The notes beneath the pieces are model-generated. The model was not told the DNA's origin. It did not search any database and saw nothing but the letters and a program-made list of their open reading frames with translations. This document shows, piece by piece, positions 1 to 64,000 of a DNA stretch of 64,000 nucleotides; within the stretch, counting starts at the first letter, position 1, and the number at the start of each line of letters is the position of its first letter. The stretch lies in NCBI RefSeq assembly GCF_964355755.1, contig NC_092672.1, forward strand, positions 13,144,001 to 13,208,000, in the 5' to 3' direction. A program made the translations under genes and the position numbers. This stretch comes from Antedon mediterranea. Taxonomy: Eukaryota > Animalia > Echinodermata.

Positions 1-53
1 TTAATATAATTAATATAATAATGAATTTAATTCAACACTGTTTTTCCGCATAG

Positions 54-3000
54 CAACTGTTGTTCCTAAGTATCGATCTTTAACTGCAAGCATCGGTGAT
101 GATTTGACAGGCTTAATAATGGTAACCAGCTATGGGACAGGTAGTTACAGGTGGCGACATAATGGCGGAAATGTTATAACCTCATACAATGGTAAAAGTA
201 ACCTTGAATTGACCAATGTTCGTATGGCAGATGCGGGTGTGTATGAGTGTTACTTACATGAAACAGGAAGAGACGGAAGGCATGCCATTATTCAAATAAA
301 TGTTAAAGGTATGCATGACCTGATTGTTTAGAGTGTAGCATTTTAGTGTTCAACTATACTAACTTGTTGAAGGTTTGGTTTAATAAAAAGTTTAAATCTA
401 AAAATGTAATGCAACTTATAAATAAGCGACTAATAATTATGGTATTAATATGTTATGTACGAAAATTACGCAATATCTGGAATATACAATATGAAAATAA
501 CTATAATTAAAACGGAATAAGACAATTTTTAAAATAGCATAAAAACACATTAGGCCTGATACTGATTTTTGTAAAAATCAGCAATTAAGTATTCTGCATG
601 TCAAAAGCGATTTTAAAGAGAAGGGAATCAAATGGAATTAAAGGAAATGATAAAATAGCATGTAGAAGAATAATTTTTCCTGATTTGACCATTTGACCAA
701 TAGGAGAACTTTGAAGCCATGTGATAACTTGTGTAATCAATAAACGATAGACGTTTGATTATAATCTGATAAAGCCTGAATGCCTGAAGAAAGACAGAAC
801 CATAGTTATTATAAGGATTATCTTATATCAAATTTTTCGAATAGGATGTTCGAAAAGGAAGTGGGGAACAGATTGTGATTTAAATTGTCCTGTATGTTAC
901 AACGGTGGAATATGCGATCACATTACCGGCTTATGTATCTGCGCGGCTGGGTTCGAAGGCGTAGATTGTTCAAAAGGTAATGTTTACACACAATGTTTTA
1001 CATTTCATTTTATTGTAAATTTAAACATAAATCCTCCAATTTGATTTCGTGTAAATAACGTCACTGCTGTCTATCTATTGTACAGTTGACATGGTACAGT
1101 TTTGGACCCTAAATAGACAGTAGCTGCATTTGTAGTTTTGTTGGTATGTGTAATTATAGCTGTACTAGCAGGGAAGATTGAGCAATACTTTAATCTTCCC
1201 TGCTACTGTATGGAAGTTAAATATTATGGTTATGTTTACTTTAATATTAGCCTATATGGGAACCGTTATTTGAAAATCGAATTGTTTGGCTTTAATTATA
1301 TACCATCTATTTACTTTCTGTAAATCGGCTTAGAATATTTAGCAAAAGATAAATAACAGTGAGAAAGACCGTATTTATAATTTTGGATGTATTTCTGTAC
1401 AAATTGCATGTTTTATTACTCAACTGAGGCTTTGTATTTCAGGTTGTGAATCGTCGAACTGGGGAAGAGAGTGTTCTATAAATTCTCTAACGGAACACAT
1501 TGGAAAGACGTTTTGCCCTCCACATCCACTCAGTTGCTCTTGTTATGCTGGGTACACTGGACATGTATGTGATCAAGGTAATGAGACGAAATTGCTAGAT
1601 ATCGTTATGTTGATTTGTATCTCAAAAATGTATCATTCAAATTGCTATAGTCCTACTTTTTTTTTTTATAGAAAACTGAGTTCTTTTGCATTGCAAATAA
1701 TAGTGTCGCGCTACCAGATCTTGAATTAAAATGAGATAACAATATTATTATTCGTCTATCAAAGTGTATTAAAAACTTAGGTGTAATGTTTGATAGCTCT
1801 TTAAATATGTCCTCTAAAGTAAATGCTTTATGAAAGTCATTGAATTACCAACTCCGTAAGTGGCACATACTTCAATATATTTCTAAGGATGCAAGCCCCA
1901 ATGCCTGTCCCGCCTTGACTACGTTAACTCGCTCTTGCTTGGTGCCCTCGAAGTTGATCCTAAACGATTACAGCGATTGCAGAACAAGACTGGTCGTTGC
2001 GTGTGGACGGGATCAGCATTCGGGTGTGTTATTAAAAGATCTCCATTGGCTTCATATAAAAAAAAAAGAATTTTGTACAGAATTATTGTTTTTGTTTATA
2101 AATGTATTTACTCTGTTGTTCCTTTGTACCTTTTTGATTTAATTACGTTTAACCGTGATCAGCTTTCATTTAATTACTAATGTCGACTTCACTCCTCCAA
2201 TGATCCCACCCGACTTTTCGTTCCACGATCTAATCGGAAAGCTGGTGACGGTGTTTTTTCTGTCACCGCTGAACAGATCTGGAACACGCTACCTGTCGAT
2301 TTGAGAGGAGCGATTTCGGCACTCTTGTCTTCAGTTAAAATAAATAATAAATATAAATAACTTTTAAATTATGCATAGAATGTATACTGGGAATGTATGG
2401 TCCGGACTGCGCATGTGTGTGTCATTGTCCGACGAATGTGTGCGATAGACACAAAGGTTGTGCCGAGGATTCTGTGTGTCATTTGGGTTATGCAGGAAAG
2501 ACATGTCTAGGTGAGTGCAGCATCAGTCAAACGATCGTTACTTTTCTATCTATTCAAATGTATTTATGATTGTTAATTTCAAAACAATTAAACTTGTTTA
2601 ATATTTTACAAATCAGAACACCTCTCCTGTCCACCTGGTATGTTCGGTGAATTTTGTCAATATACTTGTCACTGTGAGAGTAAAAAAACAGACATCATAG
2701 CAGGCTGTGACAAACATACTGGAGAATGTTTAAATGACGTCAGCTGTTCTAGTGGATGGGGTGGGTCTGATTGTCAAATAGGTAAATTAGTTTATATTCA
2801 ATAAATCGTATATGATATTTTTCTTTGTAGTTCGATCATCAATTAAATAAATAAGCAATGCTCATATGCATACATTTTAATATATTATTTACTCACTAAA
2901 TATTAATAGTATAAATAAATTCGATCTGAATTTCATTTTTTTTTTTATACGATCGTCGTTATGTAACACAATATGCTTTAAAACATTCAGACTTTATCAT

Positions 3001-6000
3001 TATCAGCTTTGCCAATTCTCAAACGTAACCCAACTACAAGTGTTACAGAAAACAGTATAACTATAAGCTGGGAACCATGGAGGAGTAGTATTGACTACGG
3101 AACCGGACCCGTCATAAAATACCAAGTAATTTATCGGACACCACCGAACTCTGGATTTCCATTTATAGTATGGCGGGAAGTAAATGTGGACGATTTAATG
3201 CGAGTGGACATTGATGATTTAGAACCAAGAACTAACTATGAAATAAGAATTATTTTACATAGGCAGATTGATGGAGAGAATTATACATCAATTGGTTCAA
3301 GTAAAATAGTTGTTACCTCAGGAGAAGGTAAGAAAGATATACTAACTCATTTGCAAGATATATTTTATTACCGTTTTTATACAAGTGATATTACTACGGA
3401 GAGTAACATATTTTGGTTATTTTCAGACAAAATCATGGATTTTACATTTTATTGTGCCACACCACGAGTTGACGTTGATGATAATACGATGTCTACCTTT
3501 ATTGGCGGATATAGTGGCAGTGATCATCAAACAAGTGATATACAAATCGGAAAAATTGTAACTGAAATTGGAGAAGATTTTCTCGGTCGTGAAATAACAT
3601 GGAACGATGGATCCAGGGTAGGAGTGATATTGGGCAATGAAACCATGTTTCCAGTTGGAACTCGTGTCCAAATCGCAACTCCGAAACACTTCAATGCCTT
3701 ACGTGTGTATATTGACTCTGCCAGTGGCGTTAATAAACTGGGAGTATTTTACGCAAAAGCTAATAAATTACAAATGTGTAGTTATATATCTAGCGAAATT
3801 GTGTTAATCGTCTTAAGTAAACATGGTAAGTTTTTGAAAAATCTTTCCACGGTAATGGAATTGAATGATTATGACGTTGGTGGGACACAAGGTGCACATT
3901 AGCGACCATACTATAATTATTTACATATTGTATATAATGATAGGCATATATGAAAGAATGCAAAAGACCCAATGTGTTTTAATGTTTATCTATAGACCGA
4001 CCATTTATTACCATCAATATACCATTGAAAAAAAAGTGTATCCAGTCAAAGCAGTCATCAATTCAATTTTGGTCTTCATCAAATACAGCATGTTGAAGTT
4101 GTAATAATATAATTTAGAATTATAATTATTATTAATAGTTTCTAATACGGAATTTTATAAAATGTGGTTATTGTTTATATTTTACTTTGTTCAGTCATTG
4201 GTTAATGTTAATTATAATGTTGTAGCATCAGTAATGTCTGTTAGAAAAACCTGGACAACCGGTACAGGAGAACGTGTAATGATGAACATGGTTGGTGACA
4301 ACTCGACAGATAAATGGTGGCGCCACAATGGCATTACTTTAAACGAATGGAACAACAGTCTTTTTATCAAAATTGATGTAGTAAGAAAACAAGATGCTGG
4401 AATATACGAATGCTTACCTACAGAAAATTGGGAGAATGGGAATAAAGGAATTACAAATCTAATTGTCAGAGGTAAAACAATTGTTTACTTTCAATGTTCA
4501 AATGCTAACAGACTTGTAATAAACAATCGATTATTACTTCAAATAAGTGAAATTTTATTTTCAGAGTGTCCTCTTCGTAAATGGGGACCACCTGATTGTT
4601 TACGGAACTGTCCAACTTGTTACAATGGTGGAGCTTGTGATGACGTAACAGGAGCATGTGTCTGTACCGTCGGGTTTCGTGGTATCAATTGTGAAATAGG
4701 TGTGTGAAGTGTTCCTCATTTGTTCATAGCCTATTAGTGTAGACCACTATGTAATTTCGTGTCATTTTTTTGTTAAAAGCAAAATTCCAGCTGATTTAGC
4801 GTTTTTGGGATTTAAAGTAAAATATATAAAAATTATTATTATATTCATCAGTATCTTTAGGATGTAAAGTAATAAAAAAAACATGTTGCAATTTTTTTTT
4901 AAAAAGCTTAAGGTTGTCAAATCCAAGATGGCCGCCAATACGTAAGATATCCAATAAATGTACCATTTTGGACAAAGTAACACCCATTATGAATAATATT
5001 TAGTTACAATTAATGACATATGGGTTTTCTGCTATATAACAATTATTATAAACCTATATTCATCAGTATATCATTTTTTTAAATCGATTACATTTCTTAT
5101 TAAAACGTGACCATGGCCCTGAAGGTTCAGACATTGAATTACCTGGCAATAACGGATTTATTATTTAACACCATATTTTTACAGGATTTCACAATCTATA
5201 TTATAAGTGAGAGAGTTTGTACGTCTGTTTTTTCGTTATGCAAATTTTTGCTACTGCACATAGGCCTAATCTTGCATATTGGGTATCAAAATGACCAGAA
5301 TTGTACCGGGAAAGTTCTAAACTACATTTTAAAGATATATTGTCCCCAAAAACATGAAAAATGAAGATTAGTTAAATCAGACTTTGAATATGTGTGTTTA
5401 GTTTTGTAGTGTTAATAAAGTTAATCACTTCCATAAAAAAAACACAACAAAATATTTTTTCACTTGTAAAATGACAAAGAAAATGGTTAATTCAACCAAA
5501 AATTCATTGGCTGGCAGCAATTTTGACAATTGGCTGGCAGCCAATTTGACAATGTTTGCTTTAAATTACATTTTTTCGGGTAAATACATTTTTTTCCGAT
5601 CCGATTTTTGGTCGAAGTCGATAACTATTATGTTACATTAAAATAGAATATTCAACAAAAATGTTGTTAAGAATTATTTTTTCACGGGGACAATACATCT
5701 TTAACATCATCAGCCATCTAGGATCAAAGTTAAGCTTGGTTTCCACTAGGTCGCAAGGCAAGGACGTAGACGCAACGCAAACCAGTTGACCAATGACAAG
5801 CGACCATCGCTTGTGATTGGTTAAATCCCTTACGTTGCGTTACGTCGTTGTGTTGCGTCTCTAGTGGGAACCAGGCATTAGGGGTCAAAATGTGGTCAAA
5901 ATGGCCCACTTTTCCTCACTTTCAATGTTTGTTCTATTTCAGCACGTAACCATACATATGGTGTATCAAAATGCCCGCAATTGTACCGGGAATTTAATTT

Positions 6001-9000
6001 TGCTTAGACCAGAACTGTGTGGTAGGAAATTGTTATGAAGTATTTTAATTAGCCCTGGCGTAATGAAGTATAACGTGATTGAAATTGTACTAGGGAAAGT
6101 TACTACATTTCAATTGCCATGGAAAGAGTTAGGTTTGTTATTGTGGCTAGAATGGTGATAGGAGAAAGGTGGATGCCGCTCCAAAATTTCAGGTCAAAGG
6201 TCATTTTCAAGGTTATAAGGTCAAATATGGTAAAATAGAAGTTTCAGTTGTTTTCAACAACGTATAAGCTAATTAAAAGAAATGTAACCATTATTGGATC
6301 ATTATTGACATATTGCTGTAGATGGTCAAGTTCATCAATTTTTCAACTTACAAGTTTAAAGTCATTTTCAAGGTCATAAGGTCAGATAGAGCACAGGCCT
6401 GTTAATTATCGGTATTAATAATTGAAATAAATATAATTTTCATTGGGCTGATGGTTATAGTGTGGTGTCAAAAAGACCAGAATTGTACTGGGAAGATTTA
6501 AACTTTTTGAGTCACTCCTGGAAGATGTTCAATGGATGGGGAGGATGAGTCCTACAGTATCAAAATAGGCCGAACCTAAATTGGAGTCCTACTGGAATGT
6601 CTTAAATTTTATTTTAAAACGGTCACAGGGGGTTTGAGGGTTCGGAGTAATGGGCAGCATGGGCCCATGCCAATATTCGAACTTTTTCTGGGATGGAAGA
6701 AGGTAAACGCTCTGAGGTGGGTATTTCTTCCAGCACTAATATATAATGGCCATCTGGGTTACGGCAAACGATTGAATTACAACCACACATGCATGCTTTC
6801 GGTCACAACTTCATCTGACTCTTTAGTTTACAGAATACATACACATGTAACAAGTTCCAAACTGACAACTCGGTCAGGGGCTTCCAAACGACCCCATTCA
6901 TTTAGGCCACATACTGATCTCTGCCTGATAGTTGGCTCGTATGTTTAGTTTCTGATGTCTGTATTTACCTTAGGTGAGTTTTTGAAATTTTAAGTATTTC
7001 CCTAAAAGTGGAAATACAGTACTTAAATATTTATTGAGTAAAGTGAAATACTTAATATTTAAGGTTAAATTTATATCACTAATGTTAATGATATATGGTC
7101 ACTGAATCTAGATGGAGGTAGCATTTTAAGACCCTCCAAAGAGTAGTCTTTTATTATACAGTTATCTGCTCAAGCCGATGAGTGTGGCCTAAAACACATA
7201 CGGAAGTACAGATTAGTACATTGAGACTATCCTTTCAATCGTGTCACTGCTTTTATCCACCCCTTTTCAATGTAATGATCAAATACAACAAAATGACGAA
7301 ATATCCAGGTAACTTGCATAAATACTTGCATAGTCACCAAATGTTTTAAGGCCATGTTTACTGAATCCTATAGTGCATGACCATCATGTTTTTAACTTTT
7401 CTTCTGGAACATCTGTGGGTATTTCAACGCCATCCATCAAGGTATGTGAAGTCATAATTATTTGGTTAAAGATATAAAAATTGGGCTATGATCATACTCC
7501 AATGGTTGATCAGCAGATTTTCTGTCAGTTTTTTTGTTTTTATATACTTTATCGAAACAGTTGCCTTATAGAAATCCGATGCTTTCTCAGTGGTTTTTTT
7601 TTCTTTCAATAAGTTGTTAATTTAAATATAAGATCTTCTTTATCATCTGTCAGGTCGAAAGAATATTGTGTATTATGTGTGATTCGTGATCAGTCTGACC
7701 ATGTCATGCAGAATCAATATTTGGTACTTGGTTCTGATTAGTTTAGATAGGTAAACTTGTTTATCCTTTTAACCTCATTCTACAACAAATTTAATCGGTT
7801 TTTAAATGTGTTAGTGGTTTCAGAAATGACGACTTCGGTTGGCAAACTATTCGAATATATGATTACTCATTGTGAAAAACTGGATCTCCATCAGTCCTTT
7901 GTGAAATTTATTTCAGCTTAGATTGCATCTCATTTGAAGGAAGTCTTCCTTGGCTACACCTTCGAAACCTTTTGAAAAATTTCAATCAAGTCACAACGAA
8001 TTCGTCTGTCATACAGGGTTGTTAGGTCAAGAAACTTTAAACGATTTTCATATGAATAAGAATGGATAGCTGGAATTTGATTTGTCGCATGACATTGTCC
8101 TCTTTCAAGTGCGTTTATGTCTTTTTGGAGAATGGATTCCATACCTGGACACAGTACGTAACGTAATGTTTGTAAATAACGTTAAAACCGTATCCATGTA
8201 TATAAAGGACCTCTTAATTACTTAAGGAGTTTTATATCTGTTATCACCGTCAGCCAAGATAGCATAGATGCGAAGGCCTCAAGAAGGAGAACCCATTTAC
8301 CACTCCTTCCAACCTTGATAAAGTCCAATAGTTAGGGTTTGTGAAAACAAAGAATCGATACCCAGGATCCTTTTTCGAGATTTCTGGAAACAACAAATTT
8401 CAACAAAAACTTGTATCATTGAAAGAATGAAAAAAATGTTTATATAATTACATTACAGGGGGTCTCTGACCCCAACAAACACATCTCGACATTAGGTAAT
8501 ATAGGGGGTCCCTGTTTTCGAATTAAAAAAAAAAATTTCTAAATATTATTACATTATTAATATTAATAATATTATAGTAAAAAAACAATCTTTTGGCACA
8601 TATGGCGTTTCATACATATAACACCGACAAAAATCAAAATGATGACTGGTGGACAACACAAAAAAGAAAACAGACTGGTGACAGCCTATTAACAAGGCCA
8701 TATAGATGGCTGCAGTCGCGTGCTCATTAGTGTTTACCGACCGACCAACCGACCGAACAACCTACCAACTGACCGAAATTGCTGAACATGTTTAAAAATG
8801 TTGAAATGTTCAAAAACATTTATATTTTTTTAATCTACACGTGCGTAGCCTGTCACTTTTGACGTGTTCGTATAACGTAATTTCAAGTTGAAAAGTAAGT
8901 CAAGAAAACAGAAATCGGGCAAAAAGAGTGCGTAATAACATTTAACCAACCGACCAACCGACCGACATAGTGAGGTGTAGAGTCGCGTTGCACGCGACTA

Positions 9001-12000
9001 AAAGATGTGTGTACTTTACAGAAGTATGTAAAAACAACATTTTGAGAAAATGACACTTTTATATTTAATTTCTAATGTATTTATGTGTAAAATAAAATGT
9101 TTATCTCATAATTACTATAATATAAAGTTTTAAATCAGTTTTTTGGATAGATCTGACGATGTAGATGATTTTCCGTGAATAAAAAAAAATCCTATATTTT
9201 GACCTTTTTTGACCTCTTGACCAGATAAACTGACCATAAAACCCAAAACTGAAGATGGCATCCACCTCTATCGTTTTTTCACCCCACAAAGGATACATTC
9301 AACATGGTTGCCTGCTATTAACAAAAAATTCCACACAAACTTTTTATAGAGGACTTTTGTGTATATGGCCTCTCTACTATCAGGTTGAATTGAAATTTGT
9401 CCTGTGAAGAATTTGTTTTTAAAAAAGAGTGTGGGATCTTATTGAAGAGGGGTGGTATAGGGAGACACTGGGGTCTGTGAAGGCTTTAAACTAATCTAGA
9501 AACCCGCCCTGGGGCGGATATAATTGCTAGTAAGGTATAAATACACTTGTTTTATATTGTGGTAAATACAAGTTTCACTTTTATGGAAAGAAATGAGATC
9601 TATAATTTAGATTTAGAAGTAATTGTTGCTGAATATTTGATACCAACGTAAGTTGTTCCATACTTTTTGCAACTCCAACTTTGAACGATTAGGTAATTAG
9701 TAGGGGTATTATATATCTATTATATAGACAACTTTAGACAGCCTTATATTTAGACAATCCTATGATAAGTGACTATTTTAGAACATTGTGTACAAACAAC
9801 AACCATTATTTAAAGAATTTAATTTTAGTGGCGGCCATTTTGAAATCCAAGATGGTCGACAGATTATCGCTTTACATAGTTATGATTGTATAATGTGTAA
9901 CACCATCAAAACGGACTTGTTCCACATTCATAATTTGTGTTATTGGTGATATTCTAGTTTTAAATAGGGTTATTTAAATGTTGGCGGCCATCTTGAATTT
10001 GGTCCTTAAATTTCTTTATAAAAAATGGCAACACATTTTTTTCCATTCCTTATATTATCAAGATATGAAATCAAAGTCAAAGTTTGCTTTTAACAAAAAT
10101 ATACACGACATTCATATAAACGACATACCAGCCTACACTATATGTGCAATTGTATACCGTATAACATATATTTAATGTAACAGAGAAACAAAATATGAAC
10201 ACATATCAAGCCAAGTTTCCAATAATCAAAGTTTGGTATTTAAGACCTGGAAAGACATAATTCATCTGATACTTCAACGAGTTTTATCTAATACATGTTT
10301 TCAGATTTAATTCAAACATGCTCAATAATAATTTCGACACTAAAACAAATTGTTGCACATTAACTGTCGCATGATTTCATCAATTCAAAGCACAGTTCTT
10401 GATCATTTGTGTACATGCCTAAGTAGAACTTACGTTCTGTACATCCTAGGTCTACATTTAAATAATTACTAACAATAATTCATAAGTATCTACCTTATTA
10501 TAGGCAAACCTTGTACGGTACAATATTACGTAATACGATTTCGTAATTTCAAGAAAACCATATCCTGAAGTATCATTTTTATAAATACATCATGAGATAG
10601 TTTTCCTTCTTTCCTAAAGGTGACTACTACTGTACAAAAAACAGTAACAATAAACTTATCAAGAGGGTATAACATATATAAGATAACAAGTATCAGTAGT
10701 AGTAACATATTATGAAATAACTACTTTTTCATTACTTTTATTCGAAATATAGCATGTGGTTCGGATACGTTTGGAAGATATTGCAGTATAATTTGTTCAA
10801 GTAAAGATATCGAATCGTGTATGAGAAAGGTGATGTGTCCGCCGTCACCACAGGGATGTTCGTGCACCGATGGATATACTGGTCCAGACTGTCTTGACGG
10901 TACGATACATCTAATATTTATTTTTACATAATATCAATTTTATTCAGTGCTTGGTTTCTGAGTAACGGGACCCCAGCTCCATATACAGCACCCGCTATTC
11001 CCAGATGGTCTACCATCCAAGCTCTAACCAGGCCCAACGTTGCTTAACTTCGGTGATCTGACGAGAACCGGTGTTTCAACGTGGTAAAGCCGTATTACGT
11101 TTAATATGCTTCCATTGCATGCGCAACTAATTATTGTGAGATTCTGAAAGCGTTAGTGGTTATTTAGTGTGTCTGTCAAAAAGAGTACCGTACCAAAAAC
11201 AATCTTTAAATTTGTATAATGATTACAAATAGTATATTAAAGATGTATTGTCCCCCTGAACAAAAATTTTTTTTTTTTTAAAGGCCATTTTAATGATACA
11301 TAAAAGTTATTCACTTTGAAAAAAAATTGGATCAAAAAAAAAATTATTTACCTTAGAAAATCGTAATTTAAAGTAAAAGATAGTCAACCGGAAGTCGGTT
11401 GGCTGGCAGCCAGCTGGCTTCCGGTTTAATTTAACCCTTGACCTGAATTAGCTTATGAATTATGCATATTGTATGATTCTTGTGCGTGTATGTGACCTCT
11501 AGGTCATCAGAAAAAAAATACGACGTGATATGGCGAGACGACGATGTGGGAAAGTTCTGTAGTTTAACAACAAAAAAAACAACTCCTACTTGAAGAAAAG
11601 ACTATGGCTAGGCCCTAGCAGATTGGTAAGTAAGAACTGTAGTTTCTATGGTGTAGCTTTGTTAGTTAGTATAGGCCTAGGAAGCCTAGCTAGCCCATTA
11701 CAGCTGTACTGGCTATCTAGTGTACTATCCCCTATCTATTGGCTAGGCCTAGAGTAGTAGCTAGTCTAGTAGGGGTAGTAGTACTAGGCCTAGTTGTAGG
11801 CCTGAGTGAGGGTTCACCCTGAGTGAGTAGCAGGCCTAGCTAATACTAATAGATACAACTTGTAAGCCTTATTAATAGTTATTGCCAACCTAGCTTTAAA
11901 TAGGATTAGGCCTATAACATTCATCTGTGAGCATGGAGTAAGGAATAAGGTTTTAGCATGGAGGTATAAAAATAAAATATTTTATACCTCCATGGTTTTA

Positions 12001-15000
12001 TTGTGACTTGTGTGAATTTCGACACCACCAACTCGTCTTATTTTTAGTATAATACTATAATATTAATAATAGTCTTTAATTTATCATTATTCATATCACT
12101 TTTCATTCATTTTAAAACATTTAATTTTCTTTTCTATGTAGAGTTTGTGATTTAAAAAAATTATACATAAGAGCAGCGAAACTCAAAAAGCGAAAACTTG
12201 TGAATGGCTGCCAAAAATAGAAAATAAGGTCACCACCAGGGCCAGGAGAGATTATGGTGCTTGGTTTTTCCTTCATGATTAATTAGATTTTAATGCTAAT
12301 ATAAATTTGTGAAAATTGTAACTAGGCCTATACTGTACATCCAATAATGTAATTATTTTAGGAAAAATGACCAAATAATCTAAGTTGAATATTTTTTGGA
12401 ATGTGTACTTTACAGTACTTAGTACCGTTATGTTGAAAATTCTTCCAAAGCAATAACGTTCAAACCAACATTCACACAATTAAACTTTTTATGTACATAT
12501 TTTAATAAATAATGTCTTTCTTTTAATAGGTATTAACACACTTGAATGAACAATATGAGCAAGTAGTGGAAAATGGTGAAGAAATCAACACAAAATGTGG
12601 TAGCAACATTCACAATATTTATTTGAACGTTTCTTACTATGACACTTTAAAATGGATGAACAATCACAGAAGACAAGCTATTGCTGTAATGCCACAATCA
12701 ACACATCAATTAATAGTTGAAAATAAATTGTCAACAATAATGCAGAAATTCAATGAAATATACAAGTAATTAACTCATTTTTTACTGTACTGTACTGTAA
12801 ATCTTCACACATTAAAATTATGGTGATTTTATCTCATGTACTGTAGTAGTATTTTTTATTTATTTAATGCTGTATACAAATGTTATTGCTCTAATTATGA
12901 AAACTATACAACATTTTAAAAGCTGGAAAACAACCGACACATTTGCCTAATGCTTTATGATAGTCATCCAATATTTATCTTGTGTTCCACTACCGAGTCT
13001 ACTGCCAGTTGCCTTTAAAATGCTGTATGGGTGTAACTTCTGTTCCAGTCTTCATTAGCTTAAGTCTATAAATTGAAAAACAATGATGTATAAATACAAA
13101 AATCAAATAGAAAATTTAAATATTTCACAATTTATTGCATACATATAATTATTATTTCTGTACATGAATCTGAAGTTTTCAATTTGGGGTACTAATGTAC
13201 AGTAAGGAATCCCTGAAAAGTGCATCTCCTCCCTAAAAAAGGCCTAGTCTAATTACTAGTGTTTTCGTTTTGGTTGCTATCAACAACAATCTATTCTACC
13301 GTCAACTTCTTTGGTACTGTATGCTGATCATTTTCCAAATGTTCGTTTTTTGTCATCAGTTAGTCTTTTTTAGACTTTAAAATTAATTCGAGCTCCAAAT
13401 GTATATCAGTGGTACATCAACATAGTAGGCCTATTTCCTGTAGCTAGTTGTGGAGTGATGGCTTAGCTAGGTGAGTACGACATATAGGACCTAGCTAGGC
13501 CTCAAAGTGGGTTCCCGTCTACTTTTCTGACCCGATTATCTGCCTGCCTACAGCTGCTGCTACACTACACTACACAGTAGTAAACTGCAGTACTAACTCT
13601 AGGCCTAGAGGCTAGGCCCTACTAGATAGTAGAAGTAGGCTTATATTATAGCCCTAGCCTAGATAGCTAAGCCTATAACTATACGCCAAAAACTATTATA
13701 GGAGGATGTGTCATTCATCTAAAATAGAATTCTACTTACCAGCAAATTAACGGCAGAGCTTTTTACATCATACGATCAGGGAAACCCCAGCACTTTCTTC
13801 TGTTCTTCGCACATGTTTGTTTACGTGGTGAACAGATCGGATCTCCCCTGTTTGGATACTCATTAACATATCATGCATATTTATGAGCTGTTAGCTAACC
13901 ATCGTTATTTTGGAATTTCTGAACTTATGAGTTCGAAAAAATGGTAAACTTATTTTGATTTTTTATAAGCGAAATCAATATTTTTTTCGGATTTTTTTTC
14001 GGCGAAAGTGAATAACTTTATTATAACTACAAAATGGTCTATTCAAAATTTGATTTTTTTTCATCTTTATTTTTCATGTTTTGGGGGACAATACAACTTT
14101 AAGGTAACAAGGACATAAATGTGATTATGGACATTTTGTAGAATGTTCACCTGGAATGTATGGCTCTGATTGTCAGCAGAGGTGCCAGTGTGACGTCAGT
14201 CATTGTGATCGAAAGTTTGGATGTAATGGAACATGTTACGAAGGATATACTGGACCTCAATGCCAAGGTAACCAAACTTAATCGAAGTAGTTAAATATTT
14301 CATCATAATAATCGCCTATCTGTCGAGTACTGATAATGATGACGGTGCTTGTATAACATTAAAAACATATAAAGCTAACAACTAGGCTTATACTCAAATT
14401 CCTAACTTGTGCATCATGCGTAGTCTTTGCTTACCATTTTTAAATATTTTAAGTGTATTTGGAGTCCGTTGCAGCTAAAATGGTTTTATTGTTATTCGCA
14501 CATAATCCTAAATTTATCGTTTTCGATTTTTTTAGATTTTCATATAATATATTATATTTCCGAAAAGTCGATTATTATTGTTTCACACGTCTTTTTGGTA
14601 TAATTGTAAGTAATTCTTTGTATCCGTCTGTGAACATCAACACCAAGTAATTGTAATCAGAGTGGTCTCAACTAACACCTGTACATCTACTTCTCGGACA
14701 ACTGCCACCCGAACAAACCACCCTCCATACCCATTAGGACAATGTTTTTGAGATGTGGCCTCACTAAACTCACTTCTATTTAGTTATAATAGAGCCATGT
14801 TATCAAGGTTTCTTAAAATTCCAAGTGGAAAATTCAATTTGTTCTGGTTTGGACCAGTCTAACCTTTGACCACAAATGTTGAGTGTTTCTATTTAAATTC
14901 GTGTAATTCTGTACCAAATCGCGTTTCAGCTTTGATATTGTACATTTTTCATTGTCAAAATATTTGTGAAACTGTGTTTTAAAAAATATGTCATCAAGAT

Positions 15001-17511
15001 CCATTTTTAATAACAATTGTAATTTTGAATAAAAAAATTCAAAAAGTACAATTTTGACCAAACCACTTTACCATATTATTATTTGCATGTAAACTTAATG
15101 TTTTGTATCATTAGACTGATAATTAGAAATAGCTCCTATAGGGTCGTTTGATAATGTTACATCAGTCAGTCCCGATGTTTATAGATTTAAAAAAAAGTAC
15201 TAGGTACTAAAATCAGATTTTAAAAAAAAGGTTTAAAAAGTATTGTAACTTGTTTTGGGTGACTAATATTTTTCATAGGTTTCCTGGAAAAATAGGACGA
15301 CACACGAGTTTCCTTTCTAAAGGTCCCTTCGTGTCGAGTGCCACCAAACGGCGCTCATTCGTATGTTCGCAACGACATGGATTGACCAGCCCATCGGGGT
15401 AACCTCTACTTTTCCGAAAGCACATACGAGGGTTTACACTGGACCTCCAGTTTTAAGTCCTTATCCGCGAAGACTTGTACTACCATATCAACGGTCAATG
15501 AGTGACTTGTTTACCTAAAAAATTAAAATAAAAAATACAGTAGACCAATAATGATGATGAACATTTTAAGTGGGAAAAGGTTGTCATAGAGAGTGTCTAT
15601 AGTAGATTTTGGGGTGGGATATTTCTTTAGTCAAACCACAAAATATTAAATGATATTGAGTTTCTGATTTAAAGGGTAGGGCATTGGACAAGGAAGTTGC
15701 TTTAAATAAAAAAAAATGTTACAATATGAAGAAAGAGAACAATGAAGTAACTCTTTGAAGCACTGAATGGGATCTTTGTGGGTCCTGGTAAGATGAAATC
15801 TAGGGTAGTCCGGCGCGGAACCGGTGCAGCCCTAATAGCCACACTGCCTATTTGTTGCACCATCACCCGGACAACTTAAGAGTGCTGTTACAGTAGGCCT
15901 ATATATTTTTGTAATGTTATGTAAGAAATAGGCTACAGTTGTTTTCAAGGAGTGGTTAGTATTTTCTATGCCTAATATTGGACCAATTGCAAAAGGTTTA
16001 TGGATACTTTTTAACCATAATTTGTTATTGAAAAATGCGAACAAATTAAATGAAATAATTAATTAGCTTCGTACAGTTATCCAGGGGTGTATATGTTGTC
16101 CTGGAAGGTAGTTGTCCAAAAGGTTAATTGTACTTGGAGTAGATATCCTACGGGTGATTGTTCAGGCGGTAGTTGTCCGAGGAGGATAGTTGTCAAGGTT
16201 GTAGTTGTCCTGGTGGTGATTGTCAAGAGGTAGTTGTCCGAGAAAGAGCTTCTTCCAAGAACGATCTACCAGTGAAATGTAAATTTAAATGTTATTTTAA
16301 TTTCAGAATTGGTGCATGATCGTACTTGTTCCAATGGTCACTTTGGTGCTTTGTGTAACTATCCTTGTCACTGCCAACACTCATCAAATTGTCATCGTAA
16401 TGGAAGCTGTGATAATGGATGTACTTCTGAATGGACAGGGACCGACTGCAGTATTGGTATGTTTTACACAAGCATAGGTGTAACGTTAGTTTTAGGCAAA
16501 ATAATTCGCCATCTAAGGTATATTTTAGTTAAATAGGTAATATTTAAAGGTTTGCATGGCAAAAATTTTTTTATTAAAGTTAGATTTGAGGTAAATCATA
16601 TGATTTCAAAAGATGTATGATTGAGTATTCCTACTTTAATGTGTAATTTTATCTTTAAAGGGTATCTGTAAGGTTTCATTGATTGAATATTATATTATCG
16701 ATTAGCTTAATCATATCAACAAAGTCTTGGAAATTTTAAATCAATGTGATAGAGGCAGATGAAAACTATGCTTACCTACTACAGTAAAATCACAATTACC
16801 TTTCCGTGTAAAGGTATAGTCATTATATCAAAAATTAATTGTACAAAGATAATAATTAAAGTACATCATTTGTGTGTAAATTAATACAGCTTTGCCGTAT
16901 ATATTGAGAAGATTGAACGTGACTGATATACGAGCAACTAGTATAGATGTGTCTCACTTATGGGTATTTGGCGAAGACTTTGGAACTGGACCCGCTACTT
17001 CTTATGTATTGTGTTACCGTAGCACCACCGATTGGCTTTGTCAGAAAACAATACAAAGTCTGTCAACAATCAATGGCTTAATACCAAACACAACACTTGA
17101 AATAAAGGTTCAAGTTTTCAAAAGGATTGGTTATGATGACATTGGAGGTCCTATGAAAACTGTTACAAGAATCAGAACTATTTGTCTTGGTAAGTTCTAA
17201 ACTTGATCAATTAGTTTAATTTGTCTAGTTTTGATTATAGTTTAAAAATGAAAATAAACTCTATACAACTCGCAACAAAACGTATTCTCAGCATTATAAT
17301 CTCTTTTCCTTTTTATTTATTTTTTTACAAAATTCAGTTCTCACCCTTTTGGTGACGACAATATTGTCATTAAAACTGAGTGTGGTAGAATAATAATTGA
17401 CAATTTTATATACAATACTGTTTTATTCATAATTTTATCTTTTTGTATTCATTTTTATTGTAAAAACCTGTACAACCAATAATGGAAGTATAATTATATG
17501 TACAATATATA

Positions 17512-17569
<58 letters not shown>

Positions 17570-19125
17570 TTGAACATAACATTTACGCATAATATGACAG
17601 GGAGTATATCTTAACTGTAATGTTAGTACAATTTAATACAAAATCAAATATAGACTAGAATATAATAGAGCACTGGAAGGTAAGATTTACTAAGATGAAT
17701 TATCAATTACAGAACCTCTTGATTCGCCAAAGATAGAAACATTGTCAACCATCAAGGACACCATTGTAGTAAAATGGAAGGTGGGCCTTTTCAATGTATT
17801 TTTTAATTACCTTATTGTTGTTGTAGCTTAATAATACATCCATTTTTTGAGCTAATGTATTGTTTTATCTGTCTTAAAATCCCAAGTATATAGACAGTAG
17901 CGAATTTTGATCGATCAACTTTTATGTGTTAATAATAATGTAAACGACATTTTACTGTAGTTATGTTTACTTTTCTCCAAGGCTGTAGATTTCAATTCTA
18001 CACGGTTGCAGTGTGACAGTTTATTACATTACGACGTTGGTTACCAAACTGGGATTAAAGACGCTTGGGAAACATTTCAAGTTAATTATGATCAGACCGA
18101 AGCAACTATTAACTTTTTAGCTTATGACATGGTATATCAAGTTAGAGTTAGGGCAGTGAATACAGCAGGAATTACAGGACCATGGAGTGAAATATGGACA
18201 ATTAAAATTCCAGAAAATCAAACAGGTCAGGTTTCGTTCTTTATAATTGACAATAACTCAGACTCTATAAACTCAGCATTAGTGCGCTTACCGGTAAAAA
18301 ATTAAAATGCCTGAAAATTTCAAACAATAGTAAACGATATTTTGAATAATTGTGTTTGTTACTCTTGTTTCGATACTTTTTTCCATCTTCTAACTCTCAT
18401 CTACTAGGCCTAAGTAAACGAATTGCTTATACATTGATTTACACTCACCTACTAAAACGAATTATTTATACATTTGCTTTCATCTACTAAATTATTTAAT
18501 TGTTTATACATTTTCTTAATTAGGATCAAAGATAGCTATGTATGTGCTCTCATCAGTGGTCGCATTGTTAGTTATTTTTACCGTTGTGGTTCTTAACAAA
18601 TTGAGGTATGTGTCGAATGACCCTGGCTAGACCTATATTGTAATTAATTGTATTCATTTGAATAATCAACTGAAACTTACAACCTTTGATCTCTCATCAG
18701 TAACGCCATAACATTATTTAAACCTTTATCATTGAGTAATAATTATGCTTACTAATTCCTATTTCAGACGAATGAAACGCCAGGTTAACGGATATAAAAA
18801 GGATTATGGGAACGTTCAGATTAACACAATATCAAAGCCGTCACAAAATTACCAAGACGACAGTTACACTTCACTGCAAAAAGAAGCGCGTTGTTTGGCA
18901 GAATCTCCAAACAATACCTACGAACAAGAAACCCCAAAAGACGAGATATTTTATTTGAACGTTACCAATTTATCCCAAAATAAACAAACAGAAGACGCCA
19001 TAGCCGATACTGATACAACGTATGATGAAATCTGTGTTGGCGGCTTAGAGAAGGAAAGAGCAACTGATGCACGAATAAAACCTCCGGTGCCTAAGAAACC
19101 AACAATTACGAATGACAAAGAATAA
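54..19125 (+). CDS. Tie-like Ig/EGF/FN3 transmembrane receptor without kinase, copy 1 (5'-partial; exons 3-19)
   Basis: GT/AG-bounded exons: 54-308 (Ig, DAGVYECY); 845-976, 1443-1577, 2379-2510, 2617-2781 (EGF-like); 3007-3327 (FN3); 3427-3825 (Ig1-like); 4226-4471 (Ig, DAGIYEC); 4565-4699, 10753-10899, 14142-14267, 16307-16456 (EGF-like); 16890-17189 (FN3); 17713-17780 plus 17982-18225 (FN3); 18524-18605 (TM, IAMYVLSSVVALLVIFTVVVL); 18768-19125 (tail, stop). The frame stays open after splicing. The segment CSKRKWGTDCDLNCPVCYNGGICDHITGLCICAAGFEG has the Cys spacing of the Tie1/Tie2 EGF region. Confidence 0.88.
1700..2320 (+). mobile_element. Decayed L2/CR1-group LINE 3' fragment (copy 1 intron 5 only)
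   Basis: Fragments read IKNLGVMFDSSLNM, LLKDLHWL and IWNTLPVDLR, typical of the C-terminal part of L2-type ORF2. It contains stops and frameshifts and is absent from copies 2 and 3. Boundaries are approximate. Confidence 0.7.
5333..5700. mobile_element. Kolobok-like MITE
   Basis: TTAA|AGATATATTGTCCCC ... GGGGACAATACATCT|TTAA. Confidence 0.75.
5733..5877. mobile_element. Harbinger/Tourist-like MITE
   Basis: Inverted ends GCTTGGTTTCCACTAG / CTAGTGGGAACCAGGC, a TTA duplication on both sides, and a near-palindromic interior. Confidence 0.7.
7780..8200 (-). mobile_element. Decayed CR1-type LINE 3' fragment
   Basis: The minus strand reads SYENRLKFLDLTTLYDRRIRCDLIEIFQK and LPTEVVISETTNTFKNRL, typical of CR1 ORF2 C-termini. 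Boundaries are approximate. Confidence 0.7.
8691..9003 (+). mobile_element. Helentron/HINE (DINE-1-like) short element
   Basis: (ACCG/ACCA)n microsatellite blocks and a terminal hairpin AGTCGCGTTGCACGCGACT followed by an A-run. Confidence 0.5.
10983..11096 (-). pseudogene. 5S rRNA-derived sequence (5S pseudogene or SINE3 head), antisense in intron 12 of copy 1
   Basis: The reverse complement TACGGCTTTACCACGTTGAAACACCGGTTCTCGTCAGATCACCGAAGTTAAGCAACGTTGGGCCTGGTTAGAGCTTGGATGGTAGACCATCTGGGAATAGCGGGTGCTGTA is near full-length metazoan 5S with box A and box C recognisable. It has several substitutions and no oligo-T terminator directly after it. Confidence 0.85.
11241..14098. mobile_element. Kolobok-like non-autonomous DNA transposon (2.86 kb, copy 1 intron 12)
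   Basis: TTAA|AGATGTATTGTCCCCC ... GGGGGACAATACAACT|TTAA, with long imperfect subterminal inverted similarity. Absent from copy 3 (~54375). Confidence 0.75.
14691..16244. mobile_element. Foldback/TIR element with GGACAACT-type subterminal repeats (copy 1 intron 13)
   Basis: TTCTCGGACAACT ... AGTTGTCCGAGAA, with tandem GTAGTTGTCC units at 16090-16244. The same element is at 55019-56594 in copy 3. The copy 2 intron is only 245 bp. Confidence 0.55.
15295..15480 (-). mobile_element. Core-SINE remnant (Meta/Nin/Deu-type central domain)
   Basis: The minus strand has AGTCTTCGCGGATAAGGACTTAAAACTGGAGGTCC, which resembles the conserved core of widespread metazoan SINEs (recognised from memory). Repeated at ~55645-55830. 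Confidence 0.4.
17505..17566. repeat. (TA)n microsatellite
   Basis: Seen directly; shorter versions lie at ~36668-36690 and ~57854-57885. Confidence 0.9.
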
Positions 19126-19620
19126 CACAATTTGTAGGCGTATTACACATGAAAAATCTTTGAATGCATTCTGCTTATGCAGTAAATATGTCATAAATAT
19201 GGCTACATCGTTTTCTATAAAATATATAATTTCTTGAATCGCAGTGACCAAGTTACGATTAACGCGTTTTTATTAAATATTAAAATGATTTGAGTGTTTT
19301 TTATCTGTTTTTATTTAATTTATAATAATAGGTAAAATAAAATATATGCTAATTCTGCCAAGTGAAATACTGTTTATGAATGATTTGTTTTCTCTTTTGT
19401 GGGGATTTTACATTTCATTTTTATCATTATTATATTGAAAACAATTGTTATAATGGCAAACATGAAAAACAATGCACATCTAAATTTAACTTAAATATGT
19501 ATTGTCCCTTGAAACACAAAAAAATGAAGGTCAAAATATTCTAAATTTAAATTGGCCATATCAAAGTAATATTAAAGTTATTCACTTTAAGTCGAAAATT
19601 CGAGCCAAAAACAACAAGTT

Positions 19621-21951
19621 CTTTTTTTCTCTTTTGTGATTAACCACCACCTTTATTCATTCTTTCATACATATTTCGTTCACATTTCATTTTCATATAT
19701 TAAATTTCCGTTTTCTACTTTTTTCGTTATTTTCTGATTTTTACTCTTTTAACCTTTATACATATAGTGGTTTGATTATATGCATACAAAAAACTGTACA
19801 TTTTAAAATACAAATATGGATGCCACTTATAAGTTACAACATGCCTAGTGTATTCATATCTTTTAAAATATATTTAAACTGAATCCAAGGATTCTGGCAT
19901 AAAGGTTTTTTAAGTTCAGTTTTAATTTTAATTATGTATATGACGTACACAGCTATTGAATACAATTGATTTTTTAATTGACATTTATTTCCTAACAGGA
20001 GTTCTTTGAACAAGCTACTGCTGTTATCTAGCTTTTTAAATATATTGTCAATTTTTTCCACAGTATTTGATTACGTCTACAATAATAAAACATATGTTTT
20101 TCGTCTTCAATGACTCCACAATTGTTACATATGTTATTATTTTTCAGTTTCCAGATATACAGTTTTAGATTTGTAGGTACAATTCTATTTAGTAATTTGT
20201 AATTCAGTTGGGCAAATTTCTGAATTTTTTCGTTTTTCACTTTTCTTTTCCAGACATCACACCACTTGATATCATCATTAAATATGTTATTCCATTTAAG
20301 TATGCTTTTCGGAGGAATAAAAACATTATTAACAAACTTAGAATAAACATCTTTTGTTGTCATCTTAATTATATTGTTGATATTGTATTACAGATTCACA
20401 TTCATATATTGGTTCATATTTGGCATATTATGTTTAATTATACTTAACCACTCTTTTGGAATAGCTCTGGTTAAAGAAACATATTCAGCTATCCAGTTTT
20501 TCTTAATACGTAATTGCTTAATTATTTCTATAGGTTTACAAGATACAAGATACAAGATACAAGATACAAGATAACTTTATTGTCAAAATTGTTTACAATT
20601 TCGAGATATGTTTTGTACCTGAGTAGAATAAATAATACGATGTGATAACAATATAAAATACAAATGATACAAGTGACTATCTTGAAAAGTTTTTGTTAAA
20701 TAAATAGCATGCTATGTACATTTGTGAAAATCTGAAAAGGTTTGTGGATATTTTTTTCTGTGTCAGTCTAACCCTTCCTGATCTACGTATAATGATGTCT
20801 GAATGTAATGGGTGTGATAGGTCTTGCATAATTGTGTCAACTTTCTTAAGTATGAATATATTAAACATTTCATCTAAAGATTTCACTCTGCTGGCCTTGT
20901 TTACTAATCTCTGAATTTGAATTTTACTGTTTACATTGACAAGAGAAAACCAAACAATAATACAATAAGAAATGATTGATTGAACAACAGAGGAATAAAA
21001 CATATGAATGAGATGAGAACTAACATTAAACCGTTTCATTTTGTATATAAAGTACATTCTCTTATTAGCCTTGGTACGGAGTTCTTTAGTGTTGCTCTCC
21101 CAATTTAGTTTATTATCAATTATTAATCCCAAGTACTTATGACTTTCTACAATTTCAACAATTTCATTATCGATTTCAATATTTATATGATTACTTTTAT
21201 TTTTCCTTCTAAAATCGACAATAACCTCTTTAGTTTTTTTGGCATTTAGTTCAAGAAAATTTTGTTTACACCAGACTACAAAATGTTCAACATATTCATT
21301 AAACAGGGATGTATCATTATTTGAAATTAAACCAACTAGGCAAGTATCATCTGCAAACTTAACATTGAATGATTTACTTGGGTCAATATCACTATAAAAA
21401 TCAGAATATAATGAAAAAAGTAAGGGTGAGAGAACGCATCCCTGTGGTGCACCTGTATTACAAGTTAACTGCTTAGATACGCTACCCCTAAACTTAACAA
21501 TCTGTGTTCTTTCATTTAAGAAGGTTTCATTAGACGATTGAAAATAATTATATCTCCAATTTGATTAAAACCTGTATCTATCCAGTTCTTAAAGAATAGT
21601 GGTTTGTTTCTATATTTAATATCATTATTACCCCATAAGTTTTGCTTTATCACTTCTTCATACTCGTTAATTGTACCTTCATTATTCATATTATTAAATT
21701 CAACACAACACTTTAGAACATTATAATAAAAAGATGGTATATTATCGATCTAAGCCCATGTTATTTTGAAAATTGATATTTGACATACTTAAAATTAGTT
21801 GTTCGGTTCCAAATTTGTTAAAATAGTATAGTGGTAAGATTTTCCATCTTACGTGTTTTCTACACAGTAATTTTCTTGCCCATATCATTTTCAGAGAGTT
21901 TATGTGTAGTGCGAAATCAGGCATACCTATGCCCCCTTTATTCATTTTACC
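19621..21951 (-). mobile_element. 5'-truncated L1/Tx1-type LINE (spacer between copies 1 and 2)
   Basis: Minus-strand ORF remnants GGIGMPDF..LKMIWARKL and the CCHC zinc knuckle CNNCGVIEDEKHMFYYC. ACAAGTT TSD at 19614-19620 and 21952-21958. Empty sites at ~41855 and ~59935. Confidence 0.85.
20538..21521 (-). mobile_element. Rex-Babar/L2-group LINE 3' fragment nested in the Tx1-like LINE
   Basis: The minus strand reads GAPQGCVLSPLLFSLY...KFADDT...WCKQNFLELNAKKTKE (RT motifs). It has an (ATCTTGT)n 3' tail and an AGGTTT TSD at 20532-20537 and 21522-21527. Confidence 0.85.
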
Positions 21952-22247
21952 ACAAGTTTACGTAATTAACAGGTAGATTAATTTGATTACATTTCGTCTG
22001 GAAAATCGTCGCGAGCGAAAGTAAACACAGATTTCAAACCATGAGTATGCACGATGCTAATTAGGATTGTTTACAACTCGTAATGTCTCTTCATCTCTTA
22101 ATAGCCTTTTGAATAAAATATGTTATATAACTGTAAAGGTTACTCTTTGGTTAGGTGTCATTTATAGAACGACGTAATATAGTACAATATAAATACGTAG
22201 CAAGATTGTTAGGCTAATTGTATGTATTTGTAACAGGCCACGGTTGA

Positions 22248-22255
22248 AACTAACT

Positions 22256-22287
<32 letters not shown>

Positions 22288-22288
22288 C
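22248..22288. repeat. (CTAA)n microsatellite
   Basis: Seen directly; shorter in the other spacers (~42577-42608, ~60677-60703). Confidence 0.85.
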
Positions 22289-23432
22289 TGCCACAACAGA
22301 ACAAAATATGTTGCTAACTTAAAAATCGAGTCATCATTTCCTTTTCTTGTACATAATGTAGTTGCTTTTAGTATTGTTGATACATTGTTGTAGGCCTACA
22401 ATTCGAAAGGAGGACTTTAAAACAATCAAACGTTACTGCTGTGACGCAATTTATTACGTTACACGACTGTCCTTCTGCTTTGAGCCATTTTTTACTTTTA
22501 TATTATAACACCTAAATCTATCCCTGTCATTTGGGTCACATGGTGTGAATAGTACGCAAGATTTAACGATCGTTAAATATTGTTTTTTTTTCACGTACGA
22601 AAAAAAATTCTCATACGGAAAAAGATTACTCTGATTCTGAACATGAAATATAACAAATGTTAAATTTATAACAATATTAAACACTGACTGACTGCTGGCG
22701 GAATGTTTTGATAGAATATACGTACTAATTTTGACTAAAAAGCATTTAAATTAGCTTTAGATCGTTTATATGATTTTGATTTTTGATTAATTAATGGAAA
22801 CTCTTAAGACATGGAATCGTTGGAAAAACAGAGTTAGCCTAGATAAGTTTTAGTTACCTGGCTAAGTTTCGTAATGGTATCGCCAGGGGCGCAGCCAGTG
22901 GGTAGTCACGCAGAGACCTCGATATAAAATTATAATAAATATTTTAGATGTAGATTTGGGATATAAGCGGATACATACCCGTATCTAAATATTATCTAAA
23001 GCAGTATATTGTCAAATCAACAGTGCCTGTTTGTAAAACTTGTGCTACACTGTTCCTCTCTTTTGTTATTGCTCTGTATAGCCTAATAAAATGTATGCAA
23101 TCAGTTATTATTCAGTTTGTTTGTTATTATTCTTATGTTATCCTGTTTTGAGTGTGTTTGTATTGGTTTATTATCTTAAACCAGCTTCTAAGTTGTATAT
23201 TGACTCGTTCTCATTCTTGAAAAGCATTTTGTAAAATCCGGATAAACATAAACATTTTTTTTAGATTATATTCTACTACTATTTCGTTAAGATGAACTAT
23301 TATTTGTTTTGCTATATCTTCCGTAAAATTTACCATTGGAGCGTAATTGTGTTGATATGAACTCCTTTTGTATTTTCCTATTGTCTGACTTACTCCCTGG
23401 AGTGAGGGTGACTATGTAACAAAAGTTACAAA

Positions 23433-23460
23433 GCCACACGGAAATGAACGTATAATAATG
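23433..23460 (+). promoter_or_regulatory. Candidate core promoter (CGGAAATG ETS-like site plus TATAATA)
   Basis: GCCACACGGAAATGAACGTATAATAA lies ~75 bp upstream of the ATG and is identical before copies 3 and 4. Identity is expected from the duplication, so the evidence is weak. Confidence 0.3.
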
Positions 23461-23524
23461 AATTCAATTTCAAAGATAAACTAGTTACACTTAGTTAATC
23501 GTCACATACTTACTGCTTACTACC

Positions 23525-26500
23525 ATGTTGAACGCTAAAGAGTATCTAAGTCTGGCAATTCTGACATTTGGTGCGTCAATGACGTCTGCAGGTTAGTAAC
23601 CATCTTTTTGCAAAACGTTATATATTTTTTTATTTTGAAAAATATTTGTGTCCTATTTAAATTGCATATCGTTTATTTTAGTTTGCCACAAATCAATAAG
23701 TTTTACTTAGTCTCAAGAGTAGTAGGTTACACTATTATTATAATTATTGTTGGAGAGACACACCTTACCGGTGACAGCGTTTGTTTAATGCTTTTGTCTT
23801 TCCTCGGCCTCGTGTCTTGTTTTTCATATATATATATATTTTTATGTTTTTTTTGTAATTATTATTTATGAATAAAATAAATAAATAATAAATAAATAAA
23901 ATGGGCACTGTGATACATCTACATTGAAAATCAAATCATATTGGAAATTAATTAATTACCTTAAAGATGTATTGTGTCCCTGAAAAATAAACATTTTTTA
24001 ATCCACTCTGACAAAAAAAAATGGATCGAAACAAATTGTATTTACATGAAAAAAATGTAATTGAATAATAATTTAAAGCAAAAAATGGTAAAATTGGCTG
24101 CCAGCCAATGGGGTTTTGGTTGAGTTTAACCATTTATTTTGTAATTTTATAAGTTTTATATCGTTTTTAATCCCCATAAGCAATTAACTTTATTAAAACT
24201 ACAAAATAATGTATTCAAAGTCTGATTTAAATAATCTTCATCTTTCATGTTTTGGAGGACAATACATCTTTAATCAATTTAAACAGAAGCTAGTATCCTA
24301 CTCCGCCTTCTCATTAGATGTACGTACTAATATTTCGTACACCAATAAATTTGCTGTAATGTTTTTAAACGTTAGTATTTTTTAACATTATTTGTATATT
24401 TCTTGCATAATTTTACCTGTAATTGTGTTCTTTAATTCCATGGAAGACTAAAATAATATACAATTGTATGTATTAACAATGCCATTTCACGGTTTATGTT
24501 TTTTTTATATTTGTATTGACTTGGTTTAATTTGATCCAATTGCTTTTAAAATAAAATTGTACACAGTAATAGAGATCTATTATTCCTGGAGTAAGGTATT
24601 ATTGAGCACAATGTCAGTATACAAATAAAAAAAGTGTTTTTGAGGAGTTGACGTGATGTTATTGCTTTTTTTGTGATGGGAAGTTTTACTAAAATTTGTA
24701 CCGTAATTTGTTTTTAGCCAATACCACAATGGTATCTATACGTAAATAAGATTCAATATTATTATTTTACAGATGTTTTGGATTTCACAATAGTGGTTAA
24801 TAGTGCCGTGGTTGATGCAAACGATGAGGTTAATTTTGGTGGATACCTACATAAATCAGAAGAATCAACATCAATATTTCTAGGTCAAAATATCCTTACA
24901 GAAACTGATTCTAATGAAAATGAAGTGGAATGGACGGATGGTGATAACCCGCCGATAGTCTTAGATAATTCATTCTTTCCAACTGGAACAAGTTTAGGCA
25001 CAGAAACGACTTCAGAATACCAGGCTTTGATAATGACAATGCCCAACAGTAGTGGTATTGCAAAAGTAGGATCGTTTTACGGAAAAGCAATGGCTCAAAA
25101 CAAAGAAGAATTTATACCTTTTGTTATTCTAAATTCAAATGGTAGTTTTCTATTTTTGTTTTTGGTTTCATTTTCTATAGACTGATCGTCTGAAATGGTA
25201 TGGGGAAAGGAAAAGTCATCGGCATCAATAACCATACAATTATAAACACGTCTATATGTCATAGGCCTTATAGTATAAGATCATTTTAAAGACCAAAATA
25301 ATATTCAGTCTTGTGTAAAGTCTATACTTCCATGCTTAAACATTGACCCGACACGATTGACATGATCTTTTTTTTTTCTTTACGCCTTCCGTCGGACAAT
25401 ATTAACGATGGCGACAGGTACATGAACTCATTTAGACATAAACTGCATACATCGCACGTGTGTATTGTTTTTCGTTCTTAATCTCTATTTTCCATTTTTA
25501 TTACTTGTAATGTCTTTCTTCTATTTATATTGTTGTTACATTATTGTTGTTATGGTATGCGTAATGTAACTGTAACAAAAATAAAACTAAAACATTAACA
25601 ACTTAATATAATGAATATAATAATGAATTTAATTCAACACTGTTTTCCACATAGCAACTGTTGTTCCTAAGTATCGATCTTTAACTGCAAGCATCGGTGA
25701 TGATTTGACAGGCTTAATAATGGTAACCAACTATGGGACAGGTAGTTACAGGTGGCGACGTAATGGCAGAAATGTTATAACCTCATACAATGGTAAAAGT
25801 AGCCTTGAATTGACCAATGTTCGTATGGCAGATGCGGGTGTATATGAGTGTTACTTACATGAAACAGGAAGAGACGGAAGGCATGCCATTATTCAAATAA
25901 ATGTTAAAGGTATGCATGATCTGATTGTTTAGAGTGTAGCATTTTAGTGTTCAACTATTCTAACTTGTTGAAGGTTTGGTTTAATAAAAAGTTTAAATCT
26001 ACAAATGTAATGCAACTTATGAATAAGCGACTAATAATTATGGTGTTAATATGTTATGTACGAAAATTACGCAATATCTGGAATATACAATATGAAAATA
26101 ACTATAATTAAAACGGAATATGACAATTTTTAAAATAGCTGAAAACACATGAGGCCTGATACTGATTTTTGTAAAAATCAACAATTAAGTATTCTGCATG
26201 TCAAAAGCGATTTTAAAGAGAAGGGAATCAAAGGGTAACAAAGAAAATGATAAAATTGCATGTAGAAGAATATTTTGGCTGATTTAACCGTTTGGCCAAT
26301 AGGAGAACTTTGAAGCCATGTGATAACTTGTGTAATCAATAAACGATAGACGTTTGATTATAATCTGATAAAGCCTGAATTGTGTAAAAGAAAGACAGAA
26401 CCATAGTTATTATAAGGATTATCTTATATCAAATTTTTCGAATAGGATGTTCGAAAAGGAAGTGGGGAACAGATTGTGATTTAAATTGTCCTGTATGTTA

Positions 26501-29500
26501 CAACGGTGGAATATGCGATCACATTACCGGCTTGTGTATCTGCGCGGCTGGGTTCGAAGGTGTTGATTGTTCAAAAGGTAATGTTTACATGCAATTTGTT
26601 TTACATTTTTATGTAAAATACATAAATCCTACAATTTAATTTTGTGCAAATAACGTCACTGATTGCTGTCTATCTATTGTACAGTTGACATGGTACCGTT
26701 TTGGACCCCATAAACAGTAACTACATGTGTTGTGTGGTATGTGTAGGCCTACTGTGTAGGCTTTATGCCTACTAGCAGTGGTACTTGTATGGAAGCTAAA
26801 TATTATGGTTATCATTCCTTTGATATTTGCCATATGAGAACCATTATCATTTAAATATTGAATTATTTTGCCTTGTATTTATATACCATCTATTTACTTT
26901 CAGCAAATCGGCTTAGAACAGTTATCAAGGAATAAATGAACAGTGATAAAGACCGTTTTTAGAAGTTTGGATGTAATAATAATAATAATAATAATAATAA
27001 TATTTTTATAGCGCACATACCACTCCAGAGTGCTCAAGGCGCGTGTATTTCTGTATAAATCGCATGTTTTATTACTCAACCGAGGCTTTGTATTTCAGGT
27101 TGTGAATCGTCGAACTGGGGAAGAGAGTGTTCTATAAATTCTGTAACAGGACACATTGGAAAGACGTTTTGCCCTCCACGTCCACTCAGTTGCTCTTGCT
27201 ATGCTGGGTACACTGGACATGGATGTGATCAAGGTAGTGAAACGTATTAGATATCGTTATGTCGTGAGGTAATTTCCCGATTGATCGTAATCAAAACGGT
27301 ACTGGGTTTGGTCTACTAGCGTTCCTGCTCCCAACCAGTACATTCATTCATAGAAGCCTTAATGAAGTGAGCCTACCTGGTGGTGGCCATAGAACGGTCC
27401 CGAGATAACGACTATACTTCGGCTTTATGTTATGTATTTAATAAATTTGTTATATCAATTAATTAAATTATCGTAGATTGCATATTATGCGATAAATATT
27501 ATTTAATAAATTTTTGATATATTATTATTATTATAATATTAATAAAAAGATATTTGTTAGTATAAATTTTAAAATATAGATATAAGGAAGAAAAACAAAG
27601 AGATTATGGAGCGGCTGTACCAGAATATACAACACTAAGTATTGTAAAGTTAATATATTAACAATTTAGGCGATCTTGTCAAAGGTCAAGCGCCTTCAGC
27701 CTGCCGCGTTTCGATATTAAATATTGAACTTGAATAGGTTTGTATCTCAAAAATGTATAATTCAAACTACTGGAGTAAATAAACCAAAGCGTATAAACTG
27801 ACACTCTTGTCTTAAGTTAAAATAAATAATAAATAAAAATAACTTTTGAATTATGCATAGAATGTATACTGGGAATGTATGGTCCGGACTGCGTATTTGT
27901 GTGTCATTGTCCGACGAATGTGTGCGATAGACACAAAGGTTGTGCCGAGGATTCTGTGTGTCATTTGGGTTATGCAGGAAAGACATGTCTAGGTGAGTGT
28001 AACATCAGTCAACGATCGTTACTTTTTTATCTATACAAATGCATTTATGATTGTTAATATCAAACAATTAAACTTGTTTAATATTTTACAAATCAGAACA
28101 CCTCTCCTGTCCACCTGGTATGTTCGGTGAATTTTGTCAATATACTTGTCATTGTGAGAGAGAGAAAACAGACACAATAGGAGGCTGTGACAAACATATT
28201 GGAGAATGTTTAAATTACGCCAGCTGTGCTAGTGGATGGGGTGGGTCTGATTGTCAAATAGGTAAATTTTATATTCAAGAAATTGTAAACGCTTTTTTTT
28301 ATCATCAACAAAAGGCAAATAAGTATTGCTCATAATAAATACATTGTTATATATTATTTACTCACTAACCTTTAACAACATTGGAGAGGGTTAAGATTTA
28401 AACCATTCAGACTTATCATTATCAGCTTTGCCAATTCTCAAACGTAACCCAACTACAAGTGTTACAGAAAACAGTATAACTATAAGCTGGGAACGATGGA
28501 CGAGTAGTGTTGACTACGGAACCGGACCCGTCACAAAATACCAAGTAATTTATCGGACACCACCGAACTCTGGATTTCCTTTTATATTATTGAGCGAAGT
28601 AAATGTGGACGATTTAATGCGAGTGAACATTGATGATTTGGAAACAAGAACTAACTATGAAATAAGAATTATTTTATATAGGCAGAGTGAAGGAGAGAAT
28701 TATACATCAGTTGGTTCAAGTCAAATAGTAATTACATCAGGAGAAGGTAAGAAAGCTATACGTAACGTTAAAGTTGAATTTGCAAGATAGATATATTTTA
28801 TTACCATTTTTTTTTTAAGTCATATTACCACGGAGAGTAATATATTTTGGTTATTTTCAGACAAAATCATGGATTTTACATTTTTTTGTGGCACACCACG
28901 AGTTGACGTTGATGATACTACGATGTCTACGTTTATTGGCGGATATAGTGGCAGTGATCATAAAACAAGTGATATACAGATCGAAAAAATTGTCACTGAA
29001 AATGAAGAAGATTTCTTCGGTCGTGCAATAACATGGAATGATGGATCAAAAATAGAAGGAATCATATTGGGAAATGAAACCATGTTTCCAGCTGGAACTC
29101 GTGTCCAAATTTCAACTCAACTCACCTACTATGCATTACGTGTGTATATTGACTCTGCCAGTGGCGTTAATAAACTGGGAGCATTTTACGCAAAAGCTAA
29201 TAAATATTTAGGAACGAGTAGGCATATATCTAGCGACATTGTATCAATCGTCTTTAGTAAACATGGTAAGTAATTGAACGATAACAGAATTGAATTATTA
29301 TGACGTAGTATGTCTATTTGACCGATTTTATGTTCCTTATGTTGTTGTGAAATGATTCCTTGTGTTGCATTGCACAGCCACGAATAAAGTGGTTGTTGGG
29401 ACACTTCACATTAGCGACCATACAACATTAACAATCTTCATGAAGAATAACAACATTCTCTGGATGTATACAAAGATAAGAATATATGAAGAATGCAAAA

Positions 29501-32500
29501 AGACCAAATGAGTTTTAATTTATATCTATATTTATTTATTATCATCATTATACCGCGTATTCGCCGGGGTTTTATAATTATTTTTATTAGGCCTAATATT
29601 TTCTTTTATTACGAAATATTCTTATAAAATATGGTTATTATTTAGATTTTACTTTGTGATACTGTTCAGTCATTACTTAATGTTAATTATAATCTTTTAG
29701 CATCAGTAACGTCTGTTAGAAGAACTTGGACAACCGGTACAGGAGAACGCGTAATGATGGACATGGTTGCTGACAACTCGACGGATAAATGGTGGCGCCA
29801 CAACGGCATTACTCTTAACGAATGGAACAACAGTCTTTCTATCAAAATTGATGTAGTAAGAAAACAAGATGCTGGAATATACGAATGCTTACCTACAGAA
29901 TATTGGGAGAATGGGAATAAAGGAATTACAAATTTAATTGTTAGAGGTAAAACGAATTCTTTACTTTAAACAATGTGATGCCTAACGACTTGTAATAATT
30001 GATTTTAAAGTCGTGATACTTTATTTTCACACCAGACTGTCCACTTCGTAAATGGGGACCACCTGATTGTTTACGGAACTGTCCAACTTGTTACAATGGC
30101 GGAGTTTGTGATGACGTAACAGGATCATGTGTCTGTACCGTCGGTTTTCGTGGTATCAACTGTGAAACAGGTCTGTGAAGTTTAAATATTAGTAATTTTC
30201 TGTATAAATCCATAAGAATAATTATCGTGAGGTAATTTCCCGATTGATCGTAATCAAAACGGTACTGGGTATGGTCTACTAGTTTTTCTGCTCCCAACCA
30301 GTACATCCATTCATAGAAGCTTTGATGAAGTAAGCCTACCTGGTGGTAACCATAGAACGGTTCCGAGATAACGACTATACTTCGGCTTTATTAATTAAAT
30401 TCCGCCATCGCTGTTTGACCCGTAGTTCCCGACATCAATGAAAGAAAAGCAGTAGTCAGCATCGACCAGTGCTAGTAGCACAACTGAGTGTGTCGACTTA
30501 TAGTTATAAAACAATGACCCCGATCTATCTGGAGCTACAATCTGTACATGTTTGCCGTCTATTGCTCCAATGCAATTTGGGAAATTCCATTTCGAATTAA
30601 ACTCCTCCGCGATTTGCTTTCAATCGCTACGTGATGGAATAGCCATGTAAGTGTTTTTTAAATTATCCCAAATCGCCTGGCAGACTTCTGGAATAATTTT
30701 ACATATAGTCGACTTCCCAACACGATATGCAAAATACATCGTCGGATATGAATCACCCGTAGCAAGATACCTAAAACAAGACATAAAAACAAGTTTCAAA
30801 ATTACTCCAATGTAAACGGCAGTTAGGCTATTTAATATTACTAATTTGGCCTATAAAATATTATTTCAAAAAGCCTCATTTACGATGTAAAAATCTCTTC
30901 GTAAGACGTTCTACTAAGTTCATGCGTATTCATGAACTTTGGTAGAGTTAAATACTAAAACTGTATTATATTAAATTATTTAATAATTATTATGTTGGTG
31001 AAAATGATAGGCCCTAATGCCCGTAATTGCCTATAATCATATACAAGACCTACTACTAAACAATGGCCTATTGAAGTTTGGTGACAACTAAGTAGACGAA
31101 TATAATTTAAATTAATAAACCTCGGAGCATTACCGTACCTTAAACAGATGGATAAACGTTCTTCTGCTGAGATACTCTCTCTGAATCTTGTGTCCCGTTT
31201 TGTAATATCTTTAATTAAACTGACAAGATGACCGTATTGGTGAGGCGTCATTCTAAAATAATTGAAGAATTCGTCTTCATTGGTCGCCAGATTACGTTTT
31301 ACCAACGTTTCAAATTGACCAAATTTCTTTCTTTCTGAACAGACCTCGTTCACCCATTTTCTTTTCCTTCTTTTGGCTAAAATTATAGCGGAAAGAATAA
31401 TTTCGTCCTCACTACCATCCGATGACCATCCAGAAACGGCTGCCATTTTAACGTTTGCCCGTTCTCACGGAATACGTCACAAAACGGAACAGGTGTGAAT
31501 GTTTAAAACGGAACGGTGAACGGGCGCGTCACGTTGAAAGAAACGGCGCCGTCTTCCGTTCCGCGAAACGGAGCAGGTGTGAATGCCCCTTAAGTATGTA
31601 CATTTATACTAGTCACCGGTGTACTTTCAAACATGGAGTAAAGAATAAGAGGAGGCACAACTCGGCCTAGCTATCCAGTTAATCCAATTAGTATCACGCT
31701 GTGCGGTAGTGCTTAAGCATAGGGTAATAAACTTCCCATAACGATCCTTTGAAGAACATCCTGTTTACCCGTGCAGCTCGCTGCAGAGTCGGCTCTGATT
31801 ACGTAACACCCTAATTAAGGAAGAAGCCAGGCATGACATCGGTGACAAAAAAAGTAAACAGAGGCTGCGCAGTAGTTTCTAATACATCATAGTGAAGCAT
31901 GACCTTTGTGCAGTTGTTCATTGTTCTTTGAGCTTTTTTCTCGAAAAAACCGTTTAAAAATCGAGTAAATTTTCACGGAGATATCGCAGTTTTTATACCA
32001 GCTAACAAATTAATCATATTTTTTATCAAGCCATAGACGTATCATTTGGTAAATCGAAATTTTACCGTTTAAACAACTTTTTAATTTACGAACCCTAGTG
32101 CATTTTGTAGCATATTAAAGACTCCAACTTATTTTAAAATCACATTTTAGTGCGCGCAAATGCGCGCATGAAAAAAATTATATAATTTGTTCTCATGAAT
32201 ATTCAAAAATATACGTATAGTAGAATTCCAACGACACAATTTCTTATTTTTATTACTGTATATGACATTTAATTTATGTTTCAGTCTATATTATGACTGT
32301 TTAGCAAAACTAACATTCTTCTATTTTAGTCTGATATTGTATAATTAAATTATTTATGATATTAATATCATAAAATATATGATTTTTACGATCACATACT
32401 TAGAGTTCAGTGAACTTGTAGGACTTAAATTATATATCGTTTAACGATTTGTGGCTACACATAGGCCTAGTAGTTCGTAATATATTATTATTTAATAAAT

Positions 32501-35500
32501 AGCCTAAATAAGGATAATATTTAATCCCATAATGATGGACATATTTAGTGCATACCGTAACCGGTAGGCCTAATAGGTTCAGGCATAGGCGCGCCTATAG
32601 TAACAATAAACAATATCAATAATAATAATAGGTTTTTTTTATGTAGGTCTATATTAATATATTAATAATTGTAATAAGGTTAGAAAACAAATAGTAGTAA
32701 TATTTTATTAAAGAAGAAATCAATCAATTAGTTTTAGTTTTCGGTTGGTCGTTATTATAATATTATATAATATGGTATAAAATGGTACGGTACTACGAGA
32801 ATATTCGTTTAGTATCAACCCGTAACAACAACTACAAATGATATGTGTTGGTTAAAAATTCAATTACAAATATAGTCTATGCTCTTTTGTAATTATAAGC
32901 CATTGTATAAAAGGATTATGTACAGTTCGGTACATAGCGGTTAATCGTAAAATTAAAAAATCGGACATACGAACAATAGATCGCCAACATTATTCGTACC
33001 CTTTTGCTGTATTGCGTACGTCGATCACGACTGATGCGGCTGTAAACTTCGCCTGGAAAGTAACTAGTACAGTACACATTCTGGTCCCTGGATGGAACAT
33101 GATATCACACGTAAACCGCAATGGAGCAGGTCCAATGTTAAACAATTCGTACAAAGGGGAACCGCCAGACAAGTGCGTACCTAATCATTGTTTATTAGAT
33201 CGCTGGCAATAATGCATGCAAAGTGCAATTGCTCTCCGCTCCACCAAGCAACGTACAGTACTAAAAAAAATGGAACGTCGTGGTTTTTCTAGGCGCTGAA
33301 GTTATACGAAGTGAACGCGAATGATTTTTACTGTATATTATATTCCCCGACGAAAAGTACTCGCGTTTCCCAGACGGGGAAGAGGGGAGGGGGGGGGGGG
33401 GGGGGGAGACGACGAGGGAATACAGCCCCCGTAACCCCCCGCTGGCACCACCACTGGTCCTTATTAAACCCATTTATTCATCATGATTCATGATAAGTTG
33501 TCTGGAGAAATTACCAACATTTAGTACACAGTAAACCATATAAATATAATTCCTTTATTGGTGCCGTATAAAACTCGTATTATTAATTTATTAATAAAAG
33601 ATATCCAGTAGAATATATATATAGCGCTGCTTTTTAATAAAAATTAATAAACAAGGTCGGAATACAAGTTCAGTAGGTCTACAAACAGTATATAGTACAC
33701 CTTTCACGCTTGAACGCACATCGCCTAGCAAGAGTATTGTGACGTCCTAATACGCATGTGTACTAACACCAAAATTGACCGCGGGCAGTAAACATTGTAC
33801 TCTTTGCTAATTGGGTTACGTAACGGCAGTGTTTAGCACCTCCTTAAATACTCATTACAAGCATAGCCTTAAGCAAGCGGTAAACACGATGAACTGACTG
33901 AACTATTCAAGTTGTGCCTCCTCTTATTCTTTACTCCATGTTTCAAATAAAACAATCAAATCATCAAAATGTTTATCTTTTATTAATATTAAGACGACGT
34001 ATCGCCGACTTCAGAAACAATAACCCCGTTCAAGCATGATTCAAGCAATCCATCACTACATAACTAAGAACCAGATACCATTTAGTATTATAGAGTAGTA
34101 GCCTATATTTAGGAAATGGTTAACCTGTCTTATTTTTTCCATTAAATGTTATTCACAATATAGCATGTGGTTCACAATTTTTTGGAAGGAATTGTGATAT
34201 GCATTGTTCAACAAAGAGTGTTGAATCGTGTATGGGCAACATGATGTGTCCACCATCACCACAGGGATGTTCTTGCACTGATGGATATACTGGTCTAGAC
34301 TGTAATCAAGGTATGATACGTGAAAAAGATGACCTAAACAATATCATTATGACACAGCTTATGTTCCTGTTTATTGCTCAACACAATATTATAGGCCTTT
34401 AGCGAAAATAAAATAACAGTTTAATTATTTTAAACATAATTCTGTATTAATATACATTAGCACACATTTGATTATAACAGGATTAATTTACATGTACTTA
34501 TTGTGTATATAAGTTATATAATGTGCATTTTGGTGGTATCAGTTGTCGTTTTAAGGAATGTGATATTATCCATTGTGTATTTCGCTTTGTTTATCGAAGT
34601 CATCTTAATATTATTATGCGTATGTTCGTGAAGAATACTATGCATTCCTTAGTATGATAGCGATGATCCAAACTTGTATTGGTTTGGCGGTTGTTTAATG
34701 TGTATTTGCCAAATAAAACACCCTTCAGATCAGCAAAAAATACAGAGCTGGTATAAAATTACTTTAAGTAAATAAAATTATTAAGTCGAAACCAGTTTCG
34801 TTATTATAAATATTATTATTATAAAGTGGTACATTTTTGTTAAAACAATCTTTAATTTTTTATCAATTTATTTAGGTATATACTTACATATAAAAATACA
34901 AAAGAATATATAATTTAAGAGTATGCGTTAGTTAATGTATTCAATCTACACTTAATCTATCTTATTTATGCTTCTAGATACAAAATTACCGATATATTTA
35001 TGTGATAGTTTTTATTGTTTCCAATACTTTTGTTTTGGTCCTGTTATATTCTGTTATCTTTTAATTATTGTTATATTATTTATGCAAGTATTTTGAAATT
35101 AAATAAATTAAAATTATTAATGTTATATATAAATGCAATTTGCAGAATGTTCTTCTGGAATGTATGGGTCTGATTGTCAGCAGAAATGCCAGTGTGACGT
35201 TAGTCTGTGTGATCGAAAGGTTGGATGTTATGAACCATGTTACGAAGGATATACTGGACCTCAATGCCAAGGTAATACACTTATCGAAGAAGGGAACATT
35301 CCATATTTATCTGTCGAGTACGGTCCTATTTCCCAAAAAACATTGGATAATGTTTATTTATCAAAAATATATGGTTTTAAATTGATTTAAACTAGAATAA
35401 ATGTCTCTATGATGACTTTTAAAAGTTATTTTAGTAGATGTTGTGCGTTTCATAGTTATATACCAATTGCCCTTCTTGCCTTCTACCATTAAAAATGTAA

Positions 35501-38500
35501 ATTTGACTTTTTTCAGTATTAGTGCATGATCGTACTTGCTCCAATGGTCACTTCGGTGCCTTATGTAACTATCCTTGTCATTGCCAACACTCATCAAATT
35601 GTCATCGTAATGGAAGCTGTGATAATGGATGTGCTGCCGAATGGACAGGGGCCGACTGCAGTATTGGTATGTTTTTGTTCTAATATTAGTTTTAGGCAGA
35701 AGAATAATGTGCCACCTCGACGAATAAACAATAGTAAGGGTAGGTTTGCGATACACCATGTGTTTCCTAAAGGAAATATAGTATTGAGAATGCCTATTTC
35801 ACCATTTTGAAGAGTTTTTTGTGATATTTAATGCAGTAGTACCTGAATTGATGATGTATTACCAATTAGCTTAATCAACTTTTACTATGTGATAACAATG
35901 TTAAGTCTTCAAATAGAGACAGATAAACAGAGTAGGTTTACCTACTGCTATACAGTGTTCATAATTATTTACCTTTCCGTAAAGGGAATATTCCTATATT
36001 AAAATAATCAAGTCCATCAAGTGTGTGTAAATTAATATAGCTCTGCCGTATATGACGAAATTGAACGTGACTGATATACAAGCAACTAGTATAGAAGTGT
36101 CTCATTTGTGGGTATTTGGTGAAGACTTTGGAACAGGACCCGCTACTGCTTATACATTATGTTACCGCAGCACCATCGATTGGCTTTGTCGGAAAACAAT
36201 ACAAAGTCTGTCAACAATCAATAGTTTAATACCAAACACAACACTTGAAGTAAAGGTTCAAGTTTTCAAAAGGATTGATTATACTGACATTGGAGGTCCT
36301 ATGATAACTGTTACAAGAATCAGAACTATTTGTCTCGGTAAGTTCTAAACTTGATCAATTACTTTAATTTGTCTAGTTTTGATTATAGTTTAAAAATAAA
36401 AATAAACTCTATCCAACTCGCAACAAAACGTATTTATTCTCAGCATTATAATCTCACTTCCTTTAAATATCTTTTTAAAAAATTCAGTTCTCACCCTTTT
36501 GGTGACGACAATATTGTCATTAAAACTGAATGTGGTAGAATAATAATTGACAATTTTATATACAATACTGATTTATTCATAATTTTATCTTTTTTTATTC
36601 ATTTTGATTTTTCATTTTCATTGTAAAAACCTGTACAACCAATAATGGAAGTAGAATTACATGTACAATATATAATATATATATTATATTGGTTGAACAT
36701 AACAGTTACGCATAATATGACAAGGAGTATATCATCTATATATAAATTATGGTTAATTCTGACATAGGCGAGCACAATGCAAAAACTTCGGTACAAATCT
36801 CCGCCTTGGATACCTACCTTATCTATCTGAGATGTACCGCGAAACGTAGATTTGATAACATTAGTGTTCACGGCGACGCTATTGTTCCATATTTCTATCT
36901 TGGGAAGATATTATAAAGAGTTTTTTAACACAATTTATGATTTCAACATTAGATTTTCATCTCAATTTCAATTCTTCCCGGTCAAAGTAATTTCCGGGTT
37001 TAAGATAAGTTCACCTTGCAGCAACCTGGTTTCAAATATTTTCTCTCTTTTATACACAAGGGAGCAGTTAAAATAATAGATTTGACCCTAAAGGTGACTG
37101 GAAACAGGCACTTTGCATCAATCAATACAGTGTCCCTTTGGAAGACGAAAAAAAAATCAGTTATAGGCCATTAATCATAGCCATTTCAGTTTTTGTTTAT
37201 TTTAAAACATACCGCGGCGCGTTTGTGAAGGTACAGTAGTTAAATAATAGGAATTATCTATATATAAATTTACGTAAGGGCAAAATTCGGTAAATCGCGC
37301 GTTATTTCTAGAATGTTTACTCGATGGTATATAAAGTTAGTTCGTACTTTCGGTACTGATTTTAACCACTTGATGTAACCCTGTTTACTAATTAAATTGA
37401 GTTCGATAATTAGTTATTGACGATTAAAACGAATTTAGGTTCAACGATTTGCCCCAAATAGGGGTGTTTTTCGATCGTGGTATACACTGTCGAATGGATG
37501 TCCGTCTTGAAAAATACCCGCAGACGATAATACGAGGATGCTTCGCATTTTCCTATCTCCTCCTACGATAATTGTTTTTAATGGCTGAAAACCGGTTGAA
37601 CAGCTCGAGTACAGCATCATAATGTTGAAGACAGGCCGATTTTCTTTAAAAAATACTATTTTGATAGATTTAATATACGTTTATACAAATGTATTGATTT
37701 GCGATGAATGGAACATTCCAATCTCTGTTCCTCAAGTGTCTATTCCCTCAGGCGTCGTAAAGGCAAGTGCTGTATACTCATAACAGAAATTCGATACATT
37801 TTTTTTTTCAATCTGTGCTGCAGTGGTTGGATATACATTTTTCATCCTGCTGCTCTAGCCCGCTACGTCACACGAGATGACTCATTCATTAGATGAAATC
37901 AAGCAGCTTTATAGTACTACACTTTGACATTTTTGTTAAAATGGAAACTCCATTATAATTTATTGGTACCACCTGTTGAATCCAAAAACGGCTGAGAAAA
38001 GAGTCTAATGACAAATCCCAAAGCCTTCTGGTATTTATGAGTCCCATGATATAATTCGCTGTCAGATAATCATTGAATTATTATCAAAACAGTCCATTGA
38101 AGTTTTTGTTTGTAATAGGATACTTGAAGTATCTAGGCGTGATGAAGTGACCCCCAGACTTGACCTTAGCAATAACAATAAGCGAGCAGCGTTTTTTGTA
38201 AGAAATATTCTTGTTTTAAAACGGATAATGAGCTAGAGTTTTCACTCGCCGTATATTATGTACAAATCTTTATTATTGCAATTAAACCACCCACATCATC
38301 ACCCTTCTCTCACTGGCATGAGTAGCGTTGTAAATCCAGTAGAGGATAGGCCTACAGTACATCACATGCCGCCCTAAACTCAGAAAAACTTTGGTGGGTA
38401 GGGTAGGAACCAACTTAAGTATGAATTGGCTCTTAGAAACAATTGAAAACCATTAGGCCTACTTATTAAGTTGAGTTAGATAATTTAATATTTATTGACG

Positions 38501-40842
38501 ATTAAATCGAATTTATGATTTTCCCCGAATAGAGGTGGTTTTCACAAATTGTTTTACATTATATAAACATATACACGTCGTAGTGATGTATCGTTACATG
38601 TACTGTACTATTTCAATCGACTTGGACGGTGATAGTTTCAACAAAGTATTACATTGCAATGTTTTACTGTGTTTAGTGGTATATTATTTGTAAAACATGA
38701 AAACAGTTAATATTTTGTTACTAAATAGATAAAGAATATATTTAAAAATTGTTCCTCTTTGCACCCATCCTCTTCCCCCATCCCTCAACCCTAATGTTAC
38801 ATACAAAACACAAATTAAGTTTGTTTAAATTTGACTTAAACAATTGGTCTCATTTTGTGACAAGTTTCTCTTTCGGAAGTAATTCCCAGGGTGCTAATTT
38901 TAGTTGAGTACATAAATCACAGTGTCTATTTATTCGTTCCTGTAAACGACATGTATTTGTCCTGCGGTACGTACATTTGAAATCGCAGTTTTTTAACGCT
39001 GAAATTATTATGTATTCGAGAACCATATGTGGGCACGACCTAGATGGTACGCGAGCGAAGCGAGCGTACCATCTAGTACTGCAAATTAATAAAGATCAAA
39101 TTAAATATACGCCATATAGTATTATAAAATTACATAGGGAGATTTGATGATAAGACATTTTTCGAATGAAATCGCGATAGCTGAGTTTTATTGAGTAAGC
39201 TTGCAGGAATAACTGTAGGCTATCTTCCTGTGTCCTGTTAGGACCGAGATGTCTGCCCATGTTGCAAGCCGTACCATAATGTCTTCTTTCTTGGGCCCAC
39301 TCTGTCACGGCAGTTAGTTTCAAAAGATGATTAAATTAAATAATGTATTAATAATTATTAGGATGGTATTCATTTGAATAAACGCCTCTCCAATAAAACA
39401 TCACTTTGAATAATAAACCCCCCCCCCCCCCCCAACCCAACTATCTAATAAACGTCCATCCACATATTTATAACAACACAATTATACGGTACTATTTTTA
39501 GTAGAATTCACCGCACTGTTATCTACTATTTACCAAGCATTTGTTATTCTTTTTTAGCACTTTTCATATCTATTAGAGGATTTCATTTGATTATAAATGT
39601 TACCATATTATTAAAACTACAAAATTTAACATATATCCCTCGAATAAGCACCTCCCTCAAATGACCTCCGCCTCCCCAAAGGGCCCTACCAAACAATAAA
39701 AACTGTACTTTAAAATGTTATTAATCATCTAAAACACTGTGAAACAAAATAGTTTAGTTTTACGAATGTCAAGCATTTTCAATATGGTAACTGACAGAAA
39801 ACGTAGAACATTATCATTCCGAAAACCATCGTCTACACTTCCTAGAGGGGGAGCGAGTGAAGCGAGCTCACCCTCTAGTAACTGTAATTTTAGTACAATT
39901 TAATACAAAATCAAATATAGACTAGAATATAATAGAGCACTGGAAGGTAAGATTTACTAAGATGAATTATCAATTACAGAACCTCTTGATTCGCCAAAGA
40001 TAGAAACATTGTCAACCATCAAGAAAACTATTGTAGTAAAATGGAAGGTGGGAATTTTCAATCATTTTTTTAATTACCTTATTGTTGTTGTAACTTAATA
40101 ATACATCCATTTTTGGAGCTAATGTATTAGCCAATGCCAGTCACAAGTATATAGCCAGTATCGAATTTTGATCGATCAACTTTTAAATGTTAATAATAAT
40201 GTAAACGACATTTTACTGTAGTTAAGTTTACTTTTTTCGAAGGCTGTAGATTTCAATCCTACACGGCTGCAGTGTGACAGTTTAATACATTATGACGTTG
40301 GTTACCAAACTGGGATTAACGACGCTTGGGAAACATTTCAAGTTAATTATGATCAGACCGAAGCAACTATTAACTTTTTAGATTATGACATGGTATATCA
40401 AGTTAGAGTTAGGGCAGTGAATACAGCAGGAATTACAGGACCATGGAGTGAAATATGGACAATTAAAATTCCAGAAAATAAAACAGGTCAGGTTTCGTTC
40501 TTTATAATTGACAATAACTCAGCATTAGTGCGCTCACCGGTAAAAAATTAAAATGCCAGGACATTTCAAACAATAGTAAAGGATATTTTGAAATAGTTGT
40601 GTTTGTTACTCTTGTTTCGATACTTTTTTCCATCTTCTAACTCTCATCTACTAGGCCTAAGTAAACGGATTGCTTATACATTGAATTGCACTCATCTACA
40701 AACGAATTATTTATACATTTGCTTTCATCTACTAAATTATTTAATTGTTTATACATTTTCTTAATTAGGATCAAAGATAGCTATATATGTGCTCTCATCA
40801 GTTGTCGCATTGTTAGTTATTTCTACCGTTGTGGTTCTTTGA
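23525..40842 (+). CDS. Tie-like Ig/EGF/FN3 receptor, copy 2; predicted tail-less form (TGA immediately after TM), ~1155 aa
   Basis: Exons: 23525-23591 (signal peptide MLNAKEYLSLAILTFGASMTSA), 24773-25141, 25655-25909, 26446-26577, 27099-27233, 27861-27992, 28097-28261, 28426-28746, 28861-29265, 29701-29946, 30036-30170, 34164-34310, 35146-35271, 35517-35666, 36041-36337, 39980-40047, 40243-40486, 40769-40843. The TM exon reads gtt ctt TGA g|gt (TGA 40840-40842), where copy 1 reads gtt ctt aac aaa ttg ag|gt. Confidence 0.82.
23965..24269. mobile_element. Kolobok-like MITE in intron 1 (copy 2)
   Basis: TTAA|AGATGTATTGTG ... GGACAATACATCT|TTAA; an inverted relative of 5333-5700. Confidence 0.75.
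26976..27043 (-). mobile_element. 68-bp 3' end of an L2-type LINE/SINE with a (TTA)n tail
   Basis: (AAT)n + ATTTTTATAGCGCAC...CTCAAGGCGC flanked by a TGTA duplication. Absent at the same site in copies 1 and 3. Confidence 0.65.
27262..27426. repeat. ~165-bp dispersed structured repeat
   Basis: TCGTGAGGTAATTTCCCGA...GACTATACTTCGGCTTT. The same element with the same ends is at 30225-30389 (a different intron) and 47501-47667. Confidence 0.8.
30225..30389. repeat. ~165-bp dispersed structured repeat (second insertion site)
   Basis: High identity to 27262-27426. Confidence 0.8.
30398..31590 (-). mobile_element. PIF/Harbinger transposon remnant with HARBI1-like DDE transposase pseudogene
   Basis: Minus-strand exon 31446-31139 reads FFNYFRMT...FRESISAEERLSICLR. 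After a GT-AG intron, exon 30770-~30398 reads YLATGDSY...WNFPNCIGAIDGKHV...YNYKSTHSVVLLALVDA...DVGNYGSNSDGG with an internal TGA. Terminus AGGGGCATTCACAC next to TAA. The 3' half is missing. Confidence 0.9.
31632..33940. mobile_element. P-superfamily-like non-autonomous DNA transposon (copy 2 intron 11)
   Basis: Perfect ~30-bp TIR CATGGAGTAAAGAATAAGAGGAGGCACAAC and a 7-bp TSD TTTCAAA on both sides. No recognisable transposase. Confidence 0.8.
36735..39878 (+). mobile_element. Non-autonomous Helitron (copy 2 intron 15)
   Basis: a|TCTATATATA ... CTAGAGGGGGAGCGAGTGAAGCGAGCTCACCCTCTAG|t, with no TSD. Empty site ggagtatatc-t-taactgtaa in copies 1 (~17610) and 3 (~57930). Confidence 0.85.
37257..39076 (+). 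mobile_element. Second Helitron nested inside 36735-39878
   Basis: a|TCTATATATAAATT ... CTAGATGGTACGCGAGCGAAGCGAGCGTACCATCTAG|t. Confidence 0.7.
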
Positions 40843-41005
40843 GGTATGTGTCGAATGACCCTGGCTAGACCTATATTGTAATTAATTGTATTCATTTGAA
40901 TAATCAACTGAAACTTACAACCTTTCATCTCTCATCAGTAACGCCATAACATTATTTAAACCTTTATCATTGAGTAATAACTATGCTTACTAATTCCTAT
41001 TTCAG

Positions 41006-41363
41006 ACGAATGAAACACCAGGTTAACGGATATAAAAAGGATTATGGGAACGTTCAGATTAACACAATATCAAAGCCGTCACAAAATTACCAAGACGACA
41101 GTTACACTTCACTGCAAAAAGAAGCGCGTTGTTTGGCAGAATCTCCGAACAATACCTACGAACAAGAAACCCCAAAAGACGAGATATTTTATTTGAACGT
41201 TACCAATTTATCTCAAAATAAACAAACAGAAGACGCCATAGCCGATACTGATACAACGTATGATGAAATCTGTGTTGGCGGCATAGAGAAGGAAAGAGGA
41301 ACTGATGCACGAAAAAAACCTCTGGTGCCTAAGAAACCAACAATTACGAATGACAAAGAATAA
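41006..41363 (+). other. Cytoplasmic-tail exon of copy 2; intact sequence but downstream of the premature stop, so predicted 3' UTR
   Basis: Near-identical to 18768-19125 and 59095-59452, with the acceptor tttcag conserved. It is untranslated if the TGA at 40840 is real. Confidence 0.75.
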
Positions 41364-43814
41364 CACAATCTGTAGGCGTATAACACATGAAAAATCTTTG
41401 AATGCATTCTGCTTATGCAGTAAATATGTCATAAATATGGCTACATAGTTTTCTATAAAATATATAATTTCTTGAATCGCAGTGACCAAGTTACGATTAA
41501 CGCGTTTTTATTAAATATTAAAATGACTTGAGTGGTTTTATCTGTTTTTTTTTTAAATTTATAATAATAGGTAAACCAAAATATATGCTAATTCTGCCAA
41601 GTGAAATACTGTTTATGAATGATTTCTTTTCTTTTTTGTGGGGATTTCACATTTCCTTTTTATCATTATTATATTGAAAACAATTGTTATAATGGCAAAC
41701 ATGAAAAACAATGCACATCCAAAATTAACTTAAATATGTATTGTCCCTAGAAACACAAACAATGAAGGTCAAAATATTCTAAATTTAAATTGGCCATATC
41801 AAAGTAATATTAAAGTTATTCACTTTAAGTCGAAAATTCGAGCCAAAAACAACAAGTTTACGTAATTAACAGGTAGATTAATTTGATTACATTTCGTCTG
41901 GAAAATCGTCGCGAGCGAAAGTAAACAAAGATTTCAAACCATGAGTATGCACGATGCTAATTAGGGTTGTTTACAACTCGTCACGGTTGATGAGAAGGTG
42001 TTTTCGATTGCGCGGAAATTCTATGATTATGCATAGAGAGTAGCCGTTGCATTATGAGATATATTTTGATCGAAACCTTTGACTGGAAGTCAAAGTTATT
42101 TTTTGAAAAAAAACGTCTGTATTTCAGTTAAATTATTTTTTTTTCGACAAATTTTTTTGGTGAAAGTTAATAACTATTATGATACTTCAAAATGACCCAC
42201 TTTTTTCGAAATCTTTTATTTTTATTTTTAATGGATGAGCTAATGCAATGTTTTATTACGTATTACAAGTATTTGTAAACACGAACTTTGTTTTAATGCA
42301 TATCCAAATGCAGGATTAGGTTTCTATCTCAACTTTCCTACATATATAAATATTATAATTATGTAGTATCGTATGGTATTACATCATTGTTTTCTTTTAC
42401 ATATTATAGTAATGTCTCTTCATCTCTTAATAGCCTTTTGAATAAATATGTTATATTACTGTAAAGGTTACTCTTTGGTTAGGTGTCATTTATAGAACGA
42501 CGTAATATAGTACAATATAAATACGTAGCAAGATTGTTAGGCTAATTGTATGTATTTGTAACAGGCCACGGTTGAAACTAACTACTAACTAACTAACTAA
42601 CTAACTACTGCCACAACAGAACAAAATATTTTGCTAACTTGAAAATCGGGTCGTCATTTCCATTTTCTTGTACATAATGTAGTTGCTTTTAGTATTGTTG
42701 ATACATTGTTGTAGGCCTAAAATTCGAAAGGGGGACTTTAAAACAATCAAACGTTACTGCTGTGACGCAATTTATTACGTTACACGACTGTCCTTCTGCT
42801 TTGAGCCATTTTTTACTTTTATATTATAACACCTAAATCTATCCCTGTCATTTGGGTCACATGGTGTGAATAGTACGCAAATAAAATTCTCATACGGAAA
42901 AATATTACTCTGATTCTGAACATGAAATATAACAGCGCCGACAAATGTTAAATTTATAACAATATTAAACACTTACTGAGTGCTGGCGGAATGTTTTGAT
43001 AGAATACACGTACTAATTTAGACTAAAAACCATTTAAATTAGCTTTAGATCGTTTATATGATTTTGATTTTTGATTAATTAATGGAAACTCTTAAGACAT
43101 GGAATCGTTGGAAAAACAGAGTTAGCCTAGATCAGTTTTAGTTACCTGGCTAAGTTTCGTAATGGTATCACCAGGGGCGCAGCCAGTGGGTAGTCACGGA
43201 AAGACCTCGATATAAAATTATAATAAATATTTTAGATGTATATTTGGGATATAAGCGGATACATACCCGTATCTAAATATTATCTAAAGCAGTATATTGT
43301 CAAATCAACAGTGCCTGTTTGTAAAACCTGTGCTACACTGTTCCTCTCTTTTGTTATTGCTCTGTATAGCCTAATAAAATGTATGCAATCAGTTATTATT
43401 CAGTTTGTTTGTTATTATTCTTATGTGATCCTGTTCCTGTGAGTGTGTTTGTATTGGTTTATTATCTTAAACCAGCTTCTAAGTTGTATATTGACTTGTT
43501 CTCATTCTTGAAAAGCATTTTGTAAAATCCGGATAAACATAAACATTTTTGTAGATTATATTCTACTACTATTTCGTTAAGATGAACTATTATTTGTTTT
43601 GCTATATCTTCCGTAAAATTTACCATTGGAGCGTAATTTTGTTGATATGAACTCCTTTTGTATTTTCCTATTGTCTGATTTACTCCCTGGAGTGAGGGTG
43701 ACTATGTAAAAAAAGTTACAAAGCCACACGGAAATGAACGTATAATAATGAATTCAATTTCAAAGATAAACTAGTTACACTTAGTTAATCGTCACATACT
43801 TACTGCTTACTACC

Positions 43815-46800
43815 ATGTTGAACGCTAAAGAGTATCTAAGTCTGGCAATTCTGACATTTGGTGCGTCAATGATGTCTGCAGGTTAGTAACCATCTTTTTG
43901 CAAAACGTTATATATTTTTTTATTTTGAAAAATATTTGTGTCCTATTTAAATTGCATATCGTTTATTTTAGTTTGCCACAAATCAATAAGTTTTACTTAG
44001 TCTCAAGAGTAGTAGGTTACACTATTATTATAATTATTGTTGGAGAGACACACCTTACCGGTGACAGCGTTTGTTTAATGCTTTTGTCTTTCCTCGGCCT
44101 CGTGTCTTGTTTTTCATATATATATATATATATTTTTATGTTTTTTTTGTAATTATTATTTATGAATAAAATAAATAAATAATAAATAAATAAAATGGGC
44201 ACTGTGATACATCTACATTGAAAATCAAATCATATTGGAAATTAATTAATTACCTTAAAGATGTATTGTGTCTCTGAAAAATAAACCATTTTTTAATCCA
44301 CTCTGACAAAAAAAATGGATCGAAACAAATTGTATTTACATGAAAAAAATGTAATTGAATAATAATTTAAAGCAAAAAATGGTAAAATTGGCTGCCAGCC
44401 AATGGGGTTTTGGTTGAGTTTAACCATTTATTTTGTAATTTTATAAGTTTTATATCGTTTTTAATCCCCATAAGCAATTAACTTTATTAAAACTACAAAA
44501 TAATGTATTCAAAGTCTGATTTAAACAATCTTCATCTTTCATGTTTTGGAGGACAATACATCTTTAATCAATTTAAACAGAAGCTAGTATCCTACTCCGC
44601 CTTCTCATTAGATGTACGTACTAATATTTCGTACACCAATAAATTTGCTGTAATGTTTATAAACTTTAGTATTTTTTAACATTATTTGTATATTTCTTGC
44701 ATAATTTTACCTGTAATTGTGTTCTTTAATTCCATGGAAGACTAAAATAATATACAATTGTATGTATTAACAATGCCGTTTCACGGTTTATGTTTTTTTT
44801 ATATTTGTATTGACTTGGTTTAATTTGATCCAATTGCCTTTAAAATAAAATTGTACACAGTAATAGAGATCTGTTATTCCTGGAGTACGGTGATTACTTA
44901 AGCACAATGGCAGTATACAAATAAAAAAAGTGTTTTTGAAGAGTTGACGTGATGTTATTGTTTTTTTTTTTGTGATGGGAAGTTTTACTAAAATTTGTAC
45001 CATATTTTGTTTTTAGCCAATACCACAATTGTATCTATACGTAAATAAGATACAATATTATATATTACAGATGTTTTGGATTTCACAATAGTGGTTAATA
45101 GTGCCGTGGTTGATGCAAACGATGAGGTTAATTTTGGTGGATACCTACATAAATCAGAAGAATCAACATCAATATTTCTAGGTCAAAATATCCTTACAGA
45201 AACTGATTCTAATGAAAATGAAGTGGAATGGACGGATGGTGATAACCCGCCGATAGTCTTAGATAATTCATTCTTTCCAACTGGAACAAGTTTAGGCACA
45301 GAAACGACTTCAGAATACCAGGCTTTGATAATGACAATGCCCAACAGTAGTGGTATTGCAAAAGTAGGATCGTTTTACGGAAAAGCAATGGCTCAAAACA
45401 AAGAAGAATTTATACCTTTTGTTATTCTAAATTCAAATGGTAGTTTTCTATTTTTGTTTTTGGTTTCATTTTCTATAGACTGATCGTCTGAAATGGTATG
45501 GGGAAAGGAAAAGTCATCGGCATCAATAACAATACAATTATAAACACGTCTATATTTCATATGCCTTATAGTATAAGATCATTTTAAAGACCAAAATAAT
45601 ATTCAGTCTTGTGTAAAGTCTATACTTCCATGCTTAAACATTGACCCGACACGATTGACATGATCTTTTTTTTTTCTTTACGCCTTCCGTCGGACAATAT
45701 TAACGATGGCGACAGGTACATGAACTCATTTAGACATAAACTGCATACATCTCACGCCGCGTGTATTGTTTTTCGTTCTTAATCTCTATTTTCCATTCTT
45801 ATTACTTGTAATGTCTTTCTTCTATTTATTTTGTTGTTACATTATTGTTGTTATGGTATGCGTAATGTAACTGTAACAAAAATGAAACTAAAACATTAAC
45901 AACTTAATATAATTAATATAATAATGAATTTTATTCAACACTGTTTTCCGCATAGCAACTGTTGTTCCTAAGTATCGATCTTTAACTGCAAGCATCGGTG
46001 ATGATTTGACAGGCTTAATAATGGTAACCAGCTATGGGACAGGTAGTTACAGGTGGCGACATAATGGCAGAAATGTTATAACCTCATACAATGGTAAAAG
46101 TAGCCTTGAATTGACCAACGTTCGTATGGCAGATGCGGGTGTATATGAGTGTTACTTACATGAAACAGGAAGAGACGGAAGGCATGCCATTATTCAAATA
46201 AATGTTAAAGGTATGCATGATCTTATAAACTTTAAAAGCAAATGATTGTTTAGAGTGTAGCATTGTAGTGTTCAACTATACTAACTTGTTGAAGGTTTGG
46301 TTTAATAAAAAGTTTGAATCTAACAATGTAATGCAACTTATGAATAAGCGACTAATAATTATGGTGTTAATATGTTATGTACGAAAATTACGCAATATCT
46401 GGAATATACAATATGAAAATAACTATAATTAAAACGGAATATGACAATTTTTAAAATAGCTGAAAACACATGAGGCCTGATACTGATTTTTGTAAAAATC
46501 AACAATTAAGTATTCTGCATGTCAAAAGCGACTTTAAAGAGAAGGGAATCAAAGGGGAACAAAGGAAATGATAAAATTGCATGTAGAAGAATATGTTGGC
46601 TGATTTGAGCGTTTGGCCAATAGAAGAACTTTGAAGCCATGTGATAACTTGTGTAATCAATAAACGATAGACGTTTGATTATAATCTGATAAAGCCTGAA
46701 TTGTGTAAAAGAAAGACTGAACCATAGTTATTATAAGGATTATCTTATATCAAATTTTTCGAATAGGATGTTCGAAAAGGAAGTGGGGAACAGATTGTGA

Positions 46801-49800
46801 TTTAAATTGTCCTGTATGTTACAACGGTGGAATATGCGATCACATTACCGGCTTGTGTATCTGCGCGGCTGGGTTCGAAGGTGTTGATTGTTCAAAAGGT
46901 AAGGTTTACATGCAATTTGTTTTACATTTTTATGTAAAGTACATAAATGATTTTGTCCAAATAACGTCACTGATTGCTGTCTATCTATTGTACAGTTGAC
47001 ATGGTACCGTTTTGGACCCCATAAACAGTAACTACATGTGTTGTGTGGTATGTGTAGGCCTACTGTGTAGGCTTTATGCCTACTAGCAGTGGTACTTGTA
47101 TGGAAGCTAAATATTATGGTTATCATTCCTTTGATATTTGCCATATGAGAACCATTATCATTTTAATATTTAATCATTTTGCTTTGTATTTATATACCAT
47201 CTATTTACTTTCAACAAATCGGCTTAGAACAGTTATCAAGGAATAAATGAACAGTGATAAACACCGTTTTTAGAAGTTTGGATGTATTTCTGTATAAGTC
47301 GCATGTTTTATTACTCAACCGAGGCTTTGTATTTCAGGTTGTGAATCGTCGAACTGGGGAAGAGAGTGTTCTATAAATTCTGTAACAGGACACATTGGAA
47401 AGACGTTTTGCCCTCCACGTCCACTCAGTTGCTCTTGTTATGCTGGGTACACTGGACATGGATGTGATCAAGGTAGTGAAACGTATTAGATATCGTTATG
47501 TCGTGAGGTAATTTCCCGATTGATCGTAATCAAAACGGTACACTGGGTTTGGTCTACTAGCGTTCCTGCTCCCAACCAGTACATCCATTCATAGAAGCCT
47601 TAATGAAGTAAGCCTACCTGGTGGTGGCCATAGAACGGTCCCGAGATAACGACTATACTTCGGCTTTAGTCGATAGAAGATTGAATAAATTGTTAGAGAT
47701 AGAGTATACGATGTTATGATTATGTGTAGATATGTGATTTGTTCTTTTTATTCAAATGATGTTATGTATTTAATAAATTTGTTATAACAATTAATTAAAT
47801 TATCATAGATTTCATATTATTATTATTATTAATAAATTTTTGATATATTATTATTATTATAATATTAATAAAAAGATATTTGTTAAGTTTAAATTTTAAA
47901 ATATAGATATAAGGAAGAAAAACAAAGAGATTATGGAGCGGCTGTACCAGAATATACAACACTAAGTATTGTAAAGTTAATATATTAAAAATTTAGGCGA
48001 TCTTGTCAAAGGTCAAGCGCCTTAAGCCTGCCGCGTTTCGATATTCAATATTGAACTTGAATAGGTTTGTATCTCAAAAATGTATAATTCAAACTACTGT
48101 AGTAAATAAACCAAAGCGTATAAACTGACACTCTTGTCTTAAGTTGAAATAAATAATAAATATAAATAACTTTTTAATTATGCATAGAATGTATACTGGG
48201 AATGTATGGTCCGGACTGCGCATGTGTTTGTCATTGTCCGACGAATGTGTGCGATAGGCATAAAGGATGTGCTGAAGATTCTGAGTGTTATCCGGGATAT
48301 GCAGGAAAGACATGTCTAGGTGAGTGTAACATCAGTCAACGATCGTTACTTTTTTATCTATACAAATGCATTTATGATTGTTAATATCAAACAATTAAAC
48401 TTGTTTAATATTTTACAAATCAGAACACCTCTCCTGTCCACCTGGTATGTTCGGTGAATTTTGTCAATATACTTGTCATTGTGAGAGTAAGAAAACAGAC
48501 ACAATAGGAGGCTGTGACAAACATACTGGAGAATGTTTAAATGACGTCAGCTGTGCTAGTGGATGGGCTGGGTCTGATTGTCAAATAGGTGAATTAGTTT
48601 ATATTCAATAAATCGTATAAGATTTTTTTATTTGTAGTTCGATCATCAATTAAAACAAATAAGCAATGCTCATATGCATACATTTTAATATATTATTTAC
48701 TCACTAAATATTAATAGTATAAATAAATTTGATCCGAATTTCATTTTTTTTCTTACACGATTTTATCGTTGAACAGTCGTCGTTATGTAACACAATATTC
48801 TTTAAAACATTCAGACTTTATCATTATCAGCTTTGCCAATTCTCAAACGTAACCCAACTACAAGTGTTACCGAAAACAGTATAACTATAAGCTGGGAACC
48901 ATGGACGAGTAGTATTGACTACGGAACCGGACCCGTCACAAAATACCAAGTAATCTATCGGACACCACCGAACTCTGGATTTCCTTTTATATTATGGCGG
49001 GAAGTAAATGTGGACGATTTAATGCGAGTGGACATTGATGATTTAGAACCAAGAACTAACTATGAAATAAGAATTATTTTACATAGGCAGATTGATGGAG
49101 AGAATTATACATCAATTGGTTCAAGTAAAATAGTTGTTACCTCAGGAGAAGGTAAGAAAGATATACTAACTCATTTGCAAGATATATTTTATTACCGTTT
49201 TTATACAAGTGATATTATAGTCAAGTCAAGTCAAGTATAATCTTTATTCGTTCCCACAAGGAGAAAATTACATTGCTCGTCTTCAAATACATCATAATTA
49301 CAATATATAAAATAACATGACAATACAACAATACCAATATTAAAAACTCACAACAAGAACATATTATTACATATTATTTCATGGTGCTCATCTGGATGAA
49401 TGTCGCTGATGTCTCCTGATACCTGTGGGCAGAAAGGAGAAAAGATATCGGTTTGTCTCCGCAGCCGCGGATCGCAATCTTCCACTGCGAGCACTCCTGA
49501 GACAGCCTAAATCGGAATTCACAGGATGACTTTCATCCCTCAACACCATCCCAAAAAGCCTGTCCAGGTTCTCGCAATAAACTTAATCCACCGACTGCTG
49601 ACACAAACCAGACATCCTCTCAACCCTTCTTACCACACGATCAATTCTACCCTTATCTCCCTCTGTAACATTTCCACCCCACCCTGCAATACAATATTTC
49701 CAAACCCCAACAATAATAGACTGATAGAATGTAATCAAAATATTATTATTTACACTGAACTTGTTTTATTACTACGGAGAGTAACATATTTTGGTTATTT

Positions 49801-52800
49801 TCAGACAAAATCATGGATTTTACATTTTATTGTGCCACACCACGAGTTGACGTTGATGATAATACGATGTCTACGTTTATTGGCGGATATAGTGGCAGTG
49901 ATCATCAAACAAGTGATATACAAATCGGAAAAATTGTAACTGAAATTGGCGAAGATTTTCTCGGTCGTGAAATAACATGGAACGATGGATCCAAAGTAGG
50001 AGTGATATTGGGCAATGAAACCATGTTTCCAGCTGGAACTCGTGTCCACCTCGCAACTCCGGAAAACTCCAATGCATTGCGTGTGTTTATTGACTCTGCC
50101 AGTGGCGTTAATAAACTGGGAGCATTTTACGCAAAAGCTAATAAATTACGAATGTGTAGTTATATATCTAGCGAAATTGTGTCAATCATCTTAAGTAAAC
50201 ATGGTAAGTTTTTGAAAAATCTTTCCACGGTAAGAGAATTGAATGATTATGACGTTGGTGGGACACGAGGTGCACATTAGCGACCATACTATAATTATTT
50301 ACATATTGTATATAATGATAGGCCTATATGAAAGAATGCAAAAGACCAACTGTGTTTTAATGTTTATCTATAGACCGACCATTTATTACCATCAATATAC
50401 CATTGAAAAAAAAGTGTATCCAGTCAAAACAATCATCAATTCAATTTTGGTCTTCATCAAATACAGCATGTTGAAGTTGTAATAATATAATTTAGAATTA
50501 TAATAAATTATTATTAATAGTTTCTAATACGGAATTTTATAGAATATGTTTATTGTTTAGATTTTACTTTGTCATACTGTTCAGTCATTAGTTAATGTTA
50601 ATTATAATCTTGTAGCATCAGTAACGTCTGTTAGAAGAACTTGGACAACAGGTACAGGAGAACGTGTAATGATGAACATGGTTGCTGACAACTCGACAGA
50701 TAAATGGTGGCGCCACAACGGCATTACTTTAAACGAATGGAACAACAGTCTTTTTATCAAATTAGATGTAGTAAGAAAACAAGATGCTGGAATATACGAA
50801 TGCTTACCTACAGAAAATTGGGAGAATGGGAATAAAGGAATTACAAACTTAATTGTCAGAGGTAAAATAATTGTTTACTTAAAATGTTCAAATGCTAACA
50901 GGCTTGTAATAAACAATCGATTATTACTTCAAAGAAGTGACATTTTATTTTCAGAGTGTCCTCTTCGTAAATGGGGACCACCTCATTGTTTACGGAACTG
51001 TCCAACTTGTTACAATGGCGGAGTTTGTGATGACGTAACAGGATCATGTGTCTGTACCGTTGGGTTTCGTGGTGTCAATTGTGAAATAGGTGTGTGTGTT
51101 ACCTTCTTTGTTCCTATAACTTATGTACAATTGTATACCGTATAAGATACAAAATATAAACACATATCAAGCCAAGTTTCCAATAATCAAATTTTTGTAT
51201 TTAAGACCCGGCAAGACATAGTTCAACTGATACTTCAACGGGTTTTATATTAATTCATGTTTTCAGATTGATCTCAAACCTGCTCAATAATAATTTCGAC
51301 ACTAAAACAAATTGTTGCACATTAACAATTCAATCAATTCACAGCACAGTTCTTGATCATTTGTGTACATGCCAAGTTGAACTTACGTTCTGTACATCCT
51401 AGGTCTACATTTAAATAATTACTAACAATAATTCATAAGTATCTACCTTATTATAGGCAAACCATGTACGGTACAATATTACGTAATACGATATTGTAAT
51501 TTCAAGAAAACCATATCCTGAAATATTATTTATAACTACATCATGAGATAGTTTTCTTTCTTTCCTAAAGGTGAATACTACTGTACATAACAAAGTATTT
51601 AAAAAAAAACCTCAAGAGAATGTAACATATATAACATAACAAGTATCAGTTAAGGTAGTAGTAAAATATTATGAAAAAAACTTATTTTTCATTACTTTTA
51701 TTTGAAATATAGCATGTGGTTCGGATACGTTTGGAAGACATTGCAGTATGTTTTGTTCAAGTAAGGATATCGAATCGTGTATGGGAAAGGTGATATGTCC
51801 GCCGTCACCACAGGGATGTTCGTGCACCGATGGATATACTGGTCCAGACTGTCTTGACGGTACGATACATCTAATATTTATTTTTACATAATATCAATTA
51901 TATTCAGGGCTTGGTTTCTGAGTTTATTTAAAATAAGTATTTCATTTTATTATGTCTTGGCCTCCATAAAAAAGTCATAAGTATATTTATATACTGTACT
52001 CACTAATTATATTATATATATATATATATACCAGTTGGTCGAAGTGACCATTGTTGTATTTTGTTGGAACCATCAACCAATCTTGCAGATGATAAATTAC
52101 AAGCCGGCACATTTGCTGTTTCGTCCACTAAGAGACTCCTCGATCAGATCATTTGGACAATGGATGACTTTGCATGATTGGAATCATCGTAGTGCTTATG
52201 AAAACTCTTCAGATTTTTTTGGAAATTTTTAATCAGGAGCTCAACAGTGCTTTTGAAGAGCATTTTCCTCACATTTTCACTAACAAGAGATTGAATGACA
52301 AGCCCTGGTTTACAACTAAATTAATAAAATTAATTTTGAAACGCCATGTGGCTTACCGAAATGGACAGGATATCCAGTAGAAAATCTTACGTTGTAATGT
52401 ACAGCAGGAAGTCAAACTAGCGAAGGCTTCGTTCTATGAAAAGTCTATTGCTCCCTTGAAAGGGAACAAACCTGGAAAATGGCACCGCAGTGTCCAGAAG
52501 CTCTGTAATATGAGAAAGAAATCAAGTCGTATTCCTGGCTCTGATGTTGACCCTATAAATACCGTTGAATGCATCAATAGCCATTTTGCACTTAATCAGC
52601 TTCCGGCTTTGAATATCAACAAGCTACCAGCCTTCCTCCCAGCAAGTGAACCACCAGTTATACATGAATGGGAAGTTCGTAAGGCTTTGAATGAATTGAA
52701 CTGTAAAAAATCAAGCCACCCATCAGACTTACCAATTAAAATAATTAAGGAATTTGCTATTGAACTTGCTAATTCGCTAACTAAATTATTTAATACCTGT

Positions 52801-55800
52801 CTCAATGAGGGAAACTCTCCACGTCAGTGGATAACTGCTACAATAGTTCCAGTTCCAAAACAAAACAAGATCCGCTCCTTTGATGATCTTCGTCCAATAT
52901 CATTGACGCCGGTCTTTGCTAAGATTTTTTAGGCATTTATTGCCAAAAGGATTATTGACGATATTGATAATAAATTAGACACTAAACAGTATGGTAATAC
53001 TAAAGGTTCATCTAATATACATTATCTTGTGGATATGTTAAATCATATTTATATGAAAGTCTTGACAAGCCCAAACAATCAGTTGAACTCTGTACAATTG
53101 ATTTTACTAATTTCTACTTCTGTGTGAAAGAACTCATACTACCAAACTTGGCACGCACATTTCTTTCACCAAATCAATCTCTTGTGGAGTACCACAGGGA
53201 ACCAAACTGGGACCCGTATTATTTTTGGTTCTAGTAAATGATGCTGCCATTGAAAGTTGTACACGTTGGAAATTTGTGGATGACCTTACTCTAGGGGAAG
53301 TAACCAAATGTGGTGCTTCCTCTAACTTAGAGAGTGTCCTTAATAGTGTCAGTGAATGGTGTGCATCTAATGATGTTCTACCTAAAGCAGCTAAGTGCCA
53401 AGTAATTGAATTTAATTTTTTAAAGCAACGGCAGCTTAATTTAGTATACACTATTGATAACTTTAATCTTCCAATAGTTAATAAGTTAAAATTGCTTGGT
53501 GTAATAATCCAAAATGACCTCAAATGGGGTTCAAATGTTAATAATATAACATCAAGAGCCTCACTTAGGCTATTCTCATTATGTATCCTGAAAAGGTCTA
53601 ATGCACCAGTCAGTAACCTGGTTACAGTATTTACATCATATATCAGACCTGTGCTGGAATATGCCTGCCAGGTTTGGCATTCATCAACAACTGTTCAGCA
53701 ATCTAATTTAATGAAAAAAATTAAAAAACGGGCATTGCGCATAATTTTAAGCCAACATTACGTTAGCTATGAATTAGCCTTAGAACACATAGGTTTGCTT
53801 TCTCTAAAGTCCCGTAGAGAACAGATTCTTCTAAAGTTTGGCAAGAGTCTTTTAGAATCTACCAAATTTAGAAATATGTTACCAGCATATCTGATAGGCA
53901 TTCAAGATCGTTAAGGATTAATACTATTTTAAATAGCAAATAACCCATTGGAACACTTTAAATTTAAGCATAAAACGTGATAGGTTTTAAGTAAATCAAA
54001 CATAATTATATCATATACCACAACAAAATGTATACATTTATTTGTCTGAAAAACTGTTTCAGCTATCATTTTCTGTAGGCCCTAAAACTTTTTAAAAATG
54101 TAATTTTTTAGCCTTTTATTGTTTTTGGCTGTCTCTACAAATCTATACAGGCGACTTATGTCTGATTTTGCTTGCATGTGCCACATTTAAGAGAACCTAA
54201 AGAAGAGAAAAAAAGATAATAATTGTTTTCTATTAATGTTTTATATTACGTTTATATGCTTCTATTCGTGCGCAATTAATTATCGTGAGATTCTGAAAGC
54301 GTTAGTGGTTGGTTAGTGTGTAAAAAAAAACCAAAACAACCTTTAAATTTGTATAATGATTACAAATAGTATATTGATTAAGTTAACAAGGGTATAAATT
54401 TGATTATGGACATTTTGTAGAATGTTCTTCTGGAATGTATGGCTCTGATTGTCAGCAGAGGTGCCAGTGTGACGTCAGTCATTGTGATCGAAAGTTTGGA
54501 TGTAATGGAATATGTTACGAAGGATATACTGGACCTCAATGCCAAGGTAACCAAACTTAATCGAAGTAGTTAAATATTTCAACATAATAATCACCTATCT
54601 GTCGAGTACGATATCCTATTCAGAAACACACTGTATAATGCCCTCCGATTGACTAGAATGATAATGATGACGGTGCTTGAATAACATTAAAAACATATAA
54701 AGCTAACAACTAGGCTTATACTCAAATTCCTAACTGGTGCATCATGCGTAATCTTTGCTTACCATTTTTAAATATTTTAAGTGTATTTGGAGTCCGTTGC
54801 AGCTAAAATGGTTTTATTGTTATTCACACATAATCCTAAATTTATCGTTTTCGATTTTTTTAGATTTTCATATAATATATTATATTTCCGAAAAGCCGAT
54901 TATTATTGTTTCACACGTCTTTTTGGTATAATTGTAAGTAATTCTTTGTATGCGTCTGTGAACCTCAACACCAAGTAATTGTAATCAGAGTGGTCTCAAC
55001 TAACCCCTGTACATCTACTTCTCGGACAACTGCCACCCGAACAAACCACCCTCCATACCCATTAGGACAATGTTTTTTTAAATGTGGCCTCACTAAACTC
55101 ACTTCTATTTAGTTATAATAGAGCCATGTTCTCAAGTTTTCTTGAAATTCCGAAAGGAAAATTCAATTTGTTCTGGTTTGGACCAGTCTAACCTTTGACC
55201 ACAAATGTTGAGTGTTTCTATTTAAATTCGTGTAATTCTGTACCAAATCGCGTTTCAGCTTTGATATTGTACAATTTTCATTGTCAAAATATTTGTGAAA
55301 CTGTGTTTTTAAAAATATGTCATCAAGATCCATTTTTGATAAAAATAAATTCGGGAACAATTGTAATTTTGAATAAAAAAATTCAAAAAGTACAATTTTG
55401 ACCAAACCACTTTACCATATTATTATTTGCATGTAAACTTCATGTTTTGTATCATTAGATTGATAATTAGAAATAGCTCCTATAGGGTACTTCATTTGAT
55501 AATGTTACATCAGTCAGTCCAGATGTTTATAGATTTAAAAAAAAAGTACTAGGTACTAAAATCAGATTAAAAAAAAAGGTTTAAAAAGTATTGTAACTTG
55601 TTTTGGGTGACCAATATTTTTCATAGGTTTCCTGGAAAAATAGGACGACACACGAGTTTCCTTTCTAAAGGTCCCTTCGTGTCGAGTGCCACCAAACGGC
55701 GCTCATTCGTATGTTCGCAACGACATGGATTGACCAGCCCATCGGGGTAACCTCTACTTTTCCGAAAGCACATACGAGGGTTTACACTGGACCTTCAGTT

Positions 55801-58800
55801 TTAAGTCATTATCCGCGAAGGCTTGTACTACCATAACAATGGTCAATGAGTGACTTGATTACCTAAAAAATTAAAATAAAAAATACAGTAGACCAATAAT
55901 GATGATGAACATTTTAAGTGGGAAAAGGTTGTCATAGAGAGTGTCTATAGTAGATTTTGGGGTGGGATATTTCTTTAGTCAAACCACAAAATATTAAATG
56001 ATATTGAGTTTCTGATTTAAAGGGTAGGGCATTGGACAAGGAAGTTGCTTTAAATTAAAAAAATGTTACAATATGAAGAAAGAGAACAATGAAGTAACTC
56101 TTTGAAGCACTGAATGGGATCTTTGTGGGTCCTGGTAAGATGGAATCTAGGGTAGTCCGGCGCGGAACCGGTGCAGCCCTAATAGCCACACTGCCTATTT
56201 GTTGCACCATCACCCGGACAACTTAAGAGTGCTGTTACAGTAGGCCTATATATTTTGTAATGTTATGTAAGAAATAGGCTACAGTTGTTTTCAAGGAGTG
56301 GTTAGTATTTTCTATGCCTAATATTGGACCAATTGCAAAAGGTTTATGGATACTTTTTAACCGTAATTTGTTATTGCAAAATGCGAACAAATTAAATGAA
56401 ATAATTAATTAGCTTCGTACAGTTATCCAGGGGTGTATATGTTGTCCTGGAAGGTAGTTGTCCAAAAGGTTAATTGTACTTGGAGTAAATATCCTACGGG
56501 TGATTGTTCAGGCGGTAGTTGTCCGAGGAGGATAGTTGTCAAGGTTGTAGTTGTCCTGGTGGTGATTGTCAAAATAAAAGGTAGTTGTCCGAGAAAGAGC
56601 TTCTTCCAAGAACGATCTACCACTGAAATGTAAATTTAAATGTTATTTTAATTTCAGAATTGGTGCATGATCGTACTTGTTCCAATGGTCACTTTGGTGC
56701 TTTGTGTAACTATCCTTGTCACTGCCAACACTCATCAAATTGTCATCGTAATGGAAGCTGTGATAATGGATGTACTTCTGAATGGACAGGGACCGACTGC
56801 AGTATTGGTATGTTTTACACAAGCATAGGTGTAACGTTAGTTTTAGGCAAAATAATTCGCCATCTAAGGTATATTTTAGTTAAATAGGTAATATTTAAAG
56901 GTTTGCATGGCAAAATTTTTTTTATTAAAGTTAGATTTGAGGTAAATCATATGATTTCAAAAGATGCATGATTGAGTATTCCTACTTTAATGTGTAATTT
57001 TATCTTTAAAGGGTATCTGTAAGGTTTCATTGATTGAATATTATATAATCGATTAGCTTAATCATATCAACAAAGTCTTGGAAATTTTAAATCAATGTGA
57101 TAGATGCAGATGAAGACTATGCTTACTTACTACAGTAAAATCACAATTACCTTTCCGTGTAAAGGTATAGTCATTATATCAAAAATTAATTGTACAAAGA
57201 TAATAATTAAAGTACATCAATTCTGTGTAAATTAATACAGCTTTGCCGTATATATTGAGAAGATTGAACGTGACTGATATACGAGCAACTAGTATAGATG
57301 TGTCTCACTTATGGGTATTTGGCGAAGACTTTGGAACTGGACCCGCTACTGCTTATGTATTGTGTTACCGTAGCACCACCGATTGGTTTTGTCAGAAAAC
57401 AATACAAAGTCTGTCAACAATCAATGACTTAATACCAAACACAACAATTGAAGTAAAGGTTCAAGTTTTCAAAAGGATTGGTTATGATGACATTGGAGGT
57501 CCTATGATAACTGTTACAAGAATCAGAACTATTTGTCTTGGTAAGTTCTAAACTTGATCAATTAGTTTAATTTGTCTAGTTTTGTTTATAGTTTAAAAAT
57601 AAAAATAAACTCTATACAACTCGCAACAAAACGTATTCTCAGCATTATAATCTCTTTTCCTTTTTATTTTTTTTTTACAAAATTCAGTTCTCACCCTTTT
57701 GGTGACGACAATATTGTCATTAAAACTGAGTGTGGTAGAATAATAATTGACAATTTTATATACAATACTGTTTTATTTTTAATTTTATCTTTTTGTATTC
57801 ATTTTATTGTAAAAACCTGTACAACCAATAATGGAAGTATAATTACATGTACAATATATAATATATATATATATATATATTATATTGGTTGAACATAACA
57901 TTTACGCATAATATGACAGGGAGTATATCTTAACTGTAATGTTAGTACAATTTAATACAAAATCAAATATAGACTAGAATATAATAGAGCACTGGAAAGG
58001 TAAGATTTACTAAGATGAATTATCAATTACAGAACCTCTTGATTCGCCAAAGGTAGAAACATTGTCAACCATCAAGGACACCATTGTAGTAAAATGGAAG
58101 GTGGGCATTTTCAATGTATTTTTTAATTACCTTATTGTTGTTGTAGCTTAATAATACATCCATTTTTTGAGCTAATGTATTGTTTTATCTGCCTTAAAAT
58201 TTGCCAGTCACAAGTATATAGACAGTATCGAATTTGATCGATAAACTTTTAAGTATTAATAATAATGTAAACGACATTTTACTGTAGTTAGGTTTACTTT
58301 TTCGAAGGCTGTAGATTTCAATCCTACGCGGTTGCAGTGTGACAGTTTATTACATTACGACGTTGGTTACCAAACTGGGATTAACGACGCTTGGGAAACA
58401 TTTCAAGTTAATTATGATCAGACCGAAGCAACTATTAACTTTTTAGCTTATGACATGGTATATCAAGTTAGAGTTAGGGCAGTGAATACAGCAGGAATTA
58501 CAGGACCATGGAGTGAAATATGGACAATTAAAATTCCAGAAAATAAAACAGGTCAGGTTTCGTTCTTTATAATTGACAATAACTCAGACTCTATAGACTC
58601 AGCATTAGTGCGCTTACCGGTAAAAAATCAAAATGCCAGAAAATTTCAAACAATAGTAAACGATATTTTGAAATAGTTGTGTTTGTTACTCTTGTTTCGA
58701 TACTTTTTTCCATCTTCTAACTCTCATCTACTAGGCCTAAGTAAACGAATTGCTTATACATTGATTTACACTCATCTACTAAAACGAATTATTTATACAT

Positions 58801-59452
58801 TTGCTTTCATCTACTAAATTATTTAATTGTTTATACATTTTCTTATTTAGGATCAAAGATAGCTATATATGTGCTCTCATCAGTTGTCGCATTGTTAGTT
58901 ATTTCTACCGTTGTGGTTCTTGACAAATTGAGGTATGTGTCGAATGACCCTGGTTAGACATATATTGCAATTAAGTGTATTCATTTGAATAATCAACTGA
59001 AACTTACAACATTTCATCTCTCATCAGTAACGCCATAACATTATTTAAACCTTTATCATTGAGTAATAATTATGCTTACTAATTCCTATTTCAGACGAAT
59101 GAAACGCCAGGTTAACGGATATAAAAAGGATTATGGGAACGTTCAGATTAACACAATATCAAAACCGTCACAAAATTACCAAGACGACAGTTACACTTCA
59201 CTGCAAAAAGAAGCGCGTTGTTTGGCAGAATCCCCTAACAATACCTACGAACAAGAAACCCCAAAAGACGAGATATTTTATTTGAACGTTACCAATTTAT
59301 CCCAAAATAAACAAACAGAAGACGCCATAGCCGATACTGATACAACGTATGATGAAATCTGTGTTGGCGGCTTAGAGAAGGAAAGAGGAACTGATGCTCG
59401 AAAAAAACCTCCGGTGCCTAAGAAACCAACAATTACGAATGACAAAGAATAA
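43815..59452 (+). CDS. Tie-like Ig/EGF/FN3 transmembrane receptor without kinase, copy 3 (complete, 19 exons, 1276 aa)
   Basis: Exons: 43815-43881, 45071-45439, 45956-46210, 46767-46898, 47338-47472, 48188-48319, 48424-48588, 48831-49151, 49805-50203, 50616-50861, 50955-51089, 51713-51859, 54421-54546, 56658-56807, 57241-57540, 58033-58100, 58308-58551, 58851-58932, 59095-59452. They sum to 3831 nt (1277 codons including stop), and every intron is GT..AG. Confidence 0.9.
44259..44563. mobile_element. Kolobok-like MITE in intron 1 (copy 3)
   Basis: Same position and sequence as 23965-24269, with TTAA flanks. Confidence 0.75.
47501..47667. repeat. ~165-bp dispersed structured repeat (same intron position as 27262-27426)
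   Basis: Direct identity. Confidence 0.8.
49218..49766 (-). mobile_element. 549-bp retro-insertion with a (CTTGA)n-type tail (copy 3 intron 8)
   Basis: TATTA duplication at 49213-49217 and 49767-49771, (TCAAG)3 at the left end, and an empty site in copy 1 (~3390). Confidence 0.65.
52035..53914 (+). mobile_element. L2/CR1-group LINE reverse transcriptase pseudogene (copy 3 intron 12)
   Basis: Reads DKPWFT, TIVPVPK, DDLRPISLTPVFAKIF, CGVPQGTKLGPVLF, WKFVDDLT and IRPVLEYACQVWH, with stops, a frameshift and an internal deletion. The whole copy-specific segment is ~51924-54244. Confidence 0.9.
55019..56594. mobile_element. Foldback/TIR element with GGACAACT repeats (copy 3; same as 14691-16244)
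   Basis: Same ends and interior as the copy 1 element. Confidence 0.55.
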
Positions 59453-59813
59453 CACAATTTGTAGGCGTATAACACATGAAAAATCTTTAAATGCATTCTG
59501 CTTATGCAGTAAATATGTCATAAATATGGCTACATAGTTTTCTATAAAATATATAATTTCTTGAATCGCAGTGACCAAGTTACGATTAACGCGTTTTTAT
59601 TAAATATTAAAATGACTTGAGTGTTTTGTATCTGTTTTTTTTTAATTTATAATAATAGGTAAAATAAAATATATGCTAATTCTGCCAAGTGAAATACTGT
59701 TTATGAATGATTTGTTTTCTCTTTTGTGGGGATTTTACATTACATTTTTATCATTATTATATTGAAAACAATTGTTAAAAATGAAAAACAATGCACATCT
59801 AAATTTAACTTAA

Positions 59814-60339
59814 ATATGTATTGTCCCTTGAAACACAAAAAAATGAAGGTCAAAATATTCAAAATTTAAATTGGCCATATCAAAGTAATATTAAAGTTAT
59901 TCACTTTAAGTCGAAAATTCGAGCCAAAAACAACAAGTTTACGTAATTAACAGGTAGATTAATTTGATTACATTTCGTCTGGAAAATCGTCGGGAGCGAA
60001 AGTAAACAAAGATTTCAAACCATGAGTATGCACGATGCTAATTAGGATTGTTTACCACTCGTCACGGTTGATGAGAAGGTGTTTCGATTGCGCGGAAATT
60101 CTATGATTATGCATAGAGAGTAGCCGTTGCATTATGAGATATATTTTGATCGAAAACTTTGACTGGAAGTCAAAGTTATTTTTTGGAAAAAAAACGTCTG
60201 TATTTCAGTTAAATTATTTTTTTTTCGACAAATTTTTTGGTGAAAATTAATAACTATTATGATACTTCAAAATGACCCACTTTTTTCGAAATCTTTTATT
60301 TTTTATTTTTTTGGAATTAGTCAAAGGGACAATGCATCT
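59814..60339. mobile_element. Kolobok-like MITE downstream of the 3' UTR
   Basis: TTAA|ATATGTATTGTCCCTTGA ... TCAAAGGGACAATGCATCT|TTAA. Counterparts at ~19495 (interrupted by the LINE) and ~41734 (right TIR deleted). Confidence 0.7.
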
Positions 60340-61916
60340 TTAATGGATGAGCTAAGTATTTGAAAACGCAAACTTTGTTTTAATGCATATTCAAATGCGG
60401 GATGCGTGCGGGATTAGGTTTCTATCTCAACTTTCCTACTTATATAAATATTATAATTATGTAGTATCGTACGGTATTACATCATTGTTTTCTTTTACAT
60501 ATTATAGTAATGTCTCTTCATCTCTTAATAGCCTTTTGAATAAATATGTTATATTACTGTAAAGGTTACTCTTTGGTTAGGTGTCATTTATAGAACGACG
60601 TAATATAGTACAATATAAATACGTAGCAATATTGTTAGGCTAACTGTATGTATTTGTAACAGGCCACGGTTGAAATTAACTACTAACTAACTAACTAACT
60701 ACTAAAATCGAGTCATCATTTCATTTCTTGTACATAATGTAGTTGCTTTTAGTATTGTTGATACATTGTTGTAGGCCTAAAATTCGAAAGGGGGACTTTA
60801 AAACAATCAAACGTTACTGCTGTGACGCAATTTATTACGTTACACGACTGTCCTTCTGCTTTGAGCCATTTTTTACTTTTATATTATAACACCTAAATCT
60901 ATCCCTGTCATTTGGGTCACATGGTGTGAATAGTACGCAAGATTTAACGATCGTTAAATATTGTGTTTTTTTCACGTACGAAAAAAATTCTCATACGGAA
61001 AAAGATTACTCTGATACTGAACATGAAATATAACAGCGCCGACAAATGTTAAATTTATAACAATATTAAACACTGACTGACTGCTGGCGGAATGTTTTGA
61101 TAGAATATACGTACTAATTTAGACTAAAAAGCATTTAAATTAGCTTTAGATCGTTTATATGATTTTGATTTTTGATTAATTAATGGAAACTCTTAAGACA
61201 TGGAATCGTTGGAAAAACAGAGTTAGCCTAGATCAGTTTTAGTTACCTGGCTAAGTTTCGTAATGGTATCGCCAGGGGCGCAGCCAGTGGGTAGTCACAG
61301 AGAGACCTCGATATAAAATTATAATAAATATTTTAGATGTATATTTGGGATATAAGCGGATACATACCCGTATCTAAATATTATCTAAAGCAGTATATTG
61401 TCAAATCAACAGTGCCTGTTTTTAAAACTTGTGCTACACTGTTCCTCTCTTTTGTTATTGCTCTGTATAGCCTAATAAAATGTATGCAATCAGTTATTAT
61501 TCAGTTTGTTTGTTATTATTCTTATGTTATCCTGTTTTGAATATGTTTGTATTGGTTTATTATCTTAAACCAGCTTCTAAGTTGTATATTTACTCGTTCT
61601 CATTCTTGAAAAGCATTTTGTAAAATCCGGCGGATAAACATAAACACTTTTTTTAGATTATATTCTACTACTATTTTGTTAAGATGAACTATTATTTGTT
61701 TTGCTATATCTTCCGTAAAATTTACCATTGGAGCGTAATTTTGTTGATACGAACTCCTTTTGTATTTTTCTATTGTCTGATTTACTCCATGGAGTGAGGG
61801 TGACTATGTTAAAAAAGTTACAAAGCCACACGGAAATGAACGTATAATAATGAATTCAATTTCAAAGATAAACTAGTTACACTTAGTTAATCGTCACATA
61901 CTTACTGCTTACTACC

Positions 61917-63551
61917 ATGTTGAACGCTAAAGAGTATCTAAGTCTGGCAATTCTGACATTTGGTGCGTCAATGACGTCTGCAGGTTAGTAACCATCTTTT
62001 TGCAAAACGTTATATATTTTTTTATTTTGAAAAATATTTGTGTCCTATTTAAATTGCATATCGTTTATTTTAGTTTGCCACAAATCAATAAGTTTTACTT
62101 AGTCTCAAGAGTAGTAGGTTACACTATTATTATAATTATTGTTGGAGAGACACACCTTACCGGTGACAGCGTTTGTTTAATGCTTTTGTCTTTCCTCGGC
62201 CTCGTGTCTTGTTTTTCATATATATATATATATTTTTATGTTTTTTTTTGTAATTATTATTTATGTTTATTGCCGAAATGAATAAAATAAATAAATAATA
62301 AATAAATAAAATTGGCACTGTGATACATCTACATTGAAAATCAAATCATATTGGAAATTAATTAATTACCTTAAAGATGTATTGTGTCCCTGAAAAATAA
62401 ACATTTTTTAATCCACTCTGAAAAAAAAATGGATCGAAACAAATTGTATTTACATGAAAAAAATGTAATTGAATAATAATTTAAAGCAAAAAATGGTAAA
62501 ATTGGCTGCCAGCCAATGGGGTTTTGGTTGAGTTTAACCATTTATTTTGTAATTTTATAAGTTTTATATCGTTTTTAATCCCCATAAGCAATTAACTTTA
62601 TTAAAACTACAAAATAATGTATTCAAAGTCTGATTTAAATAATCTTCATCTTTCAAGTTTTGGAGGACAATACATCTTTAATCAATTTAAACAGAAGCTA
62701 GTATCCTACTCCGCCTTCTCATTAGATGTACGTACTAATATTTCGTACACCAATAAATTTGCTGTAATGTTTATAAACTTTAGTATTTTTTAACATTATT
62801 TGTATATTTCTTGCATAATTTTACCTGTAATTGTGTTCTTTAATTCCATGGAAGACTAAAAAAATATACAATTGTATGTATTAACAATGCCGTTTCACGG
62901 TTTATGTTTTTTTTTATATTTGTATTGACTTGGTTTAATTTGATCCAATTGCTTTTAAAATAAAATTGTACACAGTAATAGAGATCTGTTATTCCTGGAG
63001 TACGGTGATTACTTAAGCACAATGGCAGTATACAAATAAAAAAAGTGTTTTTGAATAGTTGACGTGATGTTATTGCTTTTTTTGTGATGGGAAGTTTTAC
63101 TAAAATTTGTACCATATTTTGTTTTTAGCCAATACCACAATGGTATCTATACGTAAATAAGATACAATATTATATTTTACAGATGTTTTGGATTTCACAA
63201 TAGTGGTTAATAGTGCCGTGGTTGATGCAAACGATGAGGTTAATTTTGGTGGATACCTACATAAATCAGAAGAATCAACATTAATATTTCTAGGTCAAAA
63301 TATCCTTACAGAAACTGATTCTAATGAAAATGAAGTGGAATGGACGGATGGTGATAACCCGCCGATAGTCTTAGATAATTCATTCTTTCCAACTGGAACA
63401 AGTTTAGGCACAGAAACGACTTCAGAATACCAGGCTTTGATAATGACAATGCCCAACAGTAGTGGTATTGCAGAAGTAGGATCGTTTTACGGAAAAGCAA
63501 TGGCTCAAAGCAAAGAAGAATTTATACCTTTTGTTATTCTAAATTCAAATG
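61917..63551 (+). CDS. Tie-like receptor copy 4 (3'-partial; exons 1-2, continues beyond the window)
   Basis: Signal-peptide exon 61917-61983 and Ig1-like exon 63183-63551, near-identical to copies 2 and 3. The window ends just before the exon 3 acceptor. Confidence 0.85.
62375..62677. mobile_element. Kolobok-like MITE in intron 1 (copy 4)
   Basis: Same position and sequence as 23965-24269. Confidence 0.75.
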
Positions 63552-64000
63552 GTAGTTTTCTATTTTTGTTTTTGGTTTCATTTTCTATAGACTGATCGTC
63601 TGAAATGGTATGGGGAAAGGAAAAGTCATCGGCATCAATAACAATACAATTATAAACACGTCTATATGTCATAGGCCTTATAGTATAAGATCATTTTAAA
63701 GACCAAAATAATATTCAGTCTTGTGTAAAGTCTATACTTCCATGCTTAAACATTGACCCGACACGATTGACATGATCTTTTTTTTTCTTTACGCCTTCCG
63801 TCGGACAATATTAACGATGGCGACAGGTACATGAACTCATTTAGACATAAACTGCATACATCGCACGCATGTATTGTTTTTTGTTCTTAATCTCTATTTT
63901 CCATTCTTATTACTTGTAATGTCTTTCTTTTATTTATATTGTTGTTACATTATTGTTGTTATGGTATGCGTAATGTAACTGTAACAAAAATAAAACTAAA

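What the first reader, a model, noticed from the sequence alone, without database searches (positions are those of the whole stretch)
54..63551. Tandem array of kinase-less Tie-like receptors with ITIM/ITSM-type tails: candidate undescribed invertebrate immune or allorecognition receptor cluster
Seen: at least four near-identical head-to-tail genes encoding signal peptide-(Ig1-like, Ig, 4xEGF, FN3)x2-FN3-TM-short Tyr-rich tail, with no kinase. Known: the Ig-Ig-EGF...FN3 order and the EGF Cys spacing are those of the Tie1/Tie2 angiopoietin receptors, whose ligands are fibrinogen-domain proteins. Clustered, recombining Ig-superfamily receptors with ITIM tails and tail-less paralogs are the pattern of KIR/LILR/SIRP/CD300 clusters, and Hydractinia Alr is a comparable invertebrate cluster. 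Inference: a Tie ectodomain has been re-used as a diversified, adaptor-signalling recognition receptor family, possibly binding fibrinogen-related proteins.
Basis: partly seen in the sequence, partly recalled or inferred. Interest (0 to 1): 0.85.

Follow-up and report, generated by a model that had tools for sequence, protein, structure and literature searches.

The report
Kinase-less Tie-type receptor gene array
A feather star carries a young row of near-identical genes for surface receptors that have two copies of the Tie2-type binding head but no enzyme inside, ending instead in a short tail of tyrosine docking motifs that likely recruits signalling enzymes, with one copy cut off right after the membrane; an immune role is possible but untested.

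Summary
The anatomy is confirmed. Four head-to-tail + strand copies lie in the window: B and C whole, A and D cut by the window edges. My 19-exon model of C is identical to an 'uncharacterized' Antedon mediterranea RefSeq protein of 1276 aa: signal peptide-(Ig-Ig-4 EGF-FN3)x2-FN3-TM-119 aa tail. The predicted second head superposes on Tie2 (Z 27.9). Contigs of a likely RNA run splice the TM exon to the tail exon and run past the stop position. No kinase or phosphatase exon lies in the window. The tail has an ITIM and an ITSM 23 residues apart and a hemITAM-like motif; copy B stops right after the TM.

The immune or allorecognition reading is only partly supported. Copies are recombined mosaics, but pN/pS is about 0.5 and the domain matching Tie2's ligand-binding Ig2 is 91-99% conserved. 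The closest catalytic relatives found are echinoderm receptor phosphatases, not Tie kinases, and enzyme-less Tie-headed proteins also occur in other echinoderms and a tunicate. Ten paper searches found no description. The scan noted a related Tie-headed cluster on another piece of this genome.

The parts
54..19125 (+). Copy A, exons 3-19 (54-308, 845-976, 1443-1577, 2379-2510, 2617-2781, 3007-3327, 3427-3825, 4226-4471, 4565-4699, 10753-10899, 14142-14267, 16307-16456, 16890-17189, 17713-17780, 17982-18225, 18524-18605, 18768-19125); open frame, full tail; exons 1-2 lie left of the window
   Evidence: matches RefSeq fragments P0001 and P0006 letter for letter; 16 of 16 listed differences of run X1 from copy C in exons 3-8 carry copy A's letter
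23525..41363 (+). Copy B, 19 exons (23525-23591, 24773-25141, 25655-25909, 26446-26577, 27099-27233, 27861-27992, 28097-28261, 28426-28746, 28861-29265, 29701-29946, 30036-30170, 34164-34310, 35146-35271, 35517-35666, 36041-36337, 39980-40047, 40243-40486, 40769-40843, 41006-41363); 1155 aa, tail-less
   Evidence: RefSeq fragments P0030 and P0003
40769..40843 (+). TM exon of copy B, 7 nt shorter than in A and C; stop codon at 40840-40842 directly after the hydrophobic stretch; the tail exon behind it is intact but out of frame
43815..59452 (+). Copy C, 19 exons (43815-43881, 45071-45439, 45956-46210, 46767-46898, 47338-47472, 48188-48319, 48424-48588, 48831-49151, 49805-50203, 50616-50861, 50955-51089, 51713-51859, 54421-54546, 56658-56807, 57241-57540, 58033-58100, 58308-58551, 58851-58932, 59095-59452); 1276 aa
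   Evidence: identical to P0005 = XP_071944637.1; pieces of X1 contigs end within 3 nt of predicted boundaries of exons 2-8, 15 and 19
43815..43881 (+). Exon 1, predicted signal peptide (copy C)
   Evidence: X1 record 1 has 76 letters ahead of its exon 2 match
45071..49151 (+). Unit 1 of copy C: Tie-type Ig1-like, Ig2, four EGF-like exons, FN3 (aa 23-525)
49805..57540 (+). Unit 2 of copy C: Tie-type Ig1-like, Ig2, four EGF-like exons, FN3 (aa 526-1026); its head is 39% identical to the head of unit 1; holds the most variable domains (Ig1, second EGF)
58033..58551 (+). Membrane-proximal FN3 (exons 16-17, copy C)
   Evidence: PF00041 E 5.9e-07
58851..58932 (+). TM exon (copy C); no charged residue inside the hydrophobic stretch
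59095..59452 (+). Tail exon (copy C), 119 aa: YGNV (Y1171), hemITAM-like DDSYTSL (Y1191, codon 59192), ITIM IFYLNV (Y1220, codon 59279), ITSM TTYDEI (Y1243, codon 59348), PPVPKK (59408)
   Evidence: X1 record 7 joins exon 15 to this exon over exactly 394 nt = exons 16+17+18 and is collinear to 59553
61917..63551 (+). Copy D, exons 1-2 (61917-61983, 63183-63551); continues right of the window
   Evidence: RefSeq P0019 begins with the same sequence

Best explanation
The window holds a young tandem array of spliced genes for single-pass receptors with a doubled Tie2-type head and no catalytic domain, whose tyrosine-motif tail likely gets phosphorylated by a cytoplasmic kinase on ligand binding and would then recruit SH2 proteins, most likely an SHP-type phosphatase, making the full-tailed copies predicted inhibitory or tuning receptors. 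Shown: array, exon structure, splicing, absence of a catalytic exon, Tie-type fold (predicted model), motif matches, tail loss in B, mosaic copies. Inferred: the ectodomain came from an echinoderm lineage of Tie-headed receptor tyrosine phosphatases and its own enzyme was lost or never joined; the ITIM+ITSM pair binds a tandem-SH2 phosphatase, YxN binds Grb2, and PxxPxK binds an SH3 adaptor (binding rules recalled); unequal crossing-over and gene conversion make and homogenise copies; tail-cut copies (B; RefSeq model P0002) are decoys, opposing receptors or decaying copies; the cells concerned are likely coelomocytes or coelomic epithelium. The ligand is unknown and probably shared by the copies, since the Ig2 equivalents barely vary.
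For: Tie2 is the best hit by sequence (E 3.7e-37; profile E 5e-60) and by fold (model residues 528-843 on Tie2 23-317, Z 27.9, rmsd 3.0 over 277 residues; next unrelated row Z 11.8). X1 record 7 spans exon 15 to the tail exon with a gap of exactly 394 nt and stays collinear 100 nt past the stop position, where the genomic frame is stopped again after 3 codons. No catalytic exon in the window. ITIM and ITSM are kept in 3 of 3 full tails (A, C, P0004) and lie 23 residues apart; four YxxI/L/V motifs occur in 0.6% of shuffles. The EGF3-EGF4-FN3 unit without Ig3 is matched over nearly its whole length by sea cucumber P0009 and P0010 (both with PTP domains), P0007 (no catalytic domain in the model), Anneissia P0008 and Antedon P0029 (degenerate PTP) at iE 1e-26 to 1e-47. 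It is matched only in part by the amphioxus kinase P0012 and by P0014, P0047 and P0015, and not at all by P0046. Heads group with crinoid P0029/P0020/P0008 (83/97; 92/92 together with the sea cucumber second heads); a clade with the amphioxus kinase head is rejected (AU p=0.0005). Mosaic: 97 runs against 134 +/- 6 in shuffles, 0 of 20000 as low. pN/pS about 0.5. Sea urchin Tie1/2 and starfish Tie-2-like and RPTP-like proteins are reported in coelomocytes (PMC6494969, PMC13409769, passages).
Against: No binding, phosphorylation or tissue data. A lone ITIM match arises in 15% of shuffles, and the hemITAM-like pattern was chosen after seeing the sequence. YLNV is also a YxN motif, so the tail may be a general adaptor dock rather than inhibitory. 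The tail shows no similarity above shuffles to the juxtamembrane region of any PTP-bearing homologue, so descent by truncation of a phosphatase is not shown. No echinoderm Tie kinase was in the tree, neither grouping is starred, and the sea cucumber second heads moved between models. Record 7 differs from copy C at 24 letters and 2 gaps in the tail exon and UTR, so its reading frame and stop were not seen directly, and X1 is RNA only by the tool's guess and by its splicing. RefSeq splits copies A, B and D into fragments. The folded model has mean pLDDT 60 from 11 sequences.
Confidence: 0.6

Rival explanations
1. A paired on/off immune recognition system: full-tailed copies inhibit, a copy that keeps only the hemITAM-like motif activates, the tail-less copy is a decoy, and variation in the second head (Ig1, second EGF) gives different specificities for microbes or for polymorphic self ligands such as fibrinogen-related proteins.
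For: Three tail states in one array: full (A, C, P0004), cut after DDSYTSL with an Arg in the TM (RefSeq model P0002, same contig, outside the window), none (B). The second EGF of head 2 is 67-90% and Ig1 of head 2 79-91% identical to C, against 98-100% for Ig1, Ig2 and the first EGF of head 1. Botryllus FcoR swaps ITIM and hemITAM, and Hydractinia Alr tails carry ITIMs or ITAMs (PMC12582321, PMC9546547, passages). X1 record 7 fits none of the window's copies over its whole length.
Against: In the variable exons synonymous changes are as frequent or more so (pN/pS 0.70-0.77 in exon 9; 0.60-0.62 in exon 12 for B against A or C); the two ratios above 1 between A and C rest on 5 vs 1 and 6 vs 0 changes. 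The Ig2 equivalents are 91-99% identical. P0002 also lacks head 1 and may be a broken copy; I could not read its DNA. The Tie2 binding segment is not conserved.
Confidence: 0.2
2. One working receptor gene amplified by recent unequal crossing-over; the extra copies are redundant, B and P0002 are decaying, and the tail variants mean nothing.
For: Start-to-start spacing of 18-20 kb with shared flanks at 94-97%; a frameshift in B and a deletion plus early stop in P0002; transposon-derived insertions in introns; birth and death of copies is common in tandem arrays (general knowledge).
Against: All ectodomain exons of B are open with intact splice sites and pN/pS of about 0.5 against A and C; X1 holds letters of more than one copy type in exon 9.
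Confidence: 0.25
3. A non-immune adhesion, engulfment or tissue-remodelling receptor (PECAM-1-like or MEGF10/Draper-like in signalling), for example in coelomic epithelium or arm regeneration.
For: Conserved binding domains fit one invariant ligand; long EGF/FN3 stalk; ITIM+ITSM pairs also occur in adhesion receptors (recalled); enzyme-less Tie-headed proteins with tyrosine tails occur elsewhere in echinoderms (P0046, P0047).
Against: Single-copy conservation is usual for such receptors (recalled); here the array is young and found closely only in this species.
Confidence: 0.2
4. These are the 5' parts of receptor kinases or phosphatases whose catalytic exons lie outside the window, or the array is an assembly artefact.
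For: Close relatives carry PTP domains; alternative splicing cannot be excluded from contigs.
Against: Each copy has its own tail exon with a stop, the next copy starts 2.5-4.4 kb later with no catalytic exon between, a spliced contig runs past the stop position, and copies differ by exon substitutions and intron insertions.
Confidence: 0.03

Closest known systems
Tie1/Tie2 (TEK) angiopoietin receptors; sea urchin SpTie1/2
   Same: Ig1-Ig2-EGF head and a following FN3 that aligns weakly to Tie2's first FN3; single TM.
   Different: Head doubled; a fourth EGF and no Ig3; no kinase; Tie2's angiopoietin-binding segment not kept; tandem multi-copy.
Unnamed echinoderm Tie-headed receptor tyrosine phosphatases (Holothuria P0009, Apostichopus P0010, Antedon P0029 with a degenerate PTP)
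   Same: Two Tie heads in tandem (P0009, P0010), the EGF3-EGF4-FN3 unit without Ig3, a lengthened Ig1.
   Different: No PTP domains here; an FN3 between the two heads; tail not alignable to their juxtamembrane regions.
Enzyme-less Tie-headed proteins in annotations (Amphiura P0046, Antedon P0047 'angiopoietin-1 receptor-like', Clavelina P0015)
   Same: Tie head, TM, cytoplasmic part with no catalytic Pfam hit; tyrosine-rich short tails in P0046 and P0047.
   Different: Single head, other stalks; not in the same branch of the head tree; gene models only.
Vertebrate non-catalytic tyrosine-phosphorylated and paired receptors (KIR, LILR, SIRP, CD300, PD-1, PECAM-1; features recalled)
   Same: Short tail with ITIM+ITSM, tandem cluster, recombination, tail-less or short-tailed paralogues.
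   Different: Unrelated ectodomain; no sign here of diversifying selection on the predicted binding domain; no adaptor or function shown.
Hydractinia Alr and Botryllus FF/FcoR allorecognition families (PMC9546547, PMC12582321; passages)
   Same: Clustered Ig-superfamily receptors with ITIM and ITAM/hemITAM-type tails, with pseudogenes in the Alr cluster.
   Different: Those have highly polymorphic ectodomains and divergent tails; here ectodomains are about 90-95% identical, tails are one sequence cut at different points, and there is no genetic link to a fusion/rejection trait.

Membership tests
Tie receptor tyrosine kinases | Ig1-Ig2-EGF head | tested here: met
   E 5e-60; Z 27.9, rmsd 3.0, 277 residues, predicted model of head 2
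Tie receptor tyrosine kinases | Cytoplasmic tyrosine kinase domain | tested here: not met
Tie receptor tyrosine kinases | Three EGFs, then Ig3, then three FN3; single head | tested here: not met
   four EGF-like exons lead straight into FN3; head doubled
Tie receptor tyrosine kinases | Binds a fibrinogen-domain ligand at Ig2 (Phe161-Glu169 in Tie2, PMC8294587) | tested here: inconclusive
   the aligned segment differs from Tie2's; binding itself not testable
Receptor protein tyrosine phosphatases with Tie-type ectodomain | PTP domain(s) | tested here: not met
Receptor protein tyrosine phosphatases with Tie-type ectodomain | Homologous ectodomain unit (head, EGF3-EGF4, FN3, no Ig3) | tested here: met
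   (iE 1e-26 to 1e-35 for P0029, P0009, P0010)
Receptor protein tyrosine phosphatases with Tie-type ectodomain | Tail derived from their juxtamembrane region | tested here: inconclusive
   no score above shuffles for P0009, P0010, P0014, P0029; such linkers evolve fast
Paired ITIM/ITAM receptor clusters (KIR/LILR/SIRP/CD300 type) | Tandem cluster with recombination between paralogues | tested here: met
Paired ITIM/ITAM receptor clusters (KIR/LILR/SIRP/CD300 type) | Members with ITIM/ITSM consensus | tested here: met
   (consensus match only)
Paired ITIM/ITAM receptor clusters (KIR/LILR/SIRP/CD300 type) | Activating partner (short tail, charged TM residue or ITAM) | tested here: inconclusive
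   none in the window; RefSeq model P0002 has a TM Arg and keeps only the hemITAM-like motif, DNA and expression unseen
Paired ITIM/ITAM receptor clusters (KIR/LILR/SIRP/CD300 type) | Diversifying selection on the ligand-binding domain | tested here: inconclusive
   pN/pS about 0.5 over three copies, Ig2 equivalents conserved; no allele data, ligand site unknown
Paired ITIM/ITAM receptor clusters (KIR/LILR/SIRP/CD300 type) | Immune-cell expression and SHP/Syk recruitment | not testable with these tools
   run X1 has no tissue on record
Allorecognition determinants (Alr1/2, FF/FcoR) | Tens to hundreds of divergent alleles; linkage to fusion/rejection | not testable with these tools
   only two samples laid, as contigs

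The most novel reading that the evidence does not exclude
Feather stars built a paired receptor system from a Tie2-type head taken from receptor phosphatases: the head was doubled, the enzyme was replaced by one tail with a hemITAM-like motif ahead of an ITIM-ITSM pair, and cutting that tail at different points in recombining copies yields inhibitory, activating and decoy receptors whose second head varies to read microbial or polymorphic self ligands.
Probability: 0.15. Interest if true: 0.8.

Novelty: new variant of a known kind. Interest (0 to 1): 0.5.

Why it matters
The Tie ectodomain is known almost only from angiopoietin receptor kinases. These data show it as a mobile module in echinoderms, joined to phosphatases, a scavenger-domain protein and enzyme-free tyrosine tails, and doubled in one chain. 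A young array whose members differ mainly in how much tail they keep is a tractable case for how inhibitory, activating and decoy receptors arise from one gene. Crinoid immunity is nearly unstudied, so corrected gene models (RefSeq splits three copies) give direct candidates. If the copies are only redundant duplicates, the result is a modest new domain architecture.

Tried and rejected
Kinase or phosphatase exon in the window: none. Assembly artefact: rejected; contig depth cannot give a copy number. Exon 10 acceptor at 50592: dropped, since that AG is absent in A and B; 50616 is shared and gives the RefSeq protein. Tail cut down from a PTP juxtamembrane region (lead from e1-10649695): no similarity above shuffles for 4 of 4 PTP-bearing homologues; of 10 proteins tested only Amphiura P0046 scored (z 3.6, 3 of 500 shuffles), through a shared TTYxxI/V-type motif. 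Positive selection: not found. A canonical ITAM or strict hemITAM in the tail: not present. Pfam Ig_Tie2_1 did not hit exons 2 or 9, and exon 9 alone found no relevant PDB sequence; the Atlas's first hit for residues 23-420 was a mainly echinoderm cluster with that family on 12% of members, and the tail gave no hit at 0.9. A second fold of head 1 alone was poor (pLDDT 50) and was not used. No listed run is on record as RNA. No whole genome is held and the genome index did not complete, so flanking copies, array size and orthologous loci were seen only through RefSeq proteins. Paper searches without a description of this family; subscription papers on the sea urchin kinome and phosphatome are outside the library and may mention Tie-like ectodomains on phosphatases. 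No complex prediction was run: no candidate ligand was at hand.
Full report
1. The array. A self-comparison of the window shows a unit that repeats at 18-25 kb on the + strand. Exon mapping gives four copies: A (exons 3-19, 54-19125), B (23525-41363), C (43815-59452) and D (exons 1-2, 61917-63551). Every modelled intron is GT..AG. C is open over 1276 codons and is letter for letter RefSeq XP_071944637.1 of Antedon mediterranea, named 'uncharacterized'. RefSeq proteins on a contig of the same length add a tailed fragment (P0004, likely the rest of D) and a further copy (P0002), so the array likely has at least five members. RefSeq splits A, B and D into fragments, while in the window A and B have all their exons in frame up to the TM. 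Exons differ by 0-22% between copies and introns by kilobases, which argues against a duplicated assembly.

2. The protein. The order is signal peptide, twice (Ig1-like, Ig, four EGF-like exons, FN3), one more FN3, TM and a 119-residue tail. Tie2 is the best solved relative by sequence and by fold: in a model of copy A's ectodomain (pLDDT 60), residues 528-843 superpose on Tie2 23-317 at Z 27.9, rmsd 3.0 over 277 residues, far above the next family at Z 11.8. So the second head is a whole Tie-type head. The first head, 39% identical to it, is one by homology. Unlike Tie2 there is a fourth EGF and no Ig3.

3. No enzyme. Six-frame motif scans and tblastn with three PTP regions and one kinase region find nothing in the window. 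Run X1, RNA by the tool's guess, gives contigs whose pieces end within 3 nt of my exon boundaries. Record 7 (1955 nt) covers exon 15 and the tail exon with 394 nt between, exactly exons 16+17+18 of the tailed type (B's type would give 387), and is collinear 100 nt beyond the stop position. It differs from C at 24 letters and 2 gaps in that last piece, so it is another copy or allele and its frame was not read. Of the 40 variant rows shown (520 more not shown), the 16 that X1 has in exons 3-8 all carry copy A's letter; of 8 in exon 9, 2 match no copy in the window. A splice to a distant catalytic exon is not excluded by contigs but has no support.

4. The tail. It holds YGNV, DDSYTSL, IFYLNV (ITIM by the consensus in PMC9546547), TTYDEI (ITSM, consensus recalled) and PPVPKK. 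In 100000 shuffles an ITIM occurs in 15%, an ITSM in 6%, four YxxI/L/V in 0.6% and the two-acid hemITAM-like pattern in 0.8%; I chose that last pattern after reading its definition in PMC12582321, so the joint figure (6e-5) overstates the case. ITIM and ITSM tyrosines are 23 residues apart, a spacing that suits tandem-SH2 phosphatases (recalled from PECAM-1 and PD-1). Both are kept in 3 of 3 full tails. B has a 7-nt deletion that stops it right after the TM. P0002 lacks head 1, has an Arg in the TM and ends after DDSYTSL, without ITIM or ITSM; I could not see its DNA, and it may be a broken copy.

5. How the copies differ. Among 249 three-way informative sites in A, B and C, the odd-one-out copy comes in blocks: 97 runs against 134 +/- 6, with none of 20000 shuffles as low. 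This supports gene conversion or unequal crossing-over. Over exons 3-17 pN/pS is 0.54, 0.45 and 0.49. Identity to C is 98-100% for Ig1, Ig2 and the first EGF of head 1, 91-95% for Ig2 of head 2, 79-91% for Ig1 of head 2 and 67-90% for its second EGF. In those variable exons silent changes rise too (ratios 0.6-0.8 for comparisons with B); the A/C ratios above 1 rest on 5 vs 1 and 6 vs 0 changes. Angiopoietins bind Tie2 at Ig2, residues 161-169 (PMC8294587, passages); the aligned segment here has a different sequence and varies little between copies. So the array is recombining but not visibly diversified at the expected binding site. DNA runs X2, X3 and X5 (one sample) show several variants at shared sites and lack C's 554-nt intron 8 insertion; they give no copy number.

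6. Relatives. Three word-index searches and one full HMMER search found close relatives only in this species. More distant Tie-type heads sit on sea cucumber receptor phosphatases (P0009 and P0010 with two heads, P0014 with one), an Antedon protein with a degenerate PTP (P0029), an Anneissia SRCR protein (P0008), an amphioxus kinase (P0012) and models with no catalytic domain (P0007, P0046, P0047, P0015). The EGF3-EGF4-FN3 unit is matched nearly end to end by P0007-P0010 and P0029, only in part by P0012, P0014, P0047 and P0015, and not by P0046. In head trees the array groups with crinoid P0029, P0020 and P0008 (83/97, with P0014, P0015 and copies other than C left out); the sea cucumber second heads join at 92/92 in the mixture model but not in the simpler one. 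A clade with the amphioxus kinase head is rejected (AU p=0.0005; group named after the first tree was seen). No echinoderm Tie kinase was in the sample, so an origin from the phosphatase lineage is likely but not shown. The tail does not align to any PTP juxtamembrane region.

7. Mechanism. Most likely (0.6) these are non-catalytic tyrosine-phosphorylated receptors: ligand clusters them, a cytoplasmic kinase phosphorylates the tail, and the ITIM-ITSM pair recruits an SHP-type phosphatase, with Grb2 and SH3 adaptors as further partners. All of these steps are inferred. Tie2 pre-dimerises through its membrane-proximal FN3 (PMC8560823, passages); whether this holds here is untested. The rivals overlap in part with this reading and with each other: a true paired immune system (0.2), redundant and decaying duplicates (0.25), a non-immune adhesion or engulfment receptor (0.2), and a hidden catalytic exon or artefact (0.03).

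8. What is known. Ten searches found no description of this family. I saw passages only of PMC6494969 (SpTie1/2 in coelomocytes and axial organ), PMC13409769 (Tie-2-like and RPTP-like proteins among starfish coelomocyte markers), PMC9546547 (Alr), PMC12582321 (FcoR), PMC8294587 and PMC8560823 (Tie2), PMC4898815 (Tie duplications in sea squirt and/or amphioxus), and a reference-list line of PMC9367165; no supplements were opened. The genes are not Tie kinases and not phosphatases, as the defining domains are absent; they work, by inference, like ITIM receptors of paired clusters. The scan's unreviewed note e1-10649695 describes a Tie-headed cluster with phosphatase and ITAM members on another piece of this genome; a sequence look-up found no look-alike of P0005 among the scan's windows.

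9. Verdict. A real, likely expressed and apparently undescribed architecture and array; a new variant of a known kind of receptor. The immune or allorecognition role is plausible but has no direct evidence, and the selection data lean against strong diversification. Interest 0.5.

Noticed in passing
window 20028-21564 (-): Fragment of a non-LTR retroelement between copies A and B (RVT_1 E 1.4e-12; zf-RVT E 4.4e-05); absent from the B-C and C-D spacers.
   Followed up: partly
window 52381-53914 (+): Broken non-LTR retroelement in intron 12 of copy C (RVT_1 E 3.1e-07).
   Followed up: partly
window 30976-31464 (-) and 31625-33947: Intron 11 of copy B holds an ORF that looks like the start of a Harbinger-type transposase (recalled resemblance; no Pfam hit) and a 2.3-kb element with 38-nt inverted ends at 97%.
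   Followed up: partly
window 49213-49766: 554-nt insertion in intron 8 of copy C only; a high-copy repeat by contig depth, skipped in runs X2, X3 and X5.
   Followed up: partly
P0002 (XP_071944640.1), outside the window: Model of a further copy with one head, an Arg in the TM and a tail cut after the hemITAM-like motif: a candidate activating partner or a broken copy.
   Followed up: partly
P0007, P0009, P0014 (Holothuria leucospilota, 60.2-Mb contig): Several Tie-headed receptors with and without PTP domains come from one contig, and P0007 and P0014 have accession numbers 7 apart: possibly a cluster. P0014 has a tyrosine-rich linker with ITIM- and ITAM-like matches ahead of its PTP domains.
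   Followed up: no
P0012 (amphioxus): Tie head, fibrinogen domain, FN3, SAM and tyrosine kinase in one predicted chain: a receptor model that carries its own fibrinogen-type domain.
   Followed up: no
P0008 (Anneissia japonica): SRCR domains fused to repeated Tie-type units, with no TM in the model: links the module to scavenger-receptor domains in another crinoid.
   Followed up: partly

What the first reader, a model, noticed from the sequence alone, without database searches (positions are those of the whole stretch)
40769..40843. Copy 2 has a 7-bp deletion putting a stop right after the TM: predicted tail-less decoy paralog
Copy 1 reads gtt ctt aac aaa ttg ag|gt and copy 3 reads gtt ctt gac aaa ttg ag|gt, but copy 2 reads gtt ctt TGA g|gt. 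All 17 upstream exons of copy 2 are in frame and its other indels are multiples of 3 (+6 in exon 9, -3 in exon 15). The stop is 1 nt before the last exon junction, so under the 50-55 nt rule it should escape NMD. The product ends in a hydrophobic stretch with no basic stop-transfer residues, so it could be weakly anchored, GPI-linked or shed. Copy 2 also has the most divergent ectodomain. This suggests a signalling/non-signalling receptor pair.
Basis: partly seen in the sequence, partly recalled or inferred. Interest (0 to 1): 0.8.

Follow-up and report, generated by a model that had tools for sequence, protein, structure and literature searches.

The report
Tail-less feather-star Tie-like receptor copy
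One of several tandem copies of a Tie-like cell-surface receptor gene in a feather star has a 7-base deletion that puts a stop codon right after the membrane segment, so its protein would lack the likely inhibitory signalling tail, and this is most likely a recent mutation in a fast-changing gene array rather than an established decoy receptor.

Summary
Observation confirmed. Copy 2's TM exon (40769-40843) is 75 nt against 82 in copies 1 and 3, with TGA at 40840-42. Exons 1-17 stay in frame, and NCBI's model ends at the same stop. The genes (Antedon mediterranea, by the source's protein name) encode kinase-less receptors with two Tie2-like heads and an ITIM/ITSM-bearing tail.

The decoy reading is unproven. 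The deletion is in 0 of 2 runs whose contigs span the site (these drop minor variants) and in 0 of 4 copies in same-genus assemblies. The silenced tail exon is still open and no more mutated than its intact sisters (4 vs 3 and 4 derived changes), so the stop is young. Copy 2 is not a special outlier: copies 1 and 3 are recent sisters, and its nearest relative over exons 10-15 keeps a full tail. No transcript of copy 2 was seen.

Best reading (0.5): a young tail-loss allele in a birth-and-death array, like KIR2DL4 9A. A selected CEACAM-style GPI or shed decoy stays plausible (about 0.28); another copy appears to have lost its ITIM and ITSM independently.

The parts
23525..41363 (+). Copy 2 gene, 19 exons: signal peptide; two Tie-like heads (Ig1-like, Ig, EGF x4, FN3); FN3; TM exon with stop; silenced tail exon
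23525..23591 (+). Copy 2 exon 1, signal-peptide-like, phase-1 donor
   Evidence: same N-terminus in NCBI models P0013 and P0015
40769..40843 (+). Copy 2 exon 18 (TM), 75 nt; 7-nt deletion relative to all other copies examined
40840..40842 (+). Premature TGA created by the deletion, 1 nt before the last coding splice donor
   Evidence: NCBI model P0011 ends here
41006..41363 (+). Copy 2 exon 19, former cytoplasmic tail, now predicted 3' UTR; still open in the ancestral frame, 4 derived substitutions (3 non-synonymous)
41184..41201 (+). ITIM-consensus codons (IFYLNV), retained but untranslated in copy 2
41253..41270 (+). ITSM-consensus codons (TTYDEI), retained but untranslated in copy 2
36734..39878 (.). 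About 3.1 kb found only in copy 2 intron 15 (3642 nt vs 523 and 492); lies between the divergent middle exons and the copy-1/3-like 3' end
54..19125 (+). Copy 1, exons 3-19 (exons 1-2 lie outside the window), intact; TM exon 18524-18605 (82 nt)
   Evidence: NCBI P0001 and P0014 match at 100%
43815..59452 (+). Copy 3, intact, 1276 aa; TM exon 58851-58932 (82 nt)
   Evidence: identical to NCBI P0013
61917..63551 (+). Copy 4 exons 1-2 (gene runs off the window)
   Evidence: matches NCBI P0002

Best explanation
Copy 2 carries a 7-base deletion that ends its reading frame at the membrane segment, and it is most likely a young, lineage-limited tail-loss allele in a birth-and-death array of Tie-like receptors that are predicted to signal through ITIM/ITSM motifs. 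Shown: the intact paralogues are type-I membrane proteins with two tandem Tie2-like heads, no kinase and a tail of about 120 aa carrying ITIM, ITSM and PxxP consensus motifs. Inferred from consensus only: they recruit SH2 phosphatases and act as inhibitory recognition receptors. Shown as mosaic divergence, mechanism inferred: the array expands and recombines by unequal crossing-over and gene conversion. Inferred: late on copy 2's branch, one of the lineage's frequent small deletions hit the end of the TM exon. Untested: if transcribed, the mRNA would likely escape exon-junction NMD and give a ligand-binding but non-signalling protein, weakly anchored or shed. On this reading that product is a tolerated by-product, sheltered by several intact copies, and not yet a selected decoy.
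For: The deletion is in 0 of 2 informative runs and 0 of 4 copies in two same-genus assemblies. It is absent from copies 1 and 3 and from NCBI's two other TM-bearing models. The silenced tail is open, keeps all its tyrosines, and has 4 derived changes vs 3 and 4 in the intact copies; N:S is 3:1 vs 2:5, Fisher p=0.24. Tail change per site (1.1%) is below copy-2 non-coding change (3.1%, p=0.04), so the tail was constrained for most of this branch. Copy 2 has 5 other private indels in 1197 aligned non-coding sites nearby, so small deletions are common here. Copy number is labile: 2 per same-genus assembly vs at least 5 models or copies here. Copy 2's nearest ectodomain over exons 10-15 (P0012, 89.6%) keeps a full tail and shares the exon-15 deletion; 21 of 36 differences between copy 2 and copies 1/3 are shared with P0012 or P0003. 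No full-length NCBI model of copy 2 appears among the 8 cluster members. Precedents: KIR2DL4 9A, a segregating TM-exon frameshift that removes the ITIM (passages, 10.1101/2020.11.20.391649); the Alr cluster had 12 gene models classed as pseudogenes beside 18 bona fide and 11 putative genes (passages, 10.1101/2022.03.04.482883).
Against: The only lesion in a 3.8-kb CDS falls exactly at the end of the TM segment, leaving ectodomain, signal peptide, all 18 introns and the upstream region intact (943 of 982 and 968 of 988 nt identical over 1 kb to copies 3 and 4). If all 4 tail changes post-date the stop (d=1.1%), neutral decay predicts 4.8-6.3 further disabling hits, P(0)=0.002-0.008; at d=0.2-0.5%, P(0)=0.06-0.42. 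NCBI model P0003 appears to have lost ITIM and ITSM independently (implied 103-nt frameshifting deletion). The read contigs collapse minor variants and cannot show absence. NCBI also splits intact copy 1 into two models, which weakens the missing-model argument.
Confidence: 0.5

Rival explanations
1. Selected decoy. The stop converts the TM exon of an ITIM receptor into a GPI signal or a weak anchor, as happened repeatedly in primate and pig CEACAMs. The result would be a non-signalling partner that binds the same ligand or microbe and spares or competes with the inhibitory copies.
For: The lesion's position preserves the whole ectodomain and a 21-aa hydrophobic end (mean Kyte-Doolittle 2.7). 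There are no further lesions in 3465 coding nt (P(0) as low as 0.002-0.11 if d is 0.5% or more). Ectodomain dN/dS is 0.46-0.51 against the sister copies. A second, apparently independent motif loss is seen in P0003. Exon 12 is hypervariable (dN 0.23-0.24). CEACAM GPI signals arose repeatedly from stops in ITIM-type TM exons (passages, PMC2832619; PMC13212111).
Against: Not found in any other individual or species examined. No copy-2 transcript was seen. The only fair omega candidate is N at -27, followed by K and T, with 5 residues before the hydrophobic run (hand rules). The ectodomain dN/dS reflects time before the stop and is like that between intact copies (0.44). Skipping exon 18 would already give a soluble ectodomain from any copy, so a dedicated gene is not needed.
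Confidence: 0.28
2. Copy 2 is already silent (a young unprocessed pseudogene), and the stop is simply its first visible lesion.
For: NCBI annotates only fragments of it (P0015, P0011). Large insertions lie in introns 11 and 15 and upstream. About 430 nt are missing about 1.4 kb upstream of the ATG relative to copies 3 and 4. The one spliced contig spanning the site is of the intact type.
Against: The proximal 1 kb upstream and all splice sites are intact. Intact copy 1 is also split by NCBI and also has large introns.
Confidence: 0.14
3. The 7-nt deletion is an assembly or consensus error.
For: It was not seen in the contigs of any run laid.
Against: It is a non-homopolymer 7-nt event, and it sits in a segment with 84 copy-2-private alignment columns, including other multi-base indels. 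This is what a real divergent copy looks like. The laid contigs also lack nearly all other copy-2-private alleles, as expected for another individual or for collapsed variants.
Confidence: 0.05
4. Alternative splicing restores a full-length receptor.
For: One in-frame GT lies upstream of the stop, at 40812 (att|GTTAGT).
Against: It has a poor exon-side context and would leave only about 12 hydrophobic residues; the same site is present in the intact copies. The other in-frame GT (40848) lies after the stop.
Confidence: 0.03

Closest known systems
KIR2DL4 9A allele (human)
   Same: A small deletion at the end of the TM exon gives a premature stop and removes the ITIM tail, within a tandem, copy-variable receptor cluster; it segregates beside full-length alleles (passages, 10.1101/2020.11.20.391649).
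   Different: Unrelated ectodomain. The 9A change is a 1-nt slip in a homopolymer at 44% frequency in that sample; here it is a 7-nt deletion of unknown frequency that leaves no cytoplasmic residues.
GPI-anchored CEACAMs (human CEACAM5-8, pig CEACAM60)
   Same: A stop or small deletion in the TM exon of an ITIM/ITSM-type paralogue, within a gene-converting, birth-and-death family (passages, PMC2832619; PMC13212111).
   Different: Those are expressed and fixed across species, and the pig one was tested with phospholipase C. Copy 2 has no expression, population or GPI evidence, and it keeps its whole TM segment. Pig CEACAM62, with a stop near the TM end and no cDNA that could be cloned, is the nearer match in stop position.
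Tie1/Tie2 (TEK) receptor tyrosine kinases
   Same: The Ig-EGF head is homologous to human Tie2 (E=7e-27; family profile E=6.4e-72).
   Different: No kinase; the head is duplicated in tandem (36% identity); there are four EGF-type exons per head; and it ends in a short Tyr-motif tail.
Ambulacrarian Tie-ectodomain receptors with variable tails (NCBI models from Ptychodera, Glandiceps, Amphiura, Patiria)
   Same: 30-39% identity to each head; kinase-less members in Ptychodera end in SxYxxL tails.
   Different: None of the 7 relatives shows two full heads in the BLAST matches (one, P0005, repeats only the later part); two carry phosphatase domains and one a kinase; their tails show no significant similarity to this tail.
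Hydractinia Alr gene complex
   Same: An invertebrate tandem cluster of Ig/FN3 single-pass receptors with ITIM/ITAM tails and many truncated members (passages, 10.1101/2022.03.04.482883).
   Different: Different ectodomain; no allorecognition role is known or tested here.

Membership tests
Tie receptor tyrosine kinases | Ig-Ig-EGF head homologous to Tie2 | tested here: met
   (match from the end of Ig1 through the EGF repeats); the N-terminal part of Ig1 was not resolved (fold pLDDT 50)
Tie receptor tyrosine kinases | Cytoplasmic tyrosine kinase domain | tested here: not met
   The tail is about 120 aa with no Pfam family; the next gene copy begins 2.5 kb after the stop
Tie receptor tyrosine kinases | Angiopoietin binding | not testable with these tools
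   none
ITIM/ITSM inhibitory receptors (intact copies) | [ILVS]xYxx[ILV] and TxYxx[VI] motifs in the tail, conserved | tested here: met
   IFYLNV and TTYDEI in copies 1 and 3 and P0012 and in 4 of 4 same-genus copies
ITIM/ITSM inhibitory receptors (intact copies) | Phosphorylation-dependent SHP/SHIP recruitment and inhibition | not testable with these tools
   consensus only
Decoy receptor paralogues (CEACAM-like) | Intact ectodomain, signalling tail removed | tested here: met
Decoy receptor paralogues (CEACAM-like) | Expressed as spliced mRNA and protein | tested here: inconclusive
   The only spliced contig across the site is of the intact type; contigs drop minor variants
Decoy receptor paralogues (CEACAM-like) | Truncation shared across individuals or species, or ectodomain under selection after the stop | tested here: inconclusive
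   0 of 2 informative runs and 0 of 4 same-genus copies; decay test ambiguous
Decoy receptor paralogues (CEACAM-like) | Shares a ligand with the signalling paralogue | not testable with these tools
   ligand unknown
GPI-anchored proteins | Small-residue omega site, polar spacer, hydrophobic C-terminus without cytoplasmic residues | tested here: inconclusive
   Hydrophobic end present; best omega candidate N(-27)-K-T with a short spacer, by hand rules recalled from memory; no predictor was available

The most novel reading that the evidence does not exclude
The array is an echinoderm paired-receptor system built on a doubled Tie head. It would hold inhibitory ITIM/ITSM members (copies 1, 3 and 4), a newly born GPI-linked or shed decoy made by the same TM-exon-stop route as primate and pig CEACAMs (copy 2), and a member with an arginine in its TM that has lost both inhibitory motifs (P0003), the layout of vertebrate adaptor-coupled activating receptors. 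That would be convergent CEACAM/LILR-style immune receptor logic caught at birth in a crinoid.
Probability: 0.15. Interest if true: 0.7.

Novelty: new variant of a known kind. Interest (0 to 1): 0.36.

Why it matters
As a young truncation it is an ordinary event in a fast-evolving receptor array and matters little. The family around it is more interesting: kinase-less, double-headed Tie-like receptors with conserved ITIM/ITSM tails, hypervariable exons and copy number that differs between sister species. My searches (listings only) showed no paper on it. If copy 2 proved expressed, common and GPI-linked or shed, it would be an invertebrate parallel of the CEACAM1-to-CEA conversion and a testable case of a decoy arising in one mutational step.

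Tried and rejected
No own genome was held, so copies outside the window are known only from NCBI protein models. No RNA holder was listed as RNA on record; X5 and X11 show spliced joints. Only one laying of reads was answered (exons 17-19), so copy-2-specific middle exons were not tested for expression; X6 and X11 had no cover over the deletion. The ectodomains of the same-genus copies could not be fetched because the index was busy, so orthology of copy 2's ectodomain across species is open. The tail as query found no homologue among 51 candidates and no Pfam family; there was no significant similarity to relatives' tails. The exon-2 domain alone gave no PDB hit (best E=0.25). The AlphaFold model of the head was low confidence (pLDDT 50.3), so no fold search was run. 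Look-ups of earlier findings near the site, by words and by sequence were blank. Literature searches listed nothing on this family; PMC6494969 gave only a reference-list entry for sea urchin SpTie1/2. No supplements were read. I dropped an early idea that the P>L change in copy 2's tail destroys the PxxP motif: PLVP still fits it. Rejected: a dedicated divergent decoy ectodomain and frame rescue by another donor.

Full report
Observation. A self-comparison shows three full tandem copies and the start of a fourth, spaced 18-25 kb apart. I rebuilt the exons by hand and by mapping. Each gene has 19 exons: a signal-peptide exon, two repeats of (Ig1-like, Ig, four EGF-type exons, FN3), a split FN3, a TM exon and one tail exon. 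Copy 3 gives 1276 aa, identical to NCBI model P0013; the source names it as an uncharacterized protein of Antedon mediterranea, a feather star. In copy 2 all 18 introns are GT-AG, exon 9 is +6 and exon 15 is -3. Exon 18 is 75 nt instead of 82, so the frame ends at TGA 40840-42 after 1155 codons, 1 nt before the last coding donor. NCBI model P0011 ends at the same residue.

What the genes are. Exons match Pfam Ig, EGF and fn3 families (9 of 12 exons tested had such hits). The head is homologous to human Tie2 (E=7e-27; family profile E=6.4e-72) and occurs twice (36% identity over 519 columns). There is no kinase. The tail of the intact copies has one ITIM consensus (IFYLNV), one ITSM consensus (TTYDEI), no ITAM and a PPVP motif; the ITIM and ITSM are kept in 4 of 4 same-genus copies, one of which has two in-frame tail deletions. 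The 7 non-Antedon relatives among 9 hits come from a brittle star, acorn worms and a sea star. They carry a Tie head with a phosphatase, a kinase or a short tail. Inhibitory signalling through SH2 phosphatases is inferred from consensus motifs only.

Is the deletion real? It was not confirmed in raw reads. One laying was answered (exons 17-19, 4 of 18 listed runs). X1 and X5 (the same organism code, two samples) each have one contig across the site, and both carry the 7 nt. X6 and X11 do not cover it. X5's contig is spliced exon 17-18-19 and is about 95% identical in the tail, so an intact-type member is transcribed. These contigs drop minor variants, and nearly all other copy-2-private alleles are missing from them too, so they cannot refute the deletion. 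The event is not in a homopolymer and lies among 84 private alignment columns with other multi-base indels. I put assembly error at about 5%.

How old and how widespread? Two same-genus assemblies (B1, B2; B3 repeats B2's coordinates) have two TM-bearing copies each, and 4 of 4 have the 82-nt exon and an open tail. Polarised with these, copy 2's silenced tail has 4 derived substitutions against 3 and 4 in intact copies 1 and 3, with no indel. Three of the 4 are non-synonymous, against 2 of 7 in the intact copies (Fisher p=0.24). The tail has changed less per site (1.1%) than copy 2's non-coding DNA (37 of 1197 sites, 3.1%; p=0.04). So it was constrained for most of the branch, and the stop is late. 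Five other private indels lie in the same 1197 non-coding sites, so small deletions are common in this lineage.

Is the ectodomain kept on purpose? dN/dS over exons 3-17 is 0.51 and 0.46 for copy 2 against copies 1 and 3, and 0.44 between the intact copies. This mostly reflects time before the stop. A neutral-decay calculation gives P(no further lesion) of 0.002-0.008 if the stop is 1.1% old, 0.06-0.11 at 0.5% and 0.32-0.42 at 0.2%. The data do not fix the age well enough, so this test leans towards continued use but is inconclusive. Against a specialised decoy ectodomain: with two more NCBI models from the same contig, copy 2 is an ordinary member (84.4-89.6% identity) and copies 1 and 3 are recent sisters (94.3%). 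Its closest relative over exons 10-15, P0012, has a full tail and shares the exon-15 deletion. Copy 2 is also a mosaic: against copy 3, dS is 0.017 over exons 3-5, 0.18 over exons 9-15 and about 0.06 over exons 16-17 and 19, with a 3.1-kb insertion at the last boundary.

Predicted product. The C-terminus is 21 hydrophobic residues with no basic stop-transfer residues. By recalled hand rules, the only fair GPI omega site is N at -27, followed by K and T and a short spacer; no predictor could be run. The one in-frame upstream donor would leave about 12 hydrophobic residues, so splicing does not rescue the tail. Skipping exon 18 would give a soluble ectodomain from any copy. Escape from NMD follows from the vertebrate 50-55-nt rule (recalled; untested in crinoids) and assumes that exon 19 is last.

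Evidence in the decoy's favour. The single lesion falls in the few codons that leave the whole ectodomain and TM intact. NCBI model P0003 also lacks ITIM and ITSM: it ends in an out-of-frame reading of the ITSM region, implying a 103-nt deletion without GT-AG ends, and it has an arginine in its TM (DNA not seen; the model also lacks exons 2-6). CEACAM GPI signals arose repeatedly from stops in ITIM-type TM exons (passages, PMC2832619; PMC13212111). An earlier AI note from this scan reports another Tie-ectodomain cluster in this genome with phosphatase and ITAM tails; I did not test it and do not count it as support.

Comparison and verdict. The event works like KIR2DL4 9A (passages) and could become like a GPI-linked CEACAM. 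It is not a Tie kinase, and membership among decoy receptors is inconclusive. Truncated members are common in comparable invertebrate clusters such as Alr (12 pseudogene models beside 18 bona fide and 11 putative genes; passages). Odds: young tolerated tail loss 0.50, selected decoy 0.28, silent pseudogene 0.14, assembly error 0.05, splice rescue 0.03. The family did not appear in the listings of searches; the library lacks most subscription journals, and no supplements were read. Interest 0.36.

Noticed in passing
NCBI model P0003 (same contig, outside the window): A further copy whose tail ends out of frame (implied 103-nt deletion removing ITIM and ITSM), with an arginine inside the TM and exons 2-6 missing from the model. 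TM arginine plus loss of inhibitory motifs recalls adaptor-coupled activating receptors (recalled).
   Followed up: partly
window 23525-27233 vs 43815-47472; 28861-36337; 39980-41363: Copy 2 is a mosaic: near-identical to copy 3 in exons 1-5 (exons 2 and 4 show no codon differences), dS about 0.18 in exons 9-15 and about 0.06 in exons 16-19, which points to gene conversion or unequal crossing-over.
   Followed up: yes
window 34164-34310 (exon 12) and 28861-29265 (exon 9): Hypervariable exons of the second Tie head: exon 12 is 79% identical at the nucleotide level (dN 0.23-0.24) and differs among the five copies; a candidate ligand-specificity site.
   Followed up: partly
copy 3 aa 23-1030 (exons 2-15): The Tie head is duplicated in tandem (36% identity); the 7 relatives from other ambulacrarians do not show two full heads.
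   Followed up: partly
window 20680-21564 (-) and 53111-53911 (+): Open frames of 295 and 267 codons with reverse-transcriptase-like motifs (LINE-like, recalled), between copies 1 and 2 and in copy 3 intron 12.
   Followed up: no
window 30979-31464 (-): A 162-codon open frame in copy 2 intron 11 that resembles the start of a Harbinger-type transposase (recalled, not tested).
   Followed up: no
window 22080/22081: Copy 2 lacks about 430 nt present in copies 3 and 4, about 1.4 kb upstream of the ATG.
   Followed up: no
L006 (same-genus assembly B2): The tail exon has two in-frame deletions that keep ITIM and ITSM, and the intron after exon 17 appears about 200 nt shorter.
   Followed up: partly
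P0004, P0006, P0007, P0008, P0010: Tie-type heads joined to a phosphatase (Amphiura, Glandiceps), a kinase (Amphiura) or short SxYxxL tails (Ptychodera): a modular ambulacrarian family.
   Followed up: partly
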